A DNA stretch of 58,965 nt from Candidatus Woesearchaeota archaeon (GTDB lineage: Archaea > Nanobdellota > Nanobdellia > Woesearchaeales > UBA10216). Positions 1 to 58,965 of this stretch are shown in pieces. Numbering within the stretch: position 1 is the stretch's first letter; each line of letters begins with the position of its first letter. Where the stretch lies: NCBI GenBank assembly GCA_002688315.1, contig NZCN01000009.1, positions 1 through 58,965 on the forward strand. Reading direction: 5' to 3'. The notes under the pieces were generated by a model that searched no databases, was not told the DNA's origin, and saw only the letters and a list, made by a program, of their open reading frames with translations. The position numbers and the translations under genes were made by a program.

Positions 1-168
1 ATATAAAAAATTTAGCAGAATTGTTATAAATCTTAAACCTTAATCCAGGAACTTACTCGTTCCTAAAATCAAAACTCCCGTTAACTTAACAATGCAGGGT
101 AAATATACCATATAAAAAGCATATAGCATTATTTAAATAACAGTTACATAAACTGATTTAATTATTGA

Positions 169-531
169 TTGATAAAAATGTATCAACGAAACAACGCTTT
201 TTATTTTGACGTTCTTACAATTACTTACTCTGAAATTTATGAAATTGCACTTAGAGAGATGAATAGGGACTTGCATAGGTTAAGTGTGCCACGTAGAAGA
301 ATACTTGCACACCATCGCGTTTATGAAATACTAGAAGACTGGGAAGAAGACGTTTTTGAACGTGTTGACGAACTAGTTGGAGAAAATCTTGAGGTATTGT
401 GCGAACTTGAGGAAATAATTGATGCACTCAAAGATTTAAAAGAAGAATACTATGGGCACATTAACGATCCTAGCTTGTACATGCGATTAAAAATACGGGA
501 AGTCACAGCTTCTGAACAACAGACTTCCTGA
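169..531 (+). CDS. hypothetical protein (acidic, ORFan-like)
   Basis: 120-aa ORF with no recognised motif; its 3' end overlaps a convergent small Zn-ribbon gene. Confidence 0.5.
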   Translation: MIKMYQRNNAFYFDVLTITYSEIYEIALREMNRDLHRLSVPRRRILAHHRVYEILEDWEEDVFERVDELVGENLEVLCELEEIIDALKDLKEEYYGHINDPSLYMRLKIREVTASEQQTS

Positions 532-643
532 CATCCATGCTGAAGTTGCAGTAAACGCAGCTTTTTCGCTTTCCTATAACGCTTTCTTTAGTCTGGTATT
601 TCATCTGATTACGGCAACGAGGACACTTAAGCAGGAACATCAT
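503..643 (-). CDS. small zinc-ribbon protein (46 aa), not in ORF track
   Basis: Manual translation MMFLLKCPRCRNQMKYQTKESVIGKRKSCVYCNFSMDVRKSVVQKL*, with two CxxC pairs. Confidence 0.75.
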   Translation of the reverse strand: MMFLLKCPRCRNQMKYQTKESVIGKRKSCVYCNFSMDVRKSVVQKL

Positions 644-711
644 AACAAACCATCTGTTGCAACTGTTTTTATTTTTAACTGAAACAGTTATCCTTTTATA
701 TTAGGTTAGAT

Positions 712-1059
712 TTGCGGATTAGAATGCCTTCAAAACTTAGTGATAAAGAAATATCTGAAATTGAAGAAGCTTGTAGAGAACTTGATGGAGACATAGCAGA
801 AGTTTCCAGAAGATTAGCTCGGTCGTATAATACTATAGACCTTTATTGCCCGCCAGATATAGAAAGAAATGGAAATCGTGGAGGGCGCAGAAAGCCTCTT
901 TCTGAAGGACAGAAAGATGAAATATGGGAGGTTTTTGAACGAACCGGAAGTATAACTGAAACAGCAAGAGAACTAAATCACCCGTATTCTACTGTTGGGA
1001 ACATAGTTGATTCACCAGAAATTTACGAGAATTCGGAAGGACTGGAAGGAACATTATAA
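712..1059 (+). CDS. tandem helix-turn-helix DNA-binding protein
   Basis: Two repeats of LS...EI.E......I.E.AR.L...Y.T(I/V), each HTH-like. Confidence 0.65.
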   Translation: MRIRMPSKLSDKEISEIEEACRELDGDIAEVSRRLARSYNTIDLYCPPDIERNGNRGGRRKPLSEGQKDEIWEVFERTGSITETARELNHPYSTVGNIVDSPEIYENSEGLEGTL

Positions 1060-1635
1060 ATTTTTATCAGAATTAATTTCTTCATTAGAAGTTGTTTCCT
1101 CAGTTGAAGGTTTATCTTCAGAAGGTTTTTGCTCCTCTGGCTTAGGCTCTTCAATCTTAAACTTTTCCTTGACTTCATCAGCGTTTTTCAGGTCAAAATA
1201 ATTAAAGAAGCGCTCTGTGAGTTTAAGCAATTTAGTTCTTCCATGCTTTTCTCTGCTGATAAAGCCTGTAGATTCGAGCTCAGAAAGATGGTCGTAAGCC
1301 TTGTTTGTCCTTACTTTGATGATATCTGACTGCAGAACAGGCGCTTTCCAGGCAATTACTGCAAGAGTCTCCATCATTGTTCTTGTAAGCTCTGTTTCAG
1401 CAACAATTTTTCTTACTACGTTAGTGTATTGCTCGCGAACTGTTAGTTTCCAACCGTCGCCTTCATCCATCAGCAACAGCGAGGAGTCTTTATTGTCATA
1501 ATCATTTTTTAACTGCTTAAGCTGTTCAGCAACAGTTTCAGGAGAAGTACGGCATATCTTTGAAACCTCTTCAACAGTCATCTTCTTTCCTGAAGAAAAC
1601 AACACAGCTTCAACCTTGTTTTTGATATCTTCCAT
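1054..1635 (-). CDS. scpB: SMC-Scp complex subunit ScpB
   Basis: VEAVLFSSG, METLAVIAWKAPV.QS.IIKVR and T.RFFNYFDL motifs. Confidence 0.93.
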   Translation of the reverse strand: MEDIKNKVEAVLFSSGKKMTVEEVSKICRTSPETVAEQLKQLKNDYDNKDSSLLLMDEGDGWKLTVREQYTNVVRKIVAETELTRTMMETLAVIAWKAPVLQSDIIKVRTNKAYDHLSELESTGFISREKHGRTKLLKLTERFFNYFDLKNADEVKEKFKIEEPKPEEQKPSEDKPSTEETTSNEEINSDKNL

Positions 1636-1662
1636 TTTTTATTGTATTTGCAAAGGTAGTAA

Positions 1663-2250
1663 TTATATCTTTTCCCAAAAATTGCCGTTCTTCTTAATAA
1701 GCTTTTCCTGAGTAAAGGCCTGCATGAATGATTCAATCTGCTTTTCATTTATTCCAATTATTTTTGATACTTCAGATGTTGTTTTCCTGCTTTCCAGTAT
1801 TAGCAGCAAAAAGTTCTTCAGAAGATTTGCAGAGTTCTTCTCAAGAATCTTGTTTTTGGCATTAACATCCTTCAGCTTAAAATCAATGTTATGCAAGGAA
1901 GTAAGCATGTCATTAACAAAATTTGAAACATCTGTTGAAGGAATTTTGAAATCTTTAGGTTCACTAACCTCAATAGAAGAAGGCAGATAGTCAAAGCATA
2001 TTCTTGTAAGAACTGTGAAATCTTTAAATAAAATATCAAGCTCTGCAAACGTTGAAAAAAGCTTATCTTTTTCTTTTGGAGGGTTAACCTCACCTGATAC
2101 TACATCAACTTCTTCTTCATCCTTTAATCGCTTAAGAACCAAACGAAGAGTCTCCTCAACATGCTCTTTCGGAGTGCCAAGTATCTCCAGAATCATCTTA
2201 CAGCGCAAATTTCCTTTCTGCACCTTTTCTTCTATCTCCTGCTGCTCCAT
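1663..2250 (-). CDS. conserved archaeal hypothetical protein, possible C-terminal winged helix
   Basis: 195 aa; EILG.PKEHVE and FDYLPSSIEV motifs; co-oriented with scpB. Confidence 0.7.
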   Translation of the reverse strand: MEQQEIEEKVQKGNLRCKMILEILGTPKEHVEETLRLVLKRLKDEEEVDVVSGEVNPPKEKDKLFSTFAELDILFKDFTVLTRICFDYLPSSIEVSEPKDFKIPSTDVSNFVNDMLTSLHNIDFKLKDVNAKNKILEKNSANLLKNFLLLILESRKTTSEVSKIIGINEKQIESFMQAFTQEKLIKKNGNFWEKI

Positions 2251-2489
2251 AGACAGAAAGCATTGATAACGTGTTTTTATAGTTTGCTAAAATACCAAAC
2301 TTGTAGAAAAGAGGTATGCAATGTGTGCTTAAGTTATATTTAAAGTTGATGGATTATAAAAAGTTTTCTTTAGTTAAATTTATATATTAGGATCTTTAAT
2401 ATATTTTTTTTAATGTACATTGAATTTTCTTCAGTAAGTGTAAAAATAGCATGTTTTACTTCTGTGAATAAATTTCTCGAGAGGTATAG

Positions 2490-3101
2490 ATGTTATTAGC
2501 TGAAATTCGTAACATGTATCATAACACTGATAAGGGTCTTAGTCAATGGACTATGGCTTTGACAGTTTCTAAAGAAATTAACTTTGAACAAAGAGTTAAT
2601 AGAGAAAGAAGAAGAGGAACTCACGACTATATTTTGGGGAAAAGACTTGAAATAATTGGATATCGAGAATTAGAATCGGATTGGACAATTGAGGGATTTT
2701 TGAGGCAAGTAACTGAAAAGTTTGGGTTGCCAACAGCAGAGGATCACGATCAACCTTATCGATTTTTTGATTTCATAGATTATGGAGTAATAAGAATTAC
2801 ACCAGAAACAGCGCATCTAGTAGATCCAATCATGGAAAAGTTTGGTTTTACTCCTGGTTTAACTGTCTCAGAAATGTACAGAACACCAAGAGATGTGGAA
2901 GCTGCAGTAAACATTATGAGTGATCTGGCTAATTTAGGACAGTTATTGTACACTGAAAGTGTTTTACAAGGACATGATTTAGCAAGAACAGAACCTCTTG
3001 AAAGAAGTACAGAGATTCATCTGCCTGCAGTAAATGGAACAAAACCATCCGTGAATGGACGTGCTTACACGCCAATAGAAAAAGTTGAGCAAGTAATTTA
3101 A
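2490..3101 (+). CDS. hypothetical protein
   Basis: 203-aa ORF with GAGGT SD upstream; no motif recognised. Confidence 0.6.
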   Translation: MLLAEIRNMYHNTDKGLSQWTMALTVSKEINFEQRVNRERRRGTHDYILGKRLEIIGYRELESDWTIEGFLRQVTEKFGLPTAEDHDQPYRFFDFIDYGVIRITPETAHLVDPIMEKFGFTPGLTVSEMYRTPRDVEAAVNIMSDLANLGQLLYTESVLQGHDLARTEPLERSTEIHLPAVNGTKPSVNGRAYTPIEKVEQVI

Positions 3102-3124
3102 AGGGCTACTTCTTGCAGTTTAAT

Positions 3125-3628
3125 ATGGTTGAAAAATTTATTGATATTGTAGACGAAGAAGATAATGTAACAGGCAAAGCAACCTATGAAGAAATAATGG
3201 ATAAAGGATTGATTTTCAGAGCAGCAAATGTTTTTGTTTTTAATTCTAAAGGAGAGCTGTTTGTGCATAAAAGAAGCAGAAATCTTTCTACGTTCCCTGG
3301 CATGTACGATGTCAAAATGGGCGGTATTGTTGACTCAGGCGAATCTTATGATGAAGCTGCAGTCAGAGAGCTAAAAGAAGAAAGCAGAATTGAAAATATT
3401 GAGCTGGAATTTTTGTTTACATTCAAGTTCAGAAGCAGCAAGTACAAAAACAACAGGAAAGTTTACAAATGCGTTTATGACGGAGATATAACGCTTCAGG
3501 AAGAAGAAATCGAAGAAGGAAGGTTCATGACAATAGAAGAAACAAAGAAACTAATTGAAGAAGGAAAAGTATCTGAATCTGCTGTTGAAGTTTTTAAAGA
3601 ATACCTGAGAAAACGAAAAACGTTATAA
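3125..3628 (+). CDS. NUDIX hydrolase (YfcD/IDI-like)
   Basis: GGIVDSGESYDEAAVRELKEE Nudix box; start taken at ATG 3125. Confidence 0.88.
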   Translation: MVEKFIDIVDEEDNVTGKATYEEIMDKGLIFRAANVFVFNSKGELFVHKRSRNLSTFPGMYDVKMGGIVDSGESYDEAAVRELKEESRIENIELEFLFTFKFRSSKYKNNRKVYKCVYDGDITLQEEEIEEGRFMTIEETKKLIEEGKVSESAVEVFKEYLRKRKTL

Positions 3629-3655
3629 ATAATCAGCAAAACCACCTTCTATAGC

Positions 3656-4570
3656 GTGGTTAATGTTGAAACAGAATTGTGTGGAATAAAGCTGAGGAAT
3701 CCTACTATACTAGCTTCTGGAATTGTCGGAGTTTCAGGCGCAGCCTGTATGTATGCTGCAAAGAATGGAGCAGGAGCAATTGTTCCTAAATCTATTGGGC
3801 CTGTTGAAAGAGAAGGCCATAATAACCCTGTTCTGACTGAATTTGAAGGTGGTTTCTTAAACGCTGTTGGCTTGCCAAATTCAGGCGTTGACAGCAGCTT
3901 AGAAGAAATTGAATCTGCAATGAAAAACAGCGGAGTTCCTGTGTTTCCAAGTATTTTTGGAGGAACAAAAGAAGAATATGGAGAAGTTGCCAAGAAAATT
4001 TCTGTTCTTAACCCGCAGATGATAGAAGTTAACCTTTCATGCCCCAACACAGCAAATGATTTTGGAACTCCGTTTGCATTGGATGCAAATGAAGCTTCTG
4101 AAGTTATAAAGATAGTAAAAGAAAATACAACAGCTAAAATTTCTGCAAAACTCGGTCCTAATGTGCCTGACATAAAAGCTATTGCAAAAGCAGTTGTTGA
4201 AGCTGGAGCAGATGCTATCTCTGCAATCAACACAATGCCTGGAATGGTGATTGATGTTAAAACAGCCAAGCCTGTTCTTCACAACAAGCAAGGCGGAATC
4301 AGCGGCCATGCGCTAAAGCCAATTGCAGTTAACTGTGTTTACGAAATTTACAAAGCAGTTAATGTTCCAATAATAGGAATAGGCGGTGTTTCAACAGGCG
4401 AGGATGCTGCTGAAATGATAATGGCAGGAGCAACAGCTGTTGGAATTGGAACAGGAATTTACTACAGAGGCATTGATGTTTTCAGCAAAGTCAGTTATGA
4501 ACTGCAAAAATTGATGGATGAATTAGGCTATGATTCAATCGAGAAAATGAAAGGAGCAGCTCACAAATAA
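3656..4570 (+). CDS. pyrD: dihydroorotate dehydrogenase family 1B, catalytic subunit
   Basis: NPTILASG, NAVGLPN, EVNLSCPN, GGISG and IIGIGG motifs; GTG start. Confidence 0.95.
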   Translation: MVNVETELCGIKLRNPTILASGIVGVSGAACMYAAKNGAGAIVPKSIGPVEREGHNNPVLTEFEGGFLNAVGLPNSGVDSSLEEIESAMKNSGVPVFPSIFGGTKEEYGEVAKKISVLNPQMIEVNLSCPNTANDFGTPFALDANEASEVIKIVKENTTAKISAKLGPNVPDIKAIAKAVVEAGADAISAINTMPGMVIDVKTAKPVLHNKQGGISGHALKPIAVNCVYEIYKAVNVPIIGIGGVSTGEDAAEMIMAGATAVGIGTGIYYRGIDVFSKVSYELQKLMDELGYDSIEKMKGAAHK

Positions 4571-4571
4571 A

Positions 4572-5378
4572 ATGGAAAAACCGGTTATTGTGGAAATAGA
4601 AAAAACGATTGATGAAACAGATGGAATAAAAACAATTTTCATCAAGCATTCAATAGAAGCAAAGCCAGGACAGTTTGTAATGGTATGGATACCTGGACTG
4701 GATGAAAAACCATTTGCTATCAGCTATTTGGAAAAAGAAAAGTTTGGAATTACTGTTGCAGCAGTAGGAGAGTTTTCTGATAATTTATCTAAAATGAAAG
4801 AAGGAGATAAAGTAGGATTAAGAGGACCATATGGAACCAATTATTGCCTTGAAGGAAACAATATTGTAATGGTAGGCGGAGGATACGGAGCTGCATCACT
4901 TGTACTGCTTGCTGAACAAGCGCTTGATAAAAACATGAATATTAAGTTTATCCTTGGAGCCCGTGATAAGAATAAGCTTTTGTATATTGAACGCATTAAA
5001 AAACTGGTTGGAGAAGAAAACCTGATTATAACCACTGATGATGGAAGCATGGGAGCAAAAGGCTTTGTAACAGATGCGCTGAAAGAACTGCTAAGCAAAG
5101 AAAAAGTTGACAAAGTATTTTCATGCGGCCCTGATAAGATGATGAAATCAGTTACTGAACTTTGCACTGAAAACAATGTCAAAGGAGAGATAAGCATGGA
5201 ACGATGGATGAAATGCGGATTTGGGCTTTGCGGCCATTGTTGTGTAGACCCGATAGGAATAAGAGTCTGCAAAGAAGGTCCTGTTATTGATTTTGAGCTG
5301 GCTAATAAAATTACAGAGCTTGGAAGCTATCATCGCGTAAAAAGCAGCAGAAAAGAAAGTTTGGAGGTAAAAAAATGA
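4572..5378 (+). CDS. pyrK: dihydroorotate dehydrogenase electron-transfer subunit
   Basis: PGQFVMVW, RGPYG, GGGYG, CGP and the MKCGFGLCGHC...C 2Fe-2S motif. Confidence 0.93.
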   Translation: MEKPVIVEIEKTIDETDGIKTIFIKHSIEAKPGQFVMVWIPGLDEKPFAISYLEKEKFGITVAAVGEFSDNLSKMKEGDKVGLRGPYGTNYCLEGNNIVMVGGGYGAASLVLLAEQALDKNMNIKFILGARDKNKLLYIERIKKLVGEENLIITTDDGSMGAKGFVTDALKELLSKEKVDKVFSCGPDKMMKSVTELCTENNVKGEISMERWMKCGFGLCGHCCVDPIGIRVCKEGPVIDFELANKITELGSYHRVKSSRKESLEVKK

Positions 5379-6298
5379 ATTTTGAAGGACAACATTTACT
5401 AGCAATTGGAGACTTAACAAAAGAAGACTTACTGAAGGTAATAGAAGTTGCAGGAGAGATTGACAAAGACATGGAGAAATACAAAAGTTTGTTAAATGGA
5501 AAAATAGTTTCCACGCTTTTCTTTGAACCTTCCACAAGAACAAGAATGTCATTCCAAGCTTCAATGGAACGCATGGGCGGTTCTATTATAGGATTCTCAG
5601 ATGTGTCAACCAGTTCCTTGCAAAAAGGAGAAAGTTTGCCAGACACAATAAAAATAATCAGCGGTTACTGCGATGTTATTGTTATGAGGCATCCAGAAGC
5701 AGGAAGTGTAGCTAAAGCAGCTGAAGACTCAAGTGTTCCAGTAATTAATGCAGGAGACGGACCAAACGAGCATCCAACACAGACAATTCTTGACTTGTAC
5801 ACTATAATGAAAGAAAAAGGTACGCTTGAAGGGCTAAAAGTGGGATTTGTTGGAGATTTAAGGTTTGGAAGGACAGTTCATTCTCTTGCAATGGCTTTAA
5901 CGCATTTTAATCCAGAATTCTATTTCATATCACCACCTTCGCTTGCTATGCCTGAAAAGTATTTGCAGGAACTAATCAAAAAAGGAATAAAATACCGCCA
6001 GGAAGAAGACCTGTTGAAAGTAAGCAAAGAGCTTGATGTTCTTTACGTAACAAGAATACAAAAAGAAAGGTTTGTAAGCCCAGAAGAATATGCAAAAGTG
6101 AAAGGGATTTACAAGCTAGACAAATCACTTGCTCAGCACATTAAGGAAGACGCGAAGATACTGCATCCACTGCCAAGAGTGGATGAAATGAATCCTGAAC
6201 TTGATGAACTACCGCAGAGCATTTACTTTCAACAAGCACATAACGGCATACCAGTAAGAATGGCATTGCTTGGCTTGGTACTTGGAAAACTGAAATGA
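5375..6298 (+). CDS. pyrB: aspartate carbamoyltransferase catalytic subunit
   Basis: FFEPSTRT, HPTQ and HPLPR motifs. Confidence 0.96.
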   Translation: MNFEGQHLLAIGDLTKEDLLKVIEVAGEIDKDMEKYKSLLNGKIVSTLFFEPSTRTRMSFQASMERMGGSIIGFSDVSTSSLQKGESLPDTIKIISGYCDVIVMRHPEAGSVAKAAEDSSVPVINAGDGPNEHPTQTILDLYTIMKEKGTLEGLKVGFVGDLRFGRTVHSLAMALTHFNPEFYFISPPSLAMPEKYLQELIKKGIKYRQEEDLLKVSKELDVLYVTRIQKERFVSPEEYAKVKGIYKLDKSLAQHIKEDAKILHPLPRVDEMNPELDELPQSIYFQQAHNGIPVRMALLGLVLGKLK

Positions 6299-7590
6299 CG
6301 CTTTCTATATTAAAGGGAAAAGTACTTGTTAAGGGAAAATTGGAAAATAGGAACATTCTAATTGAAGACGGAAAAATAATTGAAGTTACTGAAGATACTG
6401 TTAGCAGTAATGATAAAATAAACGCAGAAGGCAAGATTATTCTGCCGGGGTTGATTGACTGCCATGTTCATTTAAGAGAGCCAGGACTAACTCAGAAAGA
6501 AGATTTCAAAACAGGAAGCATGGCGGCAGCAGCTGGCGGCGTAACAAGTGTTTTTGAAATGCCAAACACTAATCCAGCCACTACAACATTACAACTTCTG
6601 CAAGAAAAAAAAGAATTAGCGAAAAAGTCAATTGTTAACTACGGACTTTATATGGGCGCTACTACAGATAACATTGAAGAAATTAAAAAAGCAGAAAACA
6701 TAGCAGGTGTAAAGCTTTACATGGGCTCTTCTACAGGAAATTTGTTAGTAACTGACAAAGAAGCTATAAAAAATGTTTTTGACAGCGGCAAAACAGTTGT
6801 TGTGCATGCAGAAGATGAAGAATTAATGAATAAAAATGCAGAACACTATAAAGATGAGAAAGATCCAGTCATTCACGCAAAGATAAGAAGCAATGAAGTT
6901 GAAGCAACTGCTATAAAAAGCGCTGTTCTAATGGTTGGAAACAACAAAGTACATTTTACGCACACAAGCACCAAAGAAAGCATGGAAATAATAAAAGAAG
7001 CAAAGAAAAATAACAGCAATATCAGCTGTGATGTTACACCTCATCACTTATTCTTAACTTATGAAGAGCTTAAGACGCAAAGAAACTTTGCAAAGATGAA
7101 TCCTGCGCTTAGAAACAAAGAAGATGTTGAAGCATTGTGGAAAGCAATTGATGAGGGAATCGTGGACTGCATTGCAACAGACCATGCAGGGCATACAAAA
7201 GACGAGAAAGAAGCTGACTACTGGGAAGCTCCTTCAGGAGTTCCAGGATTAGAAACAATGCTGCCGCTTTTACTTGATGCTGTTAACAAAGGAAGAATAA
7301 CATTAGAAAAAGTAACAGAGTTAACATCAATTAACCCTGCAAAAATATTTGGAGTAAAAAATAAAGGTAAAATAGAAAAAGGCTATGATGCTGACCTTGT
7401 AATTGTTGATATGAACATGGAGAAAGAAATTAAAAACGAAGAATTGTTTACTAAATGCGGATGGAGTCCATTTAATGGATGGAAATTAAAAGGATGGCCA
7501 GTTACTACAATTGTAAATGGCAATATTGTTTTTGATGATGGGGAAATAAGTGAAGCTAATGGAAAGGAGGTTGAGTTTAAATGCCAATAA
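6295..7590 (+). CDS. pyrC: dihydroorotase
   Basis: PGLIDCHVHLREPG, EMPNTNP, KMNPALR and ATDHA motifs. Confidence 0.93.
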   Translation: MTLSILKGKVLVKGKLENRNILIEDGKIIEVTEDTVSSNDKINAEGKIILPGLIDCHVHLREPGLTQKEDFKTGSMAAAAGGVTSVFEMPNTNPATTTLQLLQEKKELAKKSIVNYGLYMGATTDNIEEIKKAENIAGVKLYMGSSTGNLLVTDKEAIKNVFDSGKTVVVHAEDEELMNKNAEHYKDEKDPVIHAKIRSNEVEATAIKSAVLMVGNNKVHFTHTSTKESMEIIKEAKKNNSNISCDVTPHHLFLTYEELKTQRNFAKMNPALRNKEDVEALWKAIDEGIVDCIATDHAGHTKDEKEADYWEAPSGVPGLETMLPLLLDAVNKGRITLEKVTELTSINPAKIFGVKNKGKIEKGYDADLVIVDMNMEKEIKNEELFTKCGWSPFNGWKLKGWPVTTIVNGNIVFDDGEISEANGKEVEFKCQ

Positions 7591-8210
7591 AAGAAGTTGC
7601 AGAAATGCTTTTGAAATCAGAAGCAATAATATTACGACCGCAGGAGCCGTTTAAGTTTGCGTCCGGCATATTAAGCCCGATATATTGCGATAATAGATTA
7701 TTGCTTTCTAAAGTTGAGGAAAGAACAGACATTATTGGGTATTACATTATGAAAATAAAAGATGAAGAGATGGAGTTTGATGTAGTTGCAGGCGTAGCAA
7801 CTGCCAGCATTCCGTGGGCTGCTTTGATTGCTGAAAAGCTTGGAAAGCCAATGATATACATCAGAAAAGCAACAAAAAATCATGGTCGCGAGAATCTTAT
7901 CGAAGGAAAATTGGAAAAAGGCCAAAAAGTTCTAGTGGTTGAGGATTTGGTAAGCACAGGAGGCAGCTCTCTGAACGCTATTGAGGCAGCAAGAAACGAA
8001 GGAGGCGTAGTTGACAAATGCTTAGCAATATTTACCTATGAAATGGAAAAAGCAAAGAAAAGCTTTGAAGAAGCACAATGCGAATTGGTAACGCTAAGCG
8101 ATTTCACCACATTGATAGAAATTGCTGCAAAAAAAGGATACATTAAAGAAGAAGAAATAAAACTATTGCAGGAATGGAACAAGAACCCTGAAGAATGGGG
8201 CAAGAGGTGA
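7581..8210 (+). CDS. pyrE: orotate phosphoribosyltransferase
   Basis: FASGILSPIYCDNR motif and VVEDLVSTGGS PRPP loop. Confidence 0.95.
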   Translation: MPIKEVAEMLLKSEAIILRPQEPFKFASGILSPIYCDNRLLLSKVEERTDIIGYYIMKIKDEEMEFDVVAGVATASIPWAALIAEKLGKPMIYIRKATKNHGRENLIEGKLEKGQKVLVVEDLVSTGGSSLNAIEAARNEGGVVDKCLAIFTYEMEKAKKSFEEAQCELVTLSDFTTLIEIAAKKGYIKEEEIKLLQEWNKNPEEWGKR

Positions 8211-8215
8211 ATTGA

Positions 8216-8824
8216 ATGAAACTAAAAATAGGTGTCATGGGCTCAGGGGTAGATAAAAAAGGAGCTTACATATCAAAAAGAGCAAGGGAGCTTGCTTATG
8301 AGCTAGGAAAAGAGATTGCAAAGCACAACTGCATACTTGTAAATGGGGCATGCCGTGGCATTCCGTATATAGCAAGTAAAGGAGCAAAAGATGCAGATGG
8401 TATGGTCATTGGAGTCAGCCCTGCACAGAACTATCACGAGCACATACACACCTACAAGTTTCCAACAGACGTGTACGATATACTTTTCTACACTGGCTTT
8501 GGCTTTAAGGGGAGGAATGTTGTCAATGTCAGCAACTGCGATGCAATAATAGTTGTTTCAGGACATGTGGGAACACTTAACGAGTTTACAATAGCATATG
8601 ACGACGGAATGATAATAGGAGTAATGCAGGGTTCGGGCGGTATTGCAGACTTTGTCGATGACATAATAAAGATAGCAAGCAAAAAAACAGGGGCGACATT
8701 GATTTACGACAAAGAGGAGCATGACCTGGTAAGAAAAATCATACACGCTGTAAGGAAAAAAGAGGTTAAAGACAAAAGAAGCATAAGAAGAGAACACGAG
8801 CACAAGTGCTATAAATGCAAATGA
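8216..8824 (+). CDS. LOG/SLOG-family (TIGR00725-like) nucleotide-binding protein
   Basis: IGVMGS, GRNVVNV..CDA and GTLNEF motifs. Confidence 0.85.
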   Translation: MKLKIGVMGSGVDKKGAYISKRARELAYELGKEIAKHNCILVNGACRGIPYIASKGAKDADGMVIGVSPAQNYHEHIHTYKFPTDVYDILFYTGFGFKGRNVVNVSNCDAIIVVSGHVGTLNEFTIAYDDGMIIGVMQGSGGIADFVDDIIKIASKKTGATLIYDKEEHDLVRKIIHAVRKKEVKDKRSIRREHEHKCYKCK

Positions 8825-9612
8825 ACTTTGTGAAAAAGCTTATAAAAAGTGCAGAAGAAAAAAACAGCATTGTTTGTTTAGGCATGGACCCTGTCCTTGA
8901 GGAAATACCTATTAATGAGCAAAGCCCTAGCAAGAAAATAGTGAAGTTCTATAGCGACATAATAGAAGCTACTCACGACAGTATTGGAGCAGTAAAGCCA
9001 AACTATGCATTCTTTGCACAGTACGGATTTCCAGGATTAAGAGCTTTGAAAAAAGTAATTAGTGTTTGTAAGAATAAGAAGTTGCCAGTGATACTGGATG
9101 CGAAAAGGGGCGACATAGGAAAAAGCAGTGCAGCATACGCTAAGGAAGTATTTGAATTCTGGAAAGCAGATGCAGTTACAATTAGCCCTTTTATGGGAAA
9201 AGACAGTGTTGAACCATTTATAAAATACTGTGGAAAAGGAAAAGGTGTGTATATTCTAACAAGAACTTCCAATCCTGGAGCAGCTGATTTGCAAGACTAT
9301 CAAAAAACTGCTGCAAAAGTAAAGGAATGGCATACTGAAGGAGTGGGAGCAGTTGTTGGAGCAACTAACGTGGCTGAACTCAAAGAAATCAATGAAATTT
9401 TTGATGGCAAAATGCCACTACTTATTCCAGGAGTGGGAGCGCAAGGCGGCTCTGCAAAGGAAATTGTTGAAGCTTTGGGAGAAAACATAAAGCTCCACAG
9501 AATCAACAGCAGCAGTGGAATAAACTACGTTTACAAGAAACAAGATACTGATGATTACGCAGGAGCAGCAGCAAAAGCTGTTAAAGAACTAAATGGAGAG
9601 ATTGGTATTTAG
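8821..9612 (+). CDS. pyrF: orotidine-5'-phosphate decarboxylase
   Basis: ILDAKRGDIG, RTSNPG and LIPGVGAQGG motifs; ATGA overlap with the upstream gene. Confidence 0.94.
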   Translation: MNFVKKLIKSAEEKNSIVCLGMDPVLEEIPINEQSPSKKIVKFYSDIIEATHDSIGAVKPNYAFFAQYGFPGLRALKKVISVCKNKKLPVILDAKRGDIGKSSAAYAKEVFEFWKADAVTISPFMGKDSVEPFIKYCGKGKGVYILTRTSNPGAADLQDYQKTAAKVKEWHTEGVGAVVGATNVAELKEINEIFDGKMPLLIPGVGAQGGSAKEIVEALGENIKLHRINSSSGINYVYKKQDTDDYAGAAAKAVKELNGEIGI

Positions 9613-10310
9613 TCTTTAGCTAAAACCAAGTAATTCACTTTATGTTTTTTCTTTAACTCTCTGTAAGCAGAAGAGATTATGAACAACGCAAATATTCCGC
9701 TAATGTTTGCTTTTGCTTGGTCGCAGATGCTTGTTAGAGCTTCAAAAGTTGTGCCTGCTCGGATAACGTCGTCAACAATCAAAACATCGTCGTTTCTTTT
9801 AAGGAGAGATTTAGGAAGGTAAAATGGCGTGCTTATTGGCTTTTCTCCTGAACTTTTCGAAGCATAATGGTCAGAAAATGTAAACTCCTGGGTTAGCTTT
9901 GCATAAATAAATTTAGCACCAATAAGATTAGCTATTGCCTGCGCTATAGGAATACCGTCAGAAGCTGCAGTAAAAACCACGTTTATTTTGCTTTCAAGGC
10001 TTTTTGTAGCTCTGAAAGCTATGACATTAAGAAGAAAAGGCTGGGAAAGAATATGAGCAGTTACAAAGTACTTGCTCTTTTTGGTTTTTGAAGCTTCAAG
10101 AATTTTTGGAAGATAATTTTTTATGAAAAAATTTATGAGAGTTTCTGCTCGGTCTGTTTTCGGAAGAACATAGCCGTTAATGTAGCGATTGAGAACTCCA
10201 GCAGGCAATGACAACTCGCGAGATAGCTTGCGAAACGTCTTCTGCTGCTTCATTGACTGCAGACAGTCAATTGCCAGAAGCTTTATTTTAGTCTCTTCCA
10301 GAGTGTTCAT
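9609..10310 (-). CDS. HTH-phosphoribosyltransferase fusion, PurR-like regulator
   Basis: N-terminal HTH (TFRKLSRELSLPAGVLNRYINGYVLP) plus PRPP loop VLIVDDVIRAGTT; divergent from purA; start taken at ATG 10310. Confidence 0.82.
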   Translation of the reverse strand: MNTLEETKIKLLAIDCLQSMKQQKTFRKLSRELSLPAGVLNRYINGYVLPKTDRAETLINFFIKNYLPKILEASKTKKSKYFVTAHILSQPFLLNVIAFRATKSLESKINVVFTAASDGIPIAQAIANLIGAKFIYAKLTQEFTFSDHYASKSSGEKPISTPFYLPKSLLKRNDDVLIVDDVIRAGTTFEALTSICDQAKANISGIFALFIISSAYRELKKKHKVNYLVLAKD

Positions 10311-10313
10311 ATG

Positions 10314-10345
10314 TGTTACAAGAACATGCACAAAACCTATATAAA
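10314..10345. promoter_or_regulatory. candidate operator plus bidirectional TATA box between the regulator and purA
   Basis: TGTTACA-agaaca-TGCACA-AAACCTATATAAA; the same architecture occurs upstream of purF. Confidence 0.6.
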
Positions 10346-10379
10346 GCTTTGTTGATTTGAACTTCTGGAGAGTGAGAAC

Positions 10380-11759
10380 TTGAATAAAATAGTTGTGGGG
10401 GCTTATTGGGGAGACGAAGGCAAAGGCAAAATAGTTGATTTGCTAGCTGCTGATTCTGACTGGGTTGTAAGGTATAATGGCGGTGATAACGCAGGCCACA
10501 CAATTGTTGTGGGGGACAAGCAAGTAGTTCTGCATATTCTGCCATCAGGAGTTTTACAAGGGAAAAATGTTGCTATCGGTCCTGATGTTTTCTTTAATCC
10601 AGGAAGTTTTCTCAAAGACTTGAATCATGTTGTGGAAAGCGGTTTTAAGATAACAGGACGCATAGTCATTGACGAAAGAGCTCATGTGATAATGCCTTAC
10701 CACATCAAACTGGAAGGAAATGAAAAAATTGGAACTACCAAGCGAGGAATAGGGCCTGCTGCAAAAGATAAAGCAGAAAGAACAACTGACATAACTATTG
10801 CAGATATGGTTGGAGAGAATTTTTTGGAGAGAATAAAAGAAGTTGTTTCAGAGAAAAAAGAGGAGCTTATTGCTGCAAATATCCTGACCAAAACGTTTGA
10901 TGATGAGAGATACTGCGAAAGAGTTCATGAAGTTTACTCTGAATATGCTTCAAGAATAAAAGAATACGTTGGAGAAACAAGCTATCTGATATATGAAGAA
11001 ACAAAAAAAGGCAGCGTGCTGTTGGAAGGCGCACAAGGAAGTTTACTTGATGTTGTGCATGGAACAAGGCCTTTCATTACTTCCTCAAACACAATTGCAG
11101 GAGGAGCCGCTTCTAATTTAGGAATTGACTTGAGAAAATTCAAGATAATTGGAATAGTTAAAGCATATCCCACAAGAGTGGGAGAGGGGCCTTTCACAAC
11201 AGAACTTGGAAACTATGAAGACGCTAAAACCGAAGAAAAAATGAAAAAACTTAGCGTTGAAGAAAAGAGAAAAGTGATTGAAGGGGACGAGAAGCTACTT
11301 GGAAGATGGATAAGGATGGACGGAGGCGAGTACGGGGCAACTACCGGACGGCCCCGCAGAACAGGACATCCTGATTTTGTTGCTTTAAGATATTCTGCAA
11401 TGATAAACGGAATAGATGAATGGGTTATAACAAAGATTGATGTTTTAGGAGGCAAGACGTTTAAGGCTGCTGTAGCCTATAAGAAAGACACTAAGATAAC
11501 AGAGAAATTTCCTTTCAGACTTGAAGGATGGGAACCAGTTTATTCTCAAAAAGAATATTTCTGGGAAAGCATGACTGAAGAGCAATGCATTCAGGCAGTA
11601 ACTGGTGGTTATGACGTGCTGCCAGAAAAAATGAAGCAGTACATAAGAGACCTTGTAATTTATACAGGCATTCCTGTGAGAATGATTTCATTAAGCCCAA
11701 AAAGAGAAATAACAGTTGTTAAGGATGTTCTATTAAGAACCACAGAATATCTAAAATGA
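10380..11759 (+). CDS. purA: adenylosuccinate synthetase (long form)
   Basis: WGDEGKGK, GGDNAGHT, GTTKRGIGP, EGAQG and GATTGRPRR motifs; TTG start. Confidence 0.96.
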   Translation: MNKIVVGAYWGDEGKGKIVDLLAADSDWVVRYNGGDNAGHTIVVGDKQVVLHILPSGVLQGKNVAIGPDVFFNPGSFLKDLNHVVESGFKITGRIVIDERAHVIMPYHIKLEGNEKIGTTKRGIGPAAKDKAERTTDITIADMVGENFLERIKEVVSEKKEELIAANILTKTFDDERYCERVHEVYSEYASRIKEYVGETSYLIYEETKKGSVLLEGAQGSLLDVVHGTRPFITSSNTIAGGAASNLGIDLRKFKIIGIVKAYPTRVGEGPFTTELGNYEDAKTEEKMKKLSVEEKRKVIEGDEKLLGRWIRMDGGEYGATTGRPRRTGHPDFVALRYSAMINGIDEWVITKIDVLGGKTFKAAVAYKKDTKITEKFPFRLEGWEPVYSQKEYFWESMTEEQCIQAVTGGYDVLPEKMKQYIRDLVIYTGIPVRMISLSPKREITVVKDVLLRTTEYLK

Positions 11760-12349
11760 ATGTGAAAATAAACAGGGCAATTATCAGTTGCTATGACAAA
11801 ACCGGACTAAAAGAATTTGTTAGTGAGTTAATTAAGCTAAATCCTGACATCAAGATATTCAGCAGCAGCGGAACTTTCAATGAGCTAAAAGAAGTTGCTT
11901 CAGGCAATCTTGTAGAAGTTTCTGAATATGTTGGCTTTAAAGAAATGCCTTCAGGACTAGTTAAGACCTTACATCCAAAAATACATTCAGGAATACTGGC
12001 TGATTTAGAAGATGAAGAGCAAAAAAGCTATTTAGAAAAGAATGGAATAGAAATTTTTGATTTGGTTGTAGTAAACTTATATCCGTTTGAAGCCAAAAGC
12101 AGCTTCAAGGAAACAAGAAACAATATTGATATTGGCGGGGTTAGCCTGCTGGAATCTGCTTCAAAGAATTTCTTAAGAGTTTCAATTGTTTGCAATGTTA
12201 ATGATTATGGCAAGTTATTGGAAAAGCTAAAAGAAAGCGATTGCAGTAGCGACGATAACACTAGACTTGAACTTTCTAAAAAAGCTGTTGCCTATTTAGC
12301 CAAATACCTTGCAGACATAAATGATTATTTCAAAGATTTGAAAGTTTAA
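11756..12349 (+). CDS. purH: IMP cyclohydrolase (stand-alone PurH N-terminal MGS-like domain)
   Basis: AIISCYDKTG, VKTLHPKIH, VVVNLYPF and NIDIGG motifs. Confidence 0.88.
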   Translation: MNVKINRAIISCYDKTGLKEFVSELIKLNPDIKIFSSSGTFNELKEVASGNLVEVSEYVGFKEMPSGLVKTLHPKIHSGILADLEDEEQKSYLEKNGIEIFDLVVVNLYPFEAKSSFKETRNNIDIGGVSLLESASKNFLRVSIVCNVNDYGKLLEKLKESDCSSDDNTRLELSKKAVAYLAKYLADINDYFKDLKV

Positions 12350-12361
12350 TTTAAGGACAAA

Positions 12362-12409
12362 ATGAAACAAATTCACTTCGTTCGTAGCTTCATTTTGAGG
12401 TCAAAATGA
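12362..12409 (+). other. putative 15-codon uORF (MKQIHFVRSFILRSK*) within an alternative-hairpin element
   Basis: ATG at 12362 after AAGGA; its stop overlaps the next ATG (ATGA); CAAAATGAA / TTCATTTTG / CAAAATGAA repeats. Confidence 0.4.
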
Positions 12410-13635
12410 AGGATTACAAGAAAAGTTACAAGGAAGTTCTTGGAGATAACTTCCCGAATGATATGGAAATAAGTTTTGGAGAACAGAAACTACAATACAG
12501 GAAAAAAAAGTGGAAGTTTAACAGAGAAGAGATTGGACTGAGATACGGCGATAACCCAGGCCAGGAAGCTGCCTTGTACACGCTGATTGGAGGCAACTTA
12601 AAGCTAGGTGAATGGGAGTTTGTTAATTCTGACGAAGGATTCATAAGCAATCTTGGAGAAAATGAACTTATAGAAACAGGAAAGCACATTGGAAAAAGCA
12701 ATCTTGCTGATTTAGATGCTGCCTTGAACATACTGAAATATTTTGACGAGCCAACTGCGGTAATAGTAAAGCATTCTAATCCAAGCGGAGTTGCAAGCAG
12801 AGAAAGCATAAAAGAAGCTTATGTTGAAGCTAATTTTGCCGACAGAATAGCAGCTTTCGGCGGAGTATTGGTTATAAACAGAAAGATGAACAAGGAAACT
12901 GCAGAAGAAGTTGTCAAAAACTATCTTGAAGTTGCAGCTGCTCCAGAATTTGATGAAGATGCGCTTCAAATTCTTACTACCAGAAAAAACATGAGATTAA
13001 TGAAAATAAAAAAATTAGAAGAACTGCAAAAGTATAAGGGCAAAAGAGTTGTAGAGTTTAAAACTTTAATTGACGGCGGAATAATGGTTCAACAGTCAGC
13101 AGATAATGAAGTTAAAGAATTAGAAACCGCAGAAGTTGAACGTGAAGGGAAAGCTTACAAAGCTAAACAGCCTGAAGAAAAAGAAATAGAAGACATGCTA
13201 TTCGGATGGAAAGTATTGCAAGGAGTTATTTCAAATTCAATGCTATTTGCAAAAGACAAAGTAACTGTTGCTATCTGCGCAGGCGAGCAGGATAGAGTTG
13301 GAGCCACTGAACTTGCAATAATGAAAGCATACAAAAAAGCAGCTGATAGAATTTGCTTTCAAAAATATGAAAAACCATTATGGGAGCTGACTGACAAAGA
13401 AAAGAAAAAAGAAATAGAAGAGGAAGTTGAACAAACAAATGCAAACTTAAAGGGCTCAGTTCTCGCATCTGACGGGTTTCTGCCGTTTAGAGATACAGTG
13501 GATGTTGCAGCAAAGCAAAACATTGTAGGAATAATACAGCCAGGCGGCTCAACAAGGGATTACCAAAGCATAGAAGCATGCAATGAGCACGGAATATCCA
13601 TGGCATTCACTGGCAAAAGAGTTTTCAGGCATTGA
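12406..13635 (+). CDS. purH: AICAR transformylase (stand-alone PurH C-terminal domain)
   Basis: LRYGDNPGQ.AALY, VKHSNPSG, AFGG, ASDGFLPFRD, IIQPGGS.RD and FTGKRVFRH motifs. Confidence 0.9.
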   Translation: MKDYKKSYKEVLGDNFPNDMEISFGEQKLQYRKKKWKFNREEIGLRYGDNPGQEAALYTLIGGNLKLGEWEFVNSDEGFISNLGENELIETGKHIGKSNLADLDAALNILKYFDEPTAVIVKHSNPSGVASRESIKEAYVEANFADRIAAFGGVLVINRKMNKETAEEVVKNYLEVAAAPEFDEDALQILTTRKNMRLMKIKKLEELQKYKGKRVVEFKTLIDGGIMVQQSADNEVKELETAEVEREGKAYKAKQPEEKEIEDMLFGWKVLQGVISNSMLFAKDKVTVAICAGEQDRVGATELAIMKAYKKAADRICFQKYEKPLWELTDKEKKKEIEEEVEQTNANLKGSVLASDGFLPFRDTVDVAAKQNIVGIIQPGGSTRDYQSIEACNEHGISMAFTGKRVFRH

Positions 13636-13676
13636 CGCAAAGATTTATTAACCCTCCTCTGTAACAAAATAAATTA

Positions 13677-14708
13677 ATGATTTGGGATAAACTATTTCAG
13701 AACAAGTTTCTTATAAGAAATGAAGAAGCAGAAGAGTTGATAGAAAATTTTCTTGTTGCAGCAGTTGTATCTGTTCTTGCAATTCGCTTCTACCTAAACT
13801 TGACAGGTTTCCCAACATTAGGAGGAGAACTTCTTCATTTTGCCCACATGCTTTGGGGCGGCTTGTTCATGCTCATATCAATATTTGTTTTGCTGATTTT
13901 CTTAAACAGGTTTACTTTGCGTTTTGCAGCAGTATTAGGAGGAATAGGCTTTGGAACATTTATTGACGAGCTAGGCAAATTCATAACCCATGACAATAAT
14001 TATTTTTTTCAGCCTACAATTGCCATAATTTACCTGATATTTGTGCTTATCTACATGTTATCGCAAAGCATAAACAGGCTGAAGAAGCTGACAAAGCAAG
14101 AATACCTAATAAATGCAATGGAATTTACAAAAGAAGCAGTTTACAATGACTTAGACGGCCATGGAAAGAAACGAGCATTAGAACTTCTAAAAGAAGCTAA
14201 CCAGAAAGATCCGTTAGTAAAAGCTGTCAGAAGCGTGCTTGACAAAGTTGATCTTGTTCCAGTAAAAGAACCAGGGCTCATTTCAAAAACACACCACATT
14301 TTTCACAAATTATACAGAAAACTCATAAAACAAAAAATGTTTTCAACAGCAATAATTTCTTTTTTCGTTATTTACTCATTAGCAACATTAGCATATACAA
14401 TGCGGTTTAGCTTTTCTACTCCTTCATTCATAAGCCTTGGTCATCTGGCATCATCAACTTTAGCATCTGGCTTTATAATAATAGGTCTGTTGAAAATAAA
14501 AAAGTCAAGGACAAACGCGTACAAAATGTTCAAACGAGCAGTACTAGTTGCAATATTCTTAACAAACTTCTTTACATTCTACCAGCAACAACTCACAGCC
14601 TTGCTAGGCTTTGCAGGAAACATACTGATACTGCTAACATTAAGATACATGATTAGCGAAGAAGAAGAGTTTAAAGAATCTTCAGAAGTGACAACTAAAA
14701 AACTTTAA
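13677..14708 (+). CDS. conserved multi-pass membrane protein
   Basis: Several hydrophobic segments; HFAHMLWGG and GFGTFIDELGKFIT.DNNYF motifs. Confidence 0.75.
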   Translation: MIWDKLFQNKFLIRNEEAEELIENFLVAAVVSVLAIRFYLNLTGFPTLGGELLHFAHMLWGGLFMLISIFVLLIFLNRFTLRFAAVLGGIGFGTFIDELGKFITHDNNYFFQPTIAIIYLIFVLIYMLSQSINRLKKLTKQEYLINAMEFTKEAVYNDLDGHGKKRALELLKEANQKDPLVKAVRSVLDKVDLVPVKEPGLISKTHHIFHKLYRKLIKQKMFSTAIISFFVIYSLATLAYTMRFSFSTPSFISLGHLASSTLASGFIIIGLLKIKKSRTNAYKMFKRAVLVAIFLTNFFTFYQQQLTALLGFAGNILILLTLRYMISEEEEFKESSEVTTKKL

Positions 14709-14733
14709 ATAAAAGGCGTAGTGGCTGATTTTC

Positions 14734-15003
14734 ATGGAAAATAAAAAAAAATACGTTGTTGAGTATGACAGGCCGAACTGCATCGGAGCAGGAGCATGCA
14801 CTGCTGCTTCTCCAAAATTTTGGAAAATGAATTATGACAGGGACGGAAAAGCAGACTTAATAGGTGGAAATGAAAAGGAAGACACCACAGCAGTTATTGA
14901 GATAAGTGAGGAAGATTTTGAAGAGATGAAAGCATCAGCAGAGATATGCCCGGTTAACGTTATACGCATAAAGAAGAAAGAAAATAACGAGAAAATTATA
15001 TAA
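14734..15003 (+). CDS. single-cluster ferredoxin
   Basis: CIGAGAC...CPVNVI. Confidence 0.88.
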   Translation: MENKKKYVVEYDRPNCIGAGACTAASPKFWKMNYDRDGKADLIGGNEKEDTTAVIEISEEDFEEMKASAEICPVNVIRIKKKENNEKII

Positions 15004-15013
15004 AAAAAATTAA

Positions 15014-15283
15014 TTAAACTTCAGCTTTATCAACCTTAGCTAATTCTGTAAAAGGGAATGGCCTTTTGTTTGTTGCAAAAGTAGCGTATTTTAGAAAAGT
15101 GTATATCTGGCAGTTCCATATGTGGGAGAACTCAGCCAATTCTTTGCTTCTCTTGCCTGTAACAAGAATCATAACAAAATGAACCAGCACAAGTATTTGA
15201 ATAAGCCCTTTCCATAAACTCAGAATAATCCCAGACACTATAATCACAACAATCCTCATCAAAGCTTCTGTACGTTCAGACAT
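15014..15283 (-). CDS. small membrane protein (DUF4389-like)
   Basis: Two hydrophobic helices; ILVTGKR...L..F and Y.TF.TNKRPFPF motifs. Confidence 0.75.
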   Translation of the reverse strand: MSERTEALMRIVVIIVSGIILSLWKGLIQILVLVHFVMILVTGKRSKELAEFSHIWNCQIYTFLKYATFATNKRPFPFTELAKVDKAEV

Positions 15284-15416
15284 AAAACATCACTCATTAT
15301 TCAATGCAAAACGTTTGGATTTAAATCTTTCTGTTTTCTTGTTCCAAACTAAAAAGCGAGAATTGCGAAGCTTTAAATACCGTTATTTGTTGCCAAAACA
15401 ATAAAGGAGTTTCAAA

Positions 15417-15734
15417 ATGAAAGCTGTTTATTTTAGGTATAATGATGAAGATGCGTTTGAAGATAATAGTATCCACGCTTTAGCCGTTCCTACTCATGGA
15501 GTTATATTGGAAATGGAAACAGTTGTTCCTCAAAAGAATAATCACTATTGGATTAATGAAGACCCTATCCTTATTGCTGAAGCAGAAAAAATTGCTAGAG
15601 GAACGTCTCCAGAAAATAATGGCAAAGTAGTTGAAATTGATGATTCAAGCTCGTTAGCGAAGAATTTAAGAGACGGAACTTTAAGATCTTCAATAGTTGC
15701 CTTGGCTATGCAAGCTATTGTCAACCAAGAATAG
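15417..15734 (+). CDS. hypothetical protein
   Basis: 105-aa ORF with AGGAG SD and TTTAAATA upstream. Confidence 0.6.
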   Translation: MKAVYFRYNDEDAFEDNSIHALAVPTHGVILEMETVVPQKNNHYWINEDPILIAEAEKIARGTSPENNGKVVEIDDSSSLAKNLRDGTLRSSIVALAMQAIVNQE

Positions 15735-15772
15735 AGAAAAAAACCGATTAGTTCTATACGCATTTCCAGTTC

Positions 15773-15807
15773 CACTGTTACACAACAGTGTACAAAACCT
15801 ATATAAA
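15773..15807. promoter_or_regulatory. candidate operator plus TATA box upstream of the purF operon
   Basis: TGTTACA-caacag-TGTACA-AAACCTATATAAA; includes the perfect inverted repeat CACTGTT-N4-AACAGTG. Confidence 0.6.
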
Positions 15808-15914
15808 ATTAGGAGGTTTTATACATTGTTCTCTTACGGATTTTTTGGTTTAGATAGCAGAGGCATAAAATATAAAATAAAGCTCTTAAGCCATTTTATT
15901 GAGGTGTTATAAAC

Positions 15915-17360
15915 TTGTGCGGAATATTTGGGGTTGCCGGAAGTAAAGAAGCTTCTTCTGAAATATATTTAGGGCTTATGCACCTGCAGCATCGCGGGCA
16001 GGATGCTACTGGAATAACAACTTGCAATGTTGAAAGCGGAGAAGTTTACCGAGTTAAAGATGTTGGACTTGTTTCCGAAGTTTTTAATGAAGAAAATATT
16101 AATTCGCTTAAAGGGACTATTGGAATAGGGCATACCCGCTACCCCACTGTTGGAGTTGGCGACAGAGGAGAAGTACAGCCATTCTTTGTCAAGAAACCTG
16201 ATGGATTAGGACTTGCGTTTAACGGAAATATTGTAAATTACCCTCTTCTAAAGAAAAAAATGAAAGAAGAAGGAAGAGTTTACCTGACTTCTAATTCTGA
16301 TGCTGAAGTTATGCTGCAGATATTTGCTGATGAATACGAAAAAAGCACAGGAATGGATAGTGTTTTCAATGCTGTTAAAAAAGTGCATGACGAAGTTATT
16401 GGAGGATACGCAGTAATCATGATTATAGCGGAAAAAGGAATTCTTGCCTTTAAAGACCAAAACGGAATAAGGCCATTGGTAATGGGAGAAAAAGATGTTA
16501 ATGGAAAGAAAAGCTATGCGTTTGCTTCAGAAAGCATAGCGCTGACAATACAAGGCTACAATAATATAACAGATTTAAAGCCAGGAGAAGCAGTTTTTGC
16601 AGGAAATAACGGAGATATTCAAAGAAGAATTATTGACGCTGACAAGGCAGCTTCCTGTGTATTTGAATGGGTATATTTCTCAACAGTTGAATCAACAATC
16701 GATGGAAAACCAGTTTATGAAATAAGAAAAAAGTTAGGACAAGTTTTGGCAGAAAAGATAACACGCAAATGGCCTGACCTTGAAATTGATGCTGTAATGC
16801 CTGTCCCAGACACAAGCAGATCTGCTGCAAACTCTTTGGCTAAAGTTTTGGGAGTGCCTTATGAAGAAGGGCTTATCAAAAACAGATATGTTGGAAGGAC
16901 TTTCATAATGCCTGCGCAAAAAATGAGAGATAATGCTGTAAAGCTAAAGCTTAAACCTGTTGAATCCGTAATCAAAGGAAAAAACGTAATGATTGTTGAC
17001 GACAGCATTGTGAGAGGAACTACTTCAAAAAGAATAGTGAAGCTAGCGCATGATTCTGGCGCAAAAAAAGTTTATTTTGTAAGCACTTTTCCGCCAATAA
17101 CAAGCCCTTGTTTTTATGGAATTGATTTTCAGCGTTCAGAAGAGTTAATAGCAAGCAACAAAACAATAGATGAGGTTGAAAAAGAGTTAGGTGCAGACAA
17201 ATTGATTTACATGGATGTCGGAGGCCTGGAAAACGCTTTAGGAACAAAAGAGCTATGCACAGGCTGCCTGACAGAAAAATATCCAACTTCAACCAAGCAT
17301 GTTAAAGAGCTTGCGGAATTAAGACGAGAGCACCAAGCTAAGATAAGCGAGGGCTGTTGA
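15915..17360 (+). CDS. purF: amidophosphoribosyltransferase
   Basis: MCGIFG (Cys2), QHRGQD, GHTRY and VDDSIVRGTT motifs; TTG start after GAGGTG. Confidence 0.97.
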   Translation: MCGIFGVAGSKEASSEIYLGLMHLQHRGQDATGITTCNVESGEVYRVKDVGLVSEVFNEENINSLKGTIGIGHTRYPTVGVGDRGEVQPFFVKKPDGLGLAFNGNIVNYPLLKKKMKEEGRVYLTSNSDAEVMLQIFADEYEKSTGMDSVFNAVKKVHDEVIGGYAVIMIIAEKGILAFKDQNGIRPLVMGEKDVNGKKSYAFASESIALTIQGYNNITDLKPGEAVFAGNNGDIQRRIIDADKAASCVFEWVYFSTVESTIDGKPVYEIRKKLGQVLAEKITRKWPDLEIDAVMPVPDTSRSAANSLAKVLGVPYEEGLIKNRYVGRTFIMPAQKMRDNAVKLKLKPVESVIKGKNVMIVDDSIVRGTTSKRIVKLAHDSGAKKVYFVSTFPPITSPCFYGIDFQRSEELIASNKTIDEVEKELGADKLIYMDVGGLENALGTKELCTGCLTEKYPTSTKHVKELAELRREHQAKISEGC

Positions 17361-17361
17361 A

Positions 17362-17742
17362 ATGAAAGATGATGAAACAAAAATTCAAGAAATAAAAGAA
17401 GTGCTCAGAGAGTTTGTAAAAGAACGCGACTGGGAGCAGTTTCATACTGAAAAAGACTTGGCAATTGCAATTTCTGTTGAAGCTGCTGAAATACTTGAGC
17501 ATTTCAGATTTAGAAATGGCGAGGATTTGAGAGAGTATCTGGCAAATGACTCTAATAAAAAGGAAATTGCCCATGAACTGGCAGATGTTATGGCATTCTT
17601 AGTAAGACTTGCAGATAAAACAGGCATAGATTTGTCTGAATCGTTTAAAGAAAAGCATGAGATAAATCAATCAAGATTCAGTGTGGAAGAAGCAAAGGGA
17701 AAAGGCTGGATGGACGTCAAGAAAAAAGAAAAACAAAAATGA
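17362..17742 (+). CDS. MazG-like nucleotide pyrophosphohydrolase (dCTPase-like)
   Basis: ERDWEQFH..KDLA.AIS.EAAE and ELADV motifs. Confidence 0.88.
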   Translation: MKDDETKIQEIKEVLREFVKERDWEQFHTEKDLAIAISVEAAEILEHFRFRNGEDLREYLANDSNKKEIAHELADVMAFLVRLADKTGIDLSESFKEKHEINQSRFSVEEAKGKGWMDVKKKEKQK

Positions 17743-19040
17743 AAATACTCGTAGTTGGGGGCGGAGCAAGGGAAAACGCAATAGTGGATGCTCTGATTTC
17801 TGGAGGCGCTGAAGTATATTGCGTAATGCCTATGCTTAATCCTGGAATAAAAAAAGCTGCTAAAGGCTATGCAATTGGAGATACAGAAAATGTCAGCGAA
17901 ATAGCTGAATTAGCAAAGAAAAATGAAATCAAACTGGCTGTAATCGGGCCAGAAGCACCACTTGCAGCAGGAATAGTTGATGAGCTTGAGAAAAATGGAG
18001 TAGGATGTATAGGGCCAACAAAAGAATTGGCAAAATTGGAGACAAGCAAAGGTTTTACAAGAAACTTGCTGAAGAAATACAATATTGATGCTTCTCTAGA
18101 ATTTCAGATATTTGACAGCAGCAATCGTATTGAGATTTTAGAATTTCTAACAAAACTAGGAAACTATGTTATAAAGCCAGATGGATTAACAGGAGGAAAA
18201 GGAGTAAAAGTTTCTGGAGAGCATATTAAAAGCAACGAAGAAGCGCTTGCTTATTGCAATGAAATATTAGAAACACATTCTTCTGTTATTGTTGAAGAAA
18301 AGCTTGAAGGAGAAGAGTTTAGCCTGCAAACGCTTACTGATGGAACTGGCTTTTTACATTTTCCAGTTGTGCAGGACCATAAAAGAGCTTTTGACGGAGA
18401 TACTGGGCCAAATACAGGCGGAATGGGAAGTTATAGTGATTCAAACTTATTGCTGCCATTCTTAACTGCTGAAGATGTTGAAGCTGCCAAGAAAATAACA
18501 GAGCAAGTTGCTGCTGCAATAAAACAAGAAGCAGGAACTTACAAAGGAGTAATGTACGGCGGTTTTATTAAAACTACTTCTGGAATAAAACTAATTGAAT
18601 ACAATGCAAGATTTGGAGACCCAGAAGCTATGAATGTACTGCCGTTGTTAAAAACTAACTTTGTGGATGTTTGCAAGGCGGTAGTTGAAGGAAAGCTTAG
18701 CGAAATAAATGTGGAGTTTGAAAACAAGGCAAGTGTTTGCAAATATGTTGTTCCTCGCGGATATCCTGACAGTCCTGAAGTGGGAAAAATAATTGTTCCT
18801 GTTGATACAAAATCACTGGTTTATTACGCTGCTGTTGAGGAAAAAGAAGACGGAATCTACACTACCAAATCAAGAGGAGTTGCGTTTGTTGGAATTGGAA
18901 ATACAATAGAAGAAGCAGAAAAAGTTGCTGAAGAAGCAGCCTCAAAAGTCGAAGGAACTGTGTTTCATAGAAAAGATGTTGGAACAAAAGAACTGGTGGA
19001 TAAGAGAATAGAGCATGTGAGGCAATTAAATGCAGCTTAA
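17739..19040 (+). CDS. purD: phosphoribosylamine-glycine ligase
   Basis: GGGARE, GPEAPL, QDHKR, GPNTGGMG and EYNARFGDPE motifs. Confidence 0.96.
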   Translation: MKILVVGGGARENAIVDALISGGAEVYCVMPMLNPGIKKAAKGYAIGDTENVSEIAELAKKNEIKLAVIGPEAPLAAGIVDELEKNGVGCIGPTKELAKLETSKGFTRNLLKKYNIDASLEFQIFDSSNRIEILEFLTKLGNYVIKPDGLTGGKGVKVSGEHIKSNEEALAYCNEILETHSSVIVEEKLEGEEFSLQTLTDGTGFLHFPVVQDHKRAFDGDTGPNTGGMGSYSDSNLLLPFLTAEDVEAAKKITEQVAAAIKQEAGTYKGVMYGGFIKTTSGIKLIEYNARFGDPEAMNVLPLLKTNFVDVCKAVVEGKLSEINVEFENKASVCKYVVPRGYPDSPEVGKIIVPVDTKSLVYYAAVEEKEDGIYTTKSRGVAFVGIGNTIEEAEKVAEEAASKVEGTVFHRKDVGTKELVDKRIEHVRQLNAA

Positions 19041-20286
19041 ACAATTATACAAACCAAGAAATGACAAGATGAGACTAGCTGCATTTATGTCAGGCACTGG
19101 AAGCAACCTGCGCAAGATTCTGGAAAAAAAAGGAAATTTTGAAGTTGTGATGATTTTCACAGATAATGAAAAAAGCAATGCTAAAAAAATTGCTGATGAA
19201 AATAAGATTAGCTATTATTGCAATGATATTCGTGAATATTACCAAAGCAAAGGAAAAGACAGGAAAGATATGAATGTCAGGAAAGAATATGATAAAGAAA
19301 CCGCTGAATTGCTGAAGAAGCATAATGTAGATGTTGTTGTTCTTTGCGGGTATATGAGTGTGGTAACTGAAGAGATATGTGATAATTATTTGACATTAAA
19401 CATTCATCCTGCTGACTTGAGAATTCTTGATGATAAAGGAGCTAGGCTTTATGCTGGATGCATGGGAGCTGGATGCATAAAAAAAGTTATTGAGAATAAT
19501 GGCAAAGAGCTTAGGAGTTCAACGCACATAGTTACTGCAGAAGTTGATGGAGGAGCTGTGATAATGGTTAGTGCGCCTGTAAAGATTGACAATAATGATG
19601 AACGCCAGCTTCTTGAGAAACTAAAAGAGCAAGGAGACTGGAAAGTTTATCCTGAAACTGTCAAGCGGTTAGCTGAAGGACGGTTCTGGATTGGAGAAGG
19701 CACAGTGATTGACCTTGTTGAAGAAAAAACATTGTTAAGAGAAGGTATGAGAAAGATGAGAGAAAATATGGATGATGAGGAAGTGAAGAGTAAAAGCGAA
19801 GCTGCAACAAAAAGACTTCTGGAGCTGCAGGAATATGTAACTGCAAAAACAGTCATGTTTTACATGGGCATAAATAAAGAAGTTCAGACAAATGCAGCAA
19901 TAAGTAATGCACTTGCCAGCAAAAAGAAAGTGGTTATTCCAGTTTCTGACTTAGACAAAAAATGCATAATACCCTCGCAATTAGAATCACTAGATGCAAT
20001 GCGGCTAGGGGCTTATGGAATACCAGAACCTTCTGCAATGAAAGAAGTTAATGCAAATGAAATTGAACTCATAATAGTTCCAGGGCTTGCTTTCGATGAA
20101 AAAGGAAACAGAATTGGATATGGACTTGGATTTTTTGACAGGTTTATGGAAAAAATTGCAGGAAAAAAGATTGCTTTAGCATATGAATCACAGATTGTAG
20201 ATATGGTAAGAACTACTGAGCATGATGTTGCTGTTGACAAAATAATTACAGAAGAAAGAGTTATTGACTGCGGGGTGAGCAGATGA
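19030..20286 (+). CDS. purN: fusion of PurN-like GAR transformylase and 5-formyltetrahydrofolate cyclo-ligase
   Basis: N-terminal half: FMSGTGSNL, LCGYM, LNIHPADL, VDGG. C-terminal half: YGIPEP, VPGLAFD..GNRIGYG.GFFDR, EHDV.VD.IITE. Confidence 0.87.
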   Translation: MQLKQLYKPRNDKMRLAAFMSGTGSNLRKILEKKGNFEVVMIFTDNEKSNAKKIADENKISYYCNDIREYYQSKGKDRKDMNVRKEYDKETAELLKKHNVDVVVLCGYMSVVTEEICDNYLTLNIHPADLRILDDKGARLYAGCMGAGCIKKVIENNGKELRSSTHIVTAEVDGGAVIMVSAPVKIDNNDERQLLEKLKEQGDWKVYPETVKRLAEGRFWIGEGTVIDLVEEKTLLREGMRKMRENMDDEEVKSKSEAATKRLLELQEYVTAKTVMFYMGINKEVQTNAAISNALASKKKVVIPVSDLDKKCIIPSQLESLDAMRLGAYGIPEPSAMKEVNANEIELIIVPGLAFDEKGNRIGYGLGFFDRFMEKIAGKKIALAYESQIVDMVRTTEHDVAVDKIITEERVIDCGVSR

Positions 20287-21614
20287 ACAAGAAAAAATTG
20301 CAGGAAACAGATTCTGAGATTAAAGAAACACTACAAAATGAAGAAGACAGACAAGAATTTGGCCTAGAAATGATACCTTCAGAAAATTTTGTAAGCAAAG
20401 CTGTAATGGAAGCAATGGGAAGCGTTATGACAAACAAGTATTCAGAAGGCTACCCAGGAAAAAGATATTACGGTGGAAATGAATTCATTGATGTTGCTGA
20501 AAAAATAGCAATTGAAAGAGTGAAGAAATTGTTTAAGGTTGCTCATGTTAATGTTCAGCCGTACTCAGGCAGTCCTGCAAACGCAGAAGTATACCTTGCA
20601 TTATGCAAGCCAGGCGATACAATCATGGGGCAGAGCCTTTTGGATGGAGGACACTTAACACATGGATGGAAAACAAGTTTTTCAGGTCTGTTCTTTAACT
20701 CTATACAATATCATGTCAAAGCTGATGGCTACATTGACATCGAAGAAGCAAGAAAACTTGCTCTTGAACACAAGCCAAAGCTGATATGGATAGGAGCTTC
20801 AGCATATGCAAGAGAATTTCCATTCAAAGAGCTAGCAGAGATAGCAGATGAAGTTGGAGCTTATCTTGTTGCAGACATTGCGCATATAGCAGGGTTGATA
20901 GTAGCAGGAGCGCATCCAAGCGCCAGCGAGCACGTGCACATTATCACTACAACAACTCATAAAACACTGCGCGGCCCAAGAGGAGCAATGATAATGGTAA
21001 CAGAAAAAGGAATGCAGAAAGACCCTGACCTTGGAAAGAAGATAGACAAAGCAGTATTTCCAGGATTTCAAGGAGGACCTCATGATCACACAACTGCAGC
21101 AATAGCAGTTGCAATGAAAGAAGCAGACACTCCAGAGTTCAAAGAATATGCGCATCAAATTGTTAAGAATGCCAAGGCGCTTGCGCAGGAATTGATGGAT
21201 AATGGATTAAAGCTGGTGTCAGGAGGAACAGATACTCATTTGATTCTTGTTGACTTAACAACAATACAAAAAGGGCATGGAGTTTTTGTGCAAGATGCGC
21301 TTGAAGTTGCAGGAATAACCACTAACAAGAATACTATTCCGCAGGATCCAAGCAGTCCATTTTACCCAAGCGGCATAAGATTAGGAACACCTGCACTAAC
21401 AACCAGGAATATGAAAGAAGAAGAGATGAAGCAAATTGGAAAATGGATTGCTGCAGTAGTTAAAGAAACTGAAAATTACAAACTGCCTGAAGAAAAAGAA
21501 GAAAGAAAAGAATTGCTGAAGAACTTCCGGGCAGAAATAAAGGAAAATGCAGTGCTGAAAGGCTTGCGGGAAGAAGTCAGAGAAATGTGCAAGAGGTTTC
21601 CGTTGTATAAATGA
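20283..21614 (+). CDS. glyA: serine hydroxymethyltransferase
   Basis: EGYPGKRYYGG, TTTTHKTLRGPRG and SGIRLGTP motifs. Confidence 0.97.
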   Translation: MNKKKLQETDSEIKETLQNEEDRQEFGLEMIPSENFVSKAVMEAMGSVMTNKYSEGYPGKRYYGGNEFIDVAEKIAIERVKKLFKVAHVNVQPYSGSPANAEVYLALCKPGDTIMGQSLLDGGHLTHGWKTSFSGLFFNSIQYHVKADGYIDIEEARKLALEHKPKLIWIGASAYAREFPFKELAEIADEVGAYLVADIAHIAGLIVAGAHPSASEHVHIITTTTHKTLRGPRGAMIMVTEKGMQKDPDLGKKIDKAVFPGFQGGPHDHTTAAIAVAMKEADTPEFKEYAHQIVKNAKALAQELMDNGLKLVSGGTDTHLILVDLTTIQKGHGVFVQDALEVAGITTNKNTIPQDPSSPFYPSGIRLGTPALTTRNMKEEEMKQIGKWIAAVVKETENYKLPEEKEERKELLKNFRAEIKENAVLKGLREEVREMCKRFPLYK

Positions 21615-22456
21615 TGAAGATGCCAGCTAAAATAATCGACGGAAAAGAAATAGCGAGAAAGATTCGCGAGGAGATTAAAAAAGAAGTCGCAGCTCTGGAG
21701 AAAAAGCCAGGGCTAGCTGCCATAATTGTTGGAGATAATCCAGCATCAAAAGTTTATGTTGGCATGAAGAGAAAAACATGTGAGGAAGTTGGAATTTATT
21801 CTGAAGAGTTTAAGCTGCCTGAAGAAACAAGTGAGGAAGAATTGCTGGAATTGGTAAGAAAGCTAAACAAGGAAGATAAAATTCATGCTATATTGCTGCA
21901 GTTGCCTATTCCAAAGCATATAAACGAGGAAAAAGCGCTTTCAGCAATTGCGCTTGAGAAAGATGTTGACGGTTTTAATTCAGTAAACATTGGAAAACTT
22001 GTAAGAGGAAATGAAGCTTCTGTACCGTGCACTCCAAAAGGCATAATAAGATTGCTTGAGGAAATTGGTATTGAGATTACAGGGAAAAATGCAGTTGTTG
22101 TGGGAAGAAGCAACATTGTTGGAAAGCCAACTGCATTGATGCTGCTTAACAGAAATGCAACAGTAACTGTTTGCCATAGCAAAACAAAATACTTGGGAGA
22201 GATAACAAAAAAAGCAGACATAATTGTTGTTGCAGTTGGAAAGCCAAATATGATTACAGAAAGCATGGTAAAAGAAGGAGCTGTTGTGATTGATGTTGGC
22301 ATAAACAAAGTTGACGGGAAACTGGTTGGAGATGCTGATTTTGAAAATATTAAGGAAAAAGCTGGCTGGATTACTCCAGTGCCTGGAGGAGTAGGACCTA
22401 TGACAATTGCAATGCTTTTGGAAAATACACTGCAGAGGTATAAAGAAGCAGAATGA
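21611..22456 (+). CDS. folD: methylenetetrahydrofolate dehydrogenase/cyclohydrolase
   Basis: KDVDG, PCTPKG, GRSNIVGKP and TPVPGGVGPMT motifs. Confidence 0.96.
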   Translation: MMKMPAKIIDGKEIARKIREEIKKEVAALEKKPGLAAIIVGDNPASKVYVGMKRKTCEEVGIYSEEFKLPEETSEEELLELVRKLNKEDKIHAILLQLPIPKHINEEKALSAIALEKDVDGFNSVNIGKLVRGNEASVPCTPKGIIRLLEEIGIEITGKNAVVVGRSNIVGKPTALMLLNRNATVTVCHSKTKYLGEITKKADIIVVAVGKPNMITESMVKEGAVVIDVGINKVDGKLVGDADFENIKEKAGWITPVPGGVGPMTIAMLLENTLQRYKEAE

Positions 22457-23481
22457 CAAGCTACAAAGAAGCAGGAGTGGATGTAGAAGCAAAAGAAAAA
22501 GCCATAGAAGAAATAAAGGAAAGTGTAAAAGAAACGTTTACTGATGATGTGCTTAGCGCTTCTACAACTTTCAAGTTTGGAGGAACCATTAGTTTGAAAA
22601 GACTAATGGGATATAACGACCCTGTTCTTGTGCTGAGCACAGACGGTGTTGGAACAAAGATGGTTATAGCTGAGAAGATGAAAAAGTTTGATACTGTTGG
22701 AGTTGATATTCTTAACCATTCAATAAATGACGTTCTTACTTCAGGAGCAAAAGCAATGTTTTTTCTGGATTATATTGGCGCTTCCAGGCTTGATGTGAGA
22801 ATTGTCAAGGAAATGGTAGTTGGAATTGCAAAAGAATGCAAAAAGAAAAGCATAATACTTGCGGGCGGGGAAACAGCAGAAATGCCAGGAGTTTACCATG
22901 ATGGAACTTATGAGTTAACAGGAACTGTTGGAGGAATAGTTGAACGAGAAAATATTATTGACGGAAGCAAGATAAAAGAAGGGGATGTTTTGATTGGACT
23001 TGCTTCAAGTGGACTGCATACCAACGGGTATAGTCTTGCTAGAAAAATTTTCTTTGATGATAATAACTACAGTTGCGATGATGACTTGCCTGAAATTGGA
23101 AAACTAGGCGATGCTTTGCTTGCAACTCACAAAGAATATGCAAATTCTGTTTTGCCTTTAGTGGAAAAGAAGCTGATTAATGGCATAATACATGTTACCG
23201 GCGGAGGATTTCCAGGAAATATACCAAGAATAATGCCTCAAGGACTTGGAGCTAAGATAAAGCTTGGAAGCTGGGAAGTGCCTTCTTTGTTCCAGTTAAT
23301 TCAGAATCTAGGCAGAGTAAATGATTATGAAATGTTTAAGACGTTTAACATGGGAATAGGATTAGTGCTTGTGGTTGATAAAGAGAAAAAGAATGAAGTT
23401 ATTGAAATGCTGAATAATGAAAAGGTGCATGAGATTGGAGAAGTTATTGCAAAAGAAGGAATCCAGTATGAAAGCAGTTGA
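22453..23481 (+). CDS. purM: phosphoribosylformylglycinamidine cyclo-ligase (AIR synthase)
   Basis: SYKEAGVD, TDGVGTK, GGETAEMPG, SSGLHTNGYSL and TFNMGIG motifs. Confidence 0.96.
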   Translation: MTSYKEAGVDVEAKEKAIEEIKESVKETFTDDVLSASTTFKFGGTISLKRLMGYNDPVLVLSTDGVGTKMVIAEKMKKFDTVGVDILNHSINDVLTSGAKAMFFLDYIGASRLDVRIVKEMVVGIAKECKKKSIILAGGETAEMPGVYHDGTYELTGTVGGIVERENIIDGSKIKEGDVLIGLASSGLHTNGYSLARKIFFDDNNYSCDDDLPEIGKLGDALLATHKEYANSVLPLVEKKLINGIIHVTGGGFPGNIPRIMPQGLGAKIKLGSWEVPSLFQLIQNLGRVNDYEMFKTFNMGIGLVLVVDKEKKNEVIEMLNNEKVHEIGEVIAKEGIQYESS

Positions 23482-26272
23482 AGTGTTTTCAAAAGAAAAA
23501 ACTGCCAGAGATAAAGCAATAGAGGGCTCTCTGGCTGATTTTGGAATTAAAGCAGATGTTAGAGTGAGTGATGTCTATTATATAGATAGCAGTTTTAATG
23601 ATGAGGAAATAAAAGAATTGGCAGAAGGATTATTTACAGACAAGTTAACCCAAACTTTTTCAACAGAAACCAGCAATAAGGAAAGTGAGTGGATAATTGA
23701 AGTCAGATATAAAGATGCAGTAAGCGACCCTGCAGAAGACAGCATAATAAGAGCTATTAGAGACTTAGGGAAAGATGCAAAGACTGTAAGGACAGCAAAA
23801 CGCTACTACGTAACTGCTGCTGATGAGAAAGAAGTTCAATTAATATGCAAAAATATTTTGGCTAATGGGATAACTGAAGATTATTATTATGGATATGAAG
23901 AACTTAATGCAGCTGAACCAAGAATAATGGAAGGAAAAGCAAGTGATGAAATTAATGAAGTTGGAATTCTTGACGCAAGCGATGAAGGGCTGCAAAGGAT
24001 AAGCAGAGAAGGTGTTCTTTCACTTTCTTTGGAAGAAATGAAGAAAATAAAAGAATATTTTGAAAAAGAAGGAAGAAATCCTCGTGACGGAGAGCTTGAG
24101 ACACTAGCGCAAACTTGGAGTGAGCATTGCAAGCACAAAATATTCAACAGCGAAATAGAATTTGATAATGGAAAAGAAAAAGAAATCATTGGGAACTTGT
24201 TTAAGGAAACCATAGTAGCTGCCACTAACAAAATTGCTGCAAAAAAAGATTGGCTTGTTTCGGTTTTTAAAGATAATGCAGGAATAATAAATTTTGACGA
24301 CAAAAACAATTTCGCAATGAAAGTGGAAACTCATAACCACCCTTCTGCACTCGACCCTTACGGAGGAGCCTCAACAGGAATAGGAGGAGTTATAAGAGAT
24401 GTTCTTGGAGCTGGACTTGGAGCAAAACCAGTATTCAATACAGATGTTTTTTGCTTTGCAAGAAGCGATTATGATAAAGAACTGCCTTCAGGGATACTTC
24501 ATCCTAAAAGAATTTTTAAGGGAGTTGTTTCAGGAGTTAGCGACTATGGAAACAGGATTGGAATACCCACTGTTAACGGCGCCATAATATTTCATGATGA
24601 TTTTCTTGGAGCGCCTTTGGTTTATTGCGGAACCGGCGGCATAATCCCAAAAGGAATGGAAAACAAGAAAGCAAGCAATGGCGAGCTTATTGTTGTTGTT
24701 GGAGGGAAAACCGGACGAGACGGCTTGCATGGAGCAACATTTTCCTCAGCAATACTTGATGAAAGTAGTTCAAGCAGTGCAGTGCAGATTGGAAATCCGA
24801 TTGAAGAAAAGAAAATGCTTGATGCTCTTCTTCAATGCCGCGATCAAAGACTTTACACATGCATTACTGACTGTGGTGCTGGCGGCTTTAGCTCTGCAGT
24901 AGGAGAAATGGCTGCTTCAACTGGCGCAGAAGTAGAGCTTGATAAAGTTCAGCTAAAGCATGCTGGAATGAAGCCATGGGAAATCTGGATGTCTGAAAGC
25001 CAGGAACGGATGATAATAGCTGTTCCTGAAGATAAAGTTGAAGAGCTTAAGGAAGTTTGCAGAAATGAAGATGTTAATGCTATCGTTATTGGAAAGTTTA
25101 CTGACACAAAAAAACTTGTTGTCAATCATTCTGGAAAGACGCTTGTTGACCTGGACATGGAGTTCCTGCACAAAGGACTGCCACAATTAAAAAGAAAAGC
25201 AAATTGGCAGGAAAAAGGAGAGGAAGAACCGCAACTTGAGGAAAAAAATAATTACAATGAAGAATTAAAAAAAATACTTGCACATCCAAGTGTTGCAAGC
25301 AAAGAAGAAGTTATCAGAAGATACGATCATGAAGTTCAAGGAAACACAATCGGAAAGCCAATGACAGGAGAAGGGCCAAGCGATGCTGCGATAATAAGGC
25401 CTGAGTTTGGAAAGAAAGCATTGGTTATTTCTAACGGAATAAATCCTCGTTATAGTTTTATCAACAGCTACTGGATGGCTGCATCTGTTATTGATGAAGC
25501 TATGAGAAATATTGTAGCTAGCGGCGGAGACATAAGCAGAACTGCATTGCTGGATAATTTCTGCTGGGGATCAACACAAAGCGAAGAAAAGCTTGGAAGC
25601 CTTGTAATGGCTGCAAAAGCATGCCATGACATTGCTGTTGATTATGAAACCCCATTCATTTCAGGAAAAGACAGTTTTCACAACGAGTTTAAATCAGGAA
25701 ATACGACTATAGCAATACCAGACACTCTTCTTATTTCAGCAGTTTCTGTGATTGACGCAACAAATGCAATAACAATGGACCTTAAAGAAGAAGGAAACAG
25801 CATATACCTTGTTGGGAAAACTTATGATGAGCTAGGAGGAAGCCATTATTATGAATTGCTTGAAAAAATTGGAAGAAATGTTCCAAAAGTAAGAGAAGCT
25901 GCAAAGAAAAACATGGAATCATTAACAACTGCCATGAAAGCAGGATTAGTATTGAGCTGCCATGACTGCAGTGAAGGAGGACTAGCTGTTGCTGCTGCTG
26001 AAATGGCCTTTGCAGGAAACATAGGAATGCGAATTAATACTGCAGCTATTCCAAATGAAATTGATAAGAATTATAAGCTGCTGTTTTCTGAATCAAACAG
26101 CAGGTTTTTAGTTGAAGTAAAGAAAGAAAATGAGGAAGAATTTGAAAAGATTACAAATGCAACTAAGATTGGAGAAACTATAGGAGAAAAGAAATTGGTA
26201 ATTGGCGATAATTTAATTGATGCCGGACTTGATGAGCTTAAAGAAGCATGGAAAAAGACAATAAAATGGTGA
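23468..26272 (+). CDS. purL: FGAM synthase PurL with two N-terminal PurS-like domains
   Basis: QTWSEHCKHK, KVETHNHPS, DCGAGG, SESQERM and ISGKDS motifs; start taken at ATG 23468. Confidence 0.94.
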   Translation: MKAVEVFSKEKTARDKAIEGSLADFGIKADVRVSDVYYIDSSFNDEEIKELAEGLFTDKLTQTFSTETSNKESEWIIEVRYKDAVSDPAEDSIIRAIRDLGKDAKTVRTAKRYYVTAADEKEVQLICKNILANGITEDYYYGYEELNAAEPRIMEGKASDEINEVGILDASDEGLQRISREGVLSLSLEEMKKIKEYFEKEGRNPRDGELETLAQTWSEHCKHKIFNSEIEFDNGKEKEIIGNLFKETIVAATNKIAAKKDWLVSVFKDNAGIINFDDKNNFAMKVETHNHPSALDPYGGASTGIGGVIRDVLGAGLGAKPVFNTDVFCFARSDYDKELPSGILHPKRIFKGVVSGVSDYGNRIGIPTVNGAIIFHDDFLGAPLVYCGTGGIIPKGMENKKASNGELIVVVGGKTGRDGLHGATFSSAILDESSSSSAVQIGNPIEEKKMLDALLQCRDQRLYTCITDCGAGGFSSAVGEMAASTGAEVELDKVQLKHAGMKPWEIWMSESQERMIIAVPEDKVEELKEVCRNEDVNAIVIGKFTDTKKLVVNHSGKTLVDLDMEFLHKGLPQLKRKANWQEKGEEEPQLEEKNNYNEELKKILAHPSVASKEEVIRRYDHEVQGNTIGKPMTGEGPSDAAIIRPEFGKKALVISNGINPRYSFINSYWMAASVIDEAMRNIVASGGDISRTALLDNFCWGSTQSEEKLGSLVMAAKACHDIAVDYETPFISGKDSFHNEFKSGNTTIAIPDTLLISAVSVIDATNAITMDLKEEGNSIYLVGKTYDELGGSHYYELLEKIGRNVPKVREAAKKNMESLTTAMKAGLVLSCHDCSEGGLAVAAAEMAFAGNIGMRINTAAIPNEIDKNYKLLFSESNSRFLVEVKKENEEEFEKITNATKIGETIGEKKLVIGDNLIDAGLDELKEAWKKTIKW

Positions 26273-26976
26273 AAGCATTGATTTTGAGGAGCGCTGGAAT
26301 AAACTGCAATGATGAAACTGAAAAAGGATTTAGAATGGCAGGAGCAGAAACCGAGCAAATTCATGTAAACAAATTAATTTCAGGAGAGAAAAAGCTAACT
26401 GATTATGATATACTTGCACTGCCTGGCGGCTTTAGCTATGGCGACTACATAGCTGGCGGTTCAATCCTTGCAAATCAGCTTTCTGTCAAGCTTAGAAAGC
26501 AAATGGAAGAGTTTATTGAGCAAGGAAAAGTTGTTGTGGGCATATGCAACGGCTTTCAAGTGCTTGTGAAAACAGGATTTTTGCCTGGTGATGGAATGAA
26601 AGCCACGCTTACAAACAATGATTCAGGGAAGTTTGAATGCAGATGGGTAAAATTAAAAGGCAGTAGCGAAATGGATGTTCCTGTTGCGCATGGAGAAGGC
26701 AAATTCTTTGCTGATAATGAAACTCTTGATGAGCTAGAGGAAAATGGGCAAGTAATGTTCAGATATTCATCTTCAGAATATCCTGAAAATCCAAACGGCT
26801 CATTAAGAGATATTGCAGGGATAACCAACACTAGGGGCAACGTAATCGGGCTTATGCCTCACCCTGAAAGACATCTTACATACGATAATCATCCGAAAGA
26901 AATAAGCAAAGAAAGCAATGAAGGAGAAGGACTGAAGTTCTTCAAGAATATAATTGAAAGGTGCAAAACAAAATGA
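26266..26976 (+). CDS. purQ: FGAM synthase glutaminase subunit
   Basis: PGGFSYGD, GICNGFQ, AHGEG and MPHPER motifs. Confidence 0.95.
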   Translation: MVKALILRSAGINCNDETEKGFRMAGAETEQIHVNKLISGEKKLTDYDILALPGGFSYGDYIAGGSILANQLSVKLRKQMEEFIEQGKVVVGICNGFQVLVKTGFLPGDGMKATLTNNDSGKFECRWVKLKGSSEMDVPVAHGEGKFFADNETLDELEENGQVMFRYSSSEYPENPNGSLRDIAGITNTRGNVIGLMPHPERHLTYDNHPKEISKESNEGEGLKFFKNIIERCKTK

Positions 26977-27704
26977 CTGTACTTGTAATGTTTGGAAGCA
27001 AAAGCGATGAGGAAACTTACAGCAAGATAGTTGAAGAGCTGAAAAAAGAAGCAATAGAATATGAGCTAAGAATTGCTTCTGCGCATAAAACACCTGAGCT
27101 TGTAGAGGAAATAATAAAAGGAGATTATGATTTGATAATTTCAGGAGCAGGGCTTGCTGCTCACCTTCCAGGAGTCATAGCTGCAAAAAAAATGGTTCCT
27201 GTACTTGGAGTTCCATGCAAAGGAGCTTATGATGGCCTTGACGCTTTTCTTTCAATAGTGCAAATGCCGCCTGGAATACCTGTTCTTTGTGTTAATGAAG
27301 ATAGCACTGCTAAAGAAGCTAAGAAAATTCTGGAGAAATCAGACAAAGTTGCTGTTGTTGGAGAAGGAAAAGCAGCTGAAAAAGCAATGAAAACTCTTGA
27401 AGAGTTTGGAATAGCTTTTGAAATGGGGGATATAGCAGCAGACGCAACTAATCTTGTATTTACAGAAGTTGGAAAAGAAGTTGAGGAAAAAGAAGAGCTG
27501 ATAATTTACTGCCCTGTTGGAGAATCAAAAGCAGAAGACGCTGTTAAAGCAATGAATGCTGCAAAGCATGGGCTATGGGTAGGTGTTAACCGAGGAGAAA
27601 ATGCTGCGATTGCTGCTGCTGAAATCCTTGGAAAAAACATTGAGGATTACCGCAAAAAAATAGCAGAAAAAGTAATAAAAGCTGATGAAGAGGTAAAAAA
27701 ATGA
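26973..27704 (+). CDS. purE: AIR carboxylase/N5-CAIR mutase PurE, extended
   Basis: GSKSD, SAHKTP, AGLAAHLPG and SIVQMPPGIPV motifs, followed by a degenerate second PurE-like segment. Confidence 0.88.
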   Translation: MTVLVMFGSKSDEETYSKIVEELKKEAIEYELRIASAHKTPELVEEIIKGDYDLIISGAGLAAHLPGVIAAKKMVPVLGVPCKGAYDGLDAFLSIVQMPPGIPVLCVNEDSTAKEAKKILEKSDKVAVVGEGKAAEKAMKTLEEFGIAFEMGDIAADATNLVFTEVGKEVEEKEELIIYCPVGESKAEDAVKAMNAAKHGLWVGVNRGENAAIAAAEILGKNIEDYRKKIAEKVIKADEEVKK

Positions 27705-28672
27705 TAAGTGATGAAATAATAAAAAATAATATCAACAATACAGTAAAAGAAACTGATTTTTCTGGTTTAGGAGAGAAGTATAAAGGAAAAGTCAGAGATA
27801 ACTACACAGATAAAGAAAACGGAAAAAGAGTAATAGTAGTAACTGACCGGATAAGTGCGTTTGATGTTGTTCTCGGAACAATTCCTTTCAAAGGGCAAGT
27901 GCTTAACCAGCTTGCTGCGTTTTGGTTTAACGAAACAAAAGATGTTGCTCCAAGTCATTTCATTGAAAATCCAGATCCAAATGTTATGATTGTGAAGCTT
28001 TGCAAGACTTTTCCTGTAGAAGTCATTGTTAGAAATTACATAACAGGAAGCTTATGGAGAGAGTATGAAAAAGGAGAAGATAATTATGGCTTAGGACTTC
28101 CTTCTGGCATGAAAAAAGACCAGAAATTTGACCAGCTGATAATCACTCCAAGCACAAAAGCAGATGAAGGGCATGATTTACCAATGAAAAGAGAAGATGT
28201 TCTTAAATTAATTCCTGAAGAAAAATATGCAAAAATGGAAGAAACAGCGTTAAAGTTATTTGCAAGAGGAAGTGAAATAGCAGCAAAACGTGGGTTAATT
28301 CTGGTTGATACTAAATACGAATTTGGCGAAAGCAGTGATGGCGAAATTCTTGTGATAGATGAAATTCATACTCCAGACAGCTCAAGATACTGGATTAAAG
28401 AAAGCTATGATGAATTATTTGGGAAAAAGCAATCACAAAAAATGCTGGACAAAGAATATATTCGGCAATGGCTAATAAACGAAAAAGGCTATATGGGTAA
28501 TGGACCTGCACCACAACTTTCTGAAGAAGTAATAGTTACAGCAGCAAAAAAATATATTGAATTATATGAATTGATTACAGGAGAAAAATTTGAAGTAGTA
28601 GAAGGCAATGTGGACAGCAGAATAAGAAAAAACTTGTTAAATAAGGGCTTAAAGGTGGAAGAAAATGGATAA
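27701..28672 (+). CDS. purC: SAICAR synthetase (long form)
   Basis: GKVRD, TDRISAFD, LVDTKYEFG and DEIHTPDSSRYW motifs. Confidence 0.95.
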   Translation: MISDEIIKNNINNTVKETDFSGLGEKYKGKVRDNYTDKENGKRVIVVTDRISAFDVVLGTIPFKGQVLNQLAAFWFNETKDVAPSHFIENPDPNVMIVKLCKTFPVEVIVRNYITGSLWREYEKGEDNYGLGLPSGMKKDQKFDQLIITPSTKADEGHDLPMKREDVLKLIPEEKYAKMEETALKLFARGSEIAAKRGLILVDTKYEFGESSDGEILVIDEIHTPDSSRYWIKESYDELFGKKQSQKMLDKEYIRQWLINEKGYMGNGPAPQLSEEVIVTAAKKYIELYELITGEKFEVVEGNVDSRIRKNLLNKGLKVEENG

Positions 28673-30017
28673 ATTTGATGCAATAAGCCCATTGGATTAC
28701 AGGTATTATAGCGATAAGCTGCAGCCTTACCTTTCTGAAAACGCCGCCATAAGATATCAATTAATGGTTGAGGTTGCTCTTGTAAAAACACTTGCTGAGA
28801 AAAGAGTTTGCAATGAAAGCATTGCGAAAGAAGTTGAGGAAGCAAGCAAAAAAATAACTGCATCTGAAGTTTATGACGAGGAAAAAAGAATTAAGCACAA
28901 CATAAGAGCACTTGTTAATTGCATAAGAAGCAAAGTTAGTGAGGAAGCAAAACCGTTTGTACACTTTACAGCAACTTCTAACGACATAATATCTACTTCT
29001 GAATCTTTAAGAATAAAAGAAGCTGTTGAAAATGTTTTGTTGCCTGAGCTTCTTGAGCTTGAAAATGTTTTGATAGAAATCGCTGAACAAGAAAAAGATA
29101 CAATACAGATTGGAAGAACGCACGGCCAGCATGCAGAACCAATAACGTTTGGATTCACTATTGCAAGTTATGTTTCAAGATTGGGTGGAAGAATATTGAA
29201 AATAAAAGAAGCTGCTGCTAACCTTAAAGGAAAGTTTTCAGGAGCAGTTGGAGCTTACAATGCTTCCTCGCTTTTTATCAAAGATGCTGAAGAGTTTGAG
29301 AAATCTGTTCTGGAAAAAATAGGGCTTAAGCCAGGAAGCCATTCAACACAGCTTGTGGAAGCTGAATACGTAACTGATTTAATGCACGCAATTGTTTCTG
29401 CAATGGGAGTCATGGCTAACATTGCAGATGACATGAGGCATCTTCAGAGAAGCGAAATATCAGAAGTTTACGAACAGTTTGAATCAGAACAGGTTGGCTC
29501 CAGCACAATGCCGCACAAGCGCAACCCAATAAATTTTGAAAATGTTAAATCAATGTGGAAAGAATTTATGCCAAGAATGATGACAGTTTATTCTGACCAA
29601 ATATCTGAGCACCAGAGAGATTTGACTAATTCAGCTTCTTCAAGGTTTAACACAGAACTAATTGCAGCTGCTATGATAACTGCTTCCAGAATGAAAAAAG
29701 TCATGAGCAAAATAGGAGTTGATAAAACCAGTTTGAAAAATAATTTTGACAAAAATAAGAGCATGATAGCTGCAGAGCCTGCTTACATACTGCTGGCTGC
29801 TGCAGGACATCCTGATGCGCATGAAGCTGTAAGAAAGAAAACACTGGAAGAGCAAGATTTTATTAGCCTTTTAATGAGCGATAAAGAACTTGAACCTTAT
29901 CTAAAAAAAATGACAGAGCAACAACTAGAGATACTAAAGAACCCTGAAAAATATATTGGACTTGCTTCAGAAAAAACACAAAAAGTATGCAATGAATGGA
30001 AGGAAAAGTTAAAATGA
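28665..30017 (+). CDS. purB: adenylosuccinate lyase
   Basis: ISPLDYRY, GRTHGQHA and GSSTMPHKRNP motifs. Confidence 0.96.
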   Translation: MDKFDAISPLDYRYYSDKLQPYLSENAAIRYQLMVEVALVKTLAEKRVCNESIAKEVEEASKKITASEVYDEEKRIKHNIRALVNCIRSKVSEEAKPFVHFTATSNDIISTSESLRIKEAVENVLLPELLELENVLIEIAEQEKDTIQIGRTHGQHAEPITFGFTIASYVSRLGGRILKIKEAAANLKGKFSGAVGAYNASSLFIKDAEEFEKSVLEKIGLKPGSHSTQLVEAEYVTDLMHAIVSAMGVMANIADDMRHLQRSEISEVYEQFESEQVGSSTMPHKRNPINFENVKSMWKEFMPRMMTVYSDQISEHQRDLTNSASSRFNTELIAAAMITASRMKKVMSKIGVDKTSLKNNFDKNKSMIAAEPAYILLAAAGHPDAHEAVRKKTLEEQDFISLLMSDKELEPYLKKMTEQQLEILKNPEKYIGLASEKTQKVCNEWKEKLK

Positions 30018-31015
30018 GCTACAAAATAGCAACACTAGGCAGCCATTCAGCGCTTCAGATACTCAAAGGAGCAAAAGATGAAGGATTTGAAACAATAGCT
30101 ATCTGTGAAAAAGGAAGGGAAAAACCATACAAAAGCTTCAGAGTAGCTGACGAAATCATAACACTCAACAATTTTTCAGAGCTAACTAAAATAGAAAGCA
30201 AACTCAGAGAAAAAAATGCAATACTCATACCTCACGGAACTTATACAGGTGTAATGAGTCAGGAAGCTATTGAAAGATTAAAAGTAGCTTATTTTGGCAA
30301 CAGAAAAATCCTCAAATGGGAATATGACAGAACATTGCAGAGAGACTGGCTGAAAAAAGCAGGGTTAACGCTTCCAAAAATATTCAAAAAACCTGAAGAC
30401 ATAGACAGGCCTGTTATCATTAAATTCTTTGGAGCAAGAGGAGGGAAAGGTTTTTTCCTAGCTAAAACTACTGAAGAATTTTACAGAAAATTAAAAGCAA
30501 AAGAAGCAAAAAAATACATAATACAAGAATATGTTATAGGAGCACCAATCTACATACATTACTTCTACTCTCCAATAACTGATGAGCTTGAAATAATGAG
30601 CTTTGACAAAAGATATGAAAGCAATGTAGACAGCATAGGACGAATAGCTGCAAAAGACCAGCTTGATATGGGCCTGGACACAAGTTATAACATAACAGGC
30701 AATGTTCCAATTGTAGTAAGAGAATCTTTGCTACCAGAAATATTTGAAATGGGAGAATCAGTTGTTAAAGCAAGCAAAAAACTCGAGAAACAAGGCATGG
30801 TCGGGCCTTTCAGCCTTGAAACAGTAATAACACCAGACCTTAAGTTCTATGTCTTTGAAATATCTGCGAGAATAGTGGCAGGAACAAATTTTTTCATAAA
30901 TTCCAGCCCGTATGCAGACTTACGCTATAATGGACAGATGAGCACCGGAAGACGCATAGCTCGAGAGATAAAAATTGCAATAGAAAAAAATAAGTTGGGC
31001 GAGGTGTTAATATGA
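30014..31015 (+). CDS. purP: PurP-family ATP-grasp (AICAR formate ligase), copy 1
   Basis: IATLGSHSALQILKGAKDEGF and FEISARIVAGTN motifs. Confidence 0.92.
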   Translation: MSYKIATLGSHSALQILKGAKDEGFETIAICEKGREKPYKSFRVADEIITLNNFSELTKIESKLREKNAILIPHGTYTGVMSQEAIERLKVAYFGNRKILKWEYDRTLQRDWLKKAGLTLPKIFKKPEDIDRPVIIKFFGARGGKGFFLAKTTEEFYRKLKAKEAKKYIIQEYVIGAPIYIHYFYSPITDELEIMSFDKRYESNVDSIGRIAAKDQLDMGLDTSYNITGNVPIVVRESLLPEIFEMGESVVKASKKLEKQGMVGPFSLETVITPDLKFYVFEISARIVAGTNFFINSSPYADLRYNGQMSTGRRIAREIKIAIEKNKLGEVLI

Positions 31016-32136
31016 TAACAAAAAAAGAGCTGCAAACAATAATAAAAGAATACGGAAAAGATGTAACAATAGGAAGCCTTGGAGGGCATTCTGCTCTTGA
31101 TGTTTGCAGAGGAGCAAAAGATGAAGGCTTAAGAACAGTTGTTGTTTGCCAGAAAGGACGCGAAAAAACATATACTAATTACTATAAAAGCAGGAATGGT
31201 GTAGGAGTTGTTGATGAAGTCATTGTTGTTGATAAATTTTCTGACATTGTAAAAGAGGAAGTGCAAAAAAAATTACAACAACTTAATACTGTATTTGTGC
31301 ACAGCAGATATTTCTGGGTTTACTGCGATATTGATAAGATTGAAAACAACTTCAAAATTCCATTTTTCGGAACAAGGCAACTAGTAAAAAAAGAAGAAAG
31401 GCACGAAGAAAACAACCAATATTTTCTTTTGGATAAAGCAGGAATAAAAACACCGCAACGCTTTGAAAATCCCAAAGATATCGACAGGCTTGTGCTTGTA
31501 AAAGTAGCTGAAGCTGCCCGCGTATATGAAAGAGCATTCTTTTTTGCGGCGAGTTACGATGAATATGTTGAAAAATCAAAGCAGTTGTTAGACAAAATAA
31601 CAATCACAGAAGACGCGCTCAAAAGAAGCATAATAGAAGAGTTTGTAGTTGGAGCATTAATAAATTTTAACTTCTTTTACTCGCCGCTCACAAAAAAAGT
31701 CGAGCTATTAGGAACAGACATCAGACGGCAAACTAATATTGATGGCTTGCTCAGGTTAACTGCTCCAGAGCAGAACGAAGTATTGAAGCACAACAAAGTA
31801 AAATACATTGAAACAGGGCATATTGCAGTAACCGTTAAAGAATCTCTTCTTGAAAAAGCTTATGAAGCTGCTGAAAAATTTGTAAAAGCAACACAAAAGC
31901 ATTATCCGCCAGGAATAATAGGTCCTTTTGCTTTGCAAGGAGCTATCATAGCAGGCCCGCCAAAAGAAGAATTCGTGGTTTTTGATGTAAGCATGCGCAT
32001 CCCAGGAAGCCCAGGCACCAGATATACGCCGTACATGAATTATGTTTATGGGCAAGACGTAAGCGTGGGAAGAAGAATAGCCATGGAAATAAAAAAAGCT
32101 GTTGAAGAAGGTAAGTTGTTGGATATAGTGACGTAA
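31012..32136 (+). CDS. purP: PurP-family ATP-grasp, copy 2 (PurP-like)
   Basis: LGGHSALDVCRGAKDEG, RRQTNIDG and FDVSMRIPGSPG motifs. Confidence 0.88.
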   Translation: MITKKELQTIIKEYGKDVTIGSLGGHSALDVCRGAKDEGLRTVVVCQKGREKTYTNYYKSRNGVGVVDEVIVVDKFSDIVKEEVQKKLQQLNTVFVHSRYFWVYCDIDKIENNFKIPFFGTRQLVKKEERHEENNQYFLLDKAGIKTPQRFENPKDIDRLVLVKVAEAARVYERAFFFAASYDEYVEKSKQLLDKITITEDALKRSIIEEFVVGALINFNFFYSPLTKKVELLGTDIRRQTNIDGLLRLTAPEQNEVLKHNKVKYIETGHIAVTVKESLLEKAYEAAEKFVKATQKHYPPGIIGPFALQGAIIAGPPKEEFVVFDVSMRIPGSPGTRYTPYMNYVYGQDVSVGRRIAMEIKKAVEEGKLLDIVT

Positions 32137-32156
32137 AATTATTTTTGAGGAAAGAA

Positions 32157-33680
32157 ATGATATTAGTCGTAGACTTTGGAAGCCAGCTAGCACATCTAAT
32201 TGCCCGACGCATAAGGTCATTAGGAGTTTACACTGAGATAGTAGAGCCGACAGTAAAAGCCTCTTGGATAAAAAACCAAAAACCTCAAGGAATAATACTT
32301 TCTGGAGGCCCGCAAAGCGTTTACGAAAAAGATTCCTTAACGTTAGACAAAGAGCTTCTTGAATTAGGAATACCAATATTAGGAATCTGCTATGGGCACC
32401 AATTGTTAGCGCAGGTACTAGGAGCAAAAGTAATACCAGCAAACAAAGAATACGGTAAAGAAACTCTTACAGTAAAAAAATCAAAGCTGTTAAAAGGACT
32501 GGATAAAAAAGAACAGGTATGGGCAAGCCATGGAGATACTGTGTTAAGCGCTCCAGAAGGGTTTGAAGTTGTCGGTGCAACAGAAGAATGCAACATAGCT
32601 GCTTTTGAAAACAGTGATAAGAAAATATATGGAGTGCAGTTCCATCCGGAAGTTGCGCACACAATCAACGGCATGAAAGTATTGAAAAATTTTGTTGAAA
32701 TCACAGGGGGCGGGAAAGGTTACTCAATAAAAGGGCTTGACCGCAAACTTGTTGCAGAAATAAAATCAACAGTAAAGGACGGGGCAGTAATAATGGGAGT
32801 GAGCGGAGGAGTTGACAGCCTAGTAGCCTCTGTTCTGGTAAGAACGGCAACGCCAAACATTTACTGTGTTTTTGTTGACCACGGGCTTATAAGGAAAAAT
32901 GAAAAGCAGGAAGTAGCAGAACTCTACAGAAAGCTGCAGTTCAAGCATTTCTACTACGTTGACGCTGCAAAACTCTTTTTGCACAGGCTGAAAGGAATAA
33001 CAGACCCTGAAAAAAAGAGAAAAATAATCGGGAATACCTTTATTGAAGTTTTTGAGAGGAAAGTAAAAGAGCTAAAAAAGTATCACGACATAAAGTATTT
33101 AGGACAGGGAACAATATACCCTGACAGGATAGAATCTGCAAAAGCTTCCAAGCAGGCTTCTGTTATTAAGACGCATCACAATGTTGGAGGGCTGCCTGAA
33201 AAGATGAAGCTAAAGCTGGTTGAGCCTCTTAAAGACTTGTACAAGGATGAAGTAAGGGAACTGGGAAAAGAGCTGGGATTAAAAAAAGAATGGCTATGGA
33301 AGCACCCATTCCCAGGGCCAGGATTAGCAGTAAGAATACCAGGAATAGTAACTCCACAAAAAATAGCACTTCTAAAAGAAGCAGATGCAATCTTCATGGA
33401 AGAGCTTAAGAAAAGTGGTTATTACGATAAAACCTGGCAGGCCTTTGCTGCACTGCTGCCAGTCAAGGCAGTAGGAGTGATGGGAGACGCCAGAGCTTAC
33501 GGTTATATAATTACGTTGCGGGCTGTTACCAGTCAGGATGCAATGACAGCAGACTGGGCCAAGCTGCCACCAGAATTGCTGGAAAGAGTTTCAACAAAAA
33601 TAACAAAGAAAGTGAAAGGAGTTACGAGAGTATTGTATGACATCAGCCAGAAACCGCCGGCAACGATAGAATACGAATAA
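32157..33680 (+). CDS. guaA: GMP synthase (glutamine-hydrolysing, fused)
   Basis: DFGSQ, GICYGHQ, QFHPEV, SGGVDS, IKTHHNVGG and KPPATIEYE motifs; start taken at ATG 32157. Confidence 0.96.
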   Translation: MILVVDFGSQLAHLIARRIRSLGVYTEIVEPTVKASWIKNQKPQGIILSGGPQSVYEKDSLTLDKELLELGIPILGICYGHQLLAQVLGAKVIPANKEYGKETLTVKKSKLLKGLDKKEQVWASHGDTVLSAPEGFEVVGATEECNIAAFENSDKKIYGVQFHPEVAHTINGMKVLKNFVEITGGGKGYSIKGLDRKLVAEIKSTVKDGAVIMGVSGGVDSLVASVLVRTATPNIYCVFVDHGLIRKNEKQEVAELYRKLQFKHFYYVDAAKLFLHRLKGITDPEKKRKIIGNTFIEVFERKVKELKKYHDIKYLGQGTIYPDRIESAKASKQASVIKTHHNVGGLPEKMKLKLVEPLKDLYKDEVRELGKELGLKKEWLWKHPFPGPGLAVRIPGIVTPQKIALLKEADAIFMEELKKSGYYDKTWQAFAALLPVKAVGVMGDARAYGYIITLRAVTSQDAMTADWAKLPPELLERVSTKITKKVKGVTRVLYDISQKPPATIEYE

Positions 33681-33754
33681 GTCTTGTCACCATTCCATAA
33701 TACTCAACAAAGTATTAATAGTGGTGGCGTTTATTACTCAGTGTAGGTGGTATT

Positions 33755-34435
33755 GTGGGGTTTTTAAAGTTCTTGCATAAAGGTAAAAAGGAAGAGAGCT
33801 CTAAAGAGCTGATTCATGAGCCTTTGCTGCCGCCTAAAATAAACGAAGAGAAAGAAGCAGGAGGACTTCCTGATTTTTCTGAAGAAAGCCATACTGAAGA
33901 GCTAAAGCTGCCTGATGTATCTGAATTGGAAGTTAACGAAGAAGAAAGCCCTGAAATCCCTGATTTTTCTAAACCAGCTGAATTTCACCCAGCTAAAGAA
34001 GAGATATCTCCAATTAAACTACATAAACCGATGGAAATAAGAAAACCTATAGAAATGCCGGAAATACCTATTCCTAAGCCAAGAAAACCAATTGAAATGC
34101 CTGAGATTAGGCTTCCAAAACTAGAACCAGTTGAGCAAAGATCAGAGGAAGCCTACAAATACACTCCTATAAGGCCTACAGGACCTCGTGAAGAAGAACC
34201 AGAGCACCATATTGAAGAAATGCCAAGGATTAGAGGGGATGTTTTTGTAAAAGCACAGGATTACAGGGAAATAATAGAAGGGCTTGAAGATTTGATAAGC
34301 TCGCAAAAGGAAAAGCTTTCAAAAGAAGAAAAAGACGCTTTTATGATTGAGGAAAAAGCGCATGACAAGTTTGTAAATGGGATTGAAGACTTGCAACGCA
34401 ATCTTATAACAACCGAGAATACGATGTTTGAATGA
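33755..34435 (+). CDS. hypothetical protein: N-terminal amphipathic helix, Pro/Glu-rich linker, C-terminal coiled coil
   Basis: Begins MGFLKFLHKGKK; RKPIEMPEI occurs twice; VFVKAQDYREI motif. Confidence 0.75.
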   Translation: MGFLKFLHKGKKEESSKELIHEPLLPPKINEEKEAGGLPDFSEESHTEELKLPDVSELEVNEEESPEIPDFSKPAEFHPAKEEISPIKLHKPMEIRKPIEMPEIPIPKPRKPIEMPEIRLPKLEPVEQRSEEAYKYTPIRPTGPREEEPEHHIEEMPRIRGDVFVKAQDYREIIEGLEDLISSQKEKLSKEEKDAFMIEEKAHDKFVNGIEDLQRNLITTENTMFE

Positions 34436-34444
34436 GGTGAAAAA

Positions 34445-34657
34445 ATGAAAGCCCCGGTTTTTGTTAAAATAGACAAGTACAGAGAAGTAGAAGAAACTAT
34501 CAAGCAAATAAAAGACAAATTACAAGAAGCAAAAGACATGGTGCATCGAATAAGTGAAATGAAGTCAGAAGAAGAGCAAGAACTTCACTTATGGAATGAA
34601 AACTTAAAGCAGATGGAAGAAAAAATATCAGTAGTAGAACATTCAATGATAAGATAA
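34445..34657 (+). CDS. small coiled-coil protein, paralogous to the C-terminus of the upstream gene
   Basis: PVFVKIDKYREV motif; GAGGTGA SD. Confidence 0.78.
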   Translation: MKAPVFVKIDKYREVEETIKQIKDKLQEAKDMVHRISEMKSEEEQELHLWNENLKQMEEKISVVEHSMIR

Positions 34658-34664
34658 GGATAAA

Positions 34665-35057
34665 ATGACGGAAAAAGAAGAGCCAATATATGTAGGAGTA
34701 GAAAACCCTGTAGAGATAAGAAGGGCTCTTTTGGAATCCTCAAAAAGCCTGATAAAAATACTGCAAGAAAATGAAAGCAGAAGGCAAAGAAGAGAGCAAA
34801 AGCATAAGTTTGTGGTTGAACTAAAGAGTAAAATTAAAGAGATTAATCAACTAATAATACACTTAAAATCAGAGCTGCCAAAAATCAAAATGAGCAGTTT
34901 GCCTAAAAAAGCAAAACCAGAGCCAGTTGTTCCTGTTGTTAAAAAAGAAATAAAGCTACTGCCAAAGCCTAAACCAAAACCAATCCGCTTATCAGAAGCA
35001 CAGGAGCTTGAAAAAGAGCTTCACGACATAGAGTCAAAATTGAGCAGACTAGGATAA
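34665..35057 (+). CDS. coiled-coil hypothetical protein
   Basis: PIYVGVENPVEIRRALLESSK; C-terminal ELEKELHDIESKLSRL. Confidence 0.78.
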   Translation: MTEKEEPIYVGVENPVEIRRALLESSKSLIKILQENESRRQRREQKHKFVVELKSKIKEINQLIIHLKSELPKIKMSSLPKKAKPEPVVPVVKKEIKLLPKPKPKPIRLSEAQELEKELHDIESKLSRLG

Positions 35058-35107
35058 GCTAATTCTAGGTTAAATTTAAATAGCAAACAAAAGCTTCTTT
35101 ATTGTAT

Positions 35108-35238
35108 GCGGGGGTAGCTAAGTCCGGCTAAAAGCGATAGACTCAAGAAAGTTGAGTGGTGAGCGAAAGCAATGATCGCCCATTTATGCGGAATCTATTC
35201 CCTTAGTGGGTTCAGGGGTTCAAATCCTCTCCCCCGCA
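35108..35238 (+). tRNA. tRNA-Leu(CAA) with a 45-nt intron at 37/38 (35148-35192)
   Basis: Acceptor GCGGGGG/CCCCCGC; anticodon arm ATAGA-CTCAAG^A-TCTAT; long variable arm; GGTTCAAATCC. Confidence 0.9.
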
Positions 35239-35240
35239 TT

Positions 35241-35738
35241 TTATTTTTTAGAAGATTTTTTTCTTGAATCAAGGATTTTTTTTGCTTTCTTTCTTAAGTT
35301 GCTGTCAAGCATGTAACCAAAGCAATTATCTGCATCGCATTTGCAGGGATAATCCTCGAAATCTTCAAGGTCGTAAGAATAATCGTAAGTAAGTTCTTCG
35401 CCTTTCTTTATACTACGGGCAGCAGCAATCCAAATCTTGCCTTTGCGGATAATTATTTCGCAGTTTGGATCGCAGGAATTGTTAACAAATCTGCCGTCGT
35501 TGTAAGGAACATTGCCGTCTATATCATATTTGCTGTTTAATTCAAAAATAAAAACAGAGCTTTCATTTTCTTTTGCTTTTTCAAGCAGTTCTTCTGAACG
35601 CCTGTCGCCTTCTTTCTTGGTTATTTTCTCACCTTGGTATTCCATGATATAAGTTCCTTTGCGAATATTCTTTGCTGCAAAGACTCCGTTCTTATGGATT
35701 TTTGATTTTGTTATGGAGTATAATTTAGGTTTTGACAT
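35241..35738 (-). CDS. SET-domain lysine methyltransferase with post-SET cysteines
   Basis: GVFA, RFVNNSCDPNC, GEELTYDY and C.C....C motifs. Confidence 0.9.
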   Translation of the reverse strand: MSKPKLYSITKSKIHKNGVFAAKNIRKGTYIMEYQGEKITKKEGDRRSEELLEKAKENESSVFIFELNSKYDIDGNVPYNDGRFVNNSCDPNCEIIIRKGKIWIAAARSIKKGEELTYDYSYDLEDFEDYPCKCDADNCFGYMLDSNLRKKAKKILDSRKKSSKK

Positions 35739-35818
35739 GCTTTTTGGCTAATTGAAGCTGCTTATATCTTTTTCTATGGTAGAAACCTATATAAATCAGC
35801 AGAAAATTCCATTAGACT

Positions 35819-36199
35819 ATGAAAATAAGCGAATTAACAGCAAGGCAGGGAAATGTTGAAGTAACAGGAGAAGTTACTGAGGTAGAAGAACCTCGCACTT
35901 TCAATAAAGCTGGGAAAGAAGGAAGAGTTACTAATGCGATTCTTAAGGATGACTCTGGACAGATTAAGCTGAGCTTGTGGAACGAACAAATAGATGCGGT
36001 AAAGCAAGGCAGCAAAATAACCATCAAAAACGGTTATGTAAACGAATGGCAAGGAGAACTTCAGCTTACAACCGGAAAGTTTGGAACACTTGAAGTAGGT
36101 GAATCAGCAGGACCAGTTGAAGAATTAAAGGAAGAAACTCCTGCTGAAGAAAAAAAGGAAGAACCCAGCAGTGTTAAGGAAGAGAGTTTAGGAGAGTAA
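35819..36199 (+). CDS. single OB-fold ssDNA-binding protein (SSB/RPA)
   Basis: LKDDSGQIKLSLWNEQ and NGYVNEWQGELQL motifs; acidic tail. Confidence 0.88.
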   Translation: MKISELTARQGNVEVTGEVTEVEEPRTFNKAGKEGRVTNAILKDDSGQIKLSLWNEQIDAVKQGSKITIKNGYVNEWQGELQLTTGKFGTLEVGESAGPVEELKEETPAEEKKEEPSSVKEESLGE

Positions 36200-36253
36200 T
36201 CGTTATTTCTATCAAAAAGAATTTAAATGCCTTCTTAACACAAGTATAGTGAA

Positions 36254-36327
36254 GGGAGCGTAGTTCAGCCTGGGAGAACACACCGCTGAAGCCGGTGACG
36301 TCCCCGGTTCAAATCCGGGCGCTCCCA
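36254..36327 (+). tRNA. tRNA-Phe(GAA)
   Basis: GGGAGCG/CGCTCCC acceptor; CACCG-CTGAAGC-CGGTG anticodon arm; CCCGG-TTCAAAT-CCGGG T arm. Confidence 0.95.
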
Positions 36328-36383
36328 TTGTTAAATAAACTTTATAAATAACAGCAGATTACGGTTTAATGTTGGGGATGGTA

Positions 36384-37121
36384 ATGAAGTTAACTCTCGC
36401 AGAGCCTAAATATTTGAAAGATAGCATATCAATAATTTCTGAGCTTGTTAATGAAACAAGGATTAAAGTAAGCAGCGAAGGTATTGAATTGATTGCAATG
36501 GATCCTGCTAACGTTGCTATGATTGTTTTCAAGCTTCTGCCAAGCGCTTTTACAGAGTATAATGTTGAGAAGCCTGTTGACATTGCGATTAACCTGGCAA
36601 ATTTCAGGCAGATATTGCGAAGAGCAAACCCAACAGACACGCTAAGCATGGAGTTAGCAGATAACAAACTGAAAGTGCAGTTAAAATCATCATCAACAAG
36701 AACATTTGACCTGCCAATAATTGACATTGAGGAAAAAGAGCAGAAAGTTCCTGAGCTGAAGTTTCCGGTAAGCATACAAACTTCTTCAATGGTTCTAAAC
36801 GAAGCTATTGGGGATGCTGAAACAGTAGCAGAATCTGTCAGCTTCATGGCTGAGCCAGGAATCTTTGCGCTAAATGCTGAAGGAGACATGAACAAAGCTG
36901 CCATTGAAATAAAAGCAGACGACACTACAAAGATAGAGGCAACTGAGAAAACAGATTCAAAGTATTCTGTTGAGTATCTTAAGAAAATGATTGAAGGAAG
37001 CAAACTGGCAGACAACGTAACAATACAGTTCAATAAAGACTATCCATTGAAACTAACATACGCAACAGTTGACAAAGTAATGCTCAGCTTTATTCTCGCA
37101 CCAAGAGTGGATAATGAATAA
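36384..37121 (+). CDS. pcn: DNA polymerase sliding clamp PCNA
   Basis: IAMDPANVAM, SKYSVEYLKKM, DYPL and FILAPR motifs. Confidence 0.95.
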   Translation: MKLTLAEPKYLKDSISIISELVNETRIKVSSEGIELIAMDPANVAMIVFKLLPSAFTEYNVEKPVDIAINLANFRQILRRANPTDTLSMELADNKLKVQLKSSSTRTFDLPIIDIEEKEQKVPELKFPVSIQTSSMVLNEAIGDAETVAESVSFMAEPGIFALNAEGDMNKAAIEIKADDTTKIEATEKTDSKYSVEYLKKMIEGSKLADNVTIQFNKDYPLKLTYATVDKVMLSFILAPRVDNE

Positions 37122-37163
37122 GTAAAGACAAATTTTAAAAACTAATAACTAATTCTTACACTC

Positions 37164-38075
37164 ATGGAAAACGTTGTCATTCTAGGGAGTGGGATAGCGG
37201 GACTTACTGCAGCAATTTACAATGCTCGAGCTAATCTGAAGCCTGTTGTTGTTTCTGGAATCAAAGAAGGAGGGCAATTGATGCTGACAACCAGTGTAGA
37301 GAATTTTCCGTGCTTTCCTAAAGGAATACTTGGGCCTGAGATGGTAAGCAAGGCTCGCGAGCAAGCTAAAAAGTTCGGGGCAAGGTTTGAGGATGGAGAT
37401 GTTAAAAAAGTTGAAGTTAAAGGGAAAACTTTTGTTGTAACAACTGATGAAGGCAAAATAGAATCAAAAGCAGTTATAGTTGCTACAGGCGCCAGTGCAA
37501 GAATGCTTGGCCTAGAATCTGAAAAAAAGTATTTTGCAAGAGGAGTGCATACATGCGCTACATGCGATGGAATTTTCTACGTTGGAAAAGAAATTGTAGT
37601 GATTGGAGGAGGAGACAGTGCTATGGAAGAAAGTTTGTTCTTAACAAAGCACGCGACTAAAGTAACTATTATTCACCGCAGAGATTCATTCAGAGCTTCA
37701 AAAATAATGCAGGAAAGGATTAAGAAAAATAAAAAAATATCCGTAATTTTTGACAGTGTTGTTGAAGAAGTTCTTGGAGATGAAGGAAAAGTAACAGGCA
37801 TTAAAATAAAAAATGTTAAAACAAATGAAGAAAAAGAAATGAAGACTGATGCTGTGTTTCTTTCTATTGGGCATATTCCAAACACAAAATTTCTGGAAGG
37901 GGTTGTTGATCTTGATGAGCAAGGCTATATCAAGACAGAGCATAACATGCATACAGCAGTTCCTGGATTGTTTGCAGCAGGAGATTGCCAAGATCGCGTA
38001 TACAGGCAAGCTATAACAGCAGCAGGCACAGGATGTCAGGCTGCATTAGAAGCTGAGAAGTATTTGGAAGCTTAA
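37164..38075 (+). CDS. trxB: thioredoxin reductase
   Basis: GSGIAGLTAAIY, CATCDG, GGGDSAMEE and QAITAAG motifs. Confidence 0.95.
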   Translation: MENVVILGSGIAGLTAAIYNARANLKPVVVSGIKEGGQLMLTTSVENFPCFPKGILGPEMVSKAREQAKKFGARFEDGDVKKVEVKGKTFVVTTDEGKIESKAVIVATGASARMLGLESEKKYFARGVHTCATCDGIFYVGKEIVVIGGGDSAMEESLFLTKHATKVTIIHRRDSFRASKIMQERIKKNKKISVIFDSVVEEVLGDEGKVTGIKIKNVKTNEEKEMKTDAVFLSIGHIPNTKFLEGVVDLDEQGYIKTEHNMHTAVPGLFAAGDCQDRVYRQAITAAGTGCQAALEAEKYLEA

Positions 38076-38699
38076 CTATTTTCTAAGCATATGAGTTTTT
38101 TCCCATTCATCCAGCTGAGTTTCAAGGACATGATCTTTAATTTTTTTAGATTTTTTCTCTATTTTATCGCCAAATTGTTTTCTCCAGTATAAACCAGCAG
38201 CTACACCCATAAACAAGCCAGAAATGTGAGCAATGTTAGCTGTACTACTCGGATAAAATATTCCAAAGATATCCTGGGAAAGCCAGACAATGCCTGCTAT
38301 AAGCATAGGCATAGGAAGGTAATGGATGTAAATAACCATGCCTGGCCGTAATGCAACTAATGCTCCAAGAATTGCGTATATAGCTCCTGACGCACCCAAT
38401 GAGCGAGCATAAGGAGAGAAAATATTTACAAGTATTCCAGCTGTAATAAAAAGCCATAAAATACGGCGTGCTCCAATACGGCCTTCAAGGATTAACCCGA
38501 ACAAAGCTAATGCGAACAGGTTATTGAGCAAATGAGCAGGACTGCCATGCGCAAACACTGATGTTATCAGCCGCCAGGGTTCTATCCACTTTAATTCGTT
38601 TATAAGAAGAAAAGGCTCAGTTGAGAAGATTTGCTGCAGGGCAAAAACTGCTATAATTATTCCTGAAAGCCATAAAGCTATGAAGCGCATGTTAAACAA
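38076..38699 (-). CDS. rhomboid intramembrane serine protease
   Basis: PWRLITSVFAH, HLLNN, GASG and AHISG motifs. Confidence 0.92.
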   Translation of the reverse strand: MFNMRFIALWLSGIIIAVFALQQIFSTEPFLLINELKWIEPWRLITSVFAHGSPAHLLNNLFALALFGLILEGRIGARRILWLFITAGILVNIFSPYARSLGASGAIYAILGALVALRPGMVIYIHYLPMPMLIAGIVWLSQDIFGIFYPSSTANIAHISGLFMGVAAGLYWRKQFGDKIEKKSKKIKDHVLETQLDEWEKTHMLRK

Positions 38700-38778
38700 T
38701 AGGGAATATTAATATAAATAATTAGCTAGTTTGTGGTTAAACACAACCCTTTTATACGGTTTTGGGTTTGCTTTTGGA

Positions 38779-40560
38779 ATGAGAATTTACAGATTGCTGT
38801 TATTGTTTGTTATTGGTATTTTGTTTGCACAAACAGCATTAGCAGGAAGCGGGCATACAACATTGCTAGCTACTTCAGAGCCTTTTGAAGGCGGTGTTAC
38901 TGCTGATTTATTTCTTGAAACAAAGCCAGGCACTGGGAAGATTTTTATCGAATCCTTTCCGCTTACAAAGGTAGATACGCAAATTTCAACAAGGTTTGCA
39001 AAAGAAGTTGCGTGCAGTTATCTTGGCAAAAGCTGTGATGAGCTTGACTTTTTTTATACAATAAAAGCAGATGCTGTAATAATAGGAGGGCCGTCAGCAG
39101 GAGCTGCAATGGCTACGCTTACTGTAGCTGTACTTGAAGGAGTTGAATTGAATGAAACAGTTGCAATAACAGGGACAATTAACTCTGGCAATGTTATCGG
39201 GCATGTTGGAGGAATTTCTGAAAAGATTGAAGCTGCAAGCGATGCAGGCATAAAAAAAGTGCTTATTCCAAAAGGTGAAAGGTCAAATTTTGCGCGCAAT
39301 ATAAGCATTGACATGGTTGAGTATGGAAGAGATCTTGGAATAGAAATAGTTGAAGTTTTTAGCCTTGATGAAGCAGTTCAAGAGTTTACAGGGAAAACTT
39401 TTACTCCAGATGATGAAAAAATAGAAGTTGACACTAAGTACAGCGAAGTAATGAAAGAACTTGCAGCAGGACTTTGCAGAAGAACAGAAAGGCTTAAAGG
39501 AAATGTTGAAAGCAGTTCTATTAACAGGTCGCTTGAAGACGCGAAAACAGTAGCAGAGAATCTTAGCCAGCAAGGAGTTGACGCTACAGCTAAAGGAAGC
39601 TTTTATGCAGCAGCAAGTTTTTGTTTTGGAGCAAATGTCAGATATAAGTTTCTTGATTTAATTTCAGAAGAACTTAGTGATGAAGATATTCTGTCTGAAC
39701 TTGAAAACGTAAATGAAAGAGTAGATGAAATCAGAAAAAATCTGAAAAACGCTTCAACTGTTTCAGACGCTCAAATATTAGCCATAGTGCTTGACAGGCT
39801 TACTGAAGCAGAAAGACATACAAACGTTAGTGCTACTTTATTAAATCAGCAAAGAGTGAATAGCATTTATGAACTTGCTTTTTCCATTGAAAGAATTGAA
39901 AGTGCAACAGCCTGGAGCCAATTTTTTGAAGTGATGGGAGAATCAGCAATAACAGAAGATGTTCTTAAGAATGCATGTATAAGCAAACTAGCAGAAGCGC
40001 AGGAACGAATTGAATACGCTTCAATATTACTTAGAGGTGTGAGTGAGAGCTCAAGATTAAGACTTGCAGAAGCACAAGCGTTTGTTGAGACTAAAGATTA
40101 TGTGCAATGCCTGCACAAAGCAACACTTTCAAAATCAGAAGCAAATACATTGCTCAGCGTGTTTGGAGTAAGAGATGAAGAAATTGAAGAAATAGTAGAC
40201 CGCAAGCTTACCGCTGCTCGAACAAGCATTGCAAGACAAAAAGAAATATTCCCAATAGTAGGATATAGTTATTATGAATATGCAAACTCATTAAAAGACA
40301 CAGATAAGTATTCTGCACTTCTGTTCTTAGATTATGCGCTAGAATTCAGCAACATTGACATTTACTTTAAAGACAGTACAACACAAGAATTAAATGTTAC
40401 ACAAGTTAAGACTGCAGAAGAAGCAACACCTGTTGCATTTTACTTTATAGCTGGCATTGCGCTAGGCATAGTTTTAACAATTGTTTTGAAAAAAGCAACT
40501 AAAAGAAAAAAGAAAAGAATTCTAATAAATAGAGCTAAGAAAAAAATAGTTTCTAAATAA
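38779..40560 (+). CDS. secreted/membrane-anchored S16 (Lon-like) protease without ATPase domain
   Basis: Signal peptide, GGPSAG, TGTI...G.IG.VGG...K and a C-terminal TM helix; start taken at ATG 38779. Confidence 0.85.
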   Translation: MRIYRLLLLFVIGILFAQTALAGSGHTTLLATSEPFEGGVTADLFLETKPGTGKIFIESFPLTKVDTQISTRFAKEVACSYLGKSCDELDFFYTIKADAVIIGGPSAGAAMATLTVAVLEGVELNETVAITGTINSGNVIGHVGGISEKIEAASDAGIKKVLIPKGERSNFARNISIDMVEYGRDLGIEIVEVFSLDEAVQEFTGKTFTPDDEKIEVDTKYSEVMKELAAGLCRRTERLKGNVESSSINRSLEDAKTVAENLSQQGVDATAKGSFYAAASFCFGANVRYKFLDLISEELSDEDILSELENVNERVDEIRKNLKNASTVSDAQILAIVLDRLTEAERHTNVSATLLNQQRVNSIYELAFSIERIESATAWSQFFEVMGESAITEDVLKNACISKLAEAQERIEYASILLRGVSESSRLRLAEAQAFVETKDYVQCLHKATLSKSEANTLLSVFGVRDEEIEEIVDRKLTAARTSIARQKEIFPIVGYSYYEYANSLKDTDKYSALLFLDYALEFSNIDIYFKDSTTQELNVTQVKTAEEATPVAFYFIAGIALGIVLTIVLKKATKRKKKRILINRAKKKIVSK

Positions 40561-40572
40561 GAAAGAGTATAA

Positions 40573-40645
40573 CCCTGGGAAAGCTCCCTTGCGAGAGCTT
40601 TCCTGGGCAAAAAGAGGTGATTAGAAAATTGCCCCAAACTTATAT
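40573..40645 (-). ncRNA. candidate small structured RNA (two hairpins; anti-SD loop; GCAA tetraloop)
   Basis: Minus strand: GGGCAA/TTGCCC stem enclosing ATCACCTC, then an 11-bp stem capped by GCAA; CTTAAATA box upstream. Confidence 0.45.
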
Positions 40646-40786
40646 TGAATATAGAGTGGTGTAACTACTATTTAAGTGTTTCTATTCATTAGCATACTAA
40701 AGTAGTGACATGAAAACTAATATGTTTCAATATTGAAAGTAATTATTTCAGATAGATTTAAATAAAAAAACAAGTGTTTTGTGTTT

Positions 40787-41305
40787 ATGAGCTGTGTTGT
40801 ATGCGAAAAAAAGGCAATTGAACATATTGATTTTTGCAGAAGTTGCCTAATGAAAACAATAGAAAAGCGCACCAGAAAGGAAATTTCAAAAAATAGTGTT
40901 AGAAATGCAAAAATTCTTGTAGTAAATGATGGAAATTGCAATGGCGAAGTTAATGCTTACTTGATAAAAAAGATTGTTACTATTACAGATAAAATTAATT
41001 ATGCAAAAAAGATGCGAAATAACAAAGATTATGATTTTATCTCGGTTTCTGATACAGCAGATGATGAAGCTAATCGCTTTCTGGAGTTTATGCTTAATTC
41101 AAGCAAGGAAAAATCTCCAAAAAAGATAATTAAATTGCTAAAAAAGTCTCTGAGCAGTGAAGTATTTGCTTATGCAGAAATAAAAAGAATTAAATACAGC
41201 AAAAAGACTAAATCTTCAGAAATTAGCTTGCTTGACAAGCTTGAAGAGCAGTATAAAGGCTCTAAACAAGGATTATCTAAAGCTTCCGAGAAACTAGAAT
41301 GGTAA
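40787..41305 (+). CDS. Zn-finger protein resembling a degenerate TtcA/Ncs6 (tRNA thiolation) N-terminus
   Basis: CVVC...FCRSC...IEKR.RKEI and ADDEA..FL motifs; no intact SGGKDS. Confidence 0.55.
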   Translation: MSCVVCEKKAIEHIDFCRSCLMKTIEKRTRKEISKNSVRNAKILVVNDGNCNGEVNAYLIKKIVTITDKINYAKKMRNNKDYDFISVSDTADDEANRFLEFMLNSSKEKSPKKIIKLLKKSLSSEVFAYAEIKRIKYSKKTKSSEISLLDKLEEQYKGSKQGLSKASEKLEW

Positions 41306-41520
41306 AATTAGGAACAAAAGTAATGCAGATTATATATGGGGAAGTTGTAGTTAGCATTCTTACAATAATTGTATCATACGCATTCTTTACCAATACCACT
41401 CAATCTATAATAAGAAATGTTGTTATTGTAACTTTGGTTTTCCTAGCTGTATATGTGTTATGGATAAAAATGTATGGCAATTATGGAAAGATGTATAAAG
41501 CCAGATTAACAGATGAATAA
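41299..41520 (+). CDS. small two-TM membrane protein
   Basis: Two hydrophobic stretches; overlaps the upstream stop. Confidence 0.6.
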   Translation: MVKLGTKVMQIIYGEVVVSILTIIVSYAFFTNTTQSIIRNVVIVTLVFLAVYVLWIKMYGNYGKMYKARLTDE

Positions 41521-41582
41521 TCCGAAAATCTTCCGGTTTTTTCTAGGCAAAACATATTAAGGACTAGTTTCTTAACAGTTAA

Positions 41583-42539
41583 ATGAAATTTTTTACATTG
41601 GTTATATTAACAGCAGTGATTGCCAGCTGCACAATAACAGGAAACATAGTAGATGAAACACTTCATGAAGAGCATTTCAATAATACAGTCTTATTTTGCG
41701 GAGATTGCCTGGAAAAACTTATCAGCTATATTGAAAATTCAGAAACAGTTGAGTGTGCATTATACAATACTGACGAAAGAGTTGTTGATGCTGTTGGTGA
41801 TAAAGGCACTATAATTACTGACAGCAACAGTAAAATCAGAGGCAGTAATGTAATAAAAAGAAAATCTTCTGGATTGATGCACAACAAGTTTTGTGTCTTT
41901 GATAACAGCATTGTTTGGACTGGTTCTTTCAACCCAACCAAAAGGAAAGCTTTGGATAATGTGATAATAATAAACTCAACCTTATTGGCTAATAATTATT
42001 TGGAAGAATTTGAGGAATTAAAAAGCAATAGCAGTATTAAAACTACTACTACCAAAATTATTCTCAATAACACTTTAATTGAAAACTATTTTTGCCCTGA
42101 GGATTGCAAATCACAACTATCTTCTTCAAGTAGGTATGGCACTGCATTATTTAGAATTACGAATTTACTCTCCAACGCTAATGAGAGCATATATTTTATG
42201 GCTTATTCTTTTACTCATCCTACGATAGCTAATGAGTTAGTGATTAAGAAATCAGAAGGAATTGATATTAAGGGAATTATTGAGAAAAGCACGACAGGCA
42301 GTCAGTACTCTAAGCATGAAATGCTAGTCAACAACGATGTTGATGTAAAGCTTGAAAGCACAAGCAAGCTACTGCACCATAAGGTGTTCATAATTGACAA
42401 GGAAATAGTGATAACTGGGAGTATGAATCCAACCAAATCTGGTGTTGGTAGAAATGATGAGAATGTGTTAATAATTCATGATAGAGATGTTGGTATGGAA
42501 TATTTAGAGCAATTTGAGATATATTGGAACGCTAGTTAG
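41583..42539 (+). CDS. phospholipase D/Nuc-family nuclease, lipoprotein-like signal
   Basis: Two HxKxxxxD motifs (HNKFCVFD, HHKVFIID), GSxN motifs, N-terminal ...IASC. Confidence 0.87.
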   Translation: MKFFTLVILTAVIASCTITGNIVDETLHEEHFNNTVLFCGDCLEKLISYIENSETVECALYNTDERVVDAVGDKGTIITDSNSKIRGSNVIKRKSSGLMHNKFCVFDNSIVWTGSFNPTKRKALDNVIIINSTLLANNYLEEFEELKSNSSIKTTTTKIILNNTLIENYFCPEDCKSQLSSSSRYGTALFRITNLLSNANESIYFMAYSFTHPTIANELVIKKSEGIDIKGIIEKSTTGSQYSKHEMLVNNDVDVKLESTSKLLHHKVFIIDKEIVITGSMNPTKSGVGRNDENVLIIHDRDVGMEYLEQFEIYWNAS

Positions 42540-42949
42540 TAATTAGGAACAATGATGGGAAGTATAACCAGCCTTGCTATTAGATTAACAATTGCTATAC
42601 CAAATATCCGGTCTGCAATAAACCACGCAAGACCTATTAAAGCTGCTTTCTTTGTTTCCTGTTTATAAAATATCTTTATAGCAAAAGCATTGACCAGAAA
42701 CATCACAATCGAAATTATTATAAAATGCAATATTATAGGTCTTAGATCTACATTGGGCGTCGGATACAACTTAAATACTACAAACATGATTAATCCTGCC
42801 ACTGCTGCTGTTTTAAGTGCGGTAAGAAACTTATCTTCCATAAGCTTAAACGCTTGAATTAGTTTAAACAATTTAATTATGCCCCATAAAATTAATACGT
42901 TTACGGCAATAGAAACCAAAAGTAATGAAACATCTATCAAAAGTGGCAT
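42536..42949 (-). CDS. four-TM membrane protein
   Basis: Highly hydrophobic 137-aa ORF. Confidence 0.65.
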   Translation of the reverse strand: MPLLIDVSLLLVSIAVNVLILWGIIKLFKLIQAFKLMEDKFLTALKTAAVAGLIMFVVFKLYPTPNVDLRPIILHFIIISIVMFLVNAFAIKIFYKQETKKAALIGLAWFIADRIFGIAIVNLIARLVILPIIVPNY

Positions 42950-43044
42950 TGTTTACATTTTTATTCCTATGTATTTAAATCTTTTGAATGAATATTTTGA
43001 GGGAGCATAAATTTTTTAAAGTATAAAAATATGTTTTAATAATT

Positions 43045-43281
43045 ATGAACAAAGGGATCGCTGATTCTTTAGTTGACGTAGAGTTTGCAAGATTAAAAAT
43101 ATTTATTAGAATTCTTCCATTCTTAGCTACTGTAATTGCGATAGTTAGTATCTCAGTATATGTTCTAGATGATAAGTTTAAAGATTATGCAATATTTATT
43201 CTGGCTGGTTCTTTTGCAGTTGGGGCAGTTGTAAATGTGGTAGTGGATAAGAAAGTCAAGAAGATATTTAAGTCGTGCTGA
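43045..43281 (+). CDS. small two-TM membrane protein
   Basis: Hydrophobic 78-aa ORF with TATA-like AT tract upstream. Confidence 0.55.
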   Translation: MNKGIADSLVDVEFARLKIFIRILPFLATVIAIVSISVYVLDDKFKDYAIFILAGSFAVGAVVNVVVDKKVKKIFKSC

Positions 43282-43361
43282 ATCCATAGTATAGACATAA
43301 CGCCCTTTTCGCAACAACAAATCCGGCTCCTCTGAAACTTACTTTCCAACATAGGTGGTGA

Positions 43362-43806
43362 ATCGAGAATTACTTTTCTGTTCTGGTAAATAATTCCCAG
43401 TTGCAATCTCTGTCCTGAAGATGGCTGCATTGATATTTTGCAAAATAAAATAAGTGAAGCAGAAAACAGCGTTTATTTTGCAACTTATTCTTTTACGCAT
43501 CCAAAAATAGCTAATGAGCTGATAATTAAAAATTCTAGTGGAATGAAAGTTAAGGGAATAATTGAAAAAGGCAGTAAGTACTCGCAATTTCAAACTCTGA
43601 AATCAAACGGGTTGGATGTAATAGAAGACAGCAGCAAAACGATACTGCACCACAAATTCTTCGTGATAGACGAAAGAATAGTGATTACAGGCAGCTTTAA
43701 CCCTACAAGGAATGGCGATACAAGAAATGATGAGAATTTTTTGGTGTTATATGATGAGGAGGTTGCTGTTACATACCTTAACTATTTCAAAAGTTTGTTT
43801 GGATGA
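43362..43806 (+). pseudogene. orphaned C-terminal half of a PLD gene
   Basis: IENYF (43362-43376), then ~34 nt of frame-breaking sequence, then CPED...YSFTHP.IANEL...HHKFFVID...RNDEN; paralogous to 41583-42539. Confidence 0.75.
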
Positions 43807-43841
43807 CAAAACTTTATAAAACACAGCAGAAAACAAGTTTT

Positions 43842-44732
43842 ATGGTTGATATTGTTATTGTTGGGAGCGTTGCCCTTGATACAGTTAAGACTCCTTTTGG
43901 AGAAGTTAAAGAAGTTCTTGGAGGAGCAGCCACTTACTCAAGCTATGCAGCCTCTTTCTTCTCAAAGCCAGGAATAGTTGCTGTTGTTGGAGAAGACTTT
44001 CCTTCTGAACATTTAGATTTGCTAAAAGGAAAAGAAATTGACTTGAATGGAGTGAAGAAAGAGGGGAAAACATTCAGGTGGCAGGGTAGGTATGAGTATG
44101 ACATGAACGAAGCCAAAACACTAAAGACTGAACTTAATTCTTTTGAAAACTTTGAACCAGAGCTTCCTGAAGAGTATAAAAAAACAAAATACGTTTTCCT
44201 TGCAAACATTAATCCTGAATTGCAATTGCAAGTGCTTGAACAAATAGAACAGCCAGAAATTGTAATGCTCGATACAATGAATTTATGGATACAGACAAAA
44301 AAAGAGCAATTGCTGGAAGTTATAAAAAAAGTAAATGTTTTGTTGATGAATGACAGCGAAGCAAGACAATTGTTTGAAACACCAAGCCTTGTTAAAGCAG
44401 CAAGTTCTGCACTAAAACTCGGGCCAAAGCATGTAATAATAAAAAAAGGCGAGCACGGCGCGCTTCTTTTCACAAACAACAGCCATTTTAACGCTCCAGG
44501 ATATCCTCTTGAAGTGATAAAAGACCCAACTGGATGCGGAGACAGCTTTGCAGGAGCACTTATTGGATACCTTGCAAAATCAGGTCTTGATGAGATAAGA
44601 AAAGCAATAATTTACGGAAGCGTAGTTGCTTCTTTCAATGCAGAAGACTTCAGCTTAAACAGGCTAAAGCAAATAAGCAACGAAGATGTATATTCCAGGT
44701 ATAAAGAATTTGAAAAAATGAGAGAATTCTAG
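43842..44732 (+). CDS. PfkB-family carbohydrate/nucleoside kinase
   Basis: GSVALD, LGGAATY, IIKKGEHG and DPTGCGDSFAG motifs; start taken at ATG 43842. Confidence 0.9.
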   Translation: MVDIVIVGSVALDTVKTPFGEVKEVLGGAATYSSYAASFFSKPGIVAVVGEDFPSEHLDLLKGKEIDLNGVKKEGKTFRWQGRYEYDMNEAKTLKTELNSFENFEPELPEEYKKTKYVFLANINPELQLQVLEQIEQPEIVMLDTMNLWIQTKKEQLLEVIKKVNVLLMNDSEARQLFETPSLVKAASSALKLGPKHVIIKKGEHGALLFTNNSHFNAPGYPLEVIKDPTGCGDSFAGALIGYLAKSGLDEIRKAIIYGSVVASFNAEDFSLNRLKQISNEDVYSRYKEFEKMREF

Positions 44733-45505
44733 AGTTTTATCACAGTTCCAATGCTTTCATTTCCTAAAAGCGCTTCCTTAATGTTATTTTGAGTGTTTCC
44801 ATTAACAACCTGGCAGGTTAAATTGCTCATTTTAAGAATCCATTCAAGCTTGCCTTTCATTCCTCCTGTAACATCAGCATCTTTGGATTCTTCAGCTGAT
44901 ATTTCCTTTAACTGTTCTGCACTCAATGATTTTAATAATTCAGAATTTTCTTTTGAAGGGTCTGCAGTGAACATGCCATCAACATTTGTTGCAAAAACAA
45001 CTTTAGACGCATTAAGCTGGGATGAAAGATTGCTTATTATTTGGTCTCCAGATATTATAGAGCAGCCTTTATTGTCATCAATCGCCGGAGTTCCAAACAA
45101 AACAGGAACCATTCTTTTGCTAAGCAGGTTATTAATTAAATCTGTGTTAATTATGATTTTTCCATCTGTGCTTGTTGTAGTGGAAGAAAGCTGGAATGGG
45201 AAAGCAGGAATGTTTTTTTCATTCAATTCTTTGCAGATAAAGCTGTTTAACTCATTCATTAAAGCCTGGCATTTTGATACTGGAATAAAATCATCAGAAA
45301 TTCCTTGCGCTAACTTGTGCTTTGAAGAAATAGGATGCCCATAAGAACCAGCACCATGAACAATAACCAAATTAAATTTTTGAGCCTGAAGAGAACTTGC
45401 TATTTCTTCAGAGATTCTTGATAAGTTTTGCTTATTCAAAACCGGCTCAGCTTCAGACTTCTTGGTGATAACCGAGCCGCCTAGCTTGATTAGTGTTGTA
45501 TTCAT
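44729..45505 (-). CDS. ipk: isopentenyl phosphate kinase (amino-acid kinase family)
   Basis: IKLGGSVIT.K, VHGAGSYGH, ISGD and DVTGGM.GK motifs. Confidence 0.88.
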   Translation of the reverse strand: MNTTLIKLGGSVITKKSEAEPVLNKQNLSRISEEIASSLQAQKFNLVIVHGAGSYGHPISSKHKLAQGISDDFIPVSKCQALMNELNSFICKELNEKNIPAFPFQLSSTTTSTDGKIIINTDLINNLLSKRMVPVLFGTPAIDDNKGCSIISGDQIISNLSSQLNASKVVFATNVDGMFTADPSKENSELLKSLSAEQLKEISAEESKDADVTGGMKGKLEWILKMSNLTCQVVNGNTQNNIKEALLGNESIGTVIKL

Positions 45506-46269
45506 TCTATACCTAGCTGAAGTTGTGGATATATTTGGTGCACAAGGCTATCTTTAGGAACAAGTGATTCCATAAAGCTGCGGACAGCTTCATCAGCTCT
45601 TTCAAGCCTTGCTAAAATATAAGTTTCTGTAGTTCCTTTACTTGCTAAAATAGTCAACATATGTTCGAAACCAATATTATCATCTCTAATACGTCTGAAT
45701 ATTGGTCTAAATTCACCAAAGGGTATTTCATCAAATATTTTTGCTTCTTCTGACACTTCAGTAAATGAAACTTTGGTATATCTTTCAGGGTGAGTCTCTT
45801 GAAGTGAATATATTTCGTCAAACGCTAATTTTAACTCAACAAGTCCATTAAAAATTGGATAGGCATAATCAGCACCAACTCTAACACCGCTAACAGTAGT
45901 AAGTGGTTTTGCTTTTCCCATAATATAATCATACTCATCAACATTTAAATCCCATGTAAACTCAACTACATGTGGGCTATGCCCTTCATAATCTGAAGGA
46001 ACAAGCGGTACTTTAACATTTCCACGCAAATACCTGTTATCAGCTATAGTATGATCTCTTATTCTCATAAAAAAACCAGGTTCAACATTAAAATAATGAT
46101 CTGCGCAAGTAGCTGTTCTGGATTTATTCGCAACTATACCGTACAAACGTCTAACCGCTCTAGCCAAATCTTCGTGCACTCTTACTTCTGTTTCTATTTC
46201 AATTCTGACTGTAGAAACAGAACTACTTTGATCAAGAATAAATTCTAAAGGATCAATTTTACTCATCAA
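45502..46269 (-). CDS. divergent CYTH/triphosphate-tunnel-like protein
   Basis: EIETE, DHYF, MRIR, NVKVP, LAFDEI and FTEVS occur in CYTH order. Confidence 0.55.
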   Translation of the reverse strand: MMSKIDPLEFILDQSSSVSTVRIEIETEVRVHEDLARAVRRLYGIVANKSRTATCADHYFNVEPGFFMRIRDHTIADNRYLRGNVKVPLVPSDYEGHSPHVVEFTWDLNVDEYDYIMGKAKPLTTVSGVRVGADYAYPIFNGLVELKLAFDEIYSLQETHPERYTKVSFTEVSEEAKIFDEIPFGEFRPIFRRIRDDNIGFEHMLTILASKGTTETYILARLERADEAVRSFMESLVPKDSLVHQIYPQLQLGIE

Positions 46270-46289
46270 AAAAGGGGTTGGAAATAGTT

Positions 46290-46811
46290 TTATAAAGTTT
46301 TCTCGGAGAAGCGATTTTCAACTTTATCAATAGCAACTCTCAACCAATAACTGTAATTTTCAGGATTTGCCTGGATGTCTTTCTTTAGCTCTTCCATTTC
46401 AACCCATTTCCAGGATTCAACTTCTTCCGGATTAGAAGTTGGATTACCATCATAGTTGCCTATCAGAACATGGTCAAATTCATTCTCTGTAAGGCCATTG
46501 TCAAATTTTGTTTTGTAAGTAAAAGTAAATGCTTCTTTTAGCTCACAGTCAAAACCCATTTCTTCCTTTAAGCGGCGATGAGCAGCTTGTTCAACTGACT
46601 CGCCAAGCCTTGGATGACTGCACACAGTATTTGTCCATAACCCTGGAGAATGATACTTGGATTTTGCACGCTGTTGTAAAAGCAACTTGCCTTCTGAATT
46701 AAATACAAACACTGAAAAAGCTCTGTGAAGCTTTCCGTCTTTATGGGCTTGAAGCTTTTCAGCTGTTCCTATTTGCTTATCATTTTCATCAACTAATATT
46801 ACTTCTTCCAT
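46290..46811 (-). CDS. idi: isopentenyl-diphosphate delta-isomerase type 1
   Basis: LHRAFSVF, LLQQRA..KYH, WTNTVCSHP, ENEFDHV and NPEEV motifs. Confidence 0.94.
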   Translation of the reverse strand: MEEVILVDENDKQIGTAEKLQAHKDGKLHRAFSVFVFNSEGKLLLQQRAKSKYHSPGLWTNTVCSHPRLGESVEQAAHRRLKEEMGFDCELKEAFTFTYKTKFDNGLTENEFDHVLIGNYDGNPTSNPEEVESWKWVEMEELKKDIQANPENYSYWLRVAIDKVENRFSEKTL

Positions 46812-46956
46812 ACAAATTTGTGTGAAGAATTGGTTTTTAATTTTTTCTCTCTTTCTTCACACATTTATATTAAGTAGAATAACATACATAATAAGTTAAA
46901 TAAGTGTTAAAAAGCATTAACTTTATAAATATAAATACATACAAATTAAGTGCAGA

Positions 46957-47439
46957 ATGAGTAAAATTCCTTACAAAGCGCTTGAAAAATTTGTTAAAAT
47001 ATTTCAGAAAGAGTATAAGGTAGATTTAAGCGAAGTTCTAAAAGAATTAAAAGAAATCCCTAAAGAAATAGAAGTTCCTGCTTCTGTTTTCAGCAGAAAA
47101 CTTAGCAGTCTTGAAACCATTTGCAAATATCTCAAAGAAAATCTTGGTTTAAGTTATCATGAGATTGCAGAACTTCTCAACAGAAATGACAGGACAATTT
47201 GGATTACTTACAGGAATGCGTCTAAGAAGGTGAAGTCAAAATTTGTGGTTAAAGATACAAAGTTAATGATTCCTGTTTCAGTTATCGCTAACAGAAAGTT
47301 AAGTGTTCTGGAAGCTATTGTTTCTTACCTTAGAAAACTCAAGTTAACATACCATAAGATAGCTGTTATTCTGAAACGAGATCAGCGCAATATCTGGACA
47401 GTGCATAGCAGAGCTAAGAAAAAATGGAAAAATTCCTAA
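46957..47439 (+). CDS. tandem-repeat HTH DNA-binding protein
   Basis: Two copies of P.SV...RKLS.LE.I..YL....L.YH.IA..L.R..R.IW. Confidence 0.8.
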   Translation: MSKIPYKALEKFVKIFQKEYKVDLSEVLKELKEIPKEIEVPASVFSRKLSSLETICKYLKENLGLSYHEIAELLNRNDRTIWITYRNASKKVKSKFVVKDTKLMIPVSVIANRKLSVLEAIVSYLRKLKLTYHKIAVILKRDQRNIWTVHSRAKKKWKNS

Positions 47440-47774
47440 GAAAAAGACTGGAAGAGCTTGTTAAAGAACAGGCTGAAGCAGAGAAAAAGAAAGCTAAAGC
47501 AGCTAGTCTTATAATCAGCCTCAATGAAAAACTGGCTCAGAATGCAATAGTTATTGATGATTATTCTGAAGAGCTTGCAAAACTTAAAGGCACTGTTAAG
47601 AAATTTGAAGATACAATAGCATATTACAAAAACAGTATAGAAAGTGCTGAGAATACTTTGGAAGGGCATCAAAAAAGTATTGTGTGGGAAAAGATACTAA
47701 AGGAAACATCTTTGTTAACTGCTGCTGCAAGCGTAATATTAACAAGCTTGATTGTAGTTCTGATATGGAGTTAA
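47424..47774 (+). CDS. coiled-coil protein with C-terminal TM anchor
   Basis: Heptad-rich body and hydrophobic C-terminus. Confidence 0.6.
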   Translation: MEKFLRKRLEELVKEQAEAEKKKAKAASLIISLNEKLAQNAIVIDDYSEELAKLKGTVKKFEDTIAYYKNSIESAENTLEGHQKSIVWEKILKETSLLTAAASVILTSLIVVLIWS

Positions 47775-47815
47775 CAAGCAAAAACATTATAAAAAATCGA
47801 TTTTTCAGTTTTTGC

Positions 47816-49081
47816 ATGGAAACCAATGAAAACTACGCAGTAAAAGACATGAACTTGGCAGAACAAGGACTTTTGAACATTGAATATGCAGAAAGCCAGA
47901 TGGGAGCACTGCTTAAAGTAAAGGAACGCTTTGAAAAGGAGAAGCCACTTGAAGGAATAAAAGTAGGAATGGCTCTGCATGTTACCAAAGAAACAGCTGT
48001 TCTGGTAAAAACCCTTATTGCAGGAGGCGCTGATGTTGCTATTTGCAGTTGCAATCCGTTAAGCACACAAGATGATGTAGCTGCTGCGTTGGCTAAATCT
48101 GGCATTAAAGTTTATGCTTATAAGGGAGAGTCAAAAGAAGATTACTATAACTTTTTAGACAAAGTTATTGCATTCAAACCACAGATTACAATTGATGACG
48201 GTTGCGATTTAGTGACAGAAATACATAATAAGAATCCTGAGTTGATTGACGGAATTATAGGCGGAGCAGAAGAAACAAGTACAGGAGTCATAAGATTGCG
48301 AGCTATGGAAAAAGACAATGCATTAAAGTATCCAGTCATAGCTGTTAATGACGCAAACACAAAACACTTGATGGACAATATAAAAGGCACAGGCCAATCT
48401 ACAGTAGATGGTATTCTAAGAGCAACTAACACCATCATAGCTGGGAAAAACTTTGTTGTATGCGGTTATGGTGAATGCGGAAAAGGCTTAGCAAAACGAG
48501 CGCAAGGAATGGATGCTAATGTTATTGTTACAGAAGTTGACCCATTCAGAGCATTGCAAGCAGCTATGGACGGGTTTAGAGTTATGCCTATCAAAGAAGC
48601 TTCAAAAGAAGGAGATATTTTTGTTACAGTAACTGGCAATAAGAATGTGATTGATATTAATCATATGAATTTAATGAAGAATGGGGCCATTCTAGCAAAT
48701 TCAGGACATTTTGATGCTGAAATTAATGTTAATGAGCTTGAAAAAGTTGCAAAGGATAAAAGAACTATACGTGAATTCATGGATGAGTACACATTAGCAA
48801 ATGGAAGTAAGATTTTTATCTTGGGCCAAGCTAGGTTGATTAATTTGGCAAGTGCTGAAGGCCATCCATCAGCAATAATGGCTATGTCTTTCTGTAACCA
48901 AGCTTTTGCTTGCGAATATCTAGTTCAAAACAAAGGAAAACTAGAACCAAAAGTTTACGTTTTGCCAAAGGAAAAAGATGACGAAGTTGCTCAGCTTCAG
49001 TTAGAAGCAATGGGCATCGAATTCGACACTTTGACGGAGGAGCAAAGTAAATATCTCAATTCTTGGCAAGAAGGCACCTAA
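47816..49081 (+). CDS. ahcY: S-adenosylhomocysteine hydrolase
   Basis: SCNPLSTQD, IDDGCD, EETSTG, GYGECGKG and NLASAEGHP motifs; start taken at ATG 47816. Confidence 0.96.
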   Translation: METNENYAVKDMNLAEQGLLNIEYAESQMGALLKVKERFEKEKPLEGIKVGMALHVTKETAVLVKTLIAGGADVAICSCNPLSTQDDVAAALAKSGIKVYAYKGESKEDYYNFLDKVIAFKPQITIDDGCDLVTEIHNKNPELIDGIIGGAEETSTGVIRLRAMEKDNALKYPVIAVNDANTKHLMDNIKGTGQSTVDGILRATNTIIAGKNFVVCGYGECGKGLAKRAQGMDANVIVTEVDPFRALQAAMDGFRVMPIKEASKEGDIFVTVTGNKNVIDINHMNLMKNGAILANSGHFDAEINVNELEKVAKDKRTIREFMDEYTLANGSKIFILGQARLINLASAEGHPSAIMAMSFCNQAFACEYLVQNKGKLEPKVYVLPKEKDDEVAQLQLEAMGIEFDTLTEEQSKYLNSWQEGT

Positions 49082-49923
49082 GAAAGTATCCTGTAAAAAA
49101 CGTCAAATATTGGGGTGTTGGTTGTTACCAGGAAAAAGTCTGCTTTCAAGTCAAGGCAAGTTTTGTTAAGGTTTGAAACGTGATTGCCAAGCTGAGATTC
49201 GTACTGTGAGATTAGTCTTGGGCTTACGTAAGTGCGCAAGATTTCATGAGTTTCTGCGTCTTCAAGCTTAACATCTCCTGAAATCTCCAACTCTTTTTCG
49301 CTTGGGTCAAGCACTTGAACAAGCTTTATGTCATGGTTGCCAAGCTTTAACAAGCCTTCTTTTACTTCTTCTGGATCCAAAAGAAAATCAGATATTATTA
49401 TGATTAAGGATTTTGTGCCAAGAAGCTTGCTGTACTTCGCCATTGCATCAAAAAACTTTGATTTACCCTTAATCTTGACTTTATTGAGATGGTCTATCAT
49501 TGTTGCAACGTGCTCCAAACCACGGCGAGGCTGGAAAACATCAAGACTGTCTGAAAAAGTAGCGAATTGGAATCTCTCATGTTCTTTCAGAGAAAGGTAA
49601 GCAAATCCAACTCCAAGCATGGAAGCGTAGTCAAATTTCTTTGGCTTGCCATAATTCATGCTCGCACTGTCATCTACTATGACGTGCACAGTCATGTTTC
49701 GCTCCTCTTCATATTTTTTGATGTATAAGTGGTCTGTTCTGGCATAAATTTTCCAGTCTATCTGCCTAAAATCATCGCCTTCAGAATAAATACGGTGGTC
49801 TTTAAGTGTCGAACCACTGCCAAGATTTATAGATGCTTTGTTGCCAAAATATTTAGAAGTTACACGCTTGCTAAGTATTAAATGGAACCGGTCTAGTTCT
49901 CCTAAGAAATCTGCAGTAATCAT
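49078..49923 (-). CDS. DUF58 / VWA-like protein
   Basis: DHRIYSEGDDFRQIDWKIYART, KKYEEE, DDSASM and IISDF motifs. Confidence 0.9.
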   Translation of the reverse strand: MITADFLGELDRFHLILSKRVTSKYFGNKASINLGSGSTLKDHRIYSEGDDFRQIDWKIYARTDHLYIKKYEEERNMTVHVIVDDSASMNYGKPKKFDYASMLGVGFAYLSLKEHERFQFATFSDSLDVFQPRRGLEHVATMIDHLNKVKIKGKSKFFDAMAKYSKLLGTKSLIIIISDFLLDPEEVKEGLLKLGNHDIKLVQVLDPSEKELEISGDVKLEDAETHEILRTYVSPRLISQYESQLGNHVSNLNKTCLDLKADFFLVTTNTPIFDVFYRILS

Positions 49924-50864
49924 TTTTTGATTTTATCCAAAAACAGTTTTACAGCATCATCAGGGGTCATGCCTTTTCTTTCTGCTTCAAAATTAAGGAT
50001 AAGTCTATGGCGCAATACAGGATATGCCATAGCTTTTATGTCATCAGAGCTAACATGATTTCTTCCATTGATCAAAGCTCTGGCTTTTGCTGCCACAATA
50101 AGACCAATTGAAGCACGAGGGCTTGCTCCATACTCAATTACATCTTTCTTATTTCGCGTAGCTGTAATCAGTTTAACAACTTCCTGCTTTAAGTCAGTAG
50201 CTACAGGAACTTGCCTTGAAAGCTGCTGCAAAGAAAGCAAATGGTTTTTGGTCATAACAACCTTAAGACGCCTTTCAGAATGTTCGTATGCATACTTGTT
50301 AACAACTTCAACTTCTTCATCATAAGTTGGATAATTTGCTTTTATTTTTAGCAGAAAACGGTCTGACTGAGCTTCTGGCAAAGGATATGTTCCTTCTTGC
50401 TCAATAGGATTTTGAGTGGCAAGAACAAAAAACGGCTTATCGAGCTTGTAAGTAGTATTGCCAACAGTAACCTGCTTTTCCTGCATTGCTTCCAGCAAAG
50501 CTGACTGAGTTTTTGGAGTTGCACGGTTTATTTCATCTGCCAGAACAATGTTTGCAAAAACAGGTCCAGGATGGAATTTGAACTCACGACTGCCGCCGTG
50601 CTCCTCTATAACATAAGTTCCTGTTATGTCAGAAGGCATCAAATCAGGAGTATGCTGGATTCTGCTAAAGCGCAAATCCATTACTTTAGCTAATGTTCGG
50701 ACAGTAAGTGTTTTCGCAAGCCCAGGATAGCCTTCAAGCAAAGCATTGCCATCAGAAAGCACAGAAACCAATATCTGCTCTACAACACGGTCCTGGCCAA
50801 CCACAACTTTTCTTACTTCTGAGAAAAGCTCTGAAAATATCTTCTTATAGGCAATCATTTCCAT
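49920..50864 (-). CDS. moxR: MoxR-family AAA+ ATPase
   Basis: EGYPGLAKT, TPDLMPSDITG, LADEINRA and ATQNPIEQEGTYPLPEAQ.DRF motifs. Confidence 0.94.
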   Translation of the reverse strand: MEMIAYKKIFSELFSEVRKVVVGQDRVVEQILVSVLSDGNALLEGYPGLAKTLTVRTLAKVMDLRFSRIQHTPDLMPSDITGTYVIEEHGGSREFKFHPGPVFANIVLADEINRATPKTQSALLEAMQEKQVTVGNTTYKLDKPFFVLATQNPIEQEGTYPLPEAQSDRFLLKIKANYPTYDEEVEVVNKYAYEHSERRLKVVMTKNHLLSLQQLSRQVPVATDLKQEVVKLITATRNKKDVIEYGASPRASIGLIVAAKARALINGRNHVSSDDIKAMAYPVLRHRLILNFEAERKGMTPDDAVKLFLDKIKK

Positions 50865-50900
50865 TTAAACTTTAATAAACAGAAATATAAAGGTTTCTGT

Positions 50901-51710
50901 TTAAGAACCAGCCAGCGTGTTAAAGTAGTTCTTCACTAATTTAAGGTCTTCCTTTGCAATTTCTTCTTCAAAGCTTTCTGCTGCCACAGCTTGGATTTCA
51001 GAAGGGTAAGACTCGGAGAAATCAGGGAAATCAGCTTCCTGGATTTCTCTGATTGAGAGTTCTGTTCCTGCAGGCCTAATCCTTATTTTGATTTCATCAT
51101 CTCCAAGCTTTACTACAGTTGGCTTTCCGTAAATATCATCACTGGTTTTCTTCAAGCCAGTATCCTGGCTGCCGACTGCAAACCGTATCTTTGAGCTGCC
51201 TGAGCCGCCTGTTCCAGGGCCTTCTTCTGCTTCCTGTGATTCCTGATCAACTAAGTTAAAGTTGAAATTAAGCACTCCAAAAGTTACTGGAGAAAGCAAT
51301 AATATCAGAAATGCCAAAGCAACTATTCCTATAGATTTCATATAAATCTTTCTTTCATTAAGAAAAGTTGATTCTTCAACCTGTCTTAAATCATGAAGAA
51401 CTTCTGAGTGAAGCTCTTTAACAACAGGATTTTCTTCAGTTGAATGTTCTGCAGCTGTCCTAAGCTTTTCATCTAAATTTTGGTATTTTTGCTCAACAAG
51501 CTTTATTTTGCTCAGTTTAAGCTTCTTTCTCAAAACATAAACAAAATAAATCAGAGAGATAGTTACAGGATATATAAGCGGAAGGTTGAAAATAGAAAGC
51601 ACCAGAAGCAAGATAAGAAACAGAAGAATTGTGTTTATTGAAGTATCAAATATAATCAGATTGTTAAGAGTGTTCCTCACGTCAGCTATTGCGTTTTTGA
51701 ATGCTTTCAT
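50901..51710 (-). CDS. membrane protein of the MoxR/VWA cluster
   Basis: TM segments, L.EKLRTA motif and acidic C-terminus ending VKNYF. Confidence 0.72.
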   Translation of the reverse strand: MKAFKNAIADVRNTLNNLIIFDTSINTILLFLILLLVLSIFNLPLIYPVTISLIYFVYVLRKKLKLSKIKLVEQKYQNLDEKLRTAAEHSTEENPVVKELHSEVLHDLRQVEESTFLNERKIYMKSIGIVALAFLILLLSPVTFGVLNFNFNLVDQESQEAEEGPGTGGSGSSKIRFAVGSQDTGLKKTSDDIYGKPTVVKLGDDEIKIRIRPAGTELSIREIQEADFPDFSESYPSEIQAVAAESFEEEIAKEDLKLVKNYFNTLAGS

Positions 51711-51711
51711 C

Positions 51712-52212
51712 TTAACACGTATAATCCGGATTAATCTGCTTATTCAGGCTGCAGATGTCATCGTTTAAGGCGTTAATCCTGTTTTTCTGATTTGTAACAG
51801 CGCTGTCAAGATCTGCTATTTCTATGTCCTTTTTGAGGATGTCATATTTTGCATCAGACAATTCAGATTCTGTTTGCTCCAATAATACTGTTGTTGAAGC
51901 AAGCTTTTCCTGAGTTGCTGTAAGCTCTGTGTATAGTTTGTCTCTTTCAGCTTTAAGCCTGTTATAGAGTTCCTCAAGCTTTTTCTTATCAGTTGACTTA
52001 ACTGAAAGCTCAGTGGTTGTACGATTAAGCTCAGTAAGTTTTGTTGTGAAGTTCTTGCTGATTTTGCTCAGCTCTTCTGCTGTAGTCTCATATGTTTCTG
52101 AAATATTCTTAAAGTTGCTCTGATAATACGTAGTTAAAAGGACAATCGAAAGCAGAACTATAAGAACTAACACCAACATAAGCAAATTTACGTTTTTTCT
52201 CATATATGCCAT
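51712..52212 (-). CDS. membrane-anchored coiled-coil protein
   Basis: N-terminal TM helix followed by long heptad repeats. Confidence 0.72.
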   Translation of the reverse strand: MAYMRKNVNLLMLVLVLIVLLSIVLLTTYYQSNFKNISETYETTAEELSKISKNFTTKLTELNRTTTELSVKSTDKKKLEELYNRLKAERDKLYTELTATQEKLASTTVLLEQTESELSDAKYDILKKDIEIADLDSAVTNQKNRINALNDDICSLNKQINPDYTC

Positions 52213-52234
52213 TTTTATTAACTAAAAGTGTTAA

Positions 52235-54616
52235 TCATTTATTTGTTTTTCCCTCTTGCACTCTGCGAACAGCTATTTCTGCCAAAAATACCAAAAGAGC
52301 TGCCAATAAGAATATCCAGGAATAAGAGGAAGGCGCAGATATTATGCGCTTTGAATCGGATTTTACTTTTTCCACTATTTCTTTTACATCCTGCTGGCTG
52401 AAAATTTTCCCTCCTGTAATGCTTAATGCCTGTTCAAGGTCAGGATTCATGCCAGTCATAGCATATTCTTTTTCATAATTAACTGATGCAACAGCATCAA
52501 AAAACTTTGCTGAGCCAGTTTCTTCAGGAGTAAAAGAAGCTTCATACAATCTTTTGCCTATTTTTGAGAATTTCAAAGAGTCATGCTCAGGAAAGCTTCC
52601 TGATACAACATGAATTTCCATCTTATCTCCGAGATGAATATCTTTTATATCAACATCAAATTTCTTATTTCTGCTTAAGTCTCCAATAGCCCAATTAACA
52701 GACCTTGTAATAAGAGCTGAATTCTTAGAAGAAAGCAATTCAGAACCCCAAGCAGAACCGTCATCTGTGGAAATCGCTACTATCCTTCCAAGACCAAGCC
52801 TTGAAACAGTTACAACAGGATTGTTGTTGTGGGTTGCTACAAGCAAGTCTGCATTAGGCTTTGGAACAACCTGATTAAAGCCGTTAACTTTTGCTGAAAT
52901 TTTCAATCCTCTTGTTATGAAATGGTGAGAGTTTACAATCTCAAGTGAAAAAGAAGAGCCAGAAGGCGAATCTTCTGATTCACCAAAAAGAACTTTAAGA
53001 CGTTCTGTTTCATCAGGCTCAAAATAATAGCCATTGCCTGTATTAGCAATATCCTGCATGTGCTTACGATTAGTGCCTTCACCAACTCCAACAGCATATA
53101 CTTTAATTCCAGTGTTTGCAGCTATCTGCGCATTGTGCAAATCATCTGCATAGCTTCCTGATTTTCCGTCAGAGAATATTATGATGTTTCTGCTTCCTTC
53201 CAAAGGACCAAGTATTTTTCTTGCTGCTTTTATTCCTTCATCAACTCTTGTGCCGCCTTTGTATACCAACTTTTCAATTCTTCCTCTAATGTAAGCTTCG
53301 CTTCCAAGAATTTTTGTTAAGTCTGAAACTATAAAAGCATCTGTGTTAAATGCTATGACAGCTACTCTATCATTTTTCCTTAAATCATCAAGAACTCCAA
53401 TTGCCAATGCTTTTTCAACTTCTTGAACTCTTGCATTTGCTCCTTTTTTAAAGCCTGCTCCGGTAGAACCTGAGATATCTATTACCAAAACAATGCTCAC
53501 ATCATCTTTCTTGCCTTCTTTGCCTTTTCCAACCCTAACAGGAAGCATTCCTTCAAAGAGCGAGTTTCTATAACCTCCTCGGTCATACGAATTCTTCCCT
53601 CCAAAAACAACCAATCCATTGCCATCAACCACATAATTGCTTAACTTGTTTACATCAATTTCAGATTCACGCATGTCATCAAGAACAACTGCTGAATAAC
53701 TGTTAAGATTGCTTTGAACACTGCTAACAGATGTTGTATGGTATAAAGATGTTAATATGTTACTTACAGGAGCTGAGTCTTTTCCTACAAAAAGAATTTT
53801 TGGTTTTGGTTCGACTTTAACAGTTTTATAAAAAACATTGTTCTGGTTGAAGAAATCAGTTATTATTACTTCTGCCTTTATAGTATGGTAACCTTCAGCA
53901 AACTTTTTTGTAATTGATGCAACATTACTGCCTGAATAAACACCATTAAGAACTTCTGCATTATTTATAGACACAATCAACCTGTATTCTCTTGTATTGC
54001 CAACTTGGTTTACAACTATATCAAATGTGTTTTCCTCTGCATTTGTTGTAACCCTAGACCCAAAAACCATTACAGATGTATCGTCTTTATTTACCTGAAG
54101 GTCGACAGCGCTTATTGTTGAATTCAAGCTGGATGCAAGCACAAGCATATCGCCCAAGCTCCTGCCATAATTATTATTGCCATCGCTTACTAACAAAATG
54201 TTATCATCGCCATCATTTGCCGCTATCAAAGCATCACCGATTGCTGAAATATCTCCAGAAGCAAATGTTTTAGAACGCACAGGAATGCTTTTCTTAAGCT
54301 CATTCTCCAGGCTAGAAATTCCTGAAGTGTCAAAAATACCCATTGAACTTGAGTTATCTATTAGTAAAGTCAGAGTTGGATCTCCTGTTCTTAAAACAGT
54401 TTGAAGAGTGAAAGGAGAAGCCATTGCTATTATCAAAAATATAAAAATAAGTGAGCGGGAAATTAAAATAAACGAGCGTTGCTTAACTTTTTCTTGGAAA
54501 GTTTTTCTTGCCTGAATTTTTTTAAATTTAACAAAATCTTTTCTTATTATTAAAATAAGTGCTGCAAGAACAGGCAAAATCAGCAAAAGCAGTTTAGGAT
54601 TTTGAAATTCTACCAT
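52235..54616 (-). CDS. membrane protein with two VWA domains
   Basis: MIDAS DNSSSM and DISGS motifs, FSDG, TM segments at both ends. Confidence 0.85.
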   Translation of the reverse strand: MVEFQNPKLLLLILPVLAALILIIRKDFVKFKKIQARKTFQEKVKQRSFILISRSLIFIFLIIAMASPFTLQTVLRTGDPTLTLLIDNSSSMGIFDTSGISSLENELKKSIPVRSKTFASGDISAIGDALIAANDGDDNILLVSDGNNNYGRSLGDMLVLASSLNSTISAVDLQVNKDDTSVMVFGSRVTTNAEENTFDIVVNQVGNTREYRLIVSINNAEVLNGVYSGSNVASITKKFAEGYHTIKAEVIITDFFNQNNVFYKTVKVEPKPKILFVGKDSAPVSNILTSLYHTTSVSSVQSNLNSYSAVVLDDMRESEIDVNKLSNYVVDGNGLVVFGGKNSYDRGGYRNSLFEGMLPVRVGKGKEGKKDDVSIVLVIDISGSTGAGFKKGANARVQEVEKALAIGVLDDLRKNDRVAVIAFNTDAFIVSDLTKILGSEAYIRGRIEKLVYKGGTRVDEGIKAARKILGPLEGSRNIIIFSDGKSGSYADDLHNAQIAANTGIKVYAVGVGEGTNRKHMQDIANTGNGYYFEPDETERLKVLFGESEDSPSGSSFSLEIVNSHHFITRGLKISAKVNGFNQVVPKPNADLLVATHNNNPVVTVSRLGLGRIVAISTDDGSAWGSELLSSKNSALITRSVNWAIGDLSRNKKFDVDIKDIHLGDKMEIHVVSGSFPEHDSLKFSKIGKRLYEASFTPEETGSAKFFDAVASVNYEKEYAMTGMNPDLEQALSITGGKIFSQQDVKEIVEKVKSDSKRIISAPSSYSWIFLLAALLVFLAEIAVRRVQEGKTNK

Positions 54617-56412
54617 TATAAATCGCCTCTGAATTTTATATAAAGCAGCTCTGCAAATATCAAAATAGCAGCAAGAAGCGCTAAAAGAGAATCAAAACTT
54701 TTTGTCTCTGTCAACTTTGACGTTTCAATAGTTATCTGTTTTTCCTCTTCAGAGAAAGCAGTTGCATCAGAGCTCACTGAAGATTCGCGAATGTTAAGGA
54801 GATTGGCTGCCACTTTTCTGTCATAAGTATAAAACCCTGCCTTGTCTAAAAGCAAGCGGTCTGTTTTTATTTTACCAAGCGGAGTATCAACAGTTTGTTT
54901 TTTTATCACATCAATTCTTCCAGTCTCAAAGTTAAAATTATCCAAGTTCTCTGTTTTTGCTAAAAAGTTAATCAGCCTTGACCAAAATTGAGGGTAAGTT
55001 ATTGAGCTTTTGAAACTGCTGTAATCATCAAGCAAGCCATAGTACACCACAGTTCCAGAGCCAAGGCCAGACAAGGTAAGAACAGGGCTATCCTGGGCGC
55101 TTACAATAGTAGTTGCCCCGTCCTTAGCTTTAACATTCAGGAATCTTTCATTAACTCCAAAATCAATGCCATCGGTAAAGTAATTTGTTATGTTTATTAT
55201 GTTTCTTGAAACTCCTCCTAAGCCAAGAACTTCAACAGGCAAAAATTTTATTTTTGCACTATCAAGATCCTCCTGGGTTGTTATTATAACACTTGAGCCA
55301 TTCTTTGTTGAGCGTTCAATTTCATTATAATAGCCAGGCAGCATTAATTTTGCGTCAAACTTGTGAAGTATAATCACATCGTAATCAAATTTGCTGACAA
55401 CAGGCGGCTTTGCAATATCCAAGCTTATGTCAGAAGCTGCTAAAAGAGCTGCCTCAAGATTGGTTTTCTCAGAGTTTGTTATTAACAGAACCTTTGTTTT
55501 TGTGTTCGCAGGAACACTAACATAAGCAGTATTGTCTGCTTTAAAGTCATCGTCAACAATCAGCCTTACTTCAGTCTGGCCTTGAAGCGTATCAAATTCA
55601 AATTCTTCCAAAGAGCGCGGTTCAAGGGTAATAGTTGCCTGGTCTTTTATTCCGTTGTTAACAACCTGTATTTTCACTGTTTCTGCTTTTTTATTGAAAT
55701 TTTCCAAAGCAACTTTAGCAGTGGATTTGTCAACATCCAAGTCAATAATGCCAACATTACTTGCCTGACCTCCAAAATTAAAAAATCTAACAACAGCATC
55801 TTTAGAAACTGACCGCTTAGCTACCAAAGGGTCAATACCTTCTGTAGCTATAAAATCGCTTAACACAATAATCTTGCCTTTTCCTCCCAACAAATCACGG
55901 GCAACCAAAATTGCATCGCCAATGTTTGAGCTCGTGTCCAGCGGTTTAATAGCTTTCAAAACTTTTTTAGCAGCTTCAGGGTTGCTGCTTTCCAACACAA
56001 CCCTTGGAACATTGGAAGCAAGAACAAGGCTGACTCTGCCTTTAAGAAGCTCCTCAGCTTTGCTAACAGCCTGTTCAAATCTTGTTTTACCATCCTGTTC
56101 GGTCTGCATGCTTGCAGACACGTCCAGAACAATAACCAGGTTTCCAGACTTTTCAGCTGTTACTTCTGAAAAAAATCCCATAACAGAAAATGCAAGAAGC
56201 GAAAGTATGAGAAGCTGAAGCAAAAATAAAACACTCCTGATAAGATGCCTGAGAAACGAATGAAATCGCGTAGAGCCATGCTGACTAATAAAAAACATGA
56301 GAGATGGTATTGTCTGTTCAGTTGGCTTAGGCCTGCGTAAATACAAGATTACGAACGGTATAAGAGCAAGAAACGCTAAACCTCCAATAAGACGTTCGAA
56401 TGGCATATTCAA
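54616..56412 (-). CDS. BatA-like N-terminal domain plus VWA protein
   Basis: LIPFVILYLRRPKP...IPSLMF, LDVSASM and LSDF motifs; C-terminal TM. Confidence 0.85.
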   Translation of the reverse strand: MNMPFERLIGGLAFLALIPFVILYLRRPKPTEQTIPSLMFFISQHGSTRFHSFLRHLIRSVLFLLQLLILSLLAFSVMGFFSEVTAEKSGNLVIVLDVSASMQTEQDGKTRFEQAVSKAEELLKGRVSLVLASNVPRVVLESSNPEAAKKVLKAIKPLDTSSNIGDAILVARDLLGGKGKIIVLSDFIATEGIDPLVAKRSVSKDAVVRFFNFGGQASNVGIIDLDVDKSTAKVALENFNKKAETVKIQVVNNGIKDQATITLEPRSLEEFEFDTLQGQTEVRLIVDDDFKADNTAYVSVPANTKTKVLLITNSEKTNLEAALLAASDISLDIAKPPVVSKFDYDVIILHKFDAKLMLPGYYNEIERSTKNGSSVIITTQEDLDSAKIKFLPVEVLGLGGVSRNIINITNYFTDGIDFGVNERFLNVKAKDGATTIVSAQDSPVLTLSGLGSGTVVYYGLLDDYSSFKSSITYPQFWSRLINFLAKTENLDNFNFETGRIDVIKKQTVDTPLGKIKTDRLLLDKAGFYTYDRKVAANLLNIRESSVSSDATAFSEEEKQITIETSKLTETKSFDSLLALLAAILIFAELLYIKFRGDL

Positions 56413-56501
56413 TCAACATTGGAGTTTAACATGTTTTAAAGTTTTCTACTACTGCTTTTCAGAATTAGTTCATTATAACATTAATGGCAATAATAACTAT
56501 G

Positions 56502-56669
56502 TTAATCTTTCTTCTTCTCTTTTTTCTTCTTCATGGATTCAGCTTCGTCTTTCTCATAGCCTTCTACAAATGCGCCTTCTTGCGGTTCAATTTCAGCATC
56601 GTCTACCATTTGCTCGCGCTCATCTGCTTCATCAATATTTTCTTCCTGTTCTGGATCTTTTTCTGCCAT
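56502..56669 (-). CDS. small acidic protein with Lys-rich tail (55 aa), not in ORF track
   Basis: MAEKDPEQEENIDEADEREQMVDDAEIEPQEGAFVEGYEKDEAESMKKKKEKKKD*; GAGGTG SD upstream. Confidence 0.75.
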   Translation of the reverse strand: MAEKDPEQEENIDEADEREQMVDDAEIEPQEGAFVEGYEKDEAESMKKKKEKKKD

Positions 56670-56693
56670 TGTGTTGCACCTCGTTATACCTTT

Positions 56694-56783
56694 AGCTGCC
56701 TTGGTTCAGCTTCACTGAACCTAATTTTTCCCTCCCTTCGAAAAGTTAAGGGAGGGAAAAATTAGCCCTGGGGCGAGGCAGCT
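56694..56783. other. multi-stem structured intergenic element
   Basis: AGCTGCCTTG/CGAGGCAGCT closing stem; GGTTCAG/CTGAACC hairpin; 18-bp perfect inverted repeat CTAATTTTTCCCTCCCTT/AAGGGAGGGAAAAATTAG. Confidence 0.55.
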
Positions 56784-56793
56784 TCGTTAAATA

Positions 56794-57447
56794 TTAAAAC
56801 TCATCCATCTTTTTCTGCTTCTTCATTGCAAGCATTTTCTTATAAGGAGCCCATGTTTTCCTGAAGATATCAGGATGTTTTTCAGCGTTTTCCTTCAAAA
56901 ACTTGGCTGTTTTCGGATCTGCCATGTATCCAGAACCAAAGTCTCCTGCTTCTTTTTTAATTTTTTCTATTTCTTCCTCTCTTGTAACCTTTGCGAGTAT
57001 GGAAGCAGCAGCACACTCAACGTAATTTAAGTCTGCTTTATGCTCAACAACAGCATCAACCTTTTTGTTGTCAAGCAAGTTTAGCAAGTATTTTTTGTAA
57101 GCACTAACATTGTTGCTCGGACAGTCAATTATAATTTTATCCGGCTTTAGTGCATTAATTATCTTGGCAGAAGTCTGAGCTTCAAGCCAGTTAAGATTTA
57201 AGTCATCAGATTCTAATGCTGCGTCTATTTCTTTTGGAGATACTACAAGTATCTTATGTTTTTTAACAATAGAATTTATTTTCTTGAACAAAGCAACTCT
57301 TTTTTTTTGCGATAATAATTTAGAATCTTTCACTCCAATGCTTTTCAAACTCTCAATGTCTTCTTCGTCCACCAATACGCCTGCCATTACCATGCTTCCT
57401 ATCAATGGACCTCTAGCCGCTTCATCAATTGCTACTGTTAAAACCAT
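56794..57447 (-). CDS. rnhB: ribonuclease HII
   Basis: IDEAARGPLIG, GVKDSK, EHKAD, AAASILAKV.R and DFGSGY motifs. Confidence 0.95.
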   Translation of the reverse strand: MVLTVAIDEAARGPLIGSMVMAGVLVDEEDIESLKSIGVKDSKLLSQKKRVALFKKINSIVKKHKILVVSPKEIDAALESDDLNLNWLEAQTSAKIINALKPDKIIIDCPSNNVSAYKKYLLNLLDNKKVDAVVEHKADLNYVECAAASILAKVTREEEIEKIKKEAGDFGSGYMADPKTAKFLKENAEKHPDIFRKTWAPYKKMLAMKKQKKMDEF

Positions 57448-57525
57448 AAACTATCAGTGTGAGAAGCAGTTTTTAAAGTTTTAGCCTAAAGATTTATAAA
57501 TCAATCTAAGGTTCTTTTGCTTTAT

Positions 57526-57682
57526 AGCGGAATAGGGCAGAATCTGCAACACGAGTTGTAGTTGTCCAACTAGGAGTGCCCGATGGGCTCATAACCCATA
57601 GGTCGCTGGAAGTTCAATAGGAACTAGCGAATTCAAATTAGTGAATGTTTTGGCATTTACTATGGGTCTCCAGCTTCCGCTA
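57526..57682 (+). tRNA. initiator tRNA-Met(CAT) with three introns (57541-57569, 57610-57631, 57638-57668)
   Basis: Splicing gives the 75-nt AGCGGAATAGGGCAG|CTAGGAGTGCCCGATGGGCTCATAACCCATAGGTCGCTGG|TTCAAA|TCCAGCTTCCGCTA, with an A1-U72 pair and GGG/CCC anticodon stem. Confidence 0.88.
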
Positions 57683-58870
57683 CTTTTGAGCCAAAGCGAG
57701 TATTCGCTTTGGCTTTTTTTTAATTGCATAAAATTTTCTCTGTAATTTGTCAACTTTAATTAGTTCTATTTTGTTTTTATTTATTAAACGATTTAAGACA
57801 TCTCTTACAGTAGCATTATTTATTTTTAAATTTCGTGTAATTTCATTTCGGTAACTGGTTTTGCTACGTTGTATATAAGAGAATATTTGTTGTTCATTAA
57901 GTTCAGGATTTGTTCTTAGTCTAGTAATATTAACGCTATTCTTCAGTTCTCTTGCTTTCTTTCGACCTACTTGTGTTACAAAATATCCTTTTTTATCAAT
58001 AGAAAGATATCTTTTTTGAATAAGTGTTGTAATCCTAGCATGGATAGCACGTCTACAAAGATAATTAAAGAGCTTATGTACGTCTCTTATGCTGAAAAAT
58101 TTTTCTTTTAAATCTAAAAGTTTTACCAAAGTTATTTCCCATGCTTTTGACTTAAAATTCTTAACAACATCCTCTAATCTTTTTTGATGTGATTTCAGAG
58201 CAAAGCCTATTCTTAGAAACTTAGTTACATTTTCTTTATCTCCAAAATAAAGCATGTATTTGTAACCGTAATCTTTTATATAATACTTTAAGATTTTTGA
58301 ACGTATATCAAATTTTGTGTTTAATAATTTACATAGTTCTTGCAGATACGATAAATCAACACTATGAAATCTGACATCGTTCCCTTTCCTGTAATCATAT
58401 ACTGATCCTTCCATAGCGAAAGCATAACGTAAATAAGTAATCACAACATTTTCTGGAGAGTTCCAAATCCATTTCGGAATTCTAGCATCTTCATCAGATT
58501 TATGAATATCTAAACAAGAATGTAAAAATCTAGAAAAAGTACTTCTTGAAATGTGTAACATTAAGCAACCATTCTTTTCAGTAATTCTCCCAGATATGCC
58601 GAAATATTTGTAACATATATCTGCAAACTCTTTTACTTTTTGCAAATCTTTCTTTTGCGAAAACATAACAGAAGAATAATTTTTCCCCACACACCCATCT
58701 AAAATCATAGCTGCTATTTTCGCTAAATCTTCATTCAATATTATCGGAAGTTTAATGTAAAAAGGGTATGCTTTACCGTATTGCAAACAAACGGTTCCAT
58801 TCTGTTCAGAATAATTAAGCTCTTTCGGAATATCTTTCTTTTCAATTTTAAGGTATGTTGTTTGATACAT
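57680..58870 (-). CDS. free-standing LAGLIDADG (DOD/intein-type) endonuclease-like protein with C-terminal winged-HTH domains
   Basis: LAKIAAMILDGCV and IPKWIW...YLRYAFAMEGSV motifs; HTH-like RNEITRNLKINNATVRDVLNRL; GGAGG SD before ATG 58870. Confidence 0.78.
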   Translation of the reverse strand: MYQTTYLKIEKKDIPKELNYSEQNGTVCLQYGKAYPFYIKLPIILNEDLAKIAAMILDGCVGKNYSSVMFSQKKDLQKVKEFADICYKYFGISGRITEKNGCLMLHISRSTFSRFLHSCLDIHKSDEDARIPKWIWNSPENVVITYLRYAFAMEGSVYDYRKGNDVRFHSVDLSYLQELCKLLNTKFDIRSKILKYYIKDYGYKYMLYFGDKENVTKFLRIGFALKSHQKRLEDVVKNFKSKAWEITLVKLLDLKEKFFSIRDVHKLFNYLCRRAIHARITTLIQKRYLSIDKKGYFVTQVGRKKARELKNSVNITRLRTNPELNEQQIFSYIQRSKTSYRNEITRNLKINNATVRDVLNRLINKNKIELIKVDKLQRKFYAIKKKPKRILALAQK

Positions 58871-58965
58871 TTTATTCTCCTCCAAAAACCTCAATCTAAC
58901 GTTGAGATTTCTTGCACTTGTTGAAAGAAATCTCATAGTTTGGCGAAGAGGACTTCTTAGCCAAG

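Follow-up and report, generated by a model that had tools for sequence, protein, structure and literature searches.

A 912-kb (0.91 Mb) genome of a marine woesearchaeon carries genes for pyrimidine, purine and folate-linked metabolism in one long row. The locus raises two questions, namely, whether the row moves between genomes or is inherited with them, and how it is regulated. The initial annotation placed the host in DPANN and described a portable island of mosaic origin with a regulator of its own. The DPANN placement is borne out, as the close relatives of the host are Candidatus Woesearchaeota of the kingdom Nanobdellati; the genome is 99.7% complete. The window is the whole analysed stretch of 58,965 nucleotides. 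Our reading, to which we give a probability of about 0.7, is that the row is a "superoperon" passed on vertically within one Woesearchaeota family, with its pur units controlled by a PurR-like protein, the HTH-PRTase.

Gene content and organization of the row

The row (positions 3113-33680, 30.6 kb) contains 31 ORFs, 29 of them on the plus strand. Searches with NCBIfam and Pfam models recovered all genes named in the initial annotation, in the order given there. They added the NUDIX, SLOG/LOG-like and MazG-like genes, a membrane ORF, a ferredoxin, a DUF4389 ORF, and the fusions of purN with 5-formyl-THF cyclo-ligase (MTHFS) and of purL with purS. The row probably comprises three co-oriented transcription units.

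The first candidate unit, nudix-pyrDKBCE-SLOG-pyrF, starts with a NUDIX hydrolase gene (3113-3628, plus strand, as are all genes below unless stated otherwise; PF00293, E 6e-17), which adjoins pyrD also in genomes G009 and G002. Then follow pyrD of type 1B (3656-4570; NF005574, 336 bits, above the cut-off), pyrK for the electron-transfer subunit (4572-5378; NF000796, 300 bits, above the cut-off), the aspartate carbamoyltransferase gene pyrB (5375-6298; TIGR00670, 381 bits), pyrC (6295-7590; TIGR00857, 416 bits), pyrE (7581-8210; TIGR00336, 145 bits), a gene for a SLOG/LOG-like protein of the TIGR00725 family (8216-8824; PF18306, E 8.5e-41) and pyrF (8815-9612; TIGR02127, 219 bits). By ORF coordinates, adjacent genes from nudix to pyrF either overlap or are separated by 27 nt at most (seven junctions). 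The SLOG/LOG-like gene stands between pyrE and pyrF in every family locus spanning that position. The gene pyrB, the only OTCace-family gene of the genome, lies within the cluster in genus g1 only (G000, G002, G003).

The second candidate unit consists of purA (10380-11759; PF00709, 399 bits), purH2 and purH1, encoding the IMP-cyclohydrolase (11756-12349; PF02142) and AICAR-formyltransferase (12406-13635; PF01808) halves of PurH, and the ORFs downstream. The split of purH is conserved family-wide. The downstream ORFs encode a membrane protein of 343 aa (13677-14708), which has no family match and is matched in genus g1 alone, and a small 4Fe-4S ferredoxin (14734-15003; Fer4_15, E 1.2e-11). An ORF assigned to DUF4389 by a family match (15014-15283) is on the minus strand. 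The sole real break in the row is at 15003-15915.

The third candidate unit has 15 genes: purF (15915-17360; TIGR01134, 442 bits), a MazG-like pyrophosphatase gene (17362-17742; PF12643, E 2e-11), purD (17739-19040; TIGR00877, 447 bits), purN fused to the cyclo-ligase in one 418-aa ORF (19030-20286; PF00551 and PF01812), glyA (20283-21614; NF000586, 565 bits), folD (21611-22456; NF010786, 393 bits), purM (22453-23481), the purS-purL fusion (23417-26272), purQ (26248-26976), purE with an insertion of about 80 aa (26961-27704), purC (27701-28672), purB (28665-30017), two purP genes and the single-chain GMP synthase gene guaA (32145-33680; NF000848, 711 bits). Those from purM to purB were assigned by NCBIfam and Pfam models. 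Both purP genes match PF06849 and PF06973; in the classes of Brown et al. 2011 (PMC3261824), the first is of the cluster-I type and has the RGGKG loop (29996-31015), and the second is of the cluster-II type and lacks it (31012-32136). In other genera the purN and cyclo-ligase parts give two separate matches. From purF to guaA, neighbouring genes overlap or lie no more than 8 nt apart at all 14 junctions, in line with the tight joining noted initially, and such overlaps suggest translational coupling.

The pur (purEKBCSQLFMNHD) and pyr operons of Bacillus subtilis are likewise long and co-directional, with overlapping genes and a dedicated regulator with a PRT domain. They cover the same pathways. 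However, the present row brings together pyr, pur, purA, guaA, two purP genes and glyA-folD-MTHFS within 30.6 kb, lacks purK, carAB and guaB, has a split PurH, and fuses PurN with MTHFS and PurS with PurL.

Deeper origin of the genes

The deeper origin of the row is a separate matter. The row or blocks of it may have come together, or been acquired, early on and partly from bacteria, in an ancestor that this family shares with a few other Woesearchaeales families, with vertical inheritance ever since. This is a serious possibility, although we hold it to be less probable than not, and it is compatible with the superoperon reading, as it concerns the deeper origin only. Several observations point this way. 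The purM matches in the order form two score classes, approximately 345-399 and 190-235 bits. PurA is of the long form common in bacteria (NF002223, 385 bits, versus 193 bits for the short form NF003295), the single-chain form of GuaA is also common in bacteria, and PyrD scores under the cut-off of the archaeal model. In the protein-cluster atlas the nearest PurA clusters are mostly bacterial, although its text cautions that a row belonging to a different domain does not indicate gene transfer. Huang et al. 2021 (PMC8421398) inferred that another Woesearchaeota subgroup gained purE and pyrE, perhaps from bacterial donors.

On the other hand, the nearest named outgroups of PurA are mixed: Aenigmarchaeota, Thermoprotei and Bilamarchaeum along with Thermodesulfovibrio, Omnitrophica and a deltaproteobacterium, all at 40-43% identity. 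In a quick PurA tree the Woesearchaeota clade (support 100) lies outside the clade with three named bacteria. PurA is thus not nested within named bacteria, and for this protein the initial claim of a mosaic is not supported. Brown et al. 2011 (PMC3261824) describe, as archaeal variations, PurH1 and PurH2 domains that stand alone, pairs of purP genes of clusters I and II, and a class-I-like PurE that lacks PurK as a partner, and all of them are present here; split PurH and paired PurP are ordinary variants in archaea. That paper predates DPANN genomes, and its relevant passages describe small clusters and neither a joint pyr-pur-folate row nor a regulator.

Candidate operator and mode of regulation

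The HTH-PRTase gene (9609-10310, minus strand) is divergent from purA, and its start is likely the ATG at 10310 rather than the GTG at 10331. Operator 1 (10314-10368, plus strand), between this start and purA, consists of a palindrome-like site, a TATA box and a downstream half-site. Operator 2 (15776-15830, plus strand) is approximately 105 nt upstream of purF. Both pur units thus have a TTRCA-N6-TGCAM-like palindrome abutting the BRE/TATA elements and, some 10 bp beyond the TATA box, a TTT-RYAC half-site. The pattern GTTRCA-N6-TGNNCAAAA abutting the TATA box has exactly two occurrences in the genome, one ahead of purA and one ahead of purF, and so does the 16-mer ACAAAACCTATATAAA in the 912 kb. 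With a weight matrix built on eight sites of relatives, none from G000, these sites score 27.4 and 26.6 bits, and the highest score elsewhere among the 1.82 million positions is 17.2. The sequence of the bacterial PurBox is unlike this operator.

The pattern was found in 15 of the 26 family genomes, compared with one match in 26 genomes for the reversed control pattern. It is present in 14 of the 17 genomes with the HTH-PRTase and in one of the nine without it, which agrees with the initial suggestion of an own regulator, although these counts overstate independence since the family genomes are kin. In all 14 genomes with both, one site is within about 70 bp of the regulator start, and 13 of them have exactly two sites. 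The sole motif-bearing genome without the regulator has a single site, inside purB. The three regulator-bearing genomes where the motif was not found (G004, G020, G023) are 82-84% complete, and in two of them the regulator is at a contig end. The same operator-regulator arrangement exists in two other families (G028, G133). The TATA box and the downstream half-site are conserved in the 21 aligned sites, though they are outside the search pattern.

From these data we infer that a dimer of the HTH-PRTase binds both sites, and that the protein controls its own gene and is most likely a repressor of the pur operons. The repression would be relieved by a ligand in the PRPP-type pocket; by analogy with PurR of B. 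subtilis, this ligand could be PRPP.

It is also conceivable, though rather unlikely, that the protein acts as an activator recruiting TFB/TBP. The palindrome is directly upstream of BRE/TATA at both promoters, and G002, a genome without the regulator, retains the second, proximal TATA-like element of purF. GfcR of Haloferax volcanii, the one characterised archaeal regulator of the HTH-PRT type, is a one-component promoter-binding protein that activates sugar catabolism, and its pocket is said to be unfit for PRPP (PMC10838023). Both proteins are archaeal and have an HTH fused to a PRT fold. However, GfcR belongs to the PyrE-like family, whereas the HTH-PRTase has no match to NF002620 at E 1e-5, belongs to NF006328 and is encoded in a purine cluster. 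Besides, the third conserved half-site is close to the expected start site, and on the regulator's own side the palindrome is between the TATA box and the ATG. Finally, lineages without the regulator have lost the site and kept the operons, which is easier to explain after the loss of a repressor.

Similarity of the HTH-PRTase to PurR

The best PDB sequence match of the HTH-PRTase is PurR of B. subtilis (E 9e-13; XPRT, E 1.5e-5). The top nine Foldseek matches of its structural model (pLDDT 88.6) are also PurR. Across 33 homologues the DDxxRxG(x)T loop is conserved, and the HTH stretch as well as D180, D181, R184 and G186 are invariant. The homodimer prediction, made with a custom alignment, scored 0.84 (the best of three controls, 0.00), although this may reflect likeness to PurR, since a similar PurR dimer has already been solved. 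Among proteins of known structure, 20 of the 30 solved as pairs attained the mark for this score, as did one of the 23 that were solved as single chains; separate runs agreed in at least 96% of contacts, with partner pLDDT at least 86.

PurR of B. subtilis and L. lactis (TIGR01743; PDB 1O57, 1P4A, 7RMW) likewise combines an N-terminal DNA-binding helical domain with a PRT-fold sensor bearing the PRPP loop. Both proteins are encoded beside purine operons, which they presumably control via a repeated promoter operator, and a dimer is predicted here. However, the HTH-PRTase is shorter (233 versus 285 aa), its promoters are archaeal (BRE/TATA), the winged-helix domain PuR_N was not detected in it with Pfam, and it scores 61 bits with the PurR equivalog TIGR01743, below the cut-off of 258.7.

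We consider it improbable that the protein is simply a working purine phosphoribosyltransferase, as annotated, and the motif a common promoter element or the site of another factor. The protein does pass the cut-off of the NCBI model NF006328 (193 bits, cut-off 184), which is named adenine phosphoribosyltransferase, its PRPP loop is intact, and APRT and XPRT structures also match its model. However, PurR outranks every enzyme in both sequence and fold searches, the N-terminal HTH is conserved as well as the PRT core, the motif and the gene are both present or both absent in 22 of the 26 family genomes, and the motif abuts the regulator gene start in three families.

Inheritance within the family

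The gene order is colinear and both flanks are kept in each of the 12 genomes of the family that were compared (G001, G002, G003, G006, G007, G009, G010, G013, G014, G015, G017, G019), with scpB/orf195 on the left and orf226, orf130, ssb and PCNA on the right. The order is also colinear in the named record JACPIH01, and the purP pair is present in 21 of 24 other family genomes. Identities of the cluster proteins are 59-83% to G001 and 46-70% to G009; those of the flanking PCNA are 85% and 66%. By tetranucleotide distance, the 5-kb windows of the cluster are within the range of the genome, at percentiles 6-95 of its 173 windows.

The initial suggestion of a recently acquired "nucleotide autonomy island" moving between DPANN genomes has very little to recommend it and is contradicted at the family level: nucleotide genes do have a scattered distribution across the order (purM in about one third of the sampled families and 41 of 121 genomes, pyrF in 32 of 121 genomes, purP in 6 of 16 other families), and linkage of pyr and pur (within 25 kb on one contig) is limited to families f1, f5 and f100, but order and flanks are constant, cluster-protein divergence tracks that of PCNA, the composition is ordinary, no att-like or direct repeats bounding the row were found, and no scanned ORF in the window matched a transposase or integrase over the Pfam cut-off. 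The regulator is also patchy in the order (3 of 120 genomes from outside G000). Two weak sub-threshold HTH matches at 712-1059 are the only hints of mobile elements in the window.

Metabolic capacity

The row encodes five of the six pyrimidine steps and every step to IMP and AMP except PurK. Its one-carbon module would be driven by serine: GlyA would yield glycine and methylene-THF, FolD would supply 10-formyl-THF, and MTHFS would recycle 5-formyl-THF. Most steps are thus present, but searches of the genome recovered none of carB, arcC, guaB, purK, purT and folP, and both "near-complete" and "autonomy" in the initial description are overstatements. The presence of pyrB without any source of carbamoyl phosphate in the genome, and of guaA without guaB, counts against the superoperon reading.

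Since carbamoyl-phosphate synthetase, carbamate kinase, IMP dehydrogenase and dihydropteroate synthase are lacking, folate, a source of carbamoyl phosphate, and xanthine or guanine must be imported or otherwise obtained. Huang et al. 2021 (PMC8421398) reported near-complete purine and pyrimidine pathways for subgroups D and J of the Woesearchaeota. The gene order, operator and regulator, of which the main-text passages of that paper make no mention, are part of the present analysis. For the same phylum, both studies lead to the same conclusion that some of its members make nucleotides.

Gene content and host

The pyr-pur-folate gene row at 3113-33680 comprises 31 ORFs; the plus strand carries 29. 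Its gene list and order, as given in the initial annotation, are confirmed by ORF listing and family scans. Beyond that list there are a NUDIX gene as the first of the row, a SLOG/LOG-like gene, a MazG-like gene that separates purF from purD, a small ferredoxin, a 343-aa membrane ORF, a minus-strand DUF4389 ORF, and two fusions, purN with 5-formyl-THF cyclo-ligase (MTHFS) and purS with purL. In the stretch purF through guaA, neighbouring genes overlap or are at most 8 nt apart at each of the 14 junctions, and the sole real break in the row is at 15003-15915.

PurE (26961-27704) is 247 aa long, and the PurE model covers residues 7-125 only; about 80 extra residues follow, and then a C-terminal helix-like stretch. 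It contains an AAHLPG stretch, which we take to be the class-I signature. At the start of the PurS-PurL fusion (23417-23700), about 90 residues precede the PurS match; as listed, the ORF begins 65 nt inside purM, and relatives conserve this overlap. The first PurP copy has an RGGKG loop and the second has no such loop. They are assigned to clusters I and II, respectively, as the available text of Brown et al. (2011, PMC3261824) ascribes a (K/R)GG(K/R)G loop to cluster I and a longer loop without the motif to cluster II. In the same text, a split PurH, a pair of PurP genes from clusters I and II, and a PurE that lacks a PurK partner count as ordinary variation among archaea. The SLOG/LOG-like gene at 8216-8824 (TIGR00725) is found throughout the family at a fixed position, after pyrE and before pyrF, and its product is a candidate nucleotide N-ribohydrolase in the pyrimidine operon.

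The assignment of the host to DPANN archaea holds. Close relatives of three different proteins carry the name Candidatus Woesearchaeota archaeon, this phylum is placed in Nanobdellati by NCBI, and the genome is small and nearly complete (912,474 bp in 15 contigs, rated 99.7% complete with 0.09% contamination). The contig, which coincides with the window, encodes PCNA and an Ssb-like OB protein, both archaeal replication genes.

The only Rfam matches in the window at the gathering threshold are two tRNAs; riboswitch and leader families thus gave no match. One of these tRNAs (35108-35238, 131 nt, 43 bits) was missed by ARAGORN and presumably represents an archaeal tRNA gene with an intron. The archaeal mevalonate-pathway pair of isopentenyl phosphate kinase and type-1 IPP isomerase (44729-46811) flanks an unknown 255-aa ORF. 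The minus strand carries a cluster of a MoxR AAA ATPase, DUF58 and BatA/VWA genes at 49078-56412, and an ORF with a LAGLIDADG domain (57680-58936) extends to the contig end.

Conservation of the gene row

The initial annotation described the row as a portable island. This reading is rejected. The same gene order was found by tblastn maps in all 12 family genomes examined, eight with long contigs and four more. The first part of the common order is pyrD-K-(B)-C-E-SLOG-F, the regulator and purA-H2-H1; the second part is purF-D-N-MTHFS-glyA-folD-M-SL-Q-E-C-B-P-P-guaA. The left neighbours scpB and orf195 and the right neighbours orf226, orf130, ssb and PCNA are the same wherever contigs reach, so the location is not variable. 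The cluster proteins have diverged about as much as PCNA. Composition is ordinary: the tetranucleotide distances of 5-kb windows in the cluster lie at percentiles 6-95 of the 173 genome windows, and the GC content is 0.37-0.39 in the cluster and 0.36-0.38 in the contigs. No att-like flanking direct repeats of at least 16 nt were found. None of the ORFs scanned in the window matches an integrase or transposase above the Pfam cut-off; the region 712-1059 gave two weak, sub-threshold HTH matches.

Differences among the family loci are local. Insertions of 3-8 kb occur in three genomes (G006, G015 and G019), and g1, the genus of the studied genome, is alone in having pyrB within the row. In G002, from the same genus, the pyrD gene (L023, G002:C4, 14359-15270) is only 31% identical and pyrK is missing; thus, judging by sequence, the dihydroorotate dehydrogenase type has been replaced in place. 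In the genome G013 (C1, 530272-533457) the row begins with carB, immediately before pyrD, and the carB match crosses one in-frame TGA. Among the other members of the GTDB family, 21 of 24 genomes have the purP pair, as do six of 16 genomes from other families.

Rarity of the row was assessed in an order-wide sample (n=121) of the studied genome plus one genome per family for 120 other Woesearchaeales families. The purM gene was found in 41 of these 121 genomes and pyrF of the row's subtype in 32; the two share a contig and are no more than 25 kb apart in families f1, f5 and f100 only, a count limited by fragmented assemblies. Near-complete purine and pyrimidine pathways in some Woesearchaeota have already been reported (PMC8421398, PMC6349945).

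The genes of the row may have an ancient mixed origin, which would be compatible with the 'bacterial-form' PurA, GuaA and PyrD and with the two score classes of purM matches across the order (about 345-399 bits and about 190-235 bits). These classes suggest two purM lineages within Woesearchaeales. PurA has identities of at most 45% outside the Woesearchaeota clade, and the closest outgroups with names, three archaeal and three bacterial, share 40-43% identity with it. In a quick tree of 43 rows, the Woesearchaeota clade of PurA (support 100) is not nested in the clade of three named bacteria. A protein-atlas look-up for PurA gave mostly bacterial clusters, a result that by the atlas's own text does not indicate transfer.

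Candidate operator of the purine operons

A 32-bp stretch is common to the spacer before purA (10314-10368) and a region some 105 nt upstream of purF (15776-15830). Its 16-mer core occurs at two places only in the genome. When a weight matrix was derived from eight sites of relatives alone, the purA and purF sites ranked first (27.4 and 26.6 bits), and among 1.82 million positions no other scored above 17.2 bits.

The pattern GTTRCA-N6-TGNNCAAAA is present in 15 of the 26 family genomes, the reversed control giving one match. The gene of the candidate regulator, HTH-PRTase, is present in 17. Both occur together in 14 genomes, 13 of which have exactly two sites, one always beside the regulator start and the other 3-7 kb off, before purF. 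Neither is present in eight genomes. Three genomes, all fragmentary, have the regulator gene without the pattern, and in the single genome with the pattern alone the only site is inside purB. In G002, G006 and G013 the operons are kept, and both the promoter site and, by genome-wide search, the regulator gene are absent.

Outside the studied genome, the regulator was found in three of the 120 genomes of the order-wide sample. The same site lies between the regulator and a pur operon in G028 and G133, from two other families; in G104 the regulator is 91 bp from the contig end, and no motif was seen in that short stretch. In the alignment of 21 sites, the TTRCA-N6-TGCAM-like palindrome abuts BRE/TATA, and a TTT-RYAC half-site is located about 10 bp past the TATA box. 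The search pattern contained neither the TATA box nor this downstream half-site.

A second, proximal AAAATATAAAATA element was observed about 40 nt before purF (15860-15915 in the window, about 9440-9488 in locus L024 and about 2206-2260 in locus L023). It is common to G001 and to G002, the latter being without regulator and operator, and may be a constitutive second promoter.

HTH-PRTase, a candidate purine regulator

HTH-PRTase is encoded on the minus strand between pyrF and purA (9609-10310, 233 aa). Its start is best read as the ATG at 10310, since the NCBIfam alignment begins there. The protein combines a conserved HTH with a PRT domain that has an intact PRPP-type loop: the loop VLIVDDVIRAGTT is kept, and D180, D181, R184 and G186 are invariant. 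It matches the family NF006328 (PRK08558, named 'adenine phosphoribosyltransferase') with 193.2 bits at a cut-off of 184 (192.7 bits by genome search). Members of this family, which at present carry the annotation of an adenine phosphoribosyltransferase or a hypothetical protein, also exceed the cut-off in two of 14 control genomes.

The best sequence match among solved structures is the B. subtilis pur repressor, PurR (E 9e-13, aligned to PurR residues 73-233), with XPRT behind (E 1.5e-5). In a Foldseek search with the AlphaFold model (pLDDT 88.6, pTM 0.85), the top nine matches are PurR, with TM 0.53-0.60. Homodimer prediction, for which a custom alignment was supplied, gave a score of 0.84, against 0.00 for the best of three controls, with contact agreement of at least 96% and pLDDT of at least 86. 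Of proteins solved as pairs, 20 of 30 reach this mark, as does one of 23 solved as single chains; the high score may reflect likeness to PurR, whose dimer has been solved.

Like PurR, HTH-PRTase has an effector domain of the PRT fold with a PRPP-binding loop. However, it scores only 61 bits against the Firmicutes PurR equivalog TIGR01743 (cut-off 258.7), and whereas Firmicutes PurR has the PuR_N winged-helix domain, Pfam recognizes in HTH-PRTase only Pribosyltran. NF002620, the family of GfcR/PyrE-like regulators, is not among the ten families matched by HTH-PRTase at E 1e-5, and does match pyrE of the row. Thus HTH-PRTase is PurR-like in its predicted workings, but comes from another family.

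The uniqueness of the motif and its co-occurrence with the gene make HTH-PRTase a candidate for binding the operator at the pur promoters; by analogy with PurR, PRPP would be the releasing signal. The initial annotation had proposed that the row has its own regulator; the unique operator pair, the co-occurrence and the likeness to PurR strengthen this claim and make it specific. Repression of the pur operons by HTH-PRTase is favoured by the arrangement of sites and genes, because the half-site is near the start site, the palindrome separates the TATA box from the ATG of the regulator itself, and regulator and site are lost while the operons are retained. Activation, the less probable alternative, would follow the example of GfcR, which is an activator (PMC10838023).

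HTH-PRTases of NF006328 could be the long-missing dedicated purine transcription factor of archaea, a PRPP-type sensor acting on a TTGCA-N6-TGCAA-like palindrome that flanks BRE/TATA, common to DPANN and Asgard archaea and gained and lost together with its operators. We give this reading slightly less than even odds (about 0.45). No description of a dedicated archaeal purine regulator was found in the open-access literature searched.

Completeness of the pathways

DPANN archaea are usually pictured as host-dependent for building blocks. The initial annotation described a near-complete set of pathways and nucleotide autonomy. The steps to IMP and AMP, PurK apart, and five pyrimidine steps are encoded. 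Since carB, guaB and dihydropteroate synthase were not found, 'near-complete' overstates the case and the word 'autonomy' is too strong.

The route to IMP is represented by purF, D, N, SL, Q, M, E, C, B, H1, H2 and P, the majority of them above curated cut-offs. The genome contains neither purK nor purT by our searches; the absence of PurK is regarded as tolerable in the available text of PMC3261824, and if so, all enzymatic steps to IMP are encoded. GlyA, FolD and MTHFS from the pur operon would supply glycine and 10-formyl-THF to PurD, PurN and PurH1, a role that makes sense from the known reactions, and PurP would be a formate-dependent bypass of PurH1.

Of the two genes of the GMP branch, guaA alone is present (711 bits). 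TIGR01302 matches in the genome cover only the CBS region and do not exceed 44 bits, so guaB was not found; nor is there an IMPDH-length match in three other cluster-bearing genomes (G002, G013 and G028). The guaA gene, which ends the pur operon (32145-33680), would thus need XMP from some other source.

The row contains pyrB, C, D/K, E and F. No carbamoyl-phosphate source for these five steps was found when the 99.7%-complete genome was searched for carB, carbamate kinase and a second OTCase-family gene. The AA-kinase gene at 44729-45505, considered as a possible carbamate kinase, was rejected as an isopentenyl phosphate kinase (233 bits). The pyrB gene (5375-6298) is retained, and in genus g1 has moved into the row, though carbamoyl-phosphate synthase, carbamate kinase and ornithine carbamoyltransferase were not found. 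Dihydropteroate synthase, the one fol gene by which folate autonomy was judged, has PF00809 matches in none of the five genomes searched, versus 13 of 14 control genomes; folate autonomy is thus not indicated.

Elsewhere the genome encodes prs, pyrG, ribonucleotide reductase and a two-domain ThyX, a long form with two ThyX matches in one 563-aa frame (C12, 113492-114772). Plausibly, the organism can make IMP and AMP, as well as UMP from carbamoyl aspartate onward. It needs a folate, a source of carbamoyl phosphate, and a way to reach XMP or GMP.

The regulator and operator pair is a directly testable candidate for archaeal control of purine synthesis, as it offers a defined protein, a 21-bp site for it and a candidate ligand. 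The family also shows which steps of nucleotide synthesis are kept in a genome of 0.9 Mb. Those dropped are the carbamoyl-phosphate source, IMP dehydrogenase and folate synthesis, and the pattern yields concrete predictions of the required imports.

Follow-up and report, generated by a model that had tools for sequence, protein, structure and literature searches.

The window, which is the whole 58,965-nucleotide stretch analysed, contains an initiator tRNA-Met gene that is divided into four exons by three introns (Table 1). On the evidence of sequence and folding models, this is very probably the sole functional gene for initiator tRNA-Met in the ~0.9-Mb genome of a marine Woesearchaeal (DPANN) archaeon, and it has three BHB introns that would be removed by protein enzymes, intron 2 likely before intron 3. 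Transcription would probably start from the TATA-box-like element upstream and yield a precursor of ~157 nt. No RNA data set was among the sequencing runs listed for the organism, and two small metatranscriptome runs of the sample that gave the best DNA match returned no records over 57200-58000 of the window, a result with no bearing on expression. The genome, rated 99.7% complete, is assembled into 15 contigs that total 912,474 bases, and the sequencing runs containing the organism are labelled as marine or seawater metagenomes.

Table 1 Coordinates of the initiator tRNA gene, its flanking elements, the candidate splicing enzymes and the loci used for comparison (C, contigs of the window's genome)
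Feature	Sequence	Position	Strand	Details
TATA-box-like element TTTATAAA	Window	57493-57500	+	33 nt upstream of tRNA position 1; putative archaeal promoter
Initiator tRNA-Met gene	Window	57526-57682	+	4 exons and 3 introns
Exon 1	Window	57526-57540	+	15 nt; acceptor 5′ strand, positions 8-9, D-stem 5′ strand, A14, G15
Intron 1	Window	57541-57569	+	29 nt; tRNA position 15/16 (D loop); central helix GGGC/GTCC, 4/4; bulges AGa, aaC; inner hairpin 7 pairs, -7.4 kcal/mol
Exon 2	Window	57570-57609	+	40 nt; remaining D arm, anticodon arm with CAT, variable loop, T-stem 5′ strand
Intron 2	Window	57610-57631	+	22 nt; tRNA position 53/54 (T loop); central helix CGCT/AGCG, 4/4; bulges GGa, aaT; inner hairpin 5 bp, -2.8 kcal/mol
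Exon 3 (micro-exon TTCAAA)	Window	57632-57637	+	6 nt; T-loop positions 54-59
Intron 3	Window	57638-57668	+	31 nt; tRNA position 59/60 (T loop); central helix TTCA/TGGG, 4/4 including two G-U; bulges AAt, tcT; inner hairpin 10 bp, -8.6 kcal/mol
Exon 4	Window	57669-57682	+	14 nt; position 60, T-stem 3′ strand, acceptor 3′ strand, discriminator A
Terminator-like hairpin, then T run	Window	57688-57721	+	12 pairs; 6 nt past the gene; putative terminator
ORF with LAGLIDADG-like domain	Window	57680-58936	-	418 aa
Second intron-bearing tRNA	Window	35108-35238	+	131 nt
Other CAT tRNA	C8	705-844	-	Two introns
EndA	C5 and C13	34471-34932 (C5), 1-165 (C13)		About 175 aa
RtcB	C14	42966-44290	-	Two open frames
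Five-intron orthologue	L069 (genome G010)	1501-1709		Minus-oriented locus
Five-intron orthologue	L076 (genome G014)	1501-1712
Four-intron orthologue	L056/L082 (genome G001)
Four-intron orthologue	L059 (genome G003)	100-266
Four-intron orthologue	L079 (genome G018)

The joined exons form a 75-nt sequence that is called as tRNA-Met(cat) by ARAGORN, and its canonical cloverleaf is the minimum-energy structure given by RNAfold (-31.8 kcal/mol). The first-pass annotation had described a canonical archaeal initiator tRNA interrupted at positions 15/16, 53/54 and 59/60, with a third exon of only six nucleotides, and all of the coordinates and motifs of that description are present in the sequence. 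The acceptor stem (AGCGGAA/TTCCGCT) is a perfect 7 bp followed by the discriminator A, CCA is not encoded at the 3′ end of exon 4, and the D loop has two extra bases relative to raw tRNA numbering. The spliced 75-mer is closed by an A1:U72 pair, and its anticodon stem contains three G:C pairs in a row (29-31/39-41); we take these features to be the marks of an archaeal initiator tRNA. A canonical-site intron is absent from the gene.

In the BHB motif, each strand consists of a flanking helix, four central bases and a 3-nt bulge that is cut after its second base. Central-helix pairs were counted between exon bases -6 to -3 from the 5′ splice site and intron bases -6 to -3 from the 3′ splice site, with G-U pairs allowed. 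Counted in this way, each of the three introns has a complete central helix together with an inner hairpin and 3-nt bulges, exactly the geometry that had been proposed for them. The intron-side flanking helix (h′) is present in all three introns. The outer, exon-side helix (h) is limited to ~2 bp in intron 1 and is absent from intron 2, and since a proper outer helix is missing, these two introns are of the relaxed HBh′ form. In intron 3, h is the 5-bp T stem (GCTGG/CCAGC), the strands of which become adjacent only once intron 2 has been removed. A blastn-short search of the three introns against the genome returned only the introns themselves at meaningful E-values, with no intron copies and no trace of an origin by transposition.

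Among 36 distinct initiator genes compared (described below), a TTTATAWA octamer starts 32-34 nt upstream of the gene in 22. The search for terminator-like hairpins gave one site, whereas shuffled sequences gave 0.3 on average. A tail made up of a GC-rich hairpin and a T run was also seen downstream of the gene at five other loci (L069, L076, L079, L083 and L054), with a different sequence each time; this tail looks structurally conserved, as a bacterial-style terminator-like element in an archaeon. The ORF on the opposite strand carries a LAGLIDADG-like domain (PF14528, E 1.3e-08), lies in DNA with a G+C content of 24-33% and ends 3 nt inside the 3′ end of the tRNA gene. In the congeners, the gene downstream of the initiator tRNA is a different one, on the plus strand. 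The ORF of the window may be a homing-endonuclease-like insertion beside the tRNA gene.

Detection of the gene and the tRNA set of the genome

The unspliced gene was missed by ARAGORN, both with and without the intron option, and by Rfam at the gathering score. An Rfam search of a 311-nt stretch at E<=10 gave nine weak matches, none of them to a tRNA, so the expectation of the first-pass annotation that standard scans would probably miss the gene proved correct for ARAGORN and Rfam. A blind finder of our own was run, without the coordinates of the first-pass annotation, on both strands of 383 intergenic stretches, 156,752 nt in all. Skips of 11-80 nt that resembled a BHB were accepted if they had a 4/4 central helix and an inner or outer helix, and paths with up to four skips were retained if the spliced product had a T arm with conserved loop bases, a 6-of-7 acceptor match and a full-length ARAGORN call. 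At the initiator gene, exactly the three introns listed in Table 1 were recovered. The finder returned 32 tRNA loci in real intergenic DNA, and none in either of two dinucleotide-preserving shuffles or in the reversed sequence. When ranked by the fewest introns needed, 13 of these loci required none, 15 one, three two and one three, the only three-intron locus being the initiator gene, which with its three introns is more than a chance arrangement.

An initiator-type anticodon arm occurs once in the genome, as does the 5′ exon motif, so the check for another initiator gene that had been suggested turned up no second copy of either in this 99.7% complete assembly. ARAGORN with introns called 29 tRNA genes, none of which has a CAT anticodon. 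A further CAT tRNA, with two introns, was found by the blind finder on contig C8 (Table 1), and looks like the elongator tRNA-Met because it has a G1:C72 end pair. ARAGORN and Rfam together gave no Met, Asp, Lys or Tyr tRNA, and those for Asp, Lys and Tyr were found by none of the methods used on the genome (ARAGORN, Rfam and the blind finder); because these three are missing from the set, more disrupted tRNA genes are probably hidden in the genome. Incomplete tRNA sets in DPANN archaea were attributed to unidentified disrupted genes by Kaneta et al. 2018, whose sample included one Woesearchaeota genome (PMC5829648). The initiator gene of the window is a concrete case of such a hidden gene, and it shows why DPANN tRNA sets look incomplete.

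Other tRNA genes were missed or mis-called by ARAGORN alone, for example at C8:705-844 (-), C12:45886-45970, C15:2279-2363, C14:21323-21420, C14:35404-35493, C8:2221-2336 and C12:96727-96828. Among them, the elongator Met and Ala(ggc) have two introns each, and 12-nt introns interrupt the T-arm region of Val(gac), Val(tac) and Arg(gcg); Gly(tcc) and an additional His(gtg) are further examples. The window itself holds a second intron-bearing tRNA (Rfam, 43.3 bits over 131 nt), which ARAGORN calls as tRNA-Leu(caa) with a 34-nt intron at an unusual position and for which the blind finder gave no solution.

Candidate splicing enzymes and the predicted order of intron removal

One EndA gene was found (86 bits against PF01974). 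It is split by a contig break between C5 and C13, the ends of which overlap by 99 nt, and the two contigs are therefore adjacent in the genome. The best solved relative of the protein is the N. equitans alpha subunit (E 1.7e-33), although the 6-residue insertion that this subunit has before the catalytic His is absent, and the alignment with the M. jannaschii alpha4 enzyme is gap-free in both parts. No second EndA homologue was detected at E<0.85 among 5,488 ORFs of at least 50 aa, or at E<=10 in Pfam six-frame searches, which suggests that, a very divergent beta subunit aside, the genome encodes a single alpha-type EndA. An RtcB ligase is also present (514 bits). Its profile positions 26-426 and 1-25 lie in separate open frames ~30 nt apart, and this two-piece arrangement could reflect a frameshift, an error in the sequence or the insertion of a short segment close to the N-terminus.

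From these components we infer a conventional cut-and-join route, in which the four exon bases preceding the last two would pair with four bases near the 3′ end of the intron, leaving two 3-nt bulges at which the single EndA would cut, and RtcB would then join the exon ends. According to one study, relaxed HBh′ motifs need an (alpha-beta)2 or epsilon2 EndA, or an EndA with a specificity loop (PMC5829648); introns 1 and 2 are of this relaxed form, yet only a single alpha-type EndA gene was found. The same source (Kaneta et al. 2018, PMC5829648) associates the alpha4-type EndAs of DPANN archaea with more tRNA disruption and ascribes their broad specificity to a loop named 'L3'. The EndA studied here aligns without gaps to that of M. 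jannaschii and has no insertion of the six-residue N. equitans type.

Folding of the full precursor gave pairing probabilities of 0.98-1.0 for the central helices of introns 1 and 2 (helices 1 and 2), about 0 for that of intron 3 (helix 3) and 0 for the T stem, with helices 1 and 2 and all three inner hairpins forming together. The T stem cannot form while intron 2 is present because helix 2 borrows bases 48-51. With intron 2 removed, the probability of the T stem was 0.9-1.0, and the intron 3 hairpin was presented in a 7-by-7 internal loop, which is the exact frame for helix 3 and its two bulges. Helix 3 itself had a probability of only 0.0-0.08 even in this state, and recognition of intron 3 would therefore have to be enzyme-driven. 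When intron 3 was removed first, the probability of helix 2 dropped to 0.0-0.04, because the T stem wins. Neither the temperature (15 or 37 °C) nor the presence of intron 1 altered this outcome, and the central helix of intron 1 had a probability of 0.96-1.0 in every splicing state. In the thermodynamic model as a whole, helices 1 and 2 stand at about 1 and helix 3 at 0.08 at most.

The clash between intron 2 and the T stem noted in the first-pass annotation is borne out by these probabilities, in which helix 2 and the T stem are mutually exclusive. Its further claim, that splicing should be sequential, stands in so far as folding favours removal of intron 2 first, the order itself being a prediction. 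Intron 1 would be removed independently of introns 2 and 3, and intron 2 would most likely be the first of the T-arm pair to go; the T stem could then form and complete the helix-bulge-helix-bulge-helix frame for intron 3. Such a stepwise route would keep the 6-nt exon attached, because the hexamer is never free on both sides. On the basis of the folding model, we consider this order, with intron 2 before intron 3 and intron 1 independent of both, to be the likely one. It is less probable, though a serious alternative, that the gene is real and spliced with no obligatory order, a broad-specificity EndA cutting the three relaxed motifs independently while the pieces, the hexamer included, are held in an endonuclease-ligase complex. 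Helices 1 and 2 and the three inner hairpins do co-form in the full precursor, helices 3 and 2 do not compete for bases, and one tRNA of Cyanidioschyzon merolae has three introns, two of which can be lost in either order (PMC3728597). However, if both T-loop introns were cut before ligation, the hexamer would, judging from the structure, be left with no base pair to the tRNA body. The collapse of helix 2 to 0.0-0.04 after removal of intron 3, and the full outer helix of intron 3, which exists only after intron 2 has gone, likewise speak for removal of intron 2 ahead of intron 3.

Comparable genes are known, and the gene of the window is an archaeal multi-intron BHB tRNA of a kind already described. 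The tRNA genes of the Thermoproteales are reported to carry up to three short BHB introns at non-canonical positions, with the tRNA-Glu(UUC) of Pyrobaculum calidifontis and the tRNA-Pro(UGG) of P. islandicum as three-intron examples (PMC4390854, PMC4033280, PMC8450103). Sequential splicing of archaeal tRNAs is also in print, some second motifs forming only after removal of the first intron (PMC8450103), and the gene of the window resembles the Thermoproteales in this respect. It shares with them short non-canonical BHB introns, a predicted removal by EndA and ligase, and invisibility to ordinary tRNA finders. Unlike the Thermoproteales, which are hyperthermophilic Crenarchaeota with an alpha-plus-beta EndA pair and a Crenarchaeal loop, its lineage is a marine one within the DPANN and its genome has a single alpha-type EndA, with no heterotetrameric (alpha-beta)2 EndA carrying the Crenarchaea-specific loop found in that genome. 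It differs further in that there are no copies of its introns elsewhere in its genome, and in that members of its family exceed three introns. A eukaryotic parallel is the nuclear tRNA-Ile(UAU) of C. merolae, whose three BHB introns interrupt the D arm, position 37/38 and the T loop, with a preferred order of removal that tracked BHB stability by RT-PCR (PMC3728597). C. merolae differs in the composition of its endonuclease, and its tRNA-Ile(UAU) gene has one intron at the canonical site, whereas the gene of the window has none there.

Because the initiator tRNA is indispensable and its gene single copy, every protein of the cell would require a single 157-nt transcript to be cut and joined three times in succession. 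The gene offers a testable set of substrates for two questions, namely how relaxed non-canonical motifs are processed in DPANN archaea that have one small EndA, and whether mutually exclusive helices encode a splicing order.

Introns in related initiator tRNA genes

Matches to exon 2 with at most three mismatches were found in four other genomes among the 40 relatives searched, and relatives with the exon 2 core are labelled as Woesearchaeota, Nanoarchaeia and Nanoarchaeota. The 45 loci with the core were reduced to 36 distinct genes, with L015 and L037 (odd 5′ parts) and L041 (cut by a contig end) set aside; the core pattern excludes genes with introns inside positions 18-48. Half of the genes (18/36) have no intron at 15/16, 53/54 or 59/60. 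A single intron is present in 13, at 15/16 in six, at 53/54 in four and at 59/60 in three, and four genes have two, at 15/16 and 53/54 (two genes), 15/16 and 59/60 (one gene) or 53/54 and 59/60 (L026). Only the gene of the window has all three, and the three sites are thus used in every combination. L026 has the same 6-nt exon between its two introns.

The central helix is conserved at each of these sites, with four of four pairs in all 10 of the genes with a 15/16 intron, in six of the eight 53/54 introns (three of four pairs in the other two) and in all six 59/60 introns. The exon strand of the 53/54 helix falls in the variable T stem and is tracked by the intron strand, in the exon/intron versions CGGT/GCCG, CGCT/AGCG, CGTT/GACG and CAGT/GCTG. 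These double compensating changes are the strongest evidence that the helix is under selection, and conservation of the sites while the intron sequence drifts with compensating changes is the behaviour expected of BHB introns. Two of the loci set aside carry unusual introns. The intron of L015 is at 13/14 in the D stem, two bases ahead of 15/16. In L037, an intron in the D loop is accompanied by an aberrant 5′ end with no recognisable acceptor strand nearby, and this locus could be a split gene or have an acceptor-stem intron.

A search with the 5′ exon motif was used to reach genes of the family that fall outside the core pattern. The motif was present in 22 of the 26 family genomes, once in each apart from one spurious extra match (G011a), which scored 6 and gave no tRNA, and which serves as a single negative control. 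The strict intron finder failed on the genes of the congeners, in which the short 37/38 introns and some of the 59/60 introns have poor inner hairpins. To resolve the family genes, each was aligned with the mature template and skips were permitted only where the sequence was compatible with a BHB, a method that leans towards the template. For 16 family genes, the spliced product was called as tRNA-Met(cat) and had exactly the canonical fold, and none of these genes was intron-free. Outside this count are G004, G011b and G041, which gave no clean tRNA-Met call, and G005, G016 and G022, which have doubtful boundaries in the 37-47 region. One intron was found in four of the 16 genes (G008, G009, G015 and G017), two in three (G006, G007 and G019), three in four (G002, G012, G024 and the window's genome, G000), four in three (G001, G003 and G018) and five in two (G010 and G014). 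Nine positions are used in the family (15/16, 20a/21, 29/30, 37/38, 45/46, 46/47, 53/54, 58/59 and 59/60).

Both five-intron genes are interrupted at 15/16, 29/30, 37/38, 45/46 and 59/60. In that of G010 the exons are 15, 16, 8, 8, 14 and 14 nt long, and the central helix is 4/4 at four of the five introns. The spliced products of the four- and five-intron orthologues are perfect 75-nt tRNA-Met(cat) cloverleafs. In the three congeners, only the 59/60 intron is held in common with the gene of the window. G002 has introns at 29/30, 37/38 and 59/60 (the last placed at 58/59 by the template alignment), while G001 and G003 have introns at 29/30, 37/38, 46/47 and 59/60 (hand-set coordinates). The 59/60 intron of G002 is homologous to intron 3 of the window, with one T-A to C-G compensation in the hairpin, and its central helix has only two of four pairs in the register of intron 3. 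Species of one genus thus have almost disjoint intron sets, a near-complete turnover.

The surprise of the analysis lies outside the window, in relatives with four or five introns, which is above the published maximum of three. The statement of the first-pass annotation that triple-intron tRNAs are known mainly from the Thermoproteales matches the literature consulted, but multi-intron initiator genes are common in this Woesearchaeal family. No archaeal tRNA gene with more than three introns, and no description of Woesearchaeal initiator tRNA introns, was found in a full-text search that had most subscription journals outside its coverage, and the four- and five-intron relatives would raise the known ceiling of intron load per tRNA gene. 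On balance, we lean slightly towards the view that the single initiator gene of the family is a hot spot of BHB intron gain and loss, with up to five introns and exons reduced to 6-8 nt, in which all introns would be processed by one plain alpha-type EndA lacking the insertions to which relaxed specificity has so far been attributed, and in which an order of removal would be built in where motifs overlap.

These comparisons also bear on whether the gene of the window is what it appears to be. It is most improbable that it is a decaying pseudogene, with initiation served by another tRNA. The blindness of standard finders to the gene would suit such a reading, but the exons are undamaged and combine into a perfect cloverleaf, every BHB helix has 4/4 pairs, a promoter-like box is present at a conserved distance, and neither a further initiator-type arm nor a further 5′ exon was found in the genome, rated 99.7% complete. 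Orthologues that carry different introns are just as intact, and they too are single copy. We regard as equally improbable an assembly artefact, in which the gene would be a chimera of several strains' initiator genes joined across a shared exon 2. Public contigs from samples with the organism do break at exon 2, their loose ends being versions of the gene from other organisms, and among the contig pieces listed none covers 57632-57658, six further pieces being unlisted; one loose-end version has a similar intron 2 and lacks intron 3. The contigs of runs X1 and X2 gave identical tables and are probably one data set. A chimera is, however, difficult to reconcile with acceptor strands (AGCGGAA/TTCCGCT) and a T stem (GCTGG/CCAGC) that match across the supposed joints, with an intron 2 helix strand (AGCG) specific to the gene's own CGCT exon bases, with flanks that are syntenic with the congeners (80-84% identity upstream), or with the homologous intron 3 of the congener G002. 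A functional three-intron initiator gene is therefore the preferred reading.

The loose contig ends at 57572-57615 are of interest in their own right. They show a version of the gene with an intron 2 very like that of the window, in which the T loop runs straight into the T stem with no intron 3, and such loose-end versions point to presence or absence of introns at the level of populations or species.
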